64,000 nucleotides of DNA from Paraspadella gotoi (GCA_051294375.1 JBJCIZ010000744.1:686264-750263); one strand, 5' to 3'. Shown: positions 1 to 64,000, counted from the first letter of the stretch. The notes: generated by a model from the letters alone, not told the origin. Made by a program: numbers and translations.

Positions 1-12
1 AATTCTCTCTAT

Positions 13-4036
<4,024 letters not shown>

Positions 4037-6464
4037 AATTACTTCTTCGCAAAACTAAAACAAAAAAAAAACAAAAACAAAACTTAAAAACGATCTGTCT
4101 CTGGAGCTTTTTCTCTTTAGTCGTATTTTCTGAAGAAAAAATAGGGCGCGCGCAAATTTTCTTTGTTTTGCCTCGAAATTGATATCGCGAATATTTTGCT
4201 GTGAACCTATCGCCGTGAACCTGTCGCCAACTCGAACCGCTGAGCAATTTGCTGTTTATCTATGATTTTCTGTATACTATTTAAAAGGTGTACGGTCAGG
4301 GAGAATGTGTTTTTCACTATGAAAAATATGTTGGACTTTCTAGCGCTTTTTTTTTTTCGATCTCTCATCATGATAAAGAAGTCTTATAATTTCTTTAAAA
4401 AAAGACCCGCTTAAAGTTAATAATGAATTAGTTTATTGATTGAATGACAAGAATTATTTATTTTACTCTCGCGATAATCATTGATTCGACTTTGTCGAAT
4501 TGTTAAACTAAAACGAGTCATTATTTTTTTTTAACTAGTCGTTGTCTCTCACCCTGTTTATACAACACGAACGTACATTACAGTATTATATTAACGTTTT
4601 TTCGCCTCCTGTTCGATGCATCTCGACCTAAAAAGACTTCGCCATGTGTTTAATACGTTATTTTATTGTATACATAACTATTGAATCCTTTTTTTTTAAC
4701 TTCTGTCTTTTTTTCCCGCGCATCTCTAGTCAATGGCGGCCTAATTTTTTGTCGATAATTTCGCTCGCGTTATCATATATTTTTGCCAATTCCGACGTCC
4801 TTGGATTCTGTCATAACCCGTTTCTTTTCGCCCGACTACAATCCCCCGCTAATTCGAGTTATAAAAAAAAATAATAAACCAAATTAAGTTTTCGGCGAAA
4901 CTCTTTTCTTTTTTTCTTCTGCTAAGTTAAATTAAGCTTGATCGTATTGTGATAACTGACGTATGATGAAATTTAAGCAAGGTTGACATTTTTCATGCAA
5001 GATTCGTTAGACTAACGTCTGAGCACTAACTCTCGCTCCAACATTTTTTAGCGTAGCCTCGGCCCTCCACTACATCCGAATAAAAGCCGAAAATATAAAA
5101 AATGAAAATTTTTCATAGATAAATCGGTACTGAATTTTTACTAAGAATATCTCGGCTACAAAAAGCTGATTAGAACTTGAGTTTGGCAAGACACAAGGTT
5201 AAAAAAATAGAAAAACCTTCCCGTTGAAAGGATTTTTCCTTCACCAATTAACCCTTGGATCGGGTTCTCTAGTTAGCCTAGGATTTCCCTGTCCCGCGCA
5301 GAAAGGGTTTAAAAACTGGGTCGATCGACCATCGATCACCCGTTTCCTCTACTCGGACCCGTCGACGTCGAGTCATCGATCAAAAAGAAGTAGCGCGCGA
5401 CGAGAGGTTTCGGGATTCGTGGAGGCTCTCGGAGGCAGCGGGGCCACCCGGGCGAGGAAGGACGCCGGAGCCGCACGGACAATCAAGTTGCTCTATCCGT
5501 TCACGGACGAATTCTTAACTCCTCGCTCACCCTTCTGATCTACATGTTATATTTTTTTCTTCGCGCGCGTTTTTCGGTGGATAAATCACGTTTTAACTTT
5601 TATGAATATATATTTATTTGAAAAGGTGTTTATGGTGAAGAAAAAGTATTTTTTTATTTTTAAACTAAACCTAATAGTTCACTTAAAAGCTGGAGTGCCC
5701 GGACGAAACTCTTTCGAATGTAATTCGGACCAAAAACCTGCTTTCTTTTTCTTATGGTTTTCGAAAAAAAAAAAAAAAAAAAAAACTATCGTATTTTGTA
5801 TTTCAAGCTCAATATTACACAGTAAATGAGAAGGGACTTAAATCTTTTGTCTCTTCGTCCTTTTAAGATGCAATGATGCGATTATAAGTTTTATATTTTA
5901 TATTTTTTACCAAAAAGGGATAGAAAATAAAGGAGTTATCATAAGCTTAATCTTTTAACAAATTAAAACTTCATTGAACTCTTTTTTAAGCAAAATAAGA
6001 GCCACTTAAGTTTTAAGTACATAAAGCACTAAACTTTGGCTACTTTGGTTATTGTTGACGAAATTGAGATTGACAACGCGTTCACTTTTAATTGTACTCG
6101 GCGCGGAGGAAATTCTCGGGAAATTCTCGTCTCTTTTTTTCCCCCCCGATTTCGTCAACTTTCCTGTTATGCGCGGTCCTGCTATTAATCTTAAAATCTT
6201 AATCTTCATCCGTTACGAGCCGATCTCGTCTTACTTCCAGACTTGGACTCGGTTGTCTCATTCCTTAATGATTGGAAACACAAGCAAACTGGGTCAACCG
6301 ACAAATCTTTCGCCTCAAAAGGTTCGATATAAAGTCACAATAGATCTTTTATTTCGCCGGCGAAACCCTCGTTTTAAATTAGGATCTTTTTATTTATTTT
6401 CATCGTTATTAACTTTATGACGTTTATGGTTTTATGGTGGACTAAAATCCACCAACCGTTCATC

Positions 6465-6725
6465 AGCGGCCATTAGTGTAGAAGGCAAGTCAATCGCCTC
6501 CTAACCCGAAGGTCCGGGGTTCTAGCCCGGTGGTCGCCAAGCAGTTAAGAGGGACGGGGCGCTTAACCCGCCTGTAACACGGTGTTACAGCCTGATCCGA
6601 AGATCAGGGACTGCTTATATTGAACTGTTCTGCCACTATCACATTAGCCTGTTCAAAGTCAGGGGCAAGATAGCTTATTTATGGGTTAGGGTTGTCGCCC
6701 CAATCTCATTATCATTATATTATTT
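6465..6725 (+). mobile_element. tRNA-derived SINE-like element
   Basis: tRNA-like head GCGGCCA..TAGTGTAGAAGG (A box)..GGTTCTAGCCC (B box)..TGGTCGCCA with an unpaired anticodon arm, then a GC-richer ~170-bp body and a (CATTAT/TAT)-type tail in AT-rich intergenic DNA. Confidence 0.55.
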
Positions 6726-9350
6726 GCTTCTGCCCAGTGCCCACCCGAGAAGAATACTTGACGAGTACAACTGACCTCCGTTGATTTATTGTTCTTTCGA
6801 CATCACAATTCCTCTGTCACGCCACTCCGTTATTGTTTTAACTTTTGATTTGTAAAGTTCGTCGTTTGACTTTTATAGTATATTTCTCAGGCCTGATTTT
6901 TTTCAGTGATGAAAATATAGTTTCTAGATTGACGGCCTCACGCAGTCCGTCATTCGCTGGGCCACTTTTTAATTTTTCATTTTTTTTCTGGTTCGGACGG
7001 CTCTGGAATGAATATAATTTTCTTTTGTGACCAAAACCATTTCTTAGTTTTTAACATTTTATGCTTCTATTTATTTGTTAATTCTAGTAATACAGAGCAT
7101 GTAACAGTTTGTAACGCAATACGTAAATTTTTTTTTACATAAAACATTAACGATACGAATCATTAGCAAAATTTTTTCTTAAAATGAATCTATTTTTTAT
7201 TTTAAACAATTTACATTTAGGTATTAAGCTAGTTTTCTATTAGTCCTACATCAATTCAAATCTTTTTTGATGACGGTTGACACGGTTGACACGTTGCTAC
7301 GTTCGTCGTGATCTCAACGCGGAACTCATTTTCGAACCAGCAGAATCAACATATCTCATATAATTAACAAGCATTAAGCAACCTGGTAACGCATCGGACT
7401 AAGTATAATAAGTAGAATACCGCCTCAATATAATCAAATTAAAATAATAAAAAAGACTTGGATGCTTTGAAAGCAAATTTTTCGACTAAAAAAAAATTTA
7501 ACTGTAAAAGTTGAAAATCCGACGATATTTGAGCAATGGCGTTATGATTGGGGCGCGGAGCAAGTCACCTATTATATACTATATATTATATAATATATAG
7601 TATACGTATTGGCAATAGGGGCTTCTGACTCTCTGGCGCGGTTATTAGTTCTTGCTTCGCTTACAGGATTGAAACCAGAAGGCTTAGCTTATGCACACTT
7701 TGTTGAACGAAGTCGTTGGTGAGGCGACTTTATCGAACATGAGGGGCATTTGGGAGTACTAAGGACCTGGTCAAAGACCTGCAGATCTATTTAACCAGTT
7801 AGGATTTCGATCCTCGTCACTTTTCTTTTCGAAAATCTTGCCTTAAATTTTAAATTTTTTATTTGAGTTAAATCCTAATGTTGATATCGAACGAACTTCA
7901 ATTTAAACTTTATTTTACTCTATATGTATATGGGGAAAAAATTATGCAATTAAAAATAATAAACTATTTACCAGGATCCGGCAATATATTTTTAAATAAT
8001 ATCCTTACCAACCCTGCCAGTTTGAACCGGTTAAATCCGGCCGTATTCCAGTCGCATTGCACGAAAACCTCCCCCCCGCTTTTTAGTTAGACTTAGAGGG
8101 TGGAAGAGGTGGCGTCGAGGCAGGTCGGGGGGGGGCGTGGTAGGGAGCAACGAATTGGAATGATGTAACAACGGGAGTTGGTTAAAAAATGAGGAACTTG
8201 GAATCAAACGGAGCCGTTTTTTTTTAATAAGCCCAGGGCCTCGCCTACTATTTGTCGCGTCGGAAAACTTATGATTCGCAGTCTAAGCTTAAGCGATTTA
8301 TAGTTTTTTTTTTGAGATCCGCGTTCGGTAGCCGGTTTGAGACTTTCCTTCTATTGTTATTGTGTTGTTTCGATCCAAAATTTCGGTCTCAACTGGAACG
8401 GGAAACGCACGAAGGCAAAAAAGGATCGTACGCAGGCGAGACAAACCTATTGAGAAATTAATTAGGAACGAGGTTCGAAAATCCAAAGAGGAAAGTCGAA
8501 AAAGTCTTTCCTCTAAAAATAAAAAGGGAAGATAAATTTATACATCATCAATGATCAAAATAAAATTAAAACAAAATCTAAAAGTTTAAATCTCAATTTT
8601 AGAAAGAAAACAAAGTTTATTTTTGTTTACAAACAACGAGTTTTATTTTTCAAACGGACGTGTTTCGACTTTTTTTCTAGTCTTCTTTCGAAATTTTAAA
8701 ACGCAACGAAACGAAAGTCTTTGCACTATATCTCAATTTTATTAAAAAAAAAGATTATTTTCCCAAACAAATCATTTTAACGGACGAAAATCCGCTTTTA
8801 CTTTTTTTTCTCAGTTTCTCCCCAAATATTCTTCGGTCAGTTTATTTTTTTTTTCGGCTCATCAAACCGGCTTCTCGATTAATTAATTAAGTTTAAACGA
8901 AATAGAAAAAAGAAAATCGACAAGAAATAACAAAAACAGCAAAACAACGACAAATCGAAACAAAGTTTCTCAAAACGATTTTTTTTTGTTGGAGGGCGCC
9001 GAACTCTCTCGCTCTAACCGCTTACTCCCCCCCCTTTCAATTTTCTTACTCTTTATCAGGTTTTTAAACATTTCTGGTCTCCCGCCAAACGAAATTTCCC
9101 ATTTTCGAGGTTTTTTTACATCGTCTTTCTCGTTTAATTCTCTTCTTGGCTTTTTTTTATCACCATTGATCGCTACCCACGTCCAAATTACAAGTTCCGA
9201 GATCTTAGTCGTCTCGCTGAATATATAACCAAAGTGACATAACACATTGAACCAATTAAAAGAAATAACAAACTAACACAAAAAACCATCTCCGACGTCT
9301 AAAAAGAAAATCAAACAAACAAAATAATTAAATATCAAAGAAATTATACC

Positions 9351-10660
9351 ATGGATCAGGCGCAATACGGACGAAAAATCTACAAAGACATTCCATGGGG
9401 TTGGGTTGTCACCGGAGCGGCTTTTTTCAACACCATGTTTTCAGTCGGTGAGAATGACATAAACTTCCTCGTCTTTTTTTTTTTTTCGATCGGAAATCGT
9501 CATTTTTTTTATGCCACCATTTTCTTCAAATCATGTATGTTCCTCTTCATCTCAACTCATAAAAGGTCATTTATTGGTTTGTTGTAACAAAATACCGGAC
9601 GAGTAATTCTCTCTTTTTCATCCCCGCCTTTTAATTTTTGTTTTCAATTAAAAAATGATTTTGGATGTACGTATTTACCGATTCAAATTTTCATTGTTTT
9701 TCACTAATTTCTAATTATCTTTCATTTGTCATTATGTAATTAAATTAAATAAACCTATTCTATATCAATCGTCTACAGAAGGCTTCATATTATAAAATGA
9801 GGTACCCATTTTTTGAGACCACCCGATCGAATTTTATAAAATTTTACATATAGAGTCCAATCGAAGCGAATTTTTATATTCAACCCATGACAAGAGATAC
9901 AGGGCCCTGGGGCTGGACCCCTGGGGGCCAAAAAAGGCTAATTTTTTTTAGTAGCATCAGGTTCATCGATGTCTTAAACATATAAAAATCTTTTTTAAAA
10001 CTAAAATTGATTAATTTTTTGCTAATTAATCGGTGTTTGAAGATGCATGGTTCATCGTTTTTCTCCCAATTTTCCCGAATTATTCCAAATCTGACTTGAA
10101 CCGCTGATGTTCATGAAGCTGAAACTTAAGGTAAATGAATATAATGGTAATAAATAAATAAACAAAAAAATTACAAAATTAGAAAAAACATTTTTGATAA
10201 TTTTATGCCCTTATGGGTTACCCCTCCTGGAGCCAATATCTCGGCTCAGGGGTCAAATATTGAAATTCGCCTCGATAGTTCTATTTGTATTCACATAGAG
10301 ATCGTTAATAACAAATTTCATTAAAATCTATTCAGTAGTTTTCTCGGAACGTGTTCTGATCACAAAAAAGGGGTACTTGTTGCGTCCACAGTACCTCATT
10401 TTATAATATGAAGACTTCCGTAATCATTCAATTATTTATTTTCACTCATTCATTTCTTTTATCTCTCCTTGTCCTATTTAGATTTTGTTTTATTTTATTG
10501 CACTTATGCCATTTTATTGGTTTGCTAGATTACTTAGTAAGATTAGCAAGTCTTCAAAAGTTGTAAAACATGTCCGCGGTCATGGGTGATGGCAAGTAAA
10601 AATCGTTCATTTAAGATCTTCAGATTGATCAATTTATAATTGAAAAAGTCGATTGAGGGA

Positions 10661-10702
<42 letters not shown>

Positions 10703-13700
10703 AAAAAAAATTAGAAAGAGTTAACATTTTTAAATTTAAAAAATCGAAATCATACCCTTGAGATTTGATATATTAATCGATTAATCAAAAGTGCTTTGAC
10801 ACGATCCCGATGAATCGCTTTTGGATCGAGCTAATAAAAAAAATCAGTTTAGTTTGATTTCACGAATTGAAACGAGTTTAAAATGTTGAGCAATGTTATA
10901 TAGGAAAATACATGCCTTTTATTACGAAGTCAGAGAGATATTTTCATCTCCAGGGACAGTACCCGTCTTGGGCGTTTACTTCACCGACTGGCAAGATGAG
11001 TTTCTTTCGTCTCGAACCTCGATTTCCGGCGTCTCTTCTCTTTGCTTTCTCTCCATCTGCGCCGCCACGCCCATCGGAGCCTTCATCGCCGACAGATGGT
11101 CCTGCAGGACCGCCGTCTGCTTAGGTTCGAGGGAAAACAAAAGGACAAGAAGTTTTGTTTAAATAATTGTTAAAGAGAAGAATAATAAGAAGATTAAGAG
11201 CATTGAGTAAAAAAAAATATGGGAAAACAAAAATAAATTGATAACCAAACAAATTATTGTCCCCAAACAAGGAGGTTTGCTCTTGGGAATCGGATACTTT
11301 TTGGCGTTCTTCTGCCAAACTTTGCTTCAACTCTACATGTTCATTGGGCTGATCGGGTACCTAGGCGGATCTTTCGCATATACAGTCAGCTACATCTGCG
11401 TCACTGAATACATGGACAAGCGCCTGTCTATCGGTATGTTTCTGAATTGATTAAAAGCTGTTTGATTAATTTATACAATTAATTCAATCTTTCCAGTCAA
11501 GTGTAATATTTTTAAAATGGGATGGTTCTATAACAACCTTGTATAATGTATAAGTATAATGTATAATATAAGTATAATATATGTATATTGTATAATGTAT
11601 AAGTTTTATATGAGATAATTATCATTTTTAACGACAGCCAGGTTTTCAATAATCTAGTCAGTTCTAAAGTATAAATAAGAACTTAAGATTAACTTTGAAC
11701 TAAAGTATGCCATGCTCATATCAAAAACTTTATTTCAAATAAACAAGTTTTAACAGAAATTATTACCGCGATTTTCAGCCTCGTTAACTTAAAAAAAACA
11801 AAACAATTAACGAGGCAGAGCGAGAGAAACGGCCAAGAGTTAATGAATTGAAAACTGAGAAATTAGTGAGACGAGAGGGAAAATAACGTCATCAACGCAC
11901 TTAAAAATAAAATCATGGGACAAAGAAAAGCTAAAAATAGTGGGATAACGCTTTATTCACTTTCTTTTTTTTTATAAAATTGAAAGAAAAAATTATGTGA
12001 CAATTATGCAATAATATGCAATTATGCATACATACCTGAAAGCTTTTTGTATGTCTTTAAACTCATGCACTGGATTTAGCCAGAATTAATCAGTTTGGTA
12101 ATCATAAGTTTAAGATTTATTTTTATATTCTGTGTATATGAAGTTTTATAATTGTTAAAATATTTCGGATCACAAATCGAGACTCTAACCTCGATTAAAA
12201 AAAAAAATCTTAAAAGTATAAGGATCTCGCCAAGATATCTTGGCGAGATAACAAACCCAAATCGCCGCTTTTTTCAGCCAATTCGATCGCCAACTGCGGG
12301 AGCCCGCTCGGCTCAATCCTCCTCCCCATTATCTTCGATTACATCCGGTTCGAGATGACGTGGCGCAACGCGGTCCTCGTCGCCTCCGCCGTCTACTTCA
12401 ACGTCTGCGCCATGGGGATGCTCATGCGTCCCAACCGGCCGCGCCCGATCCTCGACGGCGACGAGGACGTCGTCGTCGCCTTCACTCCCGATTTTCGCCG
12501 AGTCGACGACGAACTCGAGATGCGCAAAGAGGCGCTGCTCCGCGGGCCGGCGTCGACCGAGCGGCGATTAGAGGAGCGGATTCCGGCGCCGATCGCCGAT
12601 GAGGCGTTGAAGACTCACTTCCGGTCGTTAACCAACGTGAAGGGACTCTTGGCGGAACTGAGCCTAGAGGGCGAGCCGGGGTTGAAACCGCCGATGCGAG
12701 TGAGATCGGCGACGCTGTTCGACGACGTCGGAGAAAGACTCGGGATAGATCGGTCCCGACCCGGCTCAGCTCTTGCTCTCTCAGCCAGGTGAAAAATGTG
12801 TTTCGTTAACGAATCAAAATGTTTGATAAATTATAATACCAAAGAATATAACAAGGTTTCAATGCCTTTACGTAATAATTTACCAGCCAATACTGTCAAA
12901 CTCAATCCATTTTTTTAAAATGTAAAGGATAAAAAAAAATATTGCGATTCAACCGGAGCATTCCCACTATATGCAAATATATTTAGTGAATTCAATTAAA
13001 ACCCTCCGAGCCTTTTTTTTAATACGGACAAAGCAATTACACTTAGTATTATTATTACTATTTGTATTTCCCTATTACGTGGAAACAAAATGACAACAAA
13101 TTGTTGAACCGGTTTCACCCCTTTCCTCTTTAGATGGCGCTCCCTCAACAAAATCCGTCCGGCCCACAGCCACGTCTCCATCCCTCCGTTCTGCGACGGC
13201 GGTGGCGTGGCTCTGGCCGAGGCCGGCGTCCGGGAAGGCGGCCCGAGCGCCTGCGTCAAGGGATTCTGGATGGAGATGTTGCAACACCCGTTCTTCGGCT
13301 GGTACCTTGCCTACTCCGCCATCTCCTTCTCCAGCATCTACACCCCAAGCATCTTCCTCGTCCCTTACGCCGTTCGAGTGATGGAGGTGCCGCAGTGGAA
13401 GGCGTCCAGGCTGGTGAGTCTTGGTCGTCGTCGACGTCGTTGTAAAGGGGAGACTGACCATTTACTCCACGACCCGCCTTACCTGCCCCAACCTCTTCTC
13501 CGCCCCAAAGGTCTCCATCAACGCGTCCTTCATCCTCCTCGGCAGCCTCCTCACCGGCGTCATTCTCTCCCACGACAAAATGCGGCGCCGCGAGACTCAC
13601 TTCCTCTGCGTCGCGATGGCGCTGCTGGGCCTCGTCTCCGTCCTGCTAAGTCTGGCGCCTGACTTCCCCACCCTCGCCATCCTCGCCGCTATCTATGGCG

Positions 13701-13996
13701 CCCTTTACGGCGTCTGGGGCGCCACCTACTTTACCGTGATGGTCGGTCTTTTCGGACAACGCATGCTGCCCTCCGTGGCGTCGGTGGTGCAGCTCTTCGG
13801 AAGCGTGGCCATCTTCGGCGGTCCGCCGCTGGCCGGAATTCTCTCCACGTACTTTCGATGGTACGGACTCGTGTACGTCTTCGCTGGCGCCGTCATTCTC
13901 CTCTCGGCGGCGTGCTTGTCGAGAGTGCTCGTCGTGGAGGCGAGGATGAGGCGAGAAAGGGCGCCGCCGGCGGTCGTCGTCGAGGAGGAGGCTTGA
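9351..13996 (+). CDS. MFS transporter, monocarboxylate transporter (SLC16/MCT)-like; ~6 exons
   Basis: Exons ~9351-9448, ~10954-11124, ~11272-11433, ~12279-12788, ~13134-13413, 13511-13996. N-terminal DIPWGWVV motif (MCT 'DGGWGW'), GAFIADRWSCR, EYMDKRLSIANSIANCG, MTWRNA..MGMLMRP, large central loop, ..GGPPLAG..; about 12 hydrophobic segments. Confidence 0.85.
9776..10420. mobile_element. Tc1/mariner-type MITE in intron 1 of the transporter
   Basis: 30-bp terminal inverted repeats C(A/G)GAAG(G/T)CTTCATATTATAAAATGAGGTAC flanked by TA on both sides (9774-75, 10421-22); 645 bp; no ORF. Confidence 0.85.
10665..10700. repeat. (GA)n microsatellite (similar tracts at ~16500-16521, ~17457-17508, ~26320-26345)
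   Basis: Dinucleotide runs visible directly. Confidence 0.9.
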
Positions 13997-16900
13997 CTCG
14001 GGGGGAGGGGGGGGGGGGAAACATAATCCAATATGGCGCATTGATCTGGTGCGTCGCAAAACGGAAGTATCTCTTACGAATTTCCTGGCAGCGTCAATCC
14101 GGCCCAGTCGGGGGCCAACGTTCCTGTCAAAATTGCGCCAAAAATCTCACTTGCATATTGATGAAATAAAATATTACCCAATATTCTTGCCAATGCAACA
14201 GAACGTTTCTCCGACTCTCAGCGTTGGTTTCGCAAATTCCGTCAGGGCGAACCGCCAATGTCAATAATAAATGGTATTTAACTAGTCACACTGTCAGACT
14301 AGTCACTGTGACTAGTAGTCACAGCTGTTGTGTGAAAAGTAGATTTGAAAAGTCAGTCCTAAAAAGGATGATGACTGGAGACGCGGGAACTAATCTCCAT
14401 CAAATTTGTCGTAATAATGTTGCGAATGGAAAACACAAGTTATACTCGAAGTCCAAGTTCTTAAATACCTTGTTTCCACGGTAACCCAACGATGATTTTG
14501 TGGGAAGTTTTGATACCATTCACTATTAGTTTATTTTCTAGTTGTTTTTTGATTGATTGTTTTTGAAGTTGGGTTACTAGTGGTTAATTTTAAACCACTG
14601 CTCCTAGGTTCTAGTTAAGCGAGCATTTAATAAATTTCTTGCATGATTTGTTATTTCTGTATTGGAAAATAAAACAAAAGTTGATATTTACTCACTTCTT
14701 TATTTTTATTGAAATTCTTCGCTAACTGCAAACGAGCTAATGATTCATGATTGAATTTTTTTATCAAAAAGGCGAGTTTACGGGCAGTATTTTAATTTAC
14801 CATACTTAGGAACAAGGAATGATAAATAATTACAAATACTGTGAACGAATATTTCTAACTGACAAATGAGACGTTCGCTTAAACAAAAAAAAAATACTGA
14901 GGAGCTAAAAACGTATTACGCAACTAAAATTTAAAAAAAAAAGTTTTTCTTCTCCGATACAAATATTGAGACAAAAATTATCTTTACTGAATGTCTGTTG
15001 TTTAAAACTAAGTATATATTTTAGTTAAATTAGCGGCAAAAAAACGAATTCCATGCGACTCTCGCCGATTTAACTTATTTTTTTAATTATGTAAATTGAT
15101 TCTAATTAAGGATAACTTGCATCTTTATGGCACGGCGGGATGTAAAAAAAAAAAGGAACATCTCGATGGACAACGTAAGTCGCACGATCGACAAATAGGG
15201 AGACAAAGTATTTGGCTTGGAGTCAAAGCTGTAGGAGCTGTATGAGCATCATTACGTTTAAAAAAAATTAAAACAAATCAATTACGCTTTTCGTGCCACA
15301 TTCGACTCCGATGACCATTGAAACCATTTAAAGGAGCAGCTTATTGTAATTAGCGATTAATATTTGTTTTCATAAAAAACTAAAAAAAGGCAAACAGATC
15401 GAAATGCCTACAAGGGAGAGACTTCGGCTCGAAAAGCGCAGAGATTTCTTAATTTTTTAAAAAATTGATTAACTTTTAAACATTGGGTCAGAAGCTTTGA
15501 TTATAAAATTTAACTCGTATTTGACGTTGATACGGAGTAAAAACAAAGAGACAAGGTGAAACGATCATCAGTTACCATTTAGTTATTTGCGGAATAAAAA
15601 AAAAAACGTCGCGCTATTTGAGGAATCGACGATAAACGTAAACTGTCCATTACATTACATTCGTAGGTTATTAGTACAATGAATTAACTGCACCATTTTA
15701 ATCGGGGAGAGAATTCGTGTAAAAATGTGAGAGTAGGTGTGAGTCCTGTAGATAGTACTTAAACATTCACAAGAAACCGAGCCCCAATTCACGACGCCAC
15801 GCAAAGAATTGCGTCTGTTTTTTTCTTCTTTTTTCCGAAAAGGTTTTGGTACCACGGTTGAAAATGTTAAATGTACAACATAAATCAATTTATAACAGTC
15901 ATGGGCGGTTTTTTTTTTAAATTAAAACCAGATTGTCCAAAAAAACATGAAATGGCAAAAACTAGTATAAAAAGCTACGATGGCTCTTCGCGAAGTACAA
16001 GCAACAAAAATGCGAACAAAAACGTTTGAAAAGAAAAACTCAAAGGAATGTTAATATATGTATATATAAATGTATGTAGTAAGTAATTCAGCTGGACTAA
16101 AAGCGGCCTTTTTTTAAAAGACGGAAAAATATAGCGTGTAAATTCGATTACTAAACAAGCAATAATCACTGTACATTCGAAGGAATCTCTGTATGGAGTG
16201 TACGAGAACATTCAAAGTCAATCAGATCCAATGGGACAAAAAAAAAAAGAAAGAAAGAATTGGTTTTGAGAAAAATATTTTGATTTTCTCGTTTGAAATC
16301 GAAGCATGCAAATTCCCCGTGCAAACAACAAACCTTTCGTTATGTATGACCATTTTCCATAAATTTCAAGTCCTTGACAATTCAGGCCGGGATCGTGATA
16401 AAAAAAAAGCATCACGAGGAGAGACAAGTGTCCACGATTCCATCTCAATCATTCTTCATTCGCGCATCATAGAATTCATTCCGACGCATCGTGGATAAAC
16501 AGAGAGAGAGAGAGAGAGAGATCAAGAACAAAAACGATTAAATAGATCATATCGCTTAAACGACAAAATCACAAAATATTCTACTACAAGTGAATATATA
16601 TGTATATTCATAGCAATCGGGAATACTGAATATGACAGGTGAGCCACTATTTGCTAGAGTCCTAGATACATTCAAGTTGTTATTTCTCGGTAGGAAGATA
16701 ACGCTATTTTTTTTTTACAACGTAAGTTTCGAAGGTTCCAATATCAACGTCGTTTCGTATGGCTCACACTTTGGTTCTGAGACGCACTATTTTTTGTTGT
16801 TGTATTCTAATAAAAAAAAAACTTGTTGTGTAGCCGAGCTGGTGGAAGTATTGGCCTCGGTAGACAACGATGAAAGAACCTGTAAGAGGGCCAGGTATAA

Positions 16901-17453
16901 TAAAAATTATAGTTTGATTATTATCTAACAATTTACAAATTGAACGATAGGAATTTTATTTCTGTCTACTGATTACCTGGTTATTGAGTTCGAATCCTTT
17001 GGCATTTATTTCAATTAGTCGATGTTACTCTTTTCCGTTTCGATTCTGAAAAGAAAAAGGAAAAAAATCGATGTTCAATTGTTTGACGAGAAAAATTTTC
17101 CCCTGCAGGAGTCTCTAGTCATCTCTTCGGAGAACTCTTTTACGGCGTGCTCGCCCCGAGGTTATTCTGTCTCGAGGCTCGATGCAACAAAGAGCTCGCG
17201 CCCCGACGTCGGCGCCGCACGCGCCTATCTGGCTGTCCGATTGGTCGCCGCGGGGACGAACGAGGTCGGTGATTGGTTCCCACGCAGAGTGCGAGGAACT
17301 CGAGATAGAGAGAACAGCTGCCTCGAAGAAAAGCGCCCGCAGAAGAAAAAGGAGGTGGAAGGAGTATGACGGGGAGGAGTAGAGATAAAAAGAATAAGAG
17401 CGGGAAGAGGAAGAAGAAAAACCCTCGAAGTAAATCGACGGAGCGGAACAAAC

Positions 17454-17508
<55 letters not shown>

Positions 17509-18065
17509 CTTAAGAGTTCACGATGGTTCAAAATTTGATGCTGGATGGTGAGGAAATGCTTTAAAGACGAGTAACGCTCGACCTTGAGGTGTGGCTTGGA
17601 TTTTAATAATCTTTATAAAAATTCAGCTAAATCATTCACATGTACACAAAATAATAAAAAAAATTCAAAGAGTAAAACCACCGGGAGCCAGTGGTTTTTG
17701 GAAAGACAAAGCAACCTTTAAATAAACATCGGGGCAGATGGCGAGATCGATTCTTTCTTTTAATTTTCTTTTTTTCTTTAGTTTTCTCTTTCATTTTTTT
17801 CTTCTTTTTCGTCGGTGAGAAACAAAAGGAAGAGGAGGACCGCGAGCGATGAGCTTCGTACAAAAAAAAATTAGATTAAGATTTTGGAAGAGAGAGACAG
17901 AGAGCAACAAAAGCGAGGTTAAAGAGAGACAGAGATGAACTTAAAACCCAGCATAGAAAACGGAAAGAAGTTAAAAAGAGACAGAGATGAACTTAAAACC
18001 AAGCGTGGGAAAGGGAAAGAGAGAGATAGATAATAATAACCATCCCAAATTACTCGATCCCCCAT

Positions 18066-20446
18066 TCACTTTCTCCCGTCGACCATCATCCTCAAAAATG
18101 TCTGCACGTCGACGTGCTGCCCGTTAGCGGTCTGCCCGACGATCTCTTCCAGTCGGGCGTCATCGAGGCCGAGATGGTAGACGTCGTCGACGAGGCGGAC
18201 GATCGACTTGGCCTCGTCTGCGAGGACGTAGCCGTCGTCGTCTTCGTCGGCCGCGGCGAGGGCGAGCGCCATCTCGGCAAATCCCTCTTCAGCCTTTCTC
18301 TCGGCACCGACGACCGCCGCGTCGCCCGGCGTTTCCGGCGCCCGCTTCTCATCCTCCTCCTCCTCCGCCTCGTGGCCGAATAATTCTCGGCCGACCATGG
18401 GATCCAGAGGTCGCCCGATCGCTTCCGGCGCCGGATAAAAGATCGGCGTCGGCCAGCGTTTCTGGTTCGAACGGCGTCGAGAACTGGCGGCGCCTTTTTG
18501 GCAGCAGACGAGACAGAGGAAAATTAAAAAGAGGAAGACTGCGACGGCGCCGGTGATGGCGACGAGGACGTCGAGACTCCAAAGAGGCGTCGAAGATGAC
18601 GACGAGGGTCGCGATCGAGGATCGTTCGAGTCGCTCGTCCGCGAAACGACGACGGTGGAGCTGGCGACGGAGGCGAAGCCAGAGATTTTGAGGGTGACGC
18701 GAAAAGAGTCGGGGTCCTGGATGCGGTCATCGTCGTCGTGGTCGTTGTAGCGGCGAATCCGACCCGGATGTAAACGAGTCGCCACTCGAATTCCGCCCGG
18801 TAGAGGTCGCGCGATATCGGGGCGTTGGTGCTCGGAGAAGTCGTCGTCGACGTACCAAGTGACGTTACGATGAGGGGGGAGGGGGTTGACCAGGACGTCG
18901 CAGGAGACGAGAGGTAGGGGGTCGATGGGGGAGACTGAGGAAGAGGAGGAGGGGGAAGTAACGAAACGAGACTCGATTTAAAATTAAAATATTAATATAT
19001 TTATATTAGTTAGGCAAAATTTATATTACATCGCTTGCTTTTATCAGGATTTTACATTTTTTTTTTTTACTTTTCAGTTAATTCATTAATTAATCGAATA
19101 ATTAATTATAAAAAACAAATTTTTCTTCTTCAAATTTTCAAGCTTTTTTTAATAAAAATTTTAAAAATTCCCTCAACTATTTCTCGTTTCGAAACTTTCC
19201 GCGAAGCGACTCCGGACAATCGATATCCGGTCCGTGGACGAGAGACGCTCTCAGGCGACGTTCCACGACGTTGGGCGCGTCGAGCGGATTGAGGACGATC
19301 AGCGCCACCTCGAGATTCGGGCGCCGCGGATGAAGATGGCGCCGGGAGAGACGCAGAGTGGCAGAGATGAAATTGGCTGTGGCGAATAAATAAGGGGAGG
19401 GTGAGGATGAAAAAAAGAAAAGAAAAGAAAAGAAAAGAAAAGAAAAGAAAAGAAAAGAAAGAAGAAAAGTAATAAAAAAGAAATGAGAAAGAAGAAAATT
19501 AATAAAAAAGAAATGAGAAAAAAGGAAAGAAGGAAAAAGAAAAGATAGGAAAAAATAAATAAAGGAAGAAAAAAAAAGATAAAAAGGAAGAGAAAAAAAG
19601 AAAAGAAAAAGATAAAAATGCGCCACCTTTCATCTCGAAGGCGGGCGAGACTCCTCCCGCATCCTCCAACGCCAGGCTCCACCTCATCTTCTCCAGCGGC
19701 GGCAGCGGATTCGCCTCGACGGAGCAGTTGACGACGAAGTCTTCCTCGCGACGCCAGAAAAACCTCGACGACGGGCAGAGGATCTTGGGCGGGAATCTCA
19801 CCCTCAGTCGGCCAAAGGAGCAAGCGGGCCGACCGAACTGAGGACTCCAGTGGTCAGGGTTTAGCCGACAAAGGAGTTCTTTCCCGTCGTCGCGAGACGA
19901 TGCTCGGTGGACCAAAGTGGAGCCGGAGATGCCAGCGGCGGAGGCGCCAGCCGAAGACGCGGCGGCGCCGCGAACGACCTCCTCGTCCAGAGTCCAGACG
20001 ACGTCGAGCCCTTCCGGTGCTACGCAGTCGAAGGCGTAGACGAAGCCTTCGATCATCTCGGGGCCGACGACGCCGCCATCGACGACGCCGGGGCGACAAA
20101 CGGGATCCGCGACGACGACGAGACGAAGAACCTCGACGTTGTTGCATCGATAGACGCCGCCGTCGGTGGGCGTGGCCGATGATATGGTTAGGAGATAGTC
20201 AGTCTCACGACGACTGGCCATGATCTTGGGCGACGGCGAAAGAACGTAGACTCCCGACGCGAGGACGACGTCGGGAGAGACGGAACCGTCGTCGAGGGAA
20301 GACTTGGTCCAAACGCTTGGGATCTCGGAGCGACAGGCGAGGGTGACGCTGGCGCCGACTGGGACGGCGGCGCTGGAGGCGGAAGTGGAATCGACGGAGA
20401 AGAAAAGCGAGAGGGCGACGGAAATGAGGAGAGGAAGGGAGGCCAT
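18066..20446 (-). CDS. Ig-superfamily receptor paralogue P8 (divergent): signal, 4 Ig-like domains, TM, EF-hand tail; 3 exons 20446-19627, 19376-19200, 18934-18066
   Basis: Exon phases 1/1 join in frame. Family motifs LVVVADPVC, SCSFGRLRVRFPPKILCP, VHGPDIDC, VNPLPPHRNVTWYVDDDF, TM LDVLVAITGAVAVFLFLIFLCLV, DEDDDGYVLADE..NGQHVDVQTFLRM. The second intron needs a non-canonical donor. Confidence 0.8.
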
Positions 20447-21304
20447 CTTTGTTTTTTTTTAATGTTAGTTTTTGTTGTTGTAAAAAATATATTTTGAAAA
20501 TATTGTTGTTGTAAACTTCTAAATTATTTTTGCGAGAGACCCAGAAAAAAACTTTCTCTTGCTGGAAGAAGCGTCAAATGACGAAAAGAAAAAAAAGAAG
20601 GGAAAAACCTATTTAAAAAAAAAAAAAAAAAAATCCGGAGTAAGCGCGGCTTCGCGAAAGCGTGAAAGACGCAACCCATTAGTCAGCAAAAAATTGCCAA
20701 TTCCCCCTGGGAATGAAATAATGCGTGAGCGAACTAATCGATGCGTCCGACGGCCGAGAATCTCTATGGATAATCTCCTTGGAAACGGCGGCCGGAGGGG
20801 GGGGAGAAGGGGGAGAAGTGAGCGAGGAAGAGGAGGGGGGGCGAGGAAGAGTGAACTGAGATTCGTCGAGGGAGTTGTGAGAAAATATAATGGGATGGAC
20901 TTGGCTGAGAAAGACATTTTTGGGACAGTGGAGCGAAAGTTAAGGGAGAAAAAAATATTTGTCCTAGGAATTGATGCAAAGAGAGAAAAGAGAGGAAGAA
21001 AAGAAAGAAAGAGAAAAAAAAGAAGTAAAAAGAAAAAGGAAAGTAAAAAAAAGATAGAAAAAAAGAGAAAGAGAAAGGGGAAAGAAAGAAAAAAAAAGAA
21101 AGTAAGTATAAATGAAAAAGAGCGAGCATTAACTAACTCGTAAACTTTTCCGAGGAACTAAGAAATCGACAAATCAAAGTCAAAAAAGAAGAGAAAAATC
21201 CGATAAACAAAACATCAACCGGGTCCCCGGTCTCCGGATCGAGTAAAACCGCGCCAATAAAAAAAAAGGGAAAAGAAGAATGTGGCAACTTACGATTCTC
21301 TTTC

Positions 21305-23128
21305 TCATGGAACCGACACCATTCGCAGCAACGTCTCCACGTCAACGTGCTGCCCGTTGGAACATTGAGTGAATATCTCGTCCAGTTTATTTTCGGTGAA
21401 GCCGAGGTGATAGATGTCGCTGTAGGACATAACGACGGGTTTCGCCTCCATTACGGTCAGGTATCCGTCTTGATCGGTATCCTTCAAGTAGAGAGCGTTG
21501 GCCATCTTGGCGAAGCCGTCCGTCCACTCGGAATCCCGATCAGATTCTTGAATCCGCTTCATCAACTTCATGGTCATCGTGCCGTGCGGGTCGAGGGTGT
21601 TCTTAGGCTGATAAAACTGGAAGGTTCCGGCGTCGAATCCTTTATCCGCGATTCCGAAAAAGTCGGAATCCGCCATCGTGCCTTGAGCAATGACGGCCCT
21701 GGTTCCGTATTGACTCTCATTCGACGAGAAAAATCCTTTGCGATAAAATACAAACGCGACGACGACTGTGAGAATCATCAAAAACAAAGTCCCGGCGCCG
21801 AGCAACATCAGACCGGCGTTTCCGCCAACGAACGAGGCGTCCTTCCGGTCTGGATCGGATCGTCGACGGTGGTCGTCGTCGTCGCGCTGCATGTGGGGGA
21901 TCGAGACGAGGATCGTCTCTCCTCTGGCGTCGATCAGACCGGAAATCTTGAGGGTGACGCGGAGAGAATCTTTTCCGTATTGATCAGCGTCGAGCTCCAT
22001 GGCAACGCGGACGCCGTTGGGGATTTTCGTCGTCAACTCACTTCGCTGGCGTTGAATGAAGTCGTCGTCGACGTACCACGAGATGTTCGAGTTGGGAGGG
22101 ATCGGGTTCACGTGGACGTCGCAGCGGATCGTCGTGACGCCGTCGCGTCCTTCCGGCTCGACGACGACGCTCTTGCCGCAGGAGATGTCCGGCCCGTGGA
22201 CGAACCGCGCCGCCATCGATTTGGAGACGACGTCTGGGCCAACTCCCGACTTGTTGGGAACTCGGAGGGTGACGCCCACGTTGGACTTGCGGACGGAGAG
22301 ATGGTGGCTGGTGAGCTTGAGGCTGGCCTCGATCGAGTCGTCCTTTTGAGCGAAACTGGGAAAGACGCGGCGCTCGTCTCCTTTATCGAAGGACCATTGG
22401 ATCTCTCTGACATTCGGCAGAGGATTGCCCACGATGACGCACTTGAGAAAAAACTGCTTCTCTCCGGGAAAGAATAACTTTTCCGACGGACACGAGATTT
22501 TAGGTCGAAACTGAACGTTGAAGGCGTCGAAGTCGCAGGAAGGATCTGGGAATGAAGGATCCCAATCTGGATGGCGGATTCGACAGGATAGGACGCTGCC
22601 GTGATCCGGGTACTTGGCCGTGTAGGCGACGGAGGATTTGATGAGACCCGGAGCGGAGGCGTCTTCTCCGTAGAGAGGGTTGTCGCCGAGTCGCCATTCG
22701 ACGGCGCCGACTTTTCGAGGATCGAATCCAACGACTTTGGATTCGCAGGTGAAAGAGAAATGTTCGTCTTCCTTCAAGACGGAGATTTTCGGGAGACAAA
22801 TCGGATTCTCGACGACGACGAGATCGAACTCGTGGACAGAATTGCAGATGTAGATTCCAGCGTCGGAGGGTTGGATGTTTTGGATAGAGACGCGAAACTC
22901 TTGTCCCTTTTGTGAAAAGGTAAAGCGTTTTCGGTCGACGCCGGAAAGCGCCGTGACGCCAGAGGCGATGATTTTCTCATTTTTATTTTCTTTACTTTTC
23001 TTGGTCCAAACAGCGAGGGTTTCGTCCGTGCAAAGAAAAGATGTTTTGCCCCCGACGGGGACGGCAGTTTTTGTCGCAGCATCGACAAAATAAACCAAAC
23101 TCGCGAGAAGAAATATAATCGAATTCAT
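21305..23128 (-). CDS. Intronless Ig-superfamily receptor paralogue P7 (607 aa)
   Basis: Single ORF: signal peptide, V-Ig (C..W..DAGIYIC), 3 further Ig-like domains, TM, tail with DTDQDGYLTVME. Confidence 0.92.
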   Translation of the reverse strand: MNSIIFLLASLVYFVDAATKTAVPVGGKTSFLCTDETLAVWTKKSKENKNEKIIASGVTALSGVDRKRFTFSQKGQEFRVSIQNIQPSDAGIYICNSVHEFDLVVVENPICLPKISVLKEDEHFSFTCESKVVGFDPRKVGAVEWRLGDNPLYGEDASAPGLIKSSVAYTAKYPDHGSVLSCRIRHPDWDPSFPDPSCDFDAFNVQFRPKISCPSEKLFFPGEKQFFLKCVIVGNPLPNVREIQWSFDKGDERRVFPSFAQKDDSIEASLKLTSHHLSVRKSNVGVTLRVPNKSGVGPDVVSKSMAARFVHGPDISCGKSVVVEPEGRDGVTTIRCDVHVNPIPPNSNISWYVDDDFIQRQRSELTTKIPNGVRVAMELDADQYGKDSLRVTLKISGLIDARGETILVSIPHMQRDDDDHRRRSDPDRKDASFVGGNAGLMLLGAGTLFLMILTVVVAFVFYRKGFFSSNESQYGTRAVIAQGTMADSDFFGIADKGFDAGTFQFYQPKNTLDPHGTMTMKLMKRIQESDRDSEWTDGFAKMANALYLKDTDQDGYLTVMEAKPVVMSYSDIYHLGFTENKLDEIFTQCSNGQHVDVETLLRMVSVP

Positions 23129-23237
23129 TTTATAATTGTATTCGACTGACTCGATTTAGATTACATGAAAAAATTCCTCAGAAAAGTCGAAATCACAAGT
23201 AAAGAACAATTAAAAAAAGAGAGTGCAGATAAACCAA

Positions 23238-23254
23238 GTAGAGACCTCTAGCGG
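23238..23254 (-). promoter_or_regulatory. Representative conserved promoter element (CCGCTAGAGGTCTCTAC in gene sense), recurring upstream of nearly every variable exon and paralogue
   Basis: Plus-strand GTAGAGAC(G/C)CYT-type hits at 23238, 25878, 33006, 35424, 37618, ~42855, 43542, 44155, 44805, 45492, 46087, 46742, 47399, 48036, 48541, 59034, 60262, 63220, ~63746. Each lies about 60-155 nt before an ATG, usually with AAACAAAAG 20-60 nt further upstream. Confidence 0.78.
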
Positions 23255-23479
23255 AAATGACGCGTAAGACGAGAAGAGGCAAGCAAAAACGCCAAAGAGC
23301 GAAAAAACAAATGACAACGGCAGAAAAACTGTGGTAAGTCGTCTGGAACAGCCACTCTCGAGAAATGAAATAGAAAAAAAATTAAAAGGAAAATTTCAAA
23401 CACATTTATGCATATCTACAAAATTTTTTATGAACAATTTTTGACAAACCAATTACTATGTATACAAACATACCGCTCA

Positions 23480-25747
23480 TCAACAGGACGGAAGAGAAAT
23501 CATCCTCAGCAGAGTCTCGACGTCTACGTGTTGCCCGTTGGAGCATTGAACGAAAACTTCGTCCAATTTATTCTCAGAAATTCCGAGATGATAGATATCG
23601 CTGTAGGATAGAATGACCGGCTTGGCCTCCACCACGGTCAGATATCCATCCTGATCAGTATCCTTGAGATACAGGGCGTTGGCCATCTTGGCGAAGCCGT
23701 CCGTCCATTCGGAATCACGGTCAGACTCTTGAATCCTCTTCATCAACTTCATGGTCATGGTGCCGTGTGGGTCGACGGTGTTTTTCGGTTGGTAGAATTG
23801 AAAGGTTCCAGAGTCGTAGCCTTTGTCGGCCAAGCCGAAGAAATCCGAGTCGGCCATCGTGCCTTGGGGTAGACGTGGCAGAGGTCAAAACACTTTATGA
23901 TTTACTTTTATATAAATTCTCGTTTAGTTACGTTTTTTATTGTTTAAAAAGCGTTATGTGAAATCCTTTCTTTCGTTGCGTTTGTAGATTAGAGAATTTA
24001 ATTAGTTTAAACAACGATTTTATTTACATTAATAGACATGTTTCGTTAATGTAATAAAACGTTGTTTGAACTAAATCAATTCTCTAAGAAACAAGTAAAA
24101 CTCAATATTTTTTTATATTTAAAAGTGATTCTATCTTTCTTTCGTCTTTCTTTTTTTTTCCGCCTTTTTTTTTTCACCTCTCTCTCTTTCTTTTTACCAC
24201 TCTCTTTTATTACTTTTCACCTCTTTCTTTCTTTCAACTAAAATTATTATAATTAATAAAAATTAATTAGAAATTCTTCAGCCACGTCTACCTTGCGCGA
24301 TGACGGCTCTAGTCCCGTACTGACTCTCTCTCGAAGAGAAAAAGCCTTTCCGATAAAAGACGACGGCGACGACGACGGTGAGAATCATGAGGAAGAAAGT
24401 CCCTCCGCCCAGGAGCAAGAGTCCGTCGTTGGTGTCGATGAAGGATCCTTCCTCCTTCCCTCTCTCCCGCCGCGGCCGCTCGTCCCGCTGCATGTGAGGG
24501 ACCATCACGTGAACGATCTCCCCTCTGGCGGCGATGAGACCCGAAATCTTCAGCGTCACCTTCAGGGAATCTTTCCCGTACTGATCCGCGTCCAACTCCA
24601 TGGCAACGCGGACGCCGTTGGGAATCTCCGTCGCCAACTCGCTCCGCTGGCGCTGGATGAAATCGTCGTCGACGTACCACGAGATGTTCGAGTTGGGAGG
24701 GATCGGATTCACGTGGACGTCGCAGGAGATCTTGGTCGGGGATTTGTTTTCGGCGTCGACGACGACTTCCTTCTCGCAAGAAATGTCCGGCCCGTGAACG
24801 AAGCGGGTCGTTACCGTCTTGGTCACGTGACTGTCACCCTTCAGCCGATTGGGAACGGAGAGCGTCACGCGGAGGTTGGAGTTCCGCACGGAGAGGTGAT
24901 GCTTGGTGAGCTTGAGCGAGGCTTCGATGGAGTCGCCGCGCTGCTTGAAAGAAGGAAACTTGCGTCGCTCTTTGTCTTTGGCGTCGAAGCTCCAACGGAT
25001 CTCCTCGATCTTGGGCAGAGGGTTCCCGACGACGCCGCACTTGAGCAGGAACTCCTTCTCGCCGGGGAAGAAAAGCTTCTCGGACGGACAATCGATCTTC
25101 GGCTCGAATTGAACGTTGAAGTCGGAAAAGGAGCAGGAGAGGGGTTCGTAGTCGGGATCCCAGTCGGGGTGGTCCACGCGACAGACGAGGTCCTTCCCGC
25201 GGTCGAGATACTTGGCCGTGTAAGAGAAAGTAGAAGAGATGGCGCCGGACGTCGTCGCGTCTTCGGCGTAGACGGGGTCGTCGCCGAGCGACCAGGAGAC
25301 GCCGCCGCGGGTCTCGTCGGCGAAGGAAGAGACGGCGGAAGAACAGCGGAAATCGTAGTGGGCGTCTTCTTTTAGCGCCGAGATTGTCGGCGTGCATTGC
25401 GGTTGGTCGAGGACGATCAGATGATATTCGAAGACGGTGTTGCAGATGAACTTTCCCGCGTCGGCGGCGCGGATCTCTTTGATCGACATCGAAAAGTCGG
25501 TGGATTTTTGGGAGAAGGAATAACGAGAGCCGTCGACCACTCCCGGAAGTGCCACTGTGCCAGCGGCGATGCTAATAATATTGGTAGTGCTTACGGCCTT
25601 CGTCCATATTGCGATTGATTCACTTTTGCAAACAAATGTGACGGAACCTCCAACCGGAAGAGCTTTTTTGACGATGGTATTTGCGACAGAGAATTCAAAA
25701 TTGAATAGGAAGAAATATATAAAAGTAAATTTAATAATTGATTCCAT
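23480..25747 (-). CDS. Ig-superfamily receptor paralogue P6; 2 exons (25747-24292, 23862-23480)
   Basis: ORFs 24278-25792 and 23480-23857 join through CAA G|GTAGAC...CCCAAG|GC ACG, restoring the AQGTMADSDFF sequence seen uninterrupted in sibling genes. Confidence 0.9.
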
Positions 25748-26460
25748 TTTGTCGAAATTTTTTTGAAATATAAAGCAGAGAAACACTCCCAAAGACTAAG
25801 TCTTACTTGGCCGACAAGAGAGAAATGGTCGAAATTAAAGGAAAAGAGGACGAATAAGAAGAGTACAGAGGGGACTAGTGGAGACGCCTATCAGCGACTG
25901 CCTTTGAGGAAAAGAAACAAAAGGCGGTTCGCTTTATACACGAAAAATAACTGCGTCGTGAGCTGAAAGTCTTTGGTGAAGTGTAATTAATTAAGTGTAA
26001 TTAATAGGGACTGACTTTTTTTTTTTCAAGTGACTAATAGTTTATTTTATTAGAGCCGTCAGTTTTTGCGGAAACCATGTTATTTTTGTTAACATTCTTT
26101 CATCGGTCAGGGGAACCAACTAAATTCGTAGTGTTTTGTTTCGAATGAATAAATTCTTCGTACAAGTACAGAGGATTTCAGGAATTTTAATGTTTACATT
26201 TTAGAATTCACTACTAGGATTTAAAAAGGAATTTTAAAAATAAATAAAGTAACAAAGAACGCATAGAAATATATAAATAAATAAAAAAGAAAGAAAACAA
26301 AAAAGAAACAAAACTAAACGAGAGAGAGAGAGAGAGAGAGAGAGAAAAGAGAGAAAAGAGAAAAAAAAATAAAGAAAGAAAGAGAGAAAGAAAGAAAGAA
26401 AGAAAGATTTAACGAACAGAAAGTCCCCCCAAAAACCTTTTCGATCCTACCTCAAAATTC

Positions 26461-28070
26461 TCAAACGGACGGAATGGAAATCATCCTCAAGAGCGTCTCG
26501 ACGTCGACGTGTTGTCCGTTGGAACACTGACAAAAGACTTCGTCCAACTTGGACTCGGAAATCCCCAAGTGATAGATGTCGCTGTAGGACATGACGACGG
26601 GTTTCGCCTCCATGACAGTAAGGTAGCCATCTTGATCGGTGTCCTTCAAGTAGAGAGCGTTGGCCATTTTGGCGAATCCGTCCGTCCACTCCGAGTCGCG
26701 ATCAGATTCTTTAATTCTTTTCATCAATTTCATGGTCATGGTGCCGTGTGGATCGACGGTGTTTTTCGGTTGATAGAATTGAAATGTCCCGGCGTCGAAT
26801 CCTTTGTCCGCGATGCCGAAGAAATCCGAATCGGCCATCGTCCCTTGAGCGATGACGGCTCTGGTTCCGTATTGACTCTCGTTCGATGAGAAAAATCCTT
26901 TTCTGTAAAAGACGAAAGCGACGACGACGGTCAAGATCATCAAGAAAAGCGTTCCGGCGCCGAGAAGCATCAATCCGGCGTTGCCGGAGACGAAGGAATC
27001 TTCTTTCCCTGCGCCGTCGACGCGACGCGGCCGCTCGTCGCTCTGCATGTGCGGCACGGAGACGTGGACGATCTCTCCGCGCGCGGCGATGAGGCCGGAG
27101 ATTTTCAACGTCACCTTCAGCGCCTCCTTGCCGTATTGATCCGCGTCGAGCTCCATGGCAACGCGGACGCCATTGGGGATTTTTTCCGTTAGCTCGCTTC
27201 TCTGGCGCTGGATGAAATCGTCGTCGACGTACCACGAGATGTTGGAGTTCGGCGGCGTAGGATTAACATGCACGTCGCACGAGATTTTTACGGCCGACGC
27301 TTTGCGCGGTTCGACGACAACGTTCTTGGCGCACGCGATATCAGGCCCGTGCACGTAACGCGCCAGGATCTCTTTGCTGGCGAAGGGCGTGGCGCCGAGC
27401 TTGTTGGGCACCTTGAGGGTGACGCGGAGGTCTGAATTTCTGACCGAGAGATGATGCTTGGTCAGTTTCAGCGCCGCAACGATAGAATTTCCCTTTTGAG
27501 TAAAGGATGGAAATTTCCGGCGCTCTCTATTCTTCTCGAAATTCCATTGGATGTCGGCGACGCCGGGAAGAGGATTTCCGACGATGGAACAACGAATCAA
27601 AAACTCGGAATCGGAAGGAAAGAAAAGTTTCTCCGATGGACAATCGATTTTGGGTTCGAACTGAACATTGAATCGTTCGAAGGAGCAAGAAGGAGCTGGA
27701 AACTTGGCGTCCCAGTTGGGGTGGGTCAGTGAGCAAGAAAGCTGCTTGCCGTGATCCAGGTACTTGGCCGTGTAAGGGAGAGAAGAGACGAAGGAGTCGG
27801 CGGCGGGATTCACTTCGCCGTAGAGATCGTCGTCGCCGAGACGCCAACGCGACGAAATCTCCTTCTCTTCGCCGAATTGAGAGACGGAGGCTGAGCAGGA
27901 GAAGGAGTAGTGCTCGTCCTCTCGAAGGGTGTTGATGGCGGGGAGGCATTGAGGAGGGGAGATGACCAAAGACGATGTCGAGCCGCCGACGCGGGAGAGC
28001 CACTTTGTGATGGTTTCGCTGGCATTAGATGAATGCCAAAATAACGAGAAACAACATCAACCCATACCAT
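26461..28070 (-). CDS. Intronless Ig receptor paralogue P5; most of the V domain is missing or displaced in this assembly
   Basis: Clean ORF from VISPPQC (27969) to the stop at 26461. A noisy signal-peptide/V-start lies at 27970-28070, and a second copy of that start with the rest of the V domain lies at ~28575-28905. Confidence 0.8.
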
Positions 28071-28384
28071 TTTTATTTCAGACCAAGAGACCAAGAGAGA
28101 GGAAAATGATGGAGATTTTGGAGAGAATGCGGAGCTCAGATTAAAACTACCAATAGACTTCCTGACGTTTAAACACTGAATAACAAAAGAAGCCGCCCGC
28201 AACGAAAAAAAAAAACAAAGGCGTTCACTGAAATACCAAAAATATAAAATGAAGATATAATAAGAATGTTAAAAAGAGTTTTTAGCGCAAGAACGCGACG
28301 CCGATGAGCGAGAAAAAAGAAGAAGATAAATAGAAATATTTACTCAAAACTCACCCCTTTAAAAAATTTAAACGGTTGGCAACG

Positions 28385-30547
28385 TAAATCATCTCAACAA
28401 CGTCTCCACATCGACGTGTTGTCCGTTCGAACATTGCGTAAAAAACTTCGTTCCAATTTATTCTCAGAAATTCCGAGATGATAGATGTCGCTTGTATGAG
28501 AAGAAATGAACGGGCCTTGCTTCCAATAACCGGTCAAGATAATCCGTCANNNNNNNNNNNNNNNNNNNNNNNNNGATCAGATGGAATTCTTTTTCGTATT
28601 TGTTGCAAAACGTATTTGCCGCCGTCGTCTTGGACGGATGTCGTTTATTTCCTATATGATGAAGTCGTTCTGTGATATTTTTGAGAACCAATAGAAAATC
28701 GGCTTAGATATCAACGACTCCCTTTAACGCAAAAGTTCCTTGCAGCGATTTTGAATTGACAGCATCCATTCGTTTCCCTCTTTCGACCACATCGCAATGG
28801 AGTCATCTATGAAAAGACGATGTCGAGCCGCCGCGCGGGAGAGCCACTTTAGTGATGGTATGCTGGCATTAGATGATGCCAAAATAACGAGAATCTCTTC
28901 TCTTGATGCTTGATCAGTGTCTTTCAAGTAGAGGGCGTTGGCCATCTTCGCAAATCCGTCCGTCCACTCGGAATCCCGGTCCGACTCTTGAATCCTCTTC
29001 ATCAACTTCATGGTCATGGTGCCGTGTGGATCGACGGTATTTTTTGGTTGGTAAAATTGAAAAGTCCCAGCGTCGAATCCTTTGTCCGCGATTCCGAAAA
29101 AGTCGGAGTCTGCCATGGTGCCCTGAGCGATGACGGCTCGGGTCCCGTACTGACTTTCGTTCGACGAAAAGAATCCTTTTCTATAAAAGACGAAAGCGAC
29201 GACGACGGTCAAGATCATGAGGAAGAAAGTCCCGCCCCCGAGCAGGAGAAGTCCCTTGTTTCCTCCGATAAAAGATCCGCCGTCGTCGTCGTCATCTCCG
29301 CGACGAAAGACCTTCTCGTCCCTCTGCATCTCTCCCACGAGAATCTCCACTTTCCCGCTGGCGACGGTTCGATATCCAGAGATTTTGAGAATCGCGCGCA
29401 GAGACTCTTGACCGTAATTCTCAGTCTGGACATCGAACTTGGCGAGGATGCCGCCGGGAATCTCCTCGATCATCTCGCGGCGTTGGCGTTGGATGAAGTC
29501 GTCGTCGACGTACCAGGAGATGTTGGAATTCGGCGGAATCGGGTTGACGAAGACGCGGCATTCCACGCGGGCCACGCCCCCTTCCTTGGGACGGATCTTG
29601 TCCGGGCAGGAGACGACGGGGCCGTGGATGAGACCCGCCGAGACGGACTTGACGACGGGCCGTTCCGGATCGAGAGAGTTAGGGACCTTTAGAGAGACTT
29701 TGAGGTTGGAGTCGCGGACCGAGAGATGATGATTGGTCAGTTTCAGCGTCGCGCGGATGGAATCGGCCGTCGACTGAAAACTGGTGATTTTGAGCCGCTC
29801 GTCTTTCCCGCCGAAATCCCAGGCGATGGAGGAGACGGACGGGAGTGGGTTGCCCACGATCTCGCACTTGATCAAGAATTCCTTTTCTTCTGGACGAAAG
29901 AGAAGATTCGAGGGACACGATATTTTGGGCTCGAACTGCACGTCGAGGCGACCGAAGGAGCATGATGGTCGAGGGGTTTGCGGATCCCAGTTGGGATGAA
30001 GGATCTCGCATTTTAACTCTTTTTCGTGATCGAGATGCTTGGCGGTGTAGTCGACGGAAGACTTGAGAAGTTCGTCGGCGAAGTCGGCGCGACTTTCGAG
30101 CGTCTCGTCGCCGAGAGACCAAGAGACGTCGGCGGGGATGGAGGCGAAACCGAAGATTGAAGCCGAACATGAAAACTGGAAATGACGATCCTCCACGACG
30201 GAATCCACTTCCGGTTGGCAAAGCGGCGCGCCGACGACGACGAGGCCGAATTTGAAGTTGTTGTTGCAAATAAAGACGCCGGAGTCGGTGGATTTGACGC
30301 TGGAAATGGTCATGATGTAATTGCGGCCTTTTTGGGAGAATGAGTAACGAGAAGAGTCGACGTTCGACAATATATTTGTACCAGCAGCCAAAACTGTATC
30401 GCTTCCTTTATTTTCTTTTGACCAAACGGCGATGTTATCAGAAGCGCAGGAGAAAGAAACTTTGCCGTCGAGTGGGACGGCAGTTTCTTCGATGGAAACG
30501 GCGGAGGAAATGCCCAAAAAAGGCAGGAGAAAAATAAAGTGGAGCAT
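28385..30547 (-). CDS. Intronless Ig receptor paralogue P4; 3' end disrupted around the assembly gap
   Basis: Start MLHFIFLL at 30547, clean to ..LYLKDTDQ (~28910). The remaining DGYLTV..NGQHVDVETLLR sequence is present in frameshifted form at ~28549-28385, beyond the N-gap. Confidence 0.82.
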
Positions 30548-31109
30548 TTTCAAAGAGAAGAATGAGAAACTCGAAAACAAGGAATGAAATCCGAGTGAGG
30601 ATTGGACAAATGACGACGAAGAAAGACGAGAATAACCAAGAGCGCAGATACGACTGGTAAGGATACAAAGCGGATGAATAGAGAACAAATATGATTGCGG
30701 GAAATTGCGAGAAAAACATAAGAACAACCAACTCTTAAGTTTTTTGGAAAATAAGAAAAAAACCATCATATCGTTATCAAAAAAATTTTTGGTGAGAATT
30801 TATTTTTTATTTAGTAAAAATAAAAAAAATTTAATAAAAATAAGGAAATAATAAAGAAGGAAATAAAGAAAGGGAAAAAAAAGAGAAAAAAAGAAAAATA
30901 AAGAAAAAAGAAAAGAGAAAAGAAAAGAAGAGAAGAGAAGAGAAGAGAAGAGAAAAGAAAGAAAAAGAAAAGAAAAATAAGGAAATAATAAAGAAGAATA
31001 AAGAAAGGGAAAAGAGAAAAAAAAAAAAGTAAAGAAAAAAGAAAAGAAAAAGGAAAAGAAAGAGGAAAGAAAAGAAGAGAAAAGAAAGAAAAGAAGGAAA
31101 AGAGTAAAC

Positions 31110-32936
31110 TCAAACGGAAGGGAAATCAATCCTCAAGAGCGTCTCGACGTCGACGTGTTGCCCGTTGGAGCATTGGACAAAAACCTCGTCCAATTTATTC
31201 TCAGAAATCCCGAGATGATAGATGTCGCTGTAGGAGAGAATTACGGGTTTCGCCTCCATGACGGTGAGGTACCCATCTTGATCAGTATCCTTGAGATACA
31301 AAGCGTTGGCCATTTTCGCGAAGCCGTCCGTCCACTCGGAATCTCTGTCAGACTCTTGGATCCTCTTCATCAACTTCATGGTCATGGTGCCGTGTGGGTC
31401 GACGGTATTTTTTGGTTGATAAAATTGAAAAGTCCCAGCGTCGAATCCTTTATCCGCGATTCCGAAAAAGTCCGAATCCGCCATCGTGCCTTGTGCAATA
31501 ACGGCTCTTGTCCCGTATTGACTCTCGTTCGAAGAAAAGAAGCCTTTCCGATAAAATATCACCGCGACGACGACGGTCAATATCATGAGAAAGAACGTCC
31601 CTCCCCCAAGCAACAGCAGCCCGTCATTGCTGTCGATGAAGGAGCCTTCGGAGTCGCCTCTCTCCCGTCGAGGATTCTCATCGCTCTGCATGTGAGGGAC
31701 GGTCACATGGACGATCTCTCCTCGGGCGTCGATGAGTCCCGAGATCTTGAGGGTCACCTTGAGCGAGTCCTTTCCATATTGATCCGGGTCCAACTCCATG
31801 GCGACTCGGACTCCATTGGGAATCTTCTTCGCCAGTTCCATCCTCTGCCGTTGGATGAAGTCGTCGTCCACGTACCACGAGATGTTGGAGCTCGGCGGCA
31901 CCGGATTCACGTGGACGTCGCAGACGACCTTCGTGACGCCGACGACCCTCTCCGCGTCGACGACGAGCGTCTTCGGGCAGACGATGTCGGGTCCGTGGAC
32001 GAAGCGGGCGGCAATGGACTTGGTGACTCGGTCAGGCCCGCCCACTTTGTTTGGAACGACCAGGGTCACGTTGAGATTGGAGTTTCTCACCGAGAGGTGG
32101 TGCCTGGTCAGTTTGAGCGAAGCGACGATCGAATCATCTTTTTGAGTGAAACTCGGAAACTTTCTCCGCTCCTCGTTTTTCTCAAAGATCCAATCGATTT
32201 CGCCGACTTTGGGCAAAGGATTTCCGAAGATCGTGCAGCGGATCATGAAGTGCTCGTCGCTGGGGAGGAAGAGCCTCTCCGACGGACACTCGATCTTCGG
32301 GCGAAACTGGACGTTGAAATCGCCGAAGGAGCAAGACGGCGCCGGGAACGCCGGGTCCCAGTGGGGATGGCGGACGAAACATTGGAGGCGCTTCCCGTGA
32401 TCGGGATGTTTGGCCGTGTAGGAAACGACGGAGCGGAGAGCGTCGGGCGTGGATCGATCTTCGCCCGTCACGGCGTCGTCGTCGAGCGTCCACTCGACGC
32501 GGCCGGCGGCGCCCTTTTCGAATTGATGGACGGGCGACGCGCAGGAGAACTCGAAGTGGTCGTCCTCTTTGAGAGCGCCGAGGGACGGCGAACAGATCGG
32601 CGTCTCAACGACGATGAGGAAATATTCGTTGTCTGTGTTGCAGATGAATTTCCCGGCGTCGGAGGCGAAGACGTTTTTGATGGAAAGAGAAAAGTCGTTG
32701 CCTTTTCGGGAGAAGGAATAGCGAGAGGTGTCGACGCCGGGGAGAGCGACTTCTCCAGCGGCGATGCTTTTGTCGTTCAAACCAGCTTTTTTATTCCAAA
32801 TTGCGATCGCTTCAGTTGTGCAGATAAAATTAACAGAGCCTCCGACAGGAACAGCGACTCTGTAGTTGGCCAAAGCTGACGATGACAGACTTAAAAACGG
32901 CAAAATTGCCGCGATAAAAATATATCGAGTAACCAT
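31110..32936 (-). CDS. Intronless Ig receptor paralogue P3 (608 aa)
   Basis: Single complete ORF with the same domain order and motifs. Confidence 0.92.
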   Translation of the reverse strand: MVTRYIFIAAILPFLSLSSSALANYRVAVPVGGSVNFICTTEAIAIWNKKAGLNDKSIAAGEVALPGVDTSRYSFSRKGNDFSLSIKNVFASDAGKFICNTDNEYFLIVVETPICSPSLGALKEDDHFEFSCASPVHQFEKGAAGRVEWTLDDDAVTGEDRSTPDALRSVVSYTAKHPDHGKRLQCFVRHPHWDPAFPAPSCSFGDFNVQFRPKIECPSERLFLPSDEHFMIRCTIFGNPLPKVGEIDWIFEKNEERRKFPSFTQKDDSIVASLKLTRHHLSVRNSNLNVTLVVPNKVGGPDRVTKSIAARFVHGPDIVCPKTLVVDAERVVGVTKVVCDVHVNPVPPSSNISWYVDDDFIQRQRMELAKKIPNGVRVAMELDPDQYGKDSLKVTLKISGLIDARGEIVHVTVPHMQSDENPRRERGDSEGSFIDSNDGLLLLGGGTFFLMILTVVVAVIFYRKGFFSSNESQYGTRAVIAQGTMADSDFFGIADKGFDAGTFQFYQPKNTVDPHGTMTMKLMKRIQESDRDSEWTDGFAKMANALYLKDTDQDGYLTVMEAKPVILSYSDIYHLGISENKLDEVFVQCSNGQHVDVETLLRIDFPSV

Positions 32937-33522
32937 CTCGGCCTTTGATTAAAAATGAAATGAGGAAAGGAAAGGAAGAATCAATGAAGAGGGGAGATGA
33001 GACCGGTAGAGACGCCTACCGTCGCGGCGTCAAAAATACGACATAAAAGCGATGCTTGAAAGAAAACAAAAGACAAGCGGAGCAGGGCTCGTACAAGAAA
33101 CTTTAAAAAAACATTTTATTCAAAAATGGAGGCCTTTTAAATTTTTTCCAAAAGGAGCGTCATAATTAAATTATTAGAAGATTGGCATCGTTACAAGCGC
33201 AAACAAAACAAAATTAAACAAGTTAAGGAAAAAAAGAAATAAGAGGGATGATAAAAGAGAGGGAGAAAAAAGAAGAAAAAAAGACAAAAAGAAAAGAAAG
33301 AAAAAATAAAACGGAGGAGATAAAAGAGAAAAAAAAGAAAATAAAAAAGAAAAAAGTAATAAAAACAAAAAAAATTAAAAAAGAAAGAAAGAAAGAAAAA
33401 AGAAAACGGAGGAGATAAAAGAGAAAAAAAAAGATAATAAAAAAGAAAAAATTAATAAAAACAAAAAAATTAAAAAAGAAAAAAATAAAGCTTCATTTAT
33501 CACTTACCCATAGAAACTCATT

Positions 33523-35334
33523 TCAAACAACGGAGATCATCCTCAGCAGCGTCTCAACGTCAACGTGCTGTCCATTCGAACATTGAGTGAAAACGTCGTC
33601 TAATTTGTTCTCCGTGATTCCCAAATGATAGATGTCGCTGTAGGACATGACCACCGGCTTCGCCTCCATCACCGTTAGATATCCATCCTGATCAGTGTCC
33701 TTCAAATAGAGGGCGTTGGCCATCTTGGCGAATCCGTCCGTCCATTCGGTGTCCCTCTCCGAATCCTGGATCCTCTTCATCAACTTCATGGTCATGGTGC
33801 CGTGAGGATCAACCGTGTTTCTCGGTTGATAGAATTGAAAAGTCCCAGCGTCGAATCCTTTATCCGCGATTCCGAAAAAGTCGGAATCCGCCATCGTGCC
33901 TTGCGCAATAACGGCCCTGGTTCCGTATTGACTTTCGTTGGACGAAAAAAATCCTTTGCGATAAAAAACAAAGGCGACGACGACGGTGAGAATCATGAGA
34001 AAGAAAGTTCCGCCTCCGAGCAAAACGAGTCCTTTGTTTCCATCGAGAAAAGCCTCGTCCTCTCTTCGATCCCCGCGTCGAATCTTCTCGTCTCTCTGCA
34101 TCTCCCCGACGAGGATGTCCACCTTTCCGCTGGCCACAGTCCGATACCCAGAGATTTTGAGGATGGCCTTGAGAAGGTCCTTGCCGTAGTTGTCGGTCTG
34201 GACCTCGAACTTGGCGATGATTCCGCCGGGGATTTTCTCGATCATGTCCTGTCTTTGTCGCTGGATAAAATCATCGTCCACGTACCACGAGATGTTCGAA
34301 TTGGGCGGAATCGGATTGACGAAGACTCGACAGGCGACCTTGGCCACGCCCTCGTGCTTTTCCTTCACTTCCAGCTTCTCCGGACACGAGACGACGGGGC
34401 CGTGGACGAGCCCCGCCGAGATGGTCTTGCTCACGGTCGACTTAGGATCGAGAGAGTTGGGAACCTTGAGAGTCACGTCGACGTTCGACTCGCGGGCGGA
34501 GAGGTGATGCCCCGTCAGCTTCAGCGTCGCCTCGATGGAATCGTCCGTCGATTTGAAGCTCGTGATCTTGAGCCGTTCTTCGTTTTTGCCGAATTCCCAC
34601 TTGATGGAACCGATCTGAGGAAGAGGATTGGCGACGATGACGCATTTGATGAGAAACTCTTTGTCTTCCGGTTTGAAGAGGAGATTCGAGGGACATCGGA
34701 TTTTCGGTTCGAATTGAACGTCGAGTTTTCCGAAGGAACAAGAAGGTCGAGGGTAGTTGACGTCCCAGTTGGGATGCTCGACGACGCAGCGAAGTTCCTT
34801 CTCTCGATCCACGTATTTGGCGACGTAAGAGAGAGAAGATTTAATAGTATCGGCGTCTGATTCGTCGCCGGCGACGACGACGTCATCGCCGAGAAACCAA
34901 CGGATCTTTCCGGCGTTTCCGGCGCCGGTTTTGTGGGTCGCGGCGGCGCAGGAGAGATCGTAGTGTCGATCTTCTACGACGGATTTCAATTCTGGAGAGC
35001 ATCGAGGTTCACCGACGACGATCAAGTTGAATTTGAAGACGTTGTTGCAGATAAAGTTGCCGGAATCTTCTGGTTTTACGTTTTTAATCGTCATTTTATA
35101 GACGTTTAACTTTTTCTCGAAAATGTAGCGGGAAGAATCGACGTTGGGAAGAATTGAATTTCCCGCGGCTAATAAAGTGCTAGCAACTTTTCCTTCTTCC
35201 ACTTTCGCCCACATCGCGATAGTTTCCGAGTTACAAGTGAAAGAAACATCACCACCGACGGGGAGAGCAATTTCTTTAACGTCCTCACAGAAAATGACTC
35301 CAAAAATGGACAAAGAAATTAGTAGAAAATACAT
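33523..35334 (-). CDS. Intronless Ig receptor paralogue P2 (603 aa)
   Basis: Single complete ORF with the same domain order and motifs. Confidence 0.92.
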   Translation of the reverse strand: MYFLLISLSIFGVIFCEDVKEIALPVGGDVSFTCNSETIAMWAKVEEGKVASTLLAAGNSILPNVDSSRYIFEKKLNVYKMTIKNVKPEDSGNFICNNVFKFNLIVVGEPRCSPELKSVVEDRHYDLSCAAATHKTGAGNAGKIRWFLGDDVVVAGDESDADTIKSSLSYVAKYVDREKELRCVVEHPNWDVNYPRPSCSFGKLDVQFEPKIRCPSNLLFKPEDKEFLIKCVIVANPLPQIGSIKWEFGKNEERLKITSFKSTDDSIEATLKLTGHHLSARESNVDVTLKVPNSLDPKSTVSKTISAGLVHGPVVSCPEKLEVKEKHEGVAKVACRVFVNPIPPNSNISWYVDDDFIQRQRQDMIEKIPGGIIAKFEVQTDNYGKDLLKAILKISGYRTVASGKVDILVGEMQRDEKIRRGDRREDEAFLDGNKGLVLLGGGTFFLMILTVVVAFVFYRKGFFSSNESQYGTRAVIAQGTMADSDFFGIADKGFDAGTFQFYQPRNTVDPHGTMTMKLMKRIQDSERDTEWTDGFAKMANALYLKDTDQDGYLTVMEAKPVVMSYSDIYHLGITENKLDDVFTQCSNGQHVDVETLLRMISVV

Positions 35335-35696
35335 TTTGAGAGAAAATATTAAGAATTCATCGATTAAGTGAAGAAGAATGAAAAGGAGGGGAGATTGAAG
35401 AAAGAGGAGAGCAGATAAGGCAAGTAGAGACCTCTACGGGCAACTAAGGCATTTGAAGGAAATCGTCAACCAACTCGGGAAAACAAAAGATCATCTTACA
35501 AGTAAATTTAACGAAGGCAGCATTTACTCCGAAACACAAATAGGAAATATTTGAAAAATAAAACAAATCTAGAGATATATGTAGAATGAAAACAATTTTG
35601 TAAGTAAAAGATTTAAAAGAAGAAAGAAAGAGAAAGAAAGAAAGAAAGAAAGAAAGAAAAATTAAAAAAAAGAATGAACTTACACATTACGCCTTC

Positions 35697-37516
35697 CTAC
35701 GAAACGGAGATCATCCTGAGCAGCGTCTCCACATCAACGTGCTGCCCATTGGAGCATTGCATGAAGACATCGTCGAGTCGGGTCTCGCTGATGCCGAGGT
35801 GATAAATGTCGCTGTAGGACATCACCACTGGCTTCGCCTCCATCACCGTTAAATATCCGTCCTGATCAGTGTCCTTCAAGTAGAGAGCGTTGGCCATCTT
35901 GGCGAAGCCGTCCGTCCACTCTGAATCTCGGTCCGATTCTGGATCCTCTTCATCAACTTCATGGTCATCGTGCCGTGCGGGTCGAGGGTATTTTTGGGCT
36001 GATAAAATTGAAAAGTCCCAGCGTCGAATCCTTTGTCCGCGACGCCAAAGAAGTCCGAATCTGCCATTGTCCCCTGGGCGATGACGGCTCTGGTTCCGTA
36101 TTGACTCTCGTTGGAAGAGAAGAATCCCTTTCGATAAAAGACGAGAGCGACGACGACGGTGACGATCATGAGGAAGAAGGTTCCTCCGCCCAACAGGAGC
36201 AACCCTTTGTTGCCTCCGACGAAGGAGGCGTCCTCGTCGTCGTCGCGGCGGCGAAACGTCTTCTCGTCTCTCTGCATCTCCCCGACGAGGATGTCCACCT
36301 TTCCGCTGGCGACAGTCCTGTAGCCGGAGATCTTGACGATCGCTTTCAACGCCTCCTTGCCGTAGTTGTCCGTCTGCACCTCGAACTTGGCGAGGATGCC
36401 GCCGGGAATCTCCTCGATCATCTCGCGGCGTTGGCGTTGAATGAAGTCGTCGTCGACGTACCACGAGATGTTGGAATTCGGCGGGACGGGGTTGACGAAG
36501 ATGCGGCACTCGACCTTGGCCAACCCTTCGTCCTTTTTCTCGACCTGGAGCCTCTCCGGACAAGAGACGACGGGTCCGTGGATGAGGCCGACGTCGATCT
36601 CTTTCTCCACAAACTCTTTCTTCCCGCTCAACGCGTTGGGCACCTTGAGGACGAGTTTGAGGTTGGCTTTGCGCACGGAGAGGTGGTGGCTCGTGAGCTT
36701 GAGCGAGGCTTCCACCGAATCGTCCTTGACTTGAAAACTGGTGATTTTGAGTCGTTCGTCGGCGCGGTCGAAGAGCCACTGGATATCACCGACGGCCGGC
36801 AAGGGGTTTCCCTTGACGAAGCATTTGATCAGGAACTGTTTGTCTTCCGGCTTGAAGAGCAGATTGGAAGGACAGCGGATCTTTGGCTCGAACTGAACAT
36901 CGAGTTGGCCAAAGGAGCAAGAAGGAGGAGGGATTTTAGAATCCCAATTCGGATGGAGGATCTCGCAACGCAGCTCCTTGTCGCGGTCGAGATGTTTGGC
37001 GGTGTAGTCGAAGACGGAAGAGACGATTCCATCGACCTCATTGTCTTCGTGAACGATCCTCTCTCCGCCAAGAGTCCACCGCGTCTCGGCGGCGCCGCCA
37101 TGGTCGCCGTGAATCCCGGCGCCGCAAGTGAACCGATAGTGTCGGTCTTCCACCACCGCCTGACGTCCGGCGGGAGAGCATACAGGCGCTTCAATGACGA
37201 CCAGGCGAAATTCAAAGACGTTGTTGCAGATGAAGACGCCGGCGTCGGTGGCGCGGACGGAGGAGACGGTCATGACATAATCGCCGCCATTTTGGGTGAA
37301 GGAATAGCGGGAGGCGTCCACGTTGGGGAGGATTGATGTACCTGCGGCTAACAAGGTTGAAGGTTTTCCGCCTTCTTCAAATTTTGCCCACATAGCTATT
37401 CCCTCAGAGGAGCAAACGAATGAAACATCTCCCCCGACAGGAACGGCCGACTCCTTGGCCGAATCCCCGTTGATTAAATTTGCAGATAAAAACACGAGTT
37501 GCAGAATGAAAATCAT
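35697..37516 (-). CDS. Intronless Ig receptor paralogue P1 (1-nt frameshift at ~35940, probably a sequencing error)
   Basis: ORF 35876-37516 reads to ..MKRIQ and continues in another frame as ESDRDSEWTDGFAK..LLRMISVS*, like its siblings. Confidence 0.85.
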
Positions 37517-38008
37517 TTTGGAAAAATTGTAAAGTCAAAAACCGAAGAAAAGAGACACCGAGCAACGAGAAAAAAGAATGGAAGGAGAAAAGAAATGAAA
37601 GAGTGGAGATAAGACAAGTAGAGGCGCCTTTAGTCGAAAGAAGGGAACCATCACCGACGCACGCTCGGTCGCCGAAAACAAATGAACAGTCAATGTTGTT
37701 TTTGTTTTATGGCGTCAGAAAAAAGTCATGATCTAAACGGATAAAAACGCCAAAAAACAGCCACAAAAAAGAGGAAAGTAAAAAGGAACTTACCCTAATA
37801 TATCCGTTGAGATTAGAGCGCGTCCTTTTTCTGAATAAAAATAAAAAATAAATATAAATCAAAATCAATATATGTATAGATTGATTTTAAAAACTTTTAT
37901 TTTTTTCTGAAATTCCAATAAACTTTTTAATATTCGTGTGAATGATGGCTGAGAGCATTTTCGACATTTTCAATGCAAGATATTGCAGCATCTACTGAAC
38001 TGACCTTT

Positions 38009-41000
38009 CTACCCTTTGGACATGATGTGCAGCATAGTCTCGACGTCGACGAACTCTCCGTTGCTGCACTGAGTGAAGGCGGCGTCCATCTTCTCGTCCG
38101 TGAATCCCAAGTCGTAGATCTGGCTGTAGTTGAGCAGCACCGGCCGCGCCTCCATCACCGTTAGGTATCCGTCTTGATCTGTGTCCTGGGAGGAGGATGA
38201 TGAATTGATGATGATAATGATGTTCAATGAGATGACGATTAAAAAAGTTGTATTTTAAGAAATATTGGACAATGAGTGTTTAAAATTAAAGTTCATTTTG
38301 ATTTTTTTGAAAGCAGACAATTAAAACAATTAAAGTGTAATTTAATTTCTTATTTTATTCAATATAATTAAAACTCACTTTGAGATAGAGAGCGTTGGTC
38401 AATTTGGCGAAGCCGATGGCCCAATCTTCAGACTTGTTCGCAGTTTTCATGTTTTTTATCATTTTCGTCGTCATGGTGCCAGACTAGGAATGAATTATTA
38501 ATAATCAAATATAAATAAATTAAAAAAAAACAACCAAAAACGGAATAAATAAATATAGAGAGATTGGCGTTGTTCCTTTTTCTTCATTTTCACCATTTAA
38601 CGCGAGAGTAAGTTTTCTTCTTTACGTTTATACAATCAACGCCAAAAAATAAACAAAAGGGCAATCCTTTGTTTGAATGTCATTGCAATCACAGGGACAC
38701 AGGGACACAGGGAGTATAATTAGTATTAAAAGTAATCTAATGAGGTTTACTGAGAATTAAAAAAACGATATTTTAAATTTTTAAAATTTTTATCAATTCA
38801 CAGTAAACCTCATAATGAGATAGCATTTAATACTGAAGGGCAATCCACTGCACCTGGGCAAAAGTTGAGCCTCTGAACAACGTTGTCGTTGTAAAGTCGC
38901 CGGCGGGTTCGTTGCCGCTGGGTTTGTGCATCGTCCCAATCTGATAGATCAAGGGAGCATTAAATAGTTAAGAACCAAGATTTAATTATTAATTGAGTAA
39001 TAAATAATATGAATAACCTCGACATCATCGGGGAAGGCGGGAAGTCTGACGATTGGATCTCGTCGCCGTCGACCGAATTTGACCAACGCGATGCAGACGA
39101 TCGTGGTGAGGAGGAGGAGGGTCCCGATGAAGGCGGCCAGGAGAACCACGCCGAAGGGTTCTGGAGGAGGAAGGGGGAGTGGGTGGGGGTTTGAATGATT
39201 TGTTTAGGAGAAAAGAGAAAAGTGAAGATAAGTAAAGGGAAGAGAAGAGAAGAAAAGAGCAGAGAAAAATGAGAATAGGAGAGATAAGAAGATAATTGTA
39301 TAAGTTTTAAAAAAGAAACGTTCAATTTGATGATAAAAGAACATTTAAATACGAAAAGTTGAAAGAAAGAAAGAAAAATGAGTCAAGATAAACGAGAAAT
39401 GTAAAATGACTAAAAAAAAGAGGAAAACATTAAGAGAAAAGAAAAAAGCAAATTAACCGGCGAGCAGACTTTTGTCCCCTTTTCCTCCGCCTCGTTTTCG
39501 ATCCCCTTCGCTCCTTTTGTCGTTGAGTTGAATCGTGGATTTTCCAGGGAGAGTCACCTCCACGTCCTTCGTCGCCACGCTGGGGGCGATGCCCTTCGCC
39601 TGAGGGGGGGAAGTCGGTCGGTCGGTTCGATCAATCGATTTATCAATACTATTCGCTAAGGATATAAAATTAGCACTCATGGGAAATGAGAAGTATCAAT
39701 CAAGCAAGCATTTAATTAGATAATATTTGGAAGATAAAGAAATTAATAAAACATCGGGTGCCTCATGAGCACAATCAACCAATTCCCTTCAATAAATCAA
39801 TAAATCAATCAAATCCTACCCTAAGTTGCACGTCGATGACTTTATTTTCGTAGAGGAGCGGATCGAGCTTGACGCTGACGGTGTGGCCGCCGGCGATATC
39901 CTTCATCAAGTGCATCTGCTGACGCTTTAGCAATTCTCCGTTGACGTACCTAAGAATTATAAACGTTAATTTTTAAAATTATAGGATTCAAAGAATATGA
40001 TTATTGAAAAGAGTGAATAGTAATAATAGTAGTTATCTTTAAAAAATACTTTTAAACTGCCTCAATCTTCTACCACGAGATGTTGTTGGCCGGAATCTGA
40101 GGATTCACGTAAATGTTGCACTCGACCGTCACGGTTCCGTCCTGAAAAATTGTGACGAGGATCACAAGTGAACAAAAGTGAGACTCAATACAATTCACCG
40201 TAGATTATCGCCACTCACGTGATTGAGATTCGGTTTGGCTTTTGAATGACAACCGAATTCGGGCCCGTGAACGTAATTCGCTCGCACGATCTCCGTCTTT
40301 GTTGTCCCTTGAAATTAAAATTAAATTGAATTTAAAATTAAAATTCGGCTCTTTGCCAAGTTAAATTATACAGTATAATGTATATTTCATGATAATTGAT
40401 TAGATTAACTGCATTTTAAAGTTCACCTCTCTTCACGTTGTTGGGGACTTCCAAGGTTAGTTGTACGGCGGTGTTAGTCGGCGACAGAATTCCTTTCTGC
40501 GTAAGCGAAGGGAGAGGAAAGCGAATGAGAAAGTACTTGAAGCATAGGGCGACACAACGCCGTATAATGCAAAAAATACAGCAAAGATGCTGCAAATAGA
40601 ATGCGGCACCGACTCGCTCAAAGATGCTGCCAATAGAATACAGCACCGACTCGCTCAAAGATGCTGCAAATAGAATGCAGCACCGACTCGCTCAAAGATG
40701 CTGCAAATAGAATGCGGCAGCGACTCACGCTGAGATCGATCTCGACGACGACGCGTCCCTCTTCTTCCTTCGTCTTCGCCTTCACGCGTTTCTGATCCTC
40801 GAGAATCCAATAGATGTCGTCCTTGATTTCGGAGAGAGGGTTGCCCGTCTGTACGAACGAAATGCGGACAAAAAGTATTAAAGGTCAAAGAGATAAATAA
40901 ATAGAAAGGGAGGAAAGATTAATTAACGCTTGGAGTAACGGAAGGCACTGTCCGCTAGACACTTACAGGCGTAAAGGATAAATGATAAAGAAATTAAAAT

Positions 41001-42043
41001 CCTCGCTACAATATTAAAAAAATGTTTTCGCGACCACAACTGTCGCCACCGCAGCTCATCCGATCTACGACTTTAAGTCTTTCGATATTCGTGGTGATTA
41101 TTTTGTTACTGCCTTCTATCCCTGTTTAAAATGAGATCGATCTTATTTTTTTTCATTAATAATATTCTTTAAAGCCAGTTCCCCCCCCAAAAAAAAAGAC
41201 CGTCTTAGGAGAGCGATCCTCAAGTAAAGGACACAACGACCTCCAGTTGAATGGACAGCGACTCCCACCAACCAAAATCCTAGTTTACTCACGACTTGAC
41301 ACTGGAGGATGAAGTTCTTGTCCGTCCCTCCGATGAACATCAACTCTTCCTTCGGACAAAAGATTTTAGGCTCGAAGCGGACGTTGACTTCGCCGAAGGA
41401 GCAGGAGATGTCCGAAGGGGAAACGTCGGGGCTGGAGGATGGGGGGGGGGAAAGAGGAATCAAGAAAACGTCAAGATAAAGAAAGAAAGAAAGAATGAAA
41501 GAGAGTTACTTTTATCTTTTTCATCTTATTTTTAAAATGGTTGACAGTTTCTTTAATCTTTACCTGAGATACTTTTGACTGACTTCGCAAGTGATTTCCG
41601 CTCCCAAGTCTTCCGGTTTGGCGACGTATTCGTAGTCCGACACCATGTAAGTCTCGTGCATTTGGGGGGAACTGTGAAAGCAAGAATTTTAAAATGACCC
41701 ATAAAAAACAACTCTTATTATGCAACAAAATTAGCGTCAATACTTTGGTTTGATAAAGACGCGTCAACCGTTAAAATGATTAACTTTTCTGGATATTAGT
41801 CAAAATAATAATTAGTTTCATTTGAATGGACTCTTTTAAATTAAAATTAATTCTATTAATATCAATCCATAAAAATGCCTCTCCCCTCACCCTTCGACGG
41901 TCTTGTTGTTCTTCTTCCACACGATCTGCCCGGAACCGTCCTTCGTCAAGTCGGTGATGTTGGCCGAGCAGCGCAACCGTTTGCTCTCGTTCTCCTCGAC
42001 GACCAGCGACGGGGACGGACCCGCCCCCTCGCATTTCGGGGGG
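38009..42043 (-). CDS. Constant region of the clustered Ig receptor gene: 13 exons (42043-41891, 41671-41564, 41431-41293, 40848-40729, 40496-40427, 40307-40219, 40141-40074, 39949-39820, 39599-39458, 39160-39018, 38940-38854, 38483-38379, 38185-38009); Ig2-Ig4, TM, cytoplasmic EF-hand tail; no ATG or signal peptide of its own
   Basis: All junctions are GT-AG and phase-compatible. Translation (S)PPKCEG..LRCSAN..IVW..YEYVAKPEDLGAEITC..SCSFGEVNVRFEPKIFCP..LQCQVTGNPL..LEVPN..YVHGPEFGC..VECNIYVNPQIPANNISWYVNGELLKRQQ..TM PFGVVLLAAFIGTLLLLTTIVCIALV..GTMTTKMIK..GFAKLTNALYLKDTDQDGYLTVMEARPV..CSNGEFVDVETMLHIMSKG* is colinear with P1-P8 from the end of their V domain. The first acceptor CTTCCAG|C CCC CCG is phase 2. 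Confidence 0.88.
40582..40728. repeat. 37-bp minisatellite, 4 copies, at the 5' end of a constant-region intron
   Basis: Unit CAAAGATGCTGCAAATAGAATGC(G/A)GCACCGACTCGCT on +. Confidence 0.85.
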
Positions 42044-42500
42044 CTGGAAGGGGGGGGATAAGGATGGAAATAGGGGGAGGGAAGAATAAAGGGAAGGGTG
42101 AAAATGAAATGATTAGAAAAATTGACCATCCAAATTGTTTCCAACCAACAAGTCCACTAATCCTAAGATTCTCTGTAAAAAATGAATCTATTTTTTCGGA
42201 CCACTTCAATTTTTCTCGAACCACTTTATCCCCCACAAATAAAACCTTATTACGGAAACGAGGAATTCAAAAGGCGAATCTCCGTTGCAGGAAAAAGTTC
42301 CGGAGTCAGAAAAAAATACCGAAGAGATTTCGAGAAGGAAATGGGATTCTTGGTCCTGTTGGATGGACGGCGCCAAATCGAGTAAAACGGTGATTGTTTA
42401 ATGTTTATGATATTAATAGATATAGAACAGTGATAGGTTTGGTCGATACTAATTGAGAAACATCGTATATAAATAGTAATAGTCGTCACATTATGACATC

Positions 42501-42770
42501 TTAAAAGAATAATACAATCGTTTTGACTCTGATTTCGGCCGTCCATCCCTTGCTAAACGAATAGCGAGGCTCTTTGAGGCTGGGATATGGATTGACTCCG
42601 TGAGCGAGAGGTTTCGCCGCTCCTTTATTTGTCCAGAACCACGCCGGAGGATAAGTCGAAGAGCAAGAAAGACGCAACCGAGTTCCACGCAAAACAGTTT
42701 TAGAAATTTTCTTGGCGAAAATCACATTTGGAAATAAAATGAAAAGAAATATGACGAATTTCGTCTCCAT
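42501..42770 (-). pseudogene. Variable exon V1 (closest to the constant region); 3' end degenerate or misassembled
   Basis: METKFVIFLFILF..LSCSSTYPPAWFW..LAHGVNPYPSLKEPRYSFSK, then no DAG.F.C motif and no AG|GT donor; promoter motif at ~42855. Confidence 0.6.
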
Positions 42771-43087
42771 TTTTGAAGCAAAGGCAACGGAAGTCAAGGA
42801 AAAATCTATTCCAACAACTATAAGAGAATGTGGATGATGGAAAGGATTCGGACGTGTAAGGACACCTACCGAGAAAACGAAGAAAAACACGACCGGAAAA
42901 AAACAAAACTTCCGAAGGTAAAATGCTAACTGCAATTTCCATGAATTGAATTATATTTCTGACTTATCAAAATTCTTAGTCGCGTTGAAATTCAAAACAA
43001 GCACGATATGCGATATGAATTCGATGAGTAGTCTTACCTGCATTAGATAATACCGAAATTGCTCTTTCAACACCGAATTGCTAATAC

Positions 43088-43422
43088 CTCAAAACACTTA
43101 GAGTGTACGAAATCGATTTATCGCCATCGCAAATGTAGGTTCCCGCGTCTGAAGCAACAACTGGGTTAATCGTTAGTTCGTAAACGTTGTTCTGTTGTAA
43201 AAAGTTGAATCTCGAATCTTTAAGAGTCGGGTGTTTTTGTCCATTTGTCGCCAGCGTTTTGTATTGGGGTTTGATCTTGGCCCAAGGCGGAGGAAAGGAA
43301 GATTCACACTGGAATGTCGCGCTTGTTGAAACAATTTTGGATTGATTGATTGTTACTGCGACAGTTTTTTCTAAAATGCCCGCCGAAGCGCATAATAAAA
43401 GTACTTCCCACAATTTTAACAT
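43088..43422 (-). CDS. Variable exon V2 (signal + V-Ig)
   Basis: MLKLWEVLLL..FQCESSFPPPW..HPTLKDSRFNF..DAGTYIC..SVL AG|GTATT (phase 2). Confidence 0.88.
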
Positions 43423-43696
43423 TTTAATTCATATATTTTTTACTTGATTCAATTTTTAATAACGCAAAACACGCCCGTAGCCAAAGCGAAAGGAGTTTTT
43501 AGTAACGCAGCGAAGACGTCGAGAATAACGGAACAAAACTTGTAGAGACCTCTGCCGTAAGAAGGCAACAACAGAAAATTTTAAAAGAACTAACTGAGGA
43601 ACTTGAACCTAAGGCTTTAGACTAAATGTTTTTGCCATTCAAGCAGTGACAAAAAAGTGATCATAAATATTGTTTTAGCCATTATATTATGATTAC

Positions 43697-44058
43697 CTAA
43701 TCACGCTTAGAGTGTAAGAGACCGAAATTCGACCGTCGCACACGTATTTTCCAGAATCGGAAAAAGTCACTCGGACGATTTCCAGTTCGTAAACATCGTC
43801 GCGATCGGAAAAACTAAAACGATCATCTTTAAAATTTGGATGCTTAAGCCCATTAACTCCGATAGCTTTGTAGTCGCCCAATTTCGGACCAAGTTTTGCC
43901 CAGGGCGGAGGAAAGGAAGATTCGCATCGAAACTTGATGGTGGAGCCGGAAATAACGACGACGGGGTTGGACGTCGCATCGGAAGATTTCGGAATCGTGA
44001 AGAGAAAGAAAAGCATAAGGAGTGTAATCGACCAAGGACTTTTGATATTGATTCGCAT
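43697..44058 (-). CDS. Variable exon V3
   Basis: ..FRCESSFPPPW..HPNFKDDRFSF..DSGKYVC..SVI AG|GTAAT. Confidence 0.88.
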
Positions 44059-44369
44059 CGAGTTTAGAATATTTATGCGGGACTTAAGTTGTTGAATTTG
44101 ATAGGAAGTGCCAAGGCGTCAAGGCGAATAGTAATTCATGCTTTGATTAAGACAGCAGAGACTCCTTCGAGAAATGCAATAAATAGCGCGAAGAAAATAA
44201 AAGGGCAAATTCTGATAGTTTCCCCCCATTTACGACGCTAATTCTATTCTATATGTATTGGAACTATGGCTATGGAGTTTTTTTAATTCCGGGATTAACA
44301 AATTGGCGATATAACTTTAATTCAATCAATTTATTTTCCAAATAATAAGTTAGATTATTTTGATTTTAC

Positions 44370-44708
44370 CTTAAAACACCGAGAGTGAAAGTAATGGATT
44401 CGTCTCGCGTCGCAAACGATATTTTCCGGAATCGGAAAGACTGACTCTCTCATGGAGAGTTTATAAACATTGGTCAGAGCAGAAAAGCGAAATCGTTCAT
44501 CTTTGAAAGAGGATGCTTTCGGCCATTCATGGCCAGAGTCTTGTATCGCGCGGATTCGACTTTTGGCCCAAGCCGGCGGAAAAGAAGAGTCGCATCGAAA
44601 AGAGACGCTCGAACCCGATATGACGGCGCGATTGAGGGAAAGAGAGAGAATTTCTCGCGTCGAAAAAGTCAGAGAAAAGAGAAAGAGAATTTCCGACGGT
44701 GACATCAT
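44370..44708 (-). CDS. Variable exon V4 (frameshifted in this assembly)
   Basis: MMSPSEILFLF..FRCDSSFPPAW..FKDERFRF..; ends TTA AG|GTAAA. Confidence 0.72.
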
Positions 44709-45037
44709 AGTGACGGCGAGTAAATAACTACTTTCACAACAACACAGAGGATGGACTTTCAATGAAGAAAAACGAAGCAGAAAAGCAAGGGATGATGAAG
44801 ATCAGTAGAGCCTCCCTGCGTTTAAAATGGAAATCAACACCAAGAAAAAAGACAATTGCACATTCGGGAAGAAAAAGAGTAAAAAACGAAAAGCATCATA
44901 TGAATTATATGTTCAATATTGTTGTATCTTATGTACTTCGCAGCCATACGGAGGGCAGGCACATTTTTTATTTCCAATTTACCAAGTCTAATTTTTGAAT
45001 AATAACAAAACGCCGGATTTTGAGCATCAAATTTTAC

Positions 45038-45384
45038 CTCAGGAACGCTGAGATGTAAGAAAGGGAAGAGTCGCCATTGCAAACGTATTTTGCAGAATCG
45101 GAAATGACGACGCGAATAATCTCAAGTTCATAAAGATTTTTAATATTCGAAAATCGAAACCGATCATCTTTAAAGTTGGGGTGTTTTCGCCCATTGGCCG
45201 AAAGGGCCAGATATTCCCCTAATTTCGGATTGAGTTTTCCCCAAGGCGGAGGAAAAGAGGAATTGCATTGAAACTTCACGGTGGAACCAGCAATGACCGC
45301 AACGTCATTGGCAGCGACGGATAGGTTGATTGTCACAGAAAGAGCAACCAGCAGAAATTCCGCAAAAGTTGATGAACGACACAT
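45038..45384 (-). CDS. Variable exon V5
   Basis: MCRSSTFAEFLLVAL..FQCNSSFPPPW..HPNFKDDRFRF..DSAKYVC..AFL AG|GTAAA. Confidence 0.88.
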
Positions 45385-45599
45385 TTTAATAATTTCAGTT
45401 TTTGAAACGAAGATCGGCAGCTCGGGGAAAACTACCAAAAAGTCGTGAGAAAAGTAGGGAGCAGAGTGTATGATTACTATGATTAGTATCAGTAGCGCCT
45501 CTTCCCGGAAAACACAAAAATTATAGATCTCAGAAAAAAAACAAAGGGCAACTGATATCAGAACGAACTTTTTTCCCCATCCATTTAATATTGGACTAC

Positions 45600-45934
45600 C
45601 TGACGACGCTCACGATATAAACGCTGGACTCGTCTCCTTCGCAGATGTACTTCCCAGCGTCGCTCAAACGCGCATCGACGACGGTGACGAGGTAGACGTC
45701 ATCTCTACGACCGAATCGAAAACGAGGCTCGTCCCATTTCGGGTGACGCTTCCCGTTGACGCCGATGGTTCGGTAGTCTTCGTTTCGCGGTCCAACTTTC
45801 GACCAGGGAGGCGGAAAGGACGATGGGCAGGAAAGAAGGAAAGTGGAGCCGAGAGAGACGGCGAGCGGTTTGGACTCTTGACCGGAAGAGACGGCGAGGA
45901 TTGACAAGAGGACGAGAAGAATCATTATTGTCAT
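45600..45934 (-). CDS. Variable exon V6
   Basis: MTIMILLVLL..LSCPSSFPPPW..HPKWDEPRFRF..DAGKYIC..SVV AG|GTAGT. Confidence 0.88.
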
Positions 45935-46307
45935 TTAAAAGTAAATGATTTATTTTAATGATTTATTTATTAATGATTTATCGAAATCGGTGTCGTTAAC
46001 TTAGTATTTCAAAGAAAATTCTTAGAGCCGAGAAAAGCCCAAAAATAAAATTTGACAAACAACATTCCCTGATTGGACGAGAACAAGTAGAGACGTCCCA
46101 CGGAAAAAAAACCCAAAAAGCATTGATGACAGAAACAAAAGGAAAACCGAACACTAAAAAATGTGAGTGAAAGAGAAAATAGAATGAAAACATTGCAATA
46201 TATAATAATAATACATGGATTATGGAAGCTTCAGACTTCTGCTTAAATTTTTTTCTCCAAAATATTGTTTATCTAATTCATTTGTTAGTTATACACAATC
46301 AGAATAC

Positions 46308-46648
46308 CTAACGACGCTCAACACCGTCGAAATCGATGTCTCCGATTCGCAGACAAATTTCCCAGCGTCTTCGAGCGAAACCCTTTTGATTCGCAAGAAA
46401 TACCGAGATCCTTCGCCGACGAAAGAATATCTAGGATTTTTCAATTGTGGATGGGGAGTTAATCCGTTCATGGCGATCATCTTGTACTGATTCTGTTTGC
46501 CGATCCAAGTCCACGGAGGCGGAAACGAAGATGAGCAGGAAAGCTCGACGTCGGCGCCCAGAAAAGCCGTCAGTTTGAAGTCGGAAGCGAACGAGGTCGT
46601 CATCGAGAGGAAAATAAGGATAAAGCGGGAAAAGATCGAAAGATTCAT
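46308..46648 (-). CDS. Variable exon V7
   Basis: MNLSIFSRFIL..LSCSSSFPPPWTW..HPQLKNPRYSF..DAGKFVC..SVV AG|GTATT. Confidence 0.88.
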
Positions 46649-46929
46649 ATTTTGATAGAGAGAGTGAGACAGCGACGAAATAAAATTGGGAAAGAAAGCA
46701 GATAAGAATAAACAGGGATAAGAGACAAGCGATTCGGACCGGTAGAGACCTCCAGCGGTTTGAAATAAAAACAAAAGCGTCCACAGGAGATGGTTCAAAC
46801 TTTGTATTTGACTGAAGATATACGTATATGAAAAACTTCAGGAGAAAACAGTATATCTCTTAAAAATTAAGGTTTAACAATACCAATGAAAACCGTGGCA
46901 CAACCACAACACCACAACGTCTTAAATAC

Positions 46930-47270
46930 CTTAAAACATTAACTATCGTTTCGAGAAAAGCATCTCCTTGACAAACGAATTTCCCAGCGTCCTCGGGTTT
47001 AACGTTGGATATTCGTAAAATGTATTTGTTTTCTTCCGCCATAAAATTGTAACGGGTATTTTGAAGATTGGGATGACGCTTTGTTCCAGCATAGGCAAGA
47101 GTCTTCTGTTGTCCGGCTTTGGGGCCGAACCAGGCCCAAGTAGGTGGAAATGATGAAGAACATGTCACATCGATATTGGTGCCTCGAAAAGCACTCTTTG
47201 TAACTGAACACGATGACAACGACAACGAAATTGTAACAAAAAATGCAAGAAAGTGAAAATGCCACGCCAT
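46930..47270 (-). CDS. Variable exon V8
   Basis: MAWHFHFLAFF..VTCSSSFPPTWAW..HPNLQNTRYNF..DAGKFVC..NVL AG|GTATT. Confidence 0.88.
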
Positions 47271-47625
47271 CGCGTTTTAAGGGACAAGAGAGAAAATTAG
47301 ANNNNNNNNNNTGCCACGCCATCGCGTTTTAAGGGAAAAGAGAGAAAATTAGAGAATAACTTGAATAGAAAAAGTCATTCATGAACTGATACATACGAGC
47401 AGAGACCTCAAGAGGATGAAAATGATAACGAAAATAAACAGAAGGGCAAACTTGGAAGAGCTTAAAGTTAAATACTATTTTTTTCGGCAGTATTTTTTAA
47501 ATGACGATAATAAAAGATAAAGAAAAGTTGAGATACGCAAAATTAGTTCTCGTTCTTGTTATTAACATTCTAAATTAAATTACGATCAAACTTCTAAGAA
47601 ATATTAATTATCATTGACTCCATAC

Positions 47626-47972
47626 CTTACGACGCTCAGCAAAGACGCGACCGAAGCGTCGCCTTCACAAACAAACTCCCCCGCGTCAGAAACCTCGACT
47701 TTCTCGATGAGAAGGACATAAACGGATTCTTTTTGCGAAAAAGAATATCTGGAATTCTTAAATCGCGGATGCCGAGTTTTTCCGTTTGATGGTCAGCATC
47801 TTGTCTTTCCTCCGTTGGCCAAACCAGTTCCAAGGCGGAGGAAATGAAAGATTCGCATTTTAAATTCAACCGAGGAATCCGTGAGAACCGTAGTTTTAAA
47901 TCCACGACGGCGTGAACCGCGCGGGTAATTATGAAAAGTGCAACCACGAGAGCAAAACAGTTTTGATATCAT
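47626..47972 (-). CDS. Variable exon V9 (frameshifted in this assembly)
   Basis: MISKLF..AVHAVVD..KCES..PPW..HPRFKNSR..DAGEFVCEGD..VV AG|GTATG; further copies at ~52868-53217 and 63035-63156. Confidence 0.72.
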
Positions 47973-48135
47973 TTTGAATTTCGTTTGTGAATGAATCGGG
48001 AATGAATTTGTAGAAATTTATCTCGAGTCTAACCAGTAGAGACGCTTAAGCGGGGAAAAAGAAAACTGAAATGTGGAGACAAAAGAACGCGCCCGATCTG
48101 TTAATAACAAAAAAGGAAGAAGTTTTTTAACCAAC

Positions 48136-48483
48136 CTGACAACGTAAGAACGAATTGTTGATAAACTCTCCATCGCAAACAATCTTTCCCGCATCCGAGG
48201 ATTTGACGCTCGAAATTGAAACGACGTATTTGTTTTCACTTTTGTTGAATAAAAACGTGAATCTTTCAAGTTCGGATGTGGTCGCGTTCCCATAGAAGGC
48301 CAGGTCCGATGCTTCCCTCTTTAGGACCGAACCACGACCAAGTCGGCGCGCAAAGGAGGAGAGACAAATAAAGTCCACGGAGGCTCCAACCAAAATAGTT
48401 TTGATATCAGAAGCGTCAGAGAGTACAAAGTTTATTTTGTAAAGTAATAAACAGTAAAAAGCCACATAACTGTGAAAAGCCAT
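48136..48483 (-). CDS. Variable exon V10 (frameshifted here; cleaner copy at 63320-63676)
   Basis: MAFHSYVAF..FICLSSFA.TW..HPNLKDSRF..DAGKIVC..VV AG|GTTGG. Confidence 0.75.
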
Positions 48484-48766
48484 GATTTCTAATTTTCCGA
48501 TTGAAAACTATTTGGACGACTTGGGGAGCGAATCTAACTCGTATAGACGCCTGTTGTCGTATCAATCTTTTCAACGGAAAAACAAAAGGTCTAGAGGATA
48601 GACACTAGACACAAGACAGACGAAGAAGTTTATATCTTATTGAATGTAATTTCAAAGAGGCTCGCTCCATCGCAGTGTACAATAGTGAATTGATATATTC
48701 GATAAGAAAAGAATAGGTTTATTATTATTCATAAACAAATAAAATAAACCATTAGCTTTCTCTTAC

Positions 48767-49095
48767 CTCAAAAACGGCGACTAGATAAACCCGTCGACGA
48801 ATCTCCTTCGCACACATATTTCCCCGCATCCCCCAACGCAACATTGGAAATTTTCAGAGAAATAAACTGATTGAACTTTATAAGGAAACCGCGGATCATC
48901 CCAGTTTGGATGCTTTCCCCCGTTCAACCCTATGATGCGATATGTTCCGCTGCTCGCGCTGCTTTTCGACCAGGGAGGTGGAAACGAGGAGGAACATTTC
49001 AGCTCGACGTTGGTCCCCATAATTAAGCTTAGTTTAGATTCCTCGCATAAAGTCACAAAGACAAAGGTGGAAATTAAAATTATTTGGCGAAACAT
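48767..49095 (-). CDS. Variable exon V11 (indels near the 3' end)
   Basis: MFRQIILIST..LKCSSSFPPPW..HPNWDDPRF..DAGKYVCEGD..TTG AG|GTAAG. Confidence 0.78.
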
Positions 49096-49372
49096 CCTTT
49101 GAGATAATAGTACAGAAAAAGATGCAGCACTTTGCTAGGAGAAATTTTGATCACCGACTCAAGAATCAGACACATGGAGCCACCACACTTTGAAATCAAC
49201 CAATTAAAAAACAAAAAGACACGGGACTACCAACCAACAAGTTATTCTTTTTTGAAAACGATTTCATAAGAACAAATTAAAATTCATCATTTATTAGAGA
49301 AAAAAATGAAAGAAATAAAGGAAGAAAAAAATAAAAATATAAAGAAAGAAAGACAGAAAGAAAAGTCAGTAC

Positions 49373-49698
49373 CTAATTAAGTTAAGAACGATCTGATGCG
49401 AAACATCTCCATCACAGACGAATTTCCCCGCATCAGATTTGTTCAAATTTGAAATGAACACGGAATACTCATCGTTCTCCTTTTGAAAAACATAACGAGA
49501 ATCCTTGAGAATTTGGATGCTTATTTAGTTTCCCGAAGCAAGGGTTTTATGTTGGTCCTGTTTAGAGCCAAACCACAGCCAAGTCGGAGGAAACGTCGAT
49601 GAGCAAGATATTTTTACTGAAGAGTTAACAAGTTTTGTGATTACGGTTTGTTTTGAGGAAACCAAGCCCAAACTGATGAAGAAAAGGATTTTATACAT
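49373..49698 (-). CDS. Variable exon V12 (small indel)
   Basis: MYKILFFISLGLVSS..ISCSSTFPPTWLW..KTLASG..DSRYVFQKENDEYSVFISNLNKSDAGKFVCDGD..NLI AG|GTACT. Confidence 0.78.
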
Positions 49699-49956
49699 TT
49701 TGCTCGAAAGAAAAATATTGCAGTTAATAAAAATCAGACAAATTGAAAAAGGATACGGATATGTTGCGACACCAAACGGGATAATAAAAAATTAAAGTCA
49801 ACAAATGCTCAATTCCGATCTATGCATGAATAACTAAACTGAAAAACAGATTATAACAATGATATACATACTTTGAAATTAATATATATGGCATAATTTT
49901 TTTTCCCTGAATCATAATGCTTTTAATTTTTTTATGCAAAGAAAACTGAAACTTAC

Positions 49957-50080
49957 CTCAAAACAGAAACAATGTATGTCACGGGAGAGTCACTGCCACA
50001 GACATACTTCCCGGCGTCGGCCAATGTTATTGCCGAAATTTTAATTCCATAATTCGAACCATCGTTAGCAAAGAGAAAAG
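49957..50080 (-). pseudogene. 3' fragment of variable exon V13 at the duplication breakpoint
   Basis: ..ANDGSNYGIKISAITLADAGKYVCGSDSPVTYIVSVL AG|GTAAGT; matches the 3' end of the exon at 58577-58951. Confidence 0.75.
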
Positions 50081-50087
50081 AGACGAG

Positions 50088-53000
50088 ATATTATATGTTC
50101 AATATCTCGTTGTATCTTAACTGTAACTTCGCAGCCCATACGCGATGGCAGGCACAATTTTTTATTTCAATTTACCACCGGTCTAATTTTGAATCAACAA
50201 GAAAAACCGATTTTTTACATACACTTTTACCTCACGGACGCTGAGAGTGTAGAAAGGCGGAAGATCGCACTTCGCGCCCACCGTCATTTGCAGAATCGGC
50301 ACAACTCGACGACGGAATCACTCCAGTCCCATAAAGCATTCTTTAATATTCCGAAATGACACACGATCATCTTTTAAAGTTGGGGTCGTTTGATGGGAGG
50401 GAGATATTTAATCTCGGATTGCAGTTTTTAAGCGGAGGAAAGAGCGGAATGCGATCTCCGCACAATTCACGTCGCGACCAGCAATGCACCGAACGTTTGG
50501 CCAGCCGACTGATAGGCTTCGATGCGTCACAGAACAGGTAACCAGCAAATTCCCGCAAAAAGTTGACTCGACACGACACATTTTAATAATTTCAGTTTTT
50601 GAACGAAGATCGCAGCTCGGGAAAACTACCAAAAAGTCGTGAGAAAAAGTAGGGAGAGAGTGTAATGATTACTATGATTAGTAATCAGTAGCGCTCTTCC
50701 CGGAAAACACAAAAATTATAATCTCAAGAAAAAAAACAAAGGGCAAACTGATATCAGAACGAAAATTTTTTCCCATCCCATTTAATATTGGACAACCTGA
50801 CGACGCCACTGATATAAACGCTGGACTCGTCTCCTTCGCAATGTACTTCCCAGCGGTCGCTCAAACGCGCATCGACGACGGTGACGAGAGTAGACGTCAT
50901 CTCTACCGACCGAATCGCGAAAACGAGCTCGTCCATTCTCGGGTGAGCTTCCCGTGTGACGCCGTATGTTCACGTAGTCTTGCGTGTTCGCAGGCGTCCA
51001 ACTTCGACCAGGGATGCGGACCAAGGACGATGGGCAAAGGAAAGAAGGAAAAGTGGAAGCAGAGCAAAGAACGGCGAGAACGTTTGGAACTCCACTTGAC
51101 GCCGGAGAACGGCGAGGCAAGGCATTGAACAAAGAGGAAACCCGAGAGAAGACACATTATTGTCATTTATAAAGTAAAATGATTTTTTAATGAGTATCTT
51201 ATTATATAACTTTATACAATCGTCAGTCGCTTACGTTATAGTAATTTCAAAGAAAAATTCTTAGGCCAGAAAAAGCCCAAAAATCTAACGAATTGAATCA
51301 AACAACATTCCCATGATTGGACCGAGAACAAGTGAGACGTCCACGGAAAAAAAACCCAAAAAGCATTGATGACAGAAACAAAATAGGGAAAACCGAACAC
51401 TAAATAAATGTCGAAGTAAAGACATAATGAAAACAATGCATACTCATATAACTTAAATACATTGATTATGGGAAGCTGTCGGACTTCTGCTTAAACATAT
51501 TTTTCCGCGAAAAATGTTAATCTAATTCATTGTTAGTTATAAACAAACAGAATACCTAACGCGACTCAGACACCGTCCGAAATCGATGTCATCCGATTCG
51601 CAGACAAAATTTCCCCAGCGTCTTCGAGCGAAATTCCTTTGATTCTGCAAGAAGTAATACCGTGAGATCCTTCGCCGACGAAAGAATATCTTAGGATTTT
51701 TCAATCTGTGAGATGGGAGTTAATACCGTCATAGAGCGATCATCTTGACTGAATCTGTATTGGCCGACCAAGTCCACGGAGGCGGAACGAAGCATGAGCA
51801 GGAAAGCTCGACGTCGGCGCAGAGAAAAGCCGTGCTGTTGAGTCGGAAGCGAACGAGGTCGTCAAATCGAGAGGAAAATAGGATAAAGCGGAAAAGACGA
51901 AAGATTCATATTTTGATAAGAGAGTGAGACTCAGCATGAGAAATAAAATTGGAAAGATAAAGCAGATGAGAATAAACAGGATAAGAGACAAGCGATTCGA
52001 CCTGGATAGCAGAACCTCCAGCGGTTTGAAAATAAAAACACAAAAGCAGCAATGGGACTGGTAAACTTTGTATTGACTGTAATATAGTAACTAAAAGACT
52101 TACAGGAGAAAACAGTATATCTTCTTTAAAAATTAAGTTTAACAATACCAATGAAAACCGTGGCACACAACCACAACATACGTCTTAAATACTTAAAACA
52201 TTAACTATGGTTGTCGAGAAAAAGCATCTCCTTGAGCAACGAATTTCGCCAGCGTCCTCGGGTTTAACGTTAGATATCGATAAAGTTTATTTGTTTTCTC
52301 CGCCATAAATTGTAACTAATTTTGAAAGATTGGGATGACGCTTTGTTCACAGCCATAGGCAAGAGTCTTCTGTTGTCGGCTTTGGGGCGAACCAGGCCAA
52401 AGCAGGTGGAATGAAATGAAGAAAACATGTCACAATATCGATATTGGTGCCCCTCGAAAAGCACTCTTTGTAACTGAACACGATTGACAACAGACAACGA
52501 AATTGTACAAAAATGCAAAAAGTGAAAAATGCCACGGCCAACTGCGTTTTAAGGACAAGAGAGAAAATTAGAGAATAACTTGATATAGAAAAAAGTCATT
52601 CCATGAACTATACAGACGAAGCAAGAGACTCAAGAAGGATGAAAATATAACGAAAATAACAGACAGGGCAACTTGGAAGATGCTTAAAGTCTATATAATT
52701 TTTATATTGTTTCATTTCCACAATTTTTGGCAGTATTTTTTTAAATGACGATAATAAAGATAAAGAAAAGTTGAGATACGCAAAATTAGTTCTCGTTTTG
52801 TTATAACATTCTAAACTTAAAATTACGATAACTTTAAGAAAATATTAATTTAATCATTGACCCATACCTTACGACGTCGTCAGCAAAGACGCGACGAAGC
52901 GTCGCCTTCACAACAACAAACTCCCCCGCGTCAGAAAACTCTCGACTTTTCTCGATGAGAAGGACATAAACGGATTCTTTTTTTGCGAAAAAGAATATCT

Positions 53001-55093
53001 GGGAATTCTTAAATCGCGGATGCCGATTTTTTCCATCACTGGTCAGCATCTTGTATTTTCCTCATTGCGTCCCAGTTCCAGGGGGATAATTGAGATTCGC
53101 AATTTAAATTCAACCGAGGAATCTCCGTGAGAACCGTAGTTTAAAATCCACGACGGCGTGAACCGGCGCGGTAATTATGAAAAGTGCAACCACGAGAGCA
53201 AACAGTTTTGATATCATTTTGAATTTCGTTTGTGAATGAATCGGGAATGAATTTGTAGAATTTATCTCAGTATAAACCAGTAAGAAGACGCTAAGCGAGG
53301 GAAAAAGAAAATCTGAAATGTGGGAGACAAAAGAACGCGCCGATCTGTTAAAACAAAAGGAATAAGTTTTTTTAAGCCAACCTGACAACGTTAAGAACGA
53401 ATTGTTGATAAACTCTCCATCGCAACAATCTTTCCCGCATCCGAGGAATTGACCGCTCGAAATTGAAACGACGTATTGTTTTCACTTTTGTTAATAATAA
53501 CGGTGAATCTTTCAAGTTCGGGATGTGGTCGCTTCCCATAAGCCAGGTCCGATGCTCTTCCTCTTTAGGACCGAACCACGACCAAGTCGGCGCAAAAGAG
53601 GAGAGACAAATAAAGTCCACGGAGGCTCCAAACCAAATAGTTTTGATATCAGAAGCGTCAGAGAGTACAAAGTTTATTTTGTAAAGTAATAACAGTAAAA
53701 ACCACATAACTGTGAAAAGCCCATGATTCTAATTTCGATTGAAAACTATTTGGACGACTTGGGGAGCGAATCTAACTCGTATAGACGCCTGTTGTCGTAA
53801 TCAAAATCTTTTCAAACAAAAACAAAAGGTCTAGAGGATAGACACTAGACACAAGACAGACGAAGTAGGTTTATATCTTATTGAATGTAATTTCAAAGAG
53901 GCTCAGCTCCATCGCAGTTTACAATAGTGAATTGATATAATTCGATAAGAAAAGAATAGGTTTATTATTATTCATAAACAAATAAATATAAACCATTAGC
54001 TTTCTCTTACCTCAAAACGGCGACTAGATAAACCGTCGACGAATCTCCTTCGCACACTATATTTCCCCCGCATCCCCCAACGCAACATTGGAAATTTTCA
54101 AGAAATAAACTGATTGAACTTTTTCTAAAAAAAACCCGCGGATCATCCCAGTTTGGATGCTTCCCGTTAACCCTATGATGCGATATGTTCCGCTGCTCGG
54201 CTCTTTTAGCCAGGGAGGTGGACAACGACGAGGAACATTTCAGCTCGACGTTGGTCCCCATAATTACGCTTAGTTCAGATTCCTCGCATAAAAGTCACAA
54301 AGACAAAGGTGGAAATTAAAATTATTTGGCGAAACATCCTTGAGATAATAGTCAGAAAAAAATGCAAGCACTTTGCTAGGAGAAATTTTTGATCACCGAC
54401 TCAAGAATCAGACACATGGAGCCACCACACTTTGAAATCAACCATTAAAAAACAAAAAGACACGGGACTACCAACAACAAGTTATTCTTTTTTTGAAAAC
54501 GATTTCATAAGAACAAATTAAAATTCATCATTATTGAGAAAAAAATGAAAGAAAAAGAAAAAAAATAAAAATATAAAAAGAAAGACAGAAAGAAAAAAGT
54601 CAGTACCTAATTAAGTTAAGAACGATCTGATGCGAAAACATCTCCATCACAGACAATTTCCCGCATCAATTTGTTCAAATTTGAAAATGAACACGGAATA
54701 CTCATCGTTCTCCTTTTGAAAAACATAACGAGAATCCTTGAGATTGGATGCTATTAGTTCCCGAAGCAAGGGTTTTATGTTGGTCCTGTTTAGAGCCAAA
54801 CCACAAGCCAAGTCGGAGGAAACGCGAATGAGCAAGATATTTTTACTGAAGAGTTAACAAGTTTGTGATTACGGTTTGTTTTGAGGAAACCAAGCCCAAA
54901 CTGATGAAGAAAGGATTTATACATTTGCTCGAAAGAAAAATATTGCAGTTAATAAAAATCAGACAAATTGAAAAAGGATACGGATATGTTGCGACACCAA
55001 AACGGATAATAAAAAAATTAAAGTCAACAAATGCTCATTCGATCTTTATGCATGAATAACTAAACTGAAAAAACAGATTATACAATGATATAC
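50088..55093 (-). repeat. Indel-rich second copy of ~44903-49867 containing duplicates of V5-V12
   Basis: Colinear, near-identical sequence with dense 1-2 nt indels in both coding and non-coding parts. Confidence 0.85.
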
Positions 55094-57350
55094 GACACAA
55101 TGAAAAATGGCGTAACGTTACTGTTCCGTGCATAAAAAAATTCACTGTTTAATATTATTATATTTCTTTATGTTTTGAAACAGTTATAGTTATCATTATG
55201 TATGAATCCAAAATATCAATGCAAAATCTTTTTTGTTTTTTAATATGACTGAATATAGGGTGAAAGATGATAATTTTATTTTTAAAAAGTTTACTACTTC
55301 ATTCAATTTATTCATAGAATTGTAAATAGAAAAAATAAAAAAAAATAATAGTACTAATAGTTAGTGTTACCGTCTCAAATAGGAATGAAAAAAAAAACCA
55401 TCTCATTTAAAAATTCGATCGGGAACGATGGGGTAACTAAGGCTTACCAATGCATCCTCCAAGCCGATTGTTCTCTCAAATAATTTTTTTTATTTTATAC
55501 ATTTGAGGGAAAAAAAGAAAATTTGGAAATGCAGGTTGCAGAAAGGGTACAGATAATCTGGACTTATTGACATGATAACCATGACCTTTTATATCTTTGT
55601 GAAATGGGGCAGTAAAGAAATCTAAAAAATTTCCATCATTTAAGTCAGTCAATGAACCCTTCTAATGGGCTATTAGAGAAATATTTTTTCTTAATAAAAT
55701 GGATGATAAATAACATAGAATTAAATTCCTTGCTATATTAAAAAAAATTATCAATAACAATTTAAAACTCAATAAATGTTTGCTTTGTCAATATGTTACC
55801 CAGCTATATAAAATTTTTTTACAACTTATTATGATAAACAAGCAGTGTGTCAAGCTTTAGTTTGCAGTTAAAAGATAAATGAAAAATAACGATTTTTTTT
55901 CACAGACAAGAAGGTAGATGTGGCAGCCTGTTTATATCAAGCTGAAAAACATTTTTGTATTTATTAATTTTTAATATTTAAAAATACATTTTATCAAGCT
56001 ATAACATAAAATTTTTTTGCTTGTTTTTTACCTTAACCTTGAAAAATAATAAGCAATTTTATGGAAATAAAAAAAATTTAATAATAAACAAAATGTAATT
56101 CCGTTTTCCTTTTTCAAATTATAAAAGAAAAAGAAAAAAATAATATGCCTTCATTGAAATTTTTAAAAAGCAAAAAACTGTTATACTTTTAACTCCTGAT
56201 TTAAACAAAGCTGTGCAAAGATTTATGGATTTAATTTAAATAAAACCTTTTAGAAAGGTGTCACATGATAGGCTTTAATTTGATACGCACATCCACCTTG
56301 CTACCTCTTTTCTTTCAAAATTTATAAAAAAATAACTTTTTTTTAAATTACGCAGTACAAATCTTTGTTAATAAAAAATTTCGGCAAAGCGGGAGTATCT
56401 CACTATTTACTAATTGACAATACTTAAATTTCAAAAAATAAACTTGAAGAAAATTTTTTGTCAATTTGAGATATATCACTTTCAATGTACCCCATGTCTA
56501 TAATAATTTATTTATTTATTTCCCGCCAAAAAAGCCTAATTAAGAAAAGTTGAAATTTTTTTTCAAAAAATTGTGGGAAAAAAATATTTGTCCGACTTGC
56601 TCATTGAGAATAATGTTTTGCAAGAAAATCAAAATATCAAAAAATAAAAAAAAATCCGCCTCTGAAAAATCGAAAAGCTAGAGGCTGATTTTTTAGATTG
56701 CAAAATTTTTTCCTGACTCATACCATTATTCCAAAGTTTCAAATATTTTTTTCCAACAAACATTCAATCAATTTTTTTTTATTAATTTAAAATGTTTTAA
56801 TGATGTTGTTTTTGTTTGAAAGAATTAGAAAAAAAAGAGTGAAAAATAGTAATTATAATAAGTTTTTTGAAAATACCATTTAAAATATTAAATAATTAGA
56901 CCAAGGGGAGTAAGCAAGACTTCCCATTCATAAAGAAATTGAAATGAATTTGTCATATTGTTTATTTAAGATTAATTGACTAATTACAAACAAATGATTC
57001 ATATAAATTTAGGAAATGATGGGTAAAAAATATTCATCTGGGTCTCGGTTAACTATTAAGGTTAGTCGTTAAAGTTTTGTTTTAAAATAATATTAATATT
57101 TTTTGCATTTTATAAAGCAATGGTCCTAAAATTTTGTAAGCGTTTCGACTATAATTGCTTCCTTTTTTACTATTTTGATCTAGTTAGCTTTTTTGTTGAA
57201 TGGTCAAGGGTTATGGTCAGATACAGTAATGTCGCAGTAGTCTATATCCGCACATATTACCAAAAGTAATGATCAATTAATTTGGCTCAGAACAATTAAA
57301 GGGAGCAATATCAACACGAGACGTTACGGCCACGTTATTTTCATTGTGTC
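55094..57350. mobile_element. Non-autonomous DNA transposon (2257 bp), TIR GACACAATGAAAA.., 4-bp TSD ATAC
   Basis: gatATAC[GACACAATGAAAA...TTTTCATTGTGTC]ATACatacttt; the empty site gatATACatacttt is present in the other copy at ~49861; AT-rich, no long ORF. Confidence 0.88.
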
Positions 57351-57424
57351 ATACATACTTTGAAATTAATATATATGGCATAATTTTTCCTGAATCAAAT
57401 AATGCTTTAAAATTTTTTTAATGC

Positions 57425-58570
57425 TCCTTGTAATAGGCTGCCTCATCTCACTTAGAATTTTCGATGTTTCTTTGTCCAAAACCGCGGGAAAAGGATCTGG
57501 TTTCTTAGGCTTGTCGGCGCGTTGGAGGGCCTCCTGGCAGCGCGGGTGCCGCAATGGCGGCCGTCGACGTGCAGCGCGAGGAGTCAACCTCCTGCCTGTG
57601 AGTTGGCGGTGCCTCAGCCAATCGTCGTAATTCTTCCCCTGGCTCCCGTGAGTCTGAGACTCAAAATGGCGGAAAAAAGTGAAGACGTTTGATCTCGGAG
57701 GCGTCGTCTCGATCTCCTCGTCGCGATGCCTGGCGATGGAGAACGATATCCTCGCCTCGAGTTCTGCTGCGACGCGAAAGGAATGTGACTGAGATCGAGT
57801 GGTTGTTCCTGTGGTGGGCAACGGCATCGATAAAACTGCCGCGGCGTTTGCGGCGTCGCTTCCGGTGACGCTGCGGCGTCGAATCTGACTGTTTAAGGTT
57901 GCGTGGCGCCCTTGGTTAAAGCACGGCGCTTTGTTCTTAGTCGGGTGCACCAATAGTGGCGAATTCACGGTCAAACGTCCGCCACCTCTCTTTCAACGGC
58001 GCTGATGAGACCTCTAGCGGCGTTTGGAATCAAAGAGTTTATCTGAACAGTTTTTCCTGTTCTGTAAAATTGTCGCGGAACAAAGTTCTTATTTTGTTCA
58101 CAGCTTAAAAATCATTACCTTAATAAAATAATGCAAAGCATATAGATATTCGATATATAGGAATATCTATATGACTCAACAAGCATAAAGTAATAACAGT
58201 AATAATATTAATTGGTAACATTAACATGAAATAGCATTAATACTTAGGAAATAATCGTTTAAAAATCAATGTAGAAGAAGTTCTTTGTAAGAAAGACAAA
58301 GGAAATAAAAGTGATAGAATGAAAATTGTATACACTACTACTAGTGTTACCTAGTAAAAAACTATAAATGATTATAATGTTCTTTTGTTTCCACATGAAT
58401 ATACTATCATGTTATCCATAATTAGCACAATTGGAATATCTTATGGTAAGGCCTGAAGTGTGGAAACCACTAAATATAGTTCGTCACAACATTTCCGGGA
58501 TCGAATCCCCGAATGACTCTTTTTTATTTTAGTTGAGTTTGAAATTAAATAAGGCGGGATAGAATCCCAC
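57425..58570 (-). mobile_element. ~1.15-kb insertion with a GC-rich, possibly gag-like fragment
   Basis: Absent from the equivalent site at ~49937-49950. Contains most of ORF 57366-57974 (..FTFFRHFESQT..YDDWL..) and a PBS-like TGGTGCACCCGA; the retroelement identity is only a guess. Confidence 0.4.
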
Positions 58571-58576
58571 ACTTAA

Positions 58577-58951
58577 CTCAAAACAGAAACAATGTAAATG
58601 TCACGGGAGAGTCACTGCCACACGAACATACTTTCCAGGCGTCGCCATGTGTTATTTGCCGCAGATTTTAATTCCATAATTCGAACCATCGTTAGCAAAG
58701 AGAAAACGTGAATTTTTCCAGTTAGGATGTTTTTTGCCATTAGCACCAAATGATTTGGTAATCGTCTTTCCAAGGCCCCGCTCCTCTTGGACAAGGAGGT
58801 GGAAAGAGAAATGNNNNNNNNNNNNNNNNNNNNNNNNNCAAGTTAACTCGCCATCAGCGCCAAGGAAAAAATTAATATGCTTATCATCGGCAGCAGCAAA
58901 ATACGAGGCTATGCTGCACGAGATAAAAAAGATTGTGGGAAAAAGATTCAT
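58577..58951 (-). CDS. Variable exon V13 (gap and indels)
   Basis: MNLFPTIFFISC..FLGADGELT[gap]..GANGKKHPNWKNSRFLFANDGSNYGIKI..; the donor reads GAG|TTAAGT here but GAG|GTAAGT in the 49957 copy. Confidence 0.72.
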
Positions 58952-59238
58952 TTTAGTATGAAATATTTTTACAGAATAAGTTGGATAGGTTTTCCTTTCA
59001 GTCAACCATGAAGTAAATTTTAGAAACCGACTCCTAGAGACGCTTTGGGATTAAAAAAAAATAATTGCGGAAAACAAAAGGTAACAGAAAAATATCCGAA
59101 AAATAATTTACCTCTCACCCAAAAATATTTTTAAAAACTTGGGCATTGATAAATATTAAATAAGCATAAAAATCCATAATGCATTCTAATTCAGACCGAA
59201 GTGAAAAAAAATTTAAAAAAGATATCACATAAAATTAC

Positions 59239-59573
59239 CTGACAACATTAAGAATAGTAACTTCGTATTCATCGCCATCGCATACAAACTTTCCCGCGTC
59301 GCTTGACTTTACGTTTGTTATTTTTAAAAAGTACTCATTTTGATTTTTAGTGAAATCGTATCTTGGCTCGTTGAGGTTTGGGTGAGCTTTAACACCGGCG
59401 ATGGCCAAGGTTTTAGGACGACCCTCTTTTCTGCTATACCACATCCAAGGTGGCGGAAAAGAGGATTTACAAGATATCGCGATGTTTGTTCCCAACAAGG
59501 CGCTGAGATTAACCAAGCAACAGCAAGGACACAAGATAAAAATAAGGAAATAAGCGAAAATAATGATCTTCAT
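59239..59573 (-). CDS. Variable exon V14
   Basis: MKIIIFAYFLIF..ISCKSSFPPPWMW..HPNLNEPRYDF..DAGKFVC..NVV AG|GTAAT. Confidence 0.88.
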
Positions 59574-59869
59574 CTTGTAATAAGAAACGGAATTAATATT
59601 AAACAGAAAGACTAAAAAATGGACAAGTCGAAATATACAGCAAGACAGATGAAGACCACTAAGCCCGCCTGGCGTTGAAAAAGTCAATTTAGGATAAACA
59701 AAATGCTGATCAACTCAAAATTACTTGAAGAATAGCTTATAATCTAGAACTTATAATGAATGAATACATAAATTTAATGAGAAATTTGTAAACGAAGAGC
59801 GAATTAAAAAAAAACAACAACCCCTGGAAACCATAAAAAATAAGAAATAAATAAAAAGTGTCCGATTAC

Positions 59870-60204
59870 CTCACAACATTCAAGATTGAAGTGTCGTATG
59901 AATCGCCGATGCAAACAAAGGTACCAGAATCGGAGAGATGCACATTTGAAATTACGATGGAATAAAGGTTTTCCTTCTTAGTAAAAGCGTATCTGGGATT
60001 TTTATTGGTAGGGTGCACATCAGTACCAGCAACGGCCAGTATAAGGTTTTTTCGTTGTTTCGGCCCAGTCCACTGCCAAGTCGGAACTATCTTCGATCGA
60101 CAAGTTAAATTTACTCTCGATCCGGTTACAGAACTGATGACAGAACCTTCTGATTTAATGACAACCAGGCTGACAAGCAACAACGAAGTCAAAACGCTCT
60201 TCAT
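59870..60204 (-). CDS. Variable exon V15
   Basis: MKSVLTSLLLV..LTCRSKIVPTWQW..HPTNKNPRYAF..DSGTFVC..NVV AG|GTAAT. Confidence 0.88.
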
Positions 60205-60908
60205 ATTTAGTTTTGTAATCGTCACACTTAAATAGGGTGTGAAAAAGCCTGAATCATACAAATAGAGACACCTTATGGGCCAAAATGTACATTATAAAAC
60301 AAAAGACAGAATCGGAAGAAAAGACAAGATAGTTATGATTCGGTATACAAACAAACGGTTCATAACCTACCTTATAATAACGCATATTTATCGTTGAAAC
60401 TTCTAAAAACGATAGTAGTAAGCATATTGCTTAGAACTTATTCCTGAGAAATAAATACCTTACTACATTTAGCACGATCTGCAATATAGTAAATTTGAAA
60501 ATCACCTTTCCATCAACTTTTTATTTTACTTCAATTTAATGATTCCTTCCCATTATTCGATATTGTGGGTTATATAAGAAGTCTGGCTGTGGAAGACTTT
60601 AGTCTAAAATGTAAATAAAATGAATAAAGTTGAAAAGTGAAAACTTCAAGATTAAAAATATTAATATATGATGGTAAAAATCTATTGTCCGCCTCAATTC
60701 TATATTTTAGCTATTAATTATTTTGACGTTCAAAAATGTAAGAATTGTATTTTTTTTGCCAATTTACCACATGTAGATTTCTCTAGTGGTCTTCTTCTAT
60801 CATTCATATTGGTTGTACCATTTCATCAAAAAATTTTCATCTTTGTATAACGTCGTCTACTAGAACACGACTTCAGTTAGAAAAAAAATCGATAAATTAT
60901 TAATCAAA

Positions 60909-61241
60909 ATGAACTCTTATTTACTTTGCTCTTTTCTTTACAAATTTGTACCTTGTTGCCACCACAACAAACTGCTTTATTACTGGGTTCAAAATATGGA
61001 AATAACATGTGATTCTCTGTTCCCCTACTTGGAGCTGGGTGAGGAGGGAAAGAAATCAAACCGTAAAACTATATTGCTTTTCCGGAACGAATCCACATCC
61101 AAAATTGAATGAACCTCGCTATGAATTTTCGCGAAAACAGGATTCTTATCAATTAAAAGTTTCGGGGTGTAACTCCCTCGACCGCTGGGAGATTTCTGCC
61201 ATGGGGAAAATGATGAAACCTTTATTCTAAATGTTAGTCAG
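60909..61241 (+). CDS. Inverted variable exon Vi1 (frameshifted)
   Basis: MNSYLLC..EITCDSLFP.TWSW..SGTNPHPKLNEPRYEFSRKQDSYQLKVSG..; ends GTC AG|GTAGAG. Confidence 0.7.
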
Positions 61242-61534
61242 GTAGAGATTTATTTTATTAATAGTAGACGACCTGAAAAATTGATTACTCCTTCACAGTT
61301 AAAAATTATATCTGGATGATTAAACTTGTTTTGTCACTTATAGCTCATTTAAAAATTGTGGATCAATTTTTTTTTATTTTTTGACTTTTGTAAACCACCC
61401 TCAATCACTTTTGTTTTACTTCTTTGTTGAGCAAAAAGGTCGCGAAGATGTCTCTACTAGGTTTCTTCCCTGTCGCCTCAGAGATGTTTGATGTCCAGTC
61501 TTTCAGAAAAAGAAACGTTTCTACTAATAACAAA

Positions 61535-61869
61535 ATGGGTTTCATCTTTTTTTTTTCTTTTCCTTTCTGGTTTTTTGCCTTTTCTCTTCGCTAATGTAAA
61601 CATTTCAACTTTTTAATTGGATCAAACTGATAAACTGGAATGTACTTCTTCCATCCCTCCCACCATGGTCAAAGTCGGGTCACCACGAGTTGGAGACTAT
61701 CGTAAATAGGGGTCAATGGGAAAAAACATCGAAGTTCGACGATTCGCGTTACTCTTTCTCAATGATGGTTCTCGTTATATCATAGAAATTTCCAATGTTA
61801 AATTAACTGATGCTGGAAAATTCATTGTGAAGGAGATTCGGTATCAGCCTATTTTGTCACAGTAATGAG
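61535..61869 (+). CDS. Inverted variable exon Vi2 (frameshifted)
   Basis: MGFIFFF..LIGSTDKLECTSS.PPPWSK..DDSRYS..ISNVKLTDAGKF..VTVM AG|GTGAG; promoter motif ..AGATGTCTCTAC at 61446-61457 in matching orientation. Confidence 0.72.
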
Positions 61870-62067
61870 GTGAGAACCAACCTTAGCGTTCGTTAAAACC
61901 AAACTACGATGGGGTTGTCTTTTTTCTATGAGACATAAACTCTGAGAAACTGTTGGTGTCGCTATGAGTTTGATTCGGTGCTTGATTGGAATCTTTAAAA
62001 GGCGTTTTTCCATTGTTGGTAAATTTGAAAGAACTCGATAGAAATAAAATCTAAACCATTCGTGACA

Positions 62068-62388
62068 ATGAAACGGTTATTATCTTTTCTTATTTTTCAT
62101 TTGTTTTCTGTCTCTGTTTTCTCATCTTCCGAGCCTCTCGTGAAAACAGTTCTCATTGGTTCTCCGCCGAAATCTCCTCGTTTCCAAGTTTCCCCCAGTT
62201 GGTTGTGGATGGGGTCCGAAGCAGACAGCGTGCCACGACTTTAAGCTTACGCCGGCATTCAACGAACATCCAAATCATAAAGATCCACGATATGATTTTT
62301 TAAAAGACCGATGATCGATACAGCATAACCATTACGACACGTCAAGTCCTGACGCCGAAAATTTGGTTGTGACGGGACGCCTACAGCA
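62068..62388 (+). CDS. Inverted variable exon Vi3 (frameshifted, runs into a gap)
   Basis: MKRLLSFLIFHLF..VKTVLIGS..FPP.WLW..HPN.KDPRYDF..YSITI..VKS.DA..CDG. Confidence 0.62.
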
Positions 62389-62550
62389 NNNNNNNNNNNN
62401 NNNNNNNNNNNNNNNNNNNNNNNNNNNNNNNNNNNNNNNNNNNNNNNNNNNNNNNNNNNNNNNNNNNNNNNNNNNNNNNNNNNNNNNNNNNNNNNNNNNN
62501 NNNNNNNNNNNNNNNNNNNNNNNNNNNNNNNNNNNNNNNNNNNNNNNNNN

Positions 62551-62934
62551 CGCAGACAAACTTTCCGGCGTCTGAGAATTTGAGGGAAGAGAGAAGCAGA
62601 GAATAATTGGATCCGTTTTGAAGGAAAGAGAAACGAGGANNNNNNNNNNNNNNNNNNNNNNNNNNNNNNNNNNNNNNNNNNNNNNNNNNNNNNNNNNNNN
62701 NNNNNNNNNNNNNNNNNNNNNNNNNNNNNNNNNNNNNNNNNNNNNNNNNNNNNNNNNNNNNNNNNNNNNNNNNNNNNNNNNNNNNNNNNNNNNNNNNNNN
62801 NNNNNNNNNNNNNNNNNACTTTGGACTGGGACGAAGACCGTTCATGGTCAGCGTTTTATAATCGCTTCTTTTGTGACCGAACCACATCCAGGGTGGAGCA
62901 AAGGACGATTTGCAGGTTAAGGAGATTTTTTGTC
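62551..62934 (-). CDS. Variable exon V16, fragments between gaps
   Basis: QKISLTCKSSFAPPWMWFGHKRSDYKTLTMNGLRP[gap]PRFSFLQNGSNYSLLLSSLKFSDAGKFVC. Confidence 0.7.
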
Positions 62935-63319
62935 NNNNNNNNNNNNNNNNNNNNNNNNNNNNNNNNNNNNNNNNNNNNNNNNNNNNNNNNNNNNNNNNNN
63001 NNNNNNNNNNNNNNNNNNNNNNNNNNNNNNNNNNGATTCGCATTTAAATTCAACCGAGGATCCCGTGAGAACCGTAGTTTTAAAATCCACGACGGCGTGA
63101 ACCGCGCGGGTAATTATGAAAAGTGCAACCACGAGACAAAACAGTTTTGATATCATTTTGAATTTCGTTTGTGAATGAATCGGGAATGAATTTGTAGAAA
63201 TTTATCTCGAGTCTAACCAGTAGAGACGCTAAGCGGGGAAAAAGATACAATTGAAATGTGGGAGACAAAAGAACGCGCCTCTGTTTATAACAAAAAAGGA
63301 ATAAGTTTTTTAAGCCAAC

Positions 63320-63676
63320 CTGACAACGTTAAGAACGAATTGTTGATAAACTTCTCCATCGCAAACAATCTTTCCCGCATCCGAGGATTTGACGCTCGAA
63401 ATTGAAACGACGTATTTGTTTTCACTTTTGTTGAATATAAAACGGGAATCTTTCAAGTTCGGATGTGGTCGCGTTCCCATAGAGGCCAGCGTCCGATGCT
63501 CTCCCTCTTTAGGACCGAACCACGACCAAGTCGGCGCAAAGGAGGAGAGACAAATAAAGTCCACGGAGGCTCCAACCAAAATAGTTTTGGTATCAGAAGC
63601 GTCAGAGAGTACAAAGTTTATTTTGTAAAGTAATAAACCGAGTAAGAGAGACCACATAACCTGTGAAAAACGCCAT
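63320..63676 (-). CDS. Variable exon, third copy of V10 (63035-64000 repeats ~47850-48750)
   Basis: ..FICLSSFAPTWSWFGPK..HPNLKDSRFIF..DAGKIVC..LNVV AG|GTTGG. Confidence 0.8.
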
Positions 63677-64000
63677 GAATTTCTACATTTCCGATCGAGA
63701 AACTATTTGGAGACGAGGCTTGGTGGTGCGAACTCTAACACCTACGTATAGACGCCTGTTGTCGTATGCCGATCTTTTCAGACGGAAAACAAAATGAGTC
63801 TAGAGAGAATCACTAGACACACGAAGCAGACAGACACCAGCAATAGTTTTACTTCTTTATTGAGAATGTAATTTTAAAGTGGCTCCTGCTTCCAGCGCAG
63901 TGTACAATAGTGAATTGCATAATATTCCGATTCAAAGGCCCAGGATGTAAGAAAGCAAGCTAGGTTTAATTATTATTCATAAACAAATCAAAAATAAACC

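Follow-up and report, generated by a model that had tools for sequence, protein, structure and literature searches.

The window, the whole 64,000-nucleotide stretch of Paraspadella gotoi DNA analysed here, raises the question of whether one set of receptor exons is headed by any of many variable exons. A sequence-only reading had proposed about 19 alternative first exons, each encoding a V-type Ig domain, spliced onto one 13-exon constant region. The best explanation overall is that the cassettes are alternative first exons with promoters of their own, the products serving, on a common signalling tail, as a code by which cells recognise each other; as a whole, this is considered probable.

The cassette array

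Nineteen distinct signal and V-Ig cassettes were found between 42246 and 62934 (Table 1), in agreement with the number first proposed. This count leaves out 50090-55093, a copy of 44904-49867, and 63035-64000, a third copy of 47850-48750. The proposed period of ~0.6 kb was matched by the donors of V1-V13, spaced by 510-842 nt (mean 643). An AG|GT at one fixed position was displayed by 18 of the 19 cassettes, V19 running into an N gap. Phase 2 of this common donor, also proposed, was found in the nine cassettes having an uninterrupted ATG-to-donor frame. With second copies included, 24 of 26 minus-strand candidate ends displayed AG|GT (the two misses, 52193 and 58578, are noisy second copies) and two further donors lay on the plus strand, at 61241 and 61869; the background AGGT frequency was 0.0026 per position. 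The F-strand Cys stood exactly 14 codons ahead of the AG in 15 of 18 cassettes (at least one copy each), V4, V16 and V18 missing this spacing because of indels or inversion. With the corrections given here, the array was confirmed as real and far above chance.

In all nine intact cassettes, ATG, signal and Ig domain were carried by a single exon of 335-362 nt. All eight that were scanned matched Pfam V-set (E 1e-7 to 2e-4), four of them reaching the curated cut-off, and the anatomy first described (start, signal and one V-type Ig domain) was thereby upheld. The other ten of the 19 were broken in the assembly. V1, previously called degenerate, was found to be interrupted by an element with inverted-repeat arms, its AG|GT donor still being readable. 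RNA aligned to V10 with five gaps against the 48136-48483 copy and with none over 63444-63638, and the indels of the former are probably assembly errors. A plus-strand cassette at 62068-62388 had been thought to end in a gap; its 3' end lies instead at 60459-60482 on the minus strand, since one RNA contig linked plus-strand 62266-62375 to minus-strand 60482-60444. The inverted cassettes (60483-62388) look like an inversion in the assembly or haplotype, and the duplicate at 50090-55093 is likely a second haplotype or unpolished long-read fill.

The noisy 5-kb duplicate, the third copy, the inversion and the seven N gaps of the window might suggest that the whole array is an assembly artefact. 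This is extremely improbable: protein identity among intact cassettes was merely 32-66 % (36 pairs), several cassettes carried RNA pieces, and cassette counterparts were present in other data sets.

Table 1. Coordinates of the features of the locus, counted from the first letter of the window
Feature	Position	Strand	Remarks
Constant region, 13 coding exons	38005..42043	-	Ig2-Ig4, transmembrane segment (TM), cytoplasmic tail; phase-2 acceptor 42043
Constant exons 1-5	42043-41891, 41671-41564, 41431-41293, 40848-40729, 40496-40427	-	coding
Constant exons 6-9	40307-40219, 40141-40074, 39949-39820, 39599-39458	-	coding
Constant exons 10-13	39160-39018, 38940-38854, 38483-38379, 38185-38005	-	coding
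Constant exon 10	39018..39160	-	predicted transmembrane helix: hydrophobic run aligning with paralogue TM
Constant exon 13	38005..38185	-	canonical EF-hand loop pattern; stop 38009-38011; UTR donor past 38005
3'-UTR exon	37794..37830	-	AG and GT flanks, further GT donor; matches contig loose end at 38005
V1	42246..42770	-	interrupted by ~190-bp element, inverted-repeat arms 42361-42387 / 42522-42548
V2	43088..43422	-	intact signal and V-Ig exon; RNA piece 43202-43371
V3	43697..44058	-	intact
V4	44370..44708	-	frameshift in assembly, donor intact
V5	45038..45384	-	intact
V6	45600..45934	-	intact; RNA piece 45841-46010
V7	46308..46648	-	intact
V8	46930..47270	-	intact; RNA piece 46994-47259
V9	47626..47970	-	indels in this copy; start approximate
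V10	48136..48483	-	indels in this copy; intact copy 63320-63657
V11	48767..49095	-	indels
V12	49373..49698	-	indels
V13, 3' part	49957..50079	-	intact donor; same cassette as 58571-58951
V13	58571..58951	-	noisy copy, contains N gap
V14	59239..59573	-	intact
V15	59870..60204	-	intact
V16, 3' end and donor	60459..60482	-	AG|GT at 60459
Inverted block	60483..62388	+	V18 ~60909-61241, V17 ~61535-61869, V16 5' part ~62068-62388; all with indels
V19	62552..62934	-	N gaps break cassette, donor unreadable; RNA piece 62818-62934
Indel-rich duplicate of 44904-49867 (V5-V12)	50090..55093	-	86 % identity, 301 gap openings; excluded from count
Third copy of 47850-48750	63035..64000	-	V9 5' part, intact V10; excluded from count
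18-bp motif, example	46741..46758	-	~70-170 nt before cassette ATGs
18-bp motif, other starts	42872, 43558, 44171, 44821, 45508, 46103, 47415, 48052	-	
18-bp motif, other starts	48557, 49190, 49779, 59050, 59675, 60278	-	
18-bp motif, other starts	61441, 61949	+	
Eight tandem full-length paralogues	18066..37516	-	mostly single-exon
Paralogue starts (near)	37516, 35334, 32936, 30547, 28000, 25747, 23128, 20443	-	

The constant region and its tail

The constant coding exons (1531 nt) formed a single open frame with one stop, and all 12 introns were of the GT-AG type. The figure of 13 exons stood for the coding part, to which at least one 3'-UTR exon has to be added: the RNA piece begins at 38005, and beyond the exon at 37794-37830 a further ~447 nt of the RNA contig were located elsewhere. 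The region had been described as devoid of a start of its own; the intron does contain an in-frame ATG, 29 codons before the 42043 acceptor, though the RNA contig was spliced at that acceptor. As for the proposed four Ig domains, Pfam supported Ig1-Ig3 (in the paralogues) and Ig4 was recognised by its Cys/Trp pattern only. No fn3 match was obtained at E 0.1 in the paralogues, and the constant region, collinear with them, leaves no room for FNIII domains.

Canonical EF-hand loops of 12 residues display acidic residues at positions 1, 3, 5 and 12 and Gly at 6, and this arrangement was present in constant exon 13. Pfam DUF5580_C was matched above cut-off by the paralogue tails and also by L001; constant exon 13 alone gave no Pfam match. 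Judged by its loop pattern, the tail would bind calcium. No description of a calcium-binding EF-hand tail on such receptors was found in the literature searched.

Splicing of V-type exons onto the constant region

RNA evidence came from one run, X1, whose RNA nature was guessed by the tool. A 2473-nt contig lacked 11 of the 12 constant introns, each spliced at GT-AG ends, and left the genome at 42045 (junction 42043); the twelfth intron (40308-40426) was absent among the joints listed, one joint having been dropped at a repeat there. The 454 nt remaining beyond the constant region correspond in size to a V exon plus 5' UTR. On a profile built from 47 V ends, which themselves have a median score of 20.2, the peptide read past 42043 scored 19.5; one of 19,769 random 30-mers of the window scored as high.

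This V end displayed no 23-mer match in the window with three mismatches, nor any placement on 42246-50085 at 90 % or on 58400-64000 at 80 %, so the joined V lies outside the assembled cassette set. V19 was rejected as its source, the contig having no placement on 62552-62934. A second contig combined ~30 nt of constant exon 1 (an estimate from bin depth) with a 21-nt match in V3, which is weak and below the 30-nt caution. Both junction contigs carried V sequence missing from the assembled cassettes. A 4612-nt contig matched 59204-59240 over 37 nt, which was discounted as a chance match. The junction check at 42043 thus yielded one joined V-type end, and no joint from an assembled donor was present among the X1 joints listed. 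X1 cover was nil in the bins with V1, V4, V5 and V11-V12, contigs showing presence and not absence. That the named cassettes V1-V19 join 42043 is what we infer. Tandem cassettes together with a tail that is RNA-spliced onto a V-type exon end make it likely that promoter choice, as in vertebrate protocadherins, yields many variants of the receptor from this locus.

At two V donors, contigs ran on into the intron (61193-61374, and another to 60444), a pattern compatible with unspliced or secreted forms, or with DNA in the run. On this view most cassettes could be independent genes encoding secreted single-Ig proteins, one or few of which splice to the constant region. Unspliced frames agree with this, as they end in 1-24 residues, and a clean secreted product is possible because six of the nine intact cassettes would stop within two residues. 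Among 51 short relatives in public data, 47 displayed R or G at Cys+14 (the other four were truncated or unreadable), followed by a stop in 37, right after Arg, and by a residue with a T-first codon in ten. This T-first codon in all ten non-stopping relatives argues against the secreted reading, as does the AG|GT kept in 18 of 18 readable cassettes, which selection on the protein end alone would not require. An A(A/T)TAAA lay within 260 nt downstream of only four of the nine intact cassettes, and sDscam also displays intron retention past its variable donors, according to the available text of PMC4835542. Mainly secreted products are accordingly improbable. In sequence, 47 of the 51 short relatives end at the same donor signature as the V exons of the window. 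Spliced RNA, the conserved donors of the relatives and the motif upstream of the cassettes all sustained the original proposal of variable first exons on one constant region, and the cassettes are regarded as alternative first exons with high confidence.

An upstream motif and the choice of exon

An 18-bp motif precedes 17 cassettes and five single-exon paralogues. Its information was 15.8, versus 10.6-11.5 in eight shuffles, and it recovered two held-out cassettes and five paralogue starts. A pattern search returned 11 matches versus 0.67 expected, ten of them upstream of a family ATG. Compared post hoc with the CTCF consensus printed in PMC6746451, it matched on average 8.8 of 14 positions (p 0.012-0.014) and differed at two core positions; by sequence it may be called loosely CTCF-like. 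The motif presumably marks a promoter, and a separate promoter for each cassette is likely. Alternatively, a long pre-mRNA could arise from one upstream promoter, with spliced-leader trans-splicing or alternative splicing then selecting its first exon. Cassettes and paralogues are indeed tightly spaced and co-oriented, and some invertebrate lineages make common use of trans-splicing and operons (available text of PMC12460157), the membership of the host being a guess. Against this, a pyrimidine run with an acceptor-like AG between motif and ATG was encountered at only two of 19 starts, and the motif also precedes stand-alone paralogues; a single promoter is therefore rather improbable.

Paralogues and outside relatives

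The paralogues were 36-79 % identical in their ectodomains and 93-96 % in their tails. The single-exon members were collinear with the V-plus-constant model: as had been claimed, they read through the V/C junction, and their alignment with the spliced model extended over its full length, at 27-34 % identity. In the tree, window V exons interleaved with outside relatives, five of nine having starred sister groups of outside sequences; subtype-diagnostic V columns depend on groups taken from the tree and have descriptive value only. FAM135 of a relative fell outside an arthropod branch (support 92/97), on a long branch of a 28-row one-gene tree.

Among 8000 scored candidates, the longer proteins with a V domain were only nine generic Ig proteins, of sialoadhesin or Robo type. 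The constant-tail search gave no hit among 15 candidates, Atlas gave no usable match for the tail, and no Dscam chain was present in the best 60 of 1242 or the best 60 of 2730 PDB matches. Pfam scans revealed neither cadherin nor fn3 and no named homologue was found in these searches, consistent with the view that the family is neither Dscam nor cadherin and has no name. The suggested nectin/Neph likeness stands as a lead only: the nearest Atlas clusters were Fasciclin-3, Kirre-Neph and nectin-like, at 0.80-0.81, values below 0.9 being leads. L002 was rejected as a relative, being a TPR gene outside the family whose short match is due to chance, and a single-sequence paralogue fold (mean pLDDT 39) was not used. 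No description of such a locus was found in the literature covered, most subscription papers and bioRxiv supplements lying outside it.

Proposed mechanism and function

In the proposed mechanism, the ~19 tandem cassettes upstream of the shared constant region would serve as alternative first exons, each likely with its own promoter, and the cap-proximal donor would be spliced to 42043 by analogy with clustered protocadherins and sDscam. The constant Ig2-Ig4 and TM are predicted to be common to all isoforms. Binding would be specified by Ig1, probably in a homophilic manner that lets cells such as neurons tell self from non-self; a homophilic identity code is put forward tentatively, at somewhat under even chances. 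Further ectodomains, carried on a second near-invariant tail, would come from the single-exon paralogues downstream, in the manner of protocadherin-beta genes. Protocadherin beta is a neighbouring set of single-exon full-length genes.

The same architecture could instead do an immune or allorecognition job, with V domains that bind either foreign ligands or self markers that are polymorphic, and with a V set that varies between individuals. Presence/absence polymorphism would explain the V sequences of the junction contigs, V-set IgSF arrays do allorecognition in Hydractinia (available text of PMC9546547), and one Atlas lead was named histocompatibility ligand (0.81, lead only). Yet V subtypes were common to outside sequences, unlike fast birth-and-death repertoires, RNA over V exons differed from the assembly by few letters (5 in 170, 8 in 266), the tail ends in an EF-hand, and the missing V could simply lie past 64000 or in gaps. 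Such a job is unlikely, while carrying some weight. Slightly more doubtful still is that a non-arthropod invertebrate independently evolved the full clustered-protocadherin scheme on an Ig scaffold that has no name, with a CTCF-like element at each variable promoter driving stochastic choice among at least 19 conserved V, a beta-like array, a homophilic identity code for cells that are probably neurons, and EF-hand signalling.

Comparison with known systems

In vertebrate protocadherins, pancrustacean Dscam1 and chelicerate sDscam, a single locus is described as supplying a large receptor repertoire by which cells recognise self (available text of PMC10084454). The present locus points to a further animal lineage that arrived at promoter choice by way of an unrelated Ig protein, with a compact 0.6-kb period. 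It allows one to test whether evolution has turned repeatedly to promoter choice, CTCF-type elements and homophilic codes, and signalling through a cytoplasmic EF-hand would be novel for a receptor of this kind.

A V(D)J rearranging receptor was rejected: the recombination-signal heptamer occurred twice in the window (1.8 expected) and never in the V array, and in the V exons the G strand and the donor are built in. Fasciclin-3, Kirre-Neph and nectin-like IgSF proteins share a V-type Ig1, further Ig domains and one TM, but no sequence match was obtained by tail or as longer proteins, and neither an EF-hand tail nor variable first exons are known to us in these families. Hydractinia Alr proteins, also clustered, are IgSF proteins of the invertebrate cell surface whose domain 1 is of V-set type; they are encoded by complete genes of their own, with ITAM/ITIM tails and Ig motifs that are atypical (available text of PMC9546547), in contrast to the canonical Cys/Trp motifs, shared constant exons and EF-hand tail found here. 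UGT1A and GCNT2 likewise place tandem variable first exons on common downstream exons (available text of PMC1885805), but are enzymes without homology to this locus.

Clustered protocadherins alpha and gamma resemble the locus in their single-exon variable cassettes and shared constant exons, and their upstream CSE measures ~22 bp versus 18 bp here (available text of PMC3333863 and PMC10084454). They differ in that no cadherin repeats occurred here, Pfam scans of eight V exons, three full paralogues and the constant exons returning Ig families and DUF5580_C. Their variable exon encodes the whole ectodomain and TM, whereas here it encodes signal and Ig1 only and the TM lies in constant exon 10; CTCF binding and stochastic choice are candidate traits only. 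The sDscam-alpha loci, in the available text of PMC4835542 and PMC10084454, share tens of tandem 5' cassettes, each with one variable N-terminal Ig and its own reported promoter, on common exons. The same text describes two-exon cassettes, a protein of three Ig plus three FNIII domains that derives from Dscam Ig7, and species-by-species expansion of the cassettes, in contrast to single-exon cassettes, an EF-hand tail with no FNIII found, and subtypes common to outside sequences. Moreover, sDscam-alpha is chelicerate, while the one-gene tree tentatively places the closest relative of the host outside arthropods. An independent origin of the protocadherin/sDscam-alpha architecture is likely.

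Variable cassettes

The window harbors a variable-first-exon Ig receptor locus that is real, conserved and in part supported by RNA; its family is unnamed, the architecture type itself being known. The sequence is animal DNA, with exons rich in GC, introns rich in AT, and seven N gaps. Self-comparison uncovered repeated tracts (see table), an artefact being one rival reading of the array. Once copies were set aside, 19 distinct cassettes remained, in agreement with the approximate count of the sequence-only reading. The V10 copy at 48.3 kb displayed five gaps relative to RNA, versus none over 195 nt in the copy at 63.5 kb, so that at least these frameshifts are attributable to assembly noise.

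The donor AG/GT was encountered at 24 out of 26 minus-strand candidate ends, both misses being noisy copies. With two further ends on the plus strand it was present in 18 of the 19 distinct cassettes, the end of V19 falling in a gap. Nine cassettes retained an intact frame from ATG to phase-2 donor, in line with the common phase-2 donor claimed earlier. Protein identity among intact cassettes ranged from 32 to 66 % (36 pairs), and Pfam returned a V-set match in all eight scanned cassettes, four of them above the curated cut-off. V1, already considered degenerate, bore a MITE-like insert with inverted-repeat arms.

One RNA contig joined plus-strand positions 62266-62375 to minus-strand positions 60482-60444, near which an AG/GT completed the cassette begun on the plus strand (V16). 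Both observations indicate that the intervening block has opposite orientations in the assembly and in the RNA source; the inversion may represent a misassembly or a true inversion polymorphism, and all cassettes are likely to share the same orientation.

A stretch of ~3.5 kb devoid of V exons was present in one of two V13-intron copies only. It included a GC-rich frame of 208 residues lacking a Pfam match and, at 58020, one occurrence of the upstream motif described below.

Coordinates of features in the window
Feature	Position	Strand	Remark
FAM135-like gene	1-4033	+	sequence matches and tree
Two membrane-transporter-like coding stretches	12214-13996	opposite strands	monocarboxylate-transporter-like by reading
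Strong upstream-motif match	17102-17119	+	score 19.1; no family gene recognised downstream
Eight full-length paralogues	18066-37516	-	tandem
Candidate transposon in a paralogue tail	23868-24292		~425 bp
Constant gene 3' UTR	37794-38005		spliced
Insert in V1	42361-42548		MITE-like
Repeated tract	44904-49867		repeated by 50090-55093; 86 % identity, 301 gap openings
Repeated tract	47850-48750		third copy at 63035-64000
Repeated tract	58571-58706		repeated by 49951-50079
Stretch without V exons	55100-58570		
GC-rich frame	57366-57992		208 residues
Inverted block	60483-62388		breaks V16

The FAM135 exon was 88-91 % identical to three database sequences, and its identity to named animals did not exceed 77 % (best 120 of 2848 matches). 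A 28-row tree placed the full-length FAM135 relative outside the arthropods, on a long branch. The host was accordingly regarded as a bilaterian, with a chaetognath as a guess.

Constant region and downstream paralogues

The predicted constant region was recovered with thirteen exons, GT-AG introns and a single frame of 509 residues past the junction codon. Combined with a V exon, it aligned over its full length with six of the paralogues downstream (27-34 % identity), all of which read through the V/constant junction without an intron, as previously noted. The claimed absence of an own start needs correcting: an in-frame ATG does exist within the intron, 29 codons upstream of the 42043 acceptor. 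Three of the four proposed Ig domains (Ig1-Ig3, in the paralogues) and a C-terminal DUF5580_C were supported by Pfam, and Ig4 was assigned from its Cys/Trp pattern alone. Neither FNIII nor cadherin families appeared in the Pfam scans. The tail displayed a canonical EF-hand loop. The 3' UTR of the constant gene was spliced, and ~447 nt of an RNA contig were too long to fit before the upstream motif of the first paralogue at 37634; a 3'-UTR intron of this gene may house the paralogue array.

Protocadherin-beta genes are single-exon, and the eight mostly single-exon paralogues, with their diverged ectodomains, may be considered their parallel. Identity among them was 37-65 % for Ig1 domains (15 pairs) and 93-96 % for tails (6 pairs); identical tail residues shared only 54-60 % of degenerate codons, pointing to purifying selection rather than recent conversion. 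A frameshift near 35930 affected the paralogue at 37516, and the end of the one at 30547 was diverged close to the gap at 28550. The tail of another was interrupted by an element with 15-nt terminal inverted repeats, one end of which supplied GT, with AG just beyond the other end and in frame; the element is possibly a transposon that serves as an intron.

RNA evidence for splicing

RNA evidence came from one sequencing run (X1), the RNA nature of which was guessed. A contig of 2473 nt skipped 11 out of 12 constant introns at their predicted ends, for which spliced RNA is the only explanation. It ran past 42045 into V-like letters, the translation of which reached a score of 19.5 with a profile built from 47 V ends (true-end median 20.2; one in 19,769 random 30-mers scored as high). 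The remaining 454 nt fit a V exon plus 5' UTR, the first 30 nt being seen. One V-type-to-constant splice is thereby observed, its V being absent from the assembled cassettes of the window. A second contig connected 42045, across unknown letters, with a match of 21 nt in V3 (below the 30-nt caution) and hints at a second, different V. The proposed splicing of V exons onto the constant region therefore stood for one V-type end; for the 19 named cassettes it is presumed. Two contigs ran through V donors into the intron; mainly secreted single-Ig products would be the rival reading.

Upstream motif

In 15 cassettes, two with an approximate start position, motif discovery uncovered an 18-bp element located 74-169 nt ahead of the start (information 15.8, versus 10.6-11.5 in eight shuffles). 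In a scan of the window it also marked two held-out plus-strand cassettes and five of the eight paralogues. No match above the threshold was obtained for V18, V19 or the other three paralogues; weaker matches occurred elsewhere. Its 11-letter core occurred 11 times versus 0.67 expected, ten of these upstream of a family ATG. Compared post hoc with the CTCF consensus as printed in PMC6746451, 22 sites agreed at a mean of 8.8 out of 14 positions (p 0.012-0.014 versus shuffles), two core positions being different. Only 2 out of 19 starts displayed an acceptor-like site after the motif, which argues against V choice by trans-splicing.

Relatives of the V exons

A profile of nine V exons searched against 1.84 billion representatives returned 1087 matches, the best 150 of which included 51 relatives shorter than 200 residues. 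Among these, 47 displayed Arg or Gly 14 residues past the F-strand Cys; in 37 of them a stop came next, in the other ten a residue encoded by a T-first codon. The remaining four were truncated or unreadable. This ending is probably the signature of a gene caller reading genomic DNA through the AG/GT donor. Counts refer to sequences rather than species; the 27 checked came from ENA, on contigs 0.5-2.3 kb long.

The tree of V domains comprised 45 relatives (six fragments excluded), nine window V exons and six paralogue V domains, its 87 columns limiting resolution. For five of the nine window V exons the sister group was starred and made up of outside sequences; V3 and V5 paired together, and the paralogue V domains formed a separate branch. 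L001, from another source, encoded at 230-919 the TM and EF-hand tail of a more distant family member, with 30 % identity to a paralogue along 183 residues. In P0140, a distant V relative, the Ig domain was apparently split by a mid-domain insert, unlike the single-exon cassettes. Searches with V domains, with the tail and in the Atlas yielded no named homologue.

Proposed mechanism and known systems

Most likely, every cassette has a promoter of its own and is spliced from its donor to 42043; the resulting receptors would have a variable Ig1 and common Ig2-Ig4, TM and EF-hand tail. An immune or allorecognition role is the rival here; as judged from sequence, conservation of V subtypes would favour fixed adhesion- or wiring-type specificities rather than a rapidly changing immune repertoire.

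No locus of this kind was described in the literature searched, which excluded subscription papers and bioRxiv supplements. The part of PMC12460157 consulted mentioned CTCF, protocadherin, Dscam and 'Ig domain' zero times, and V-set, immunoglobulin, DUF5580, CTCF and Dscam were absent from its three text supplements. The locus would work like sDscam-alpha and the clustered protocadherins, as described in PMC4835542, PMC3333863 and PMC10084454, but belongs to neither.
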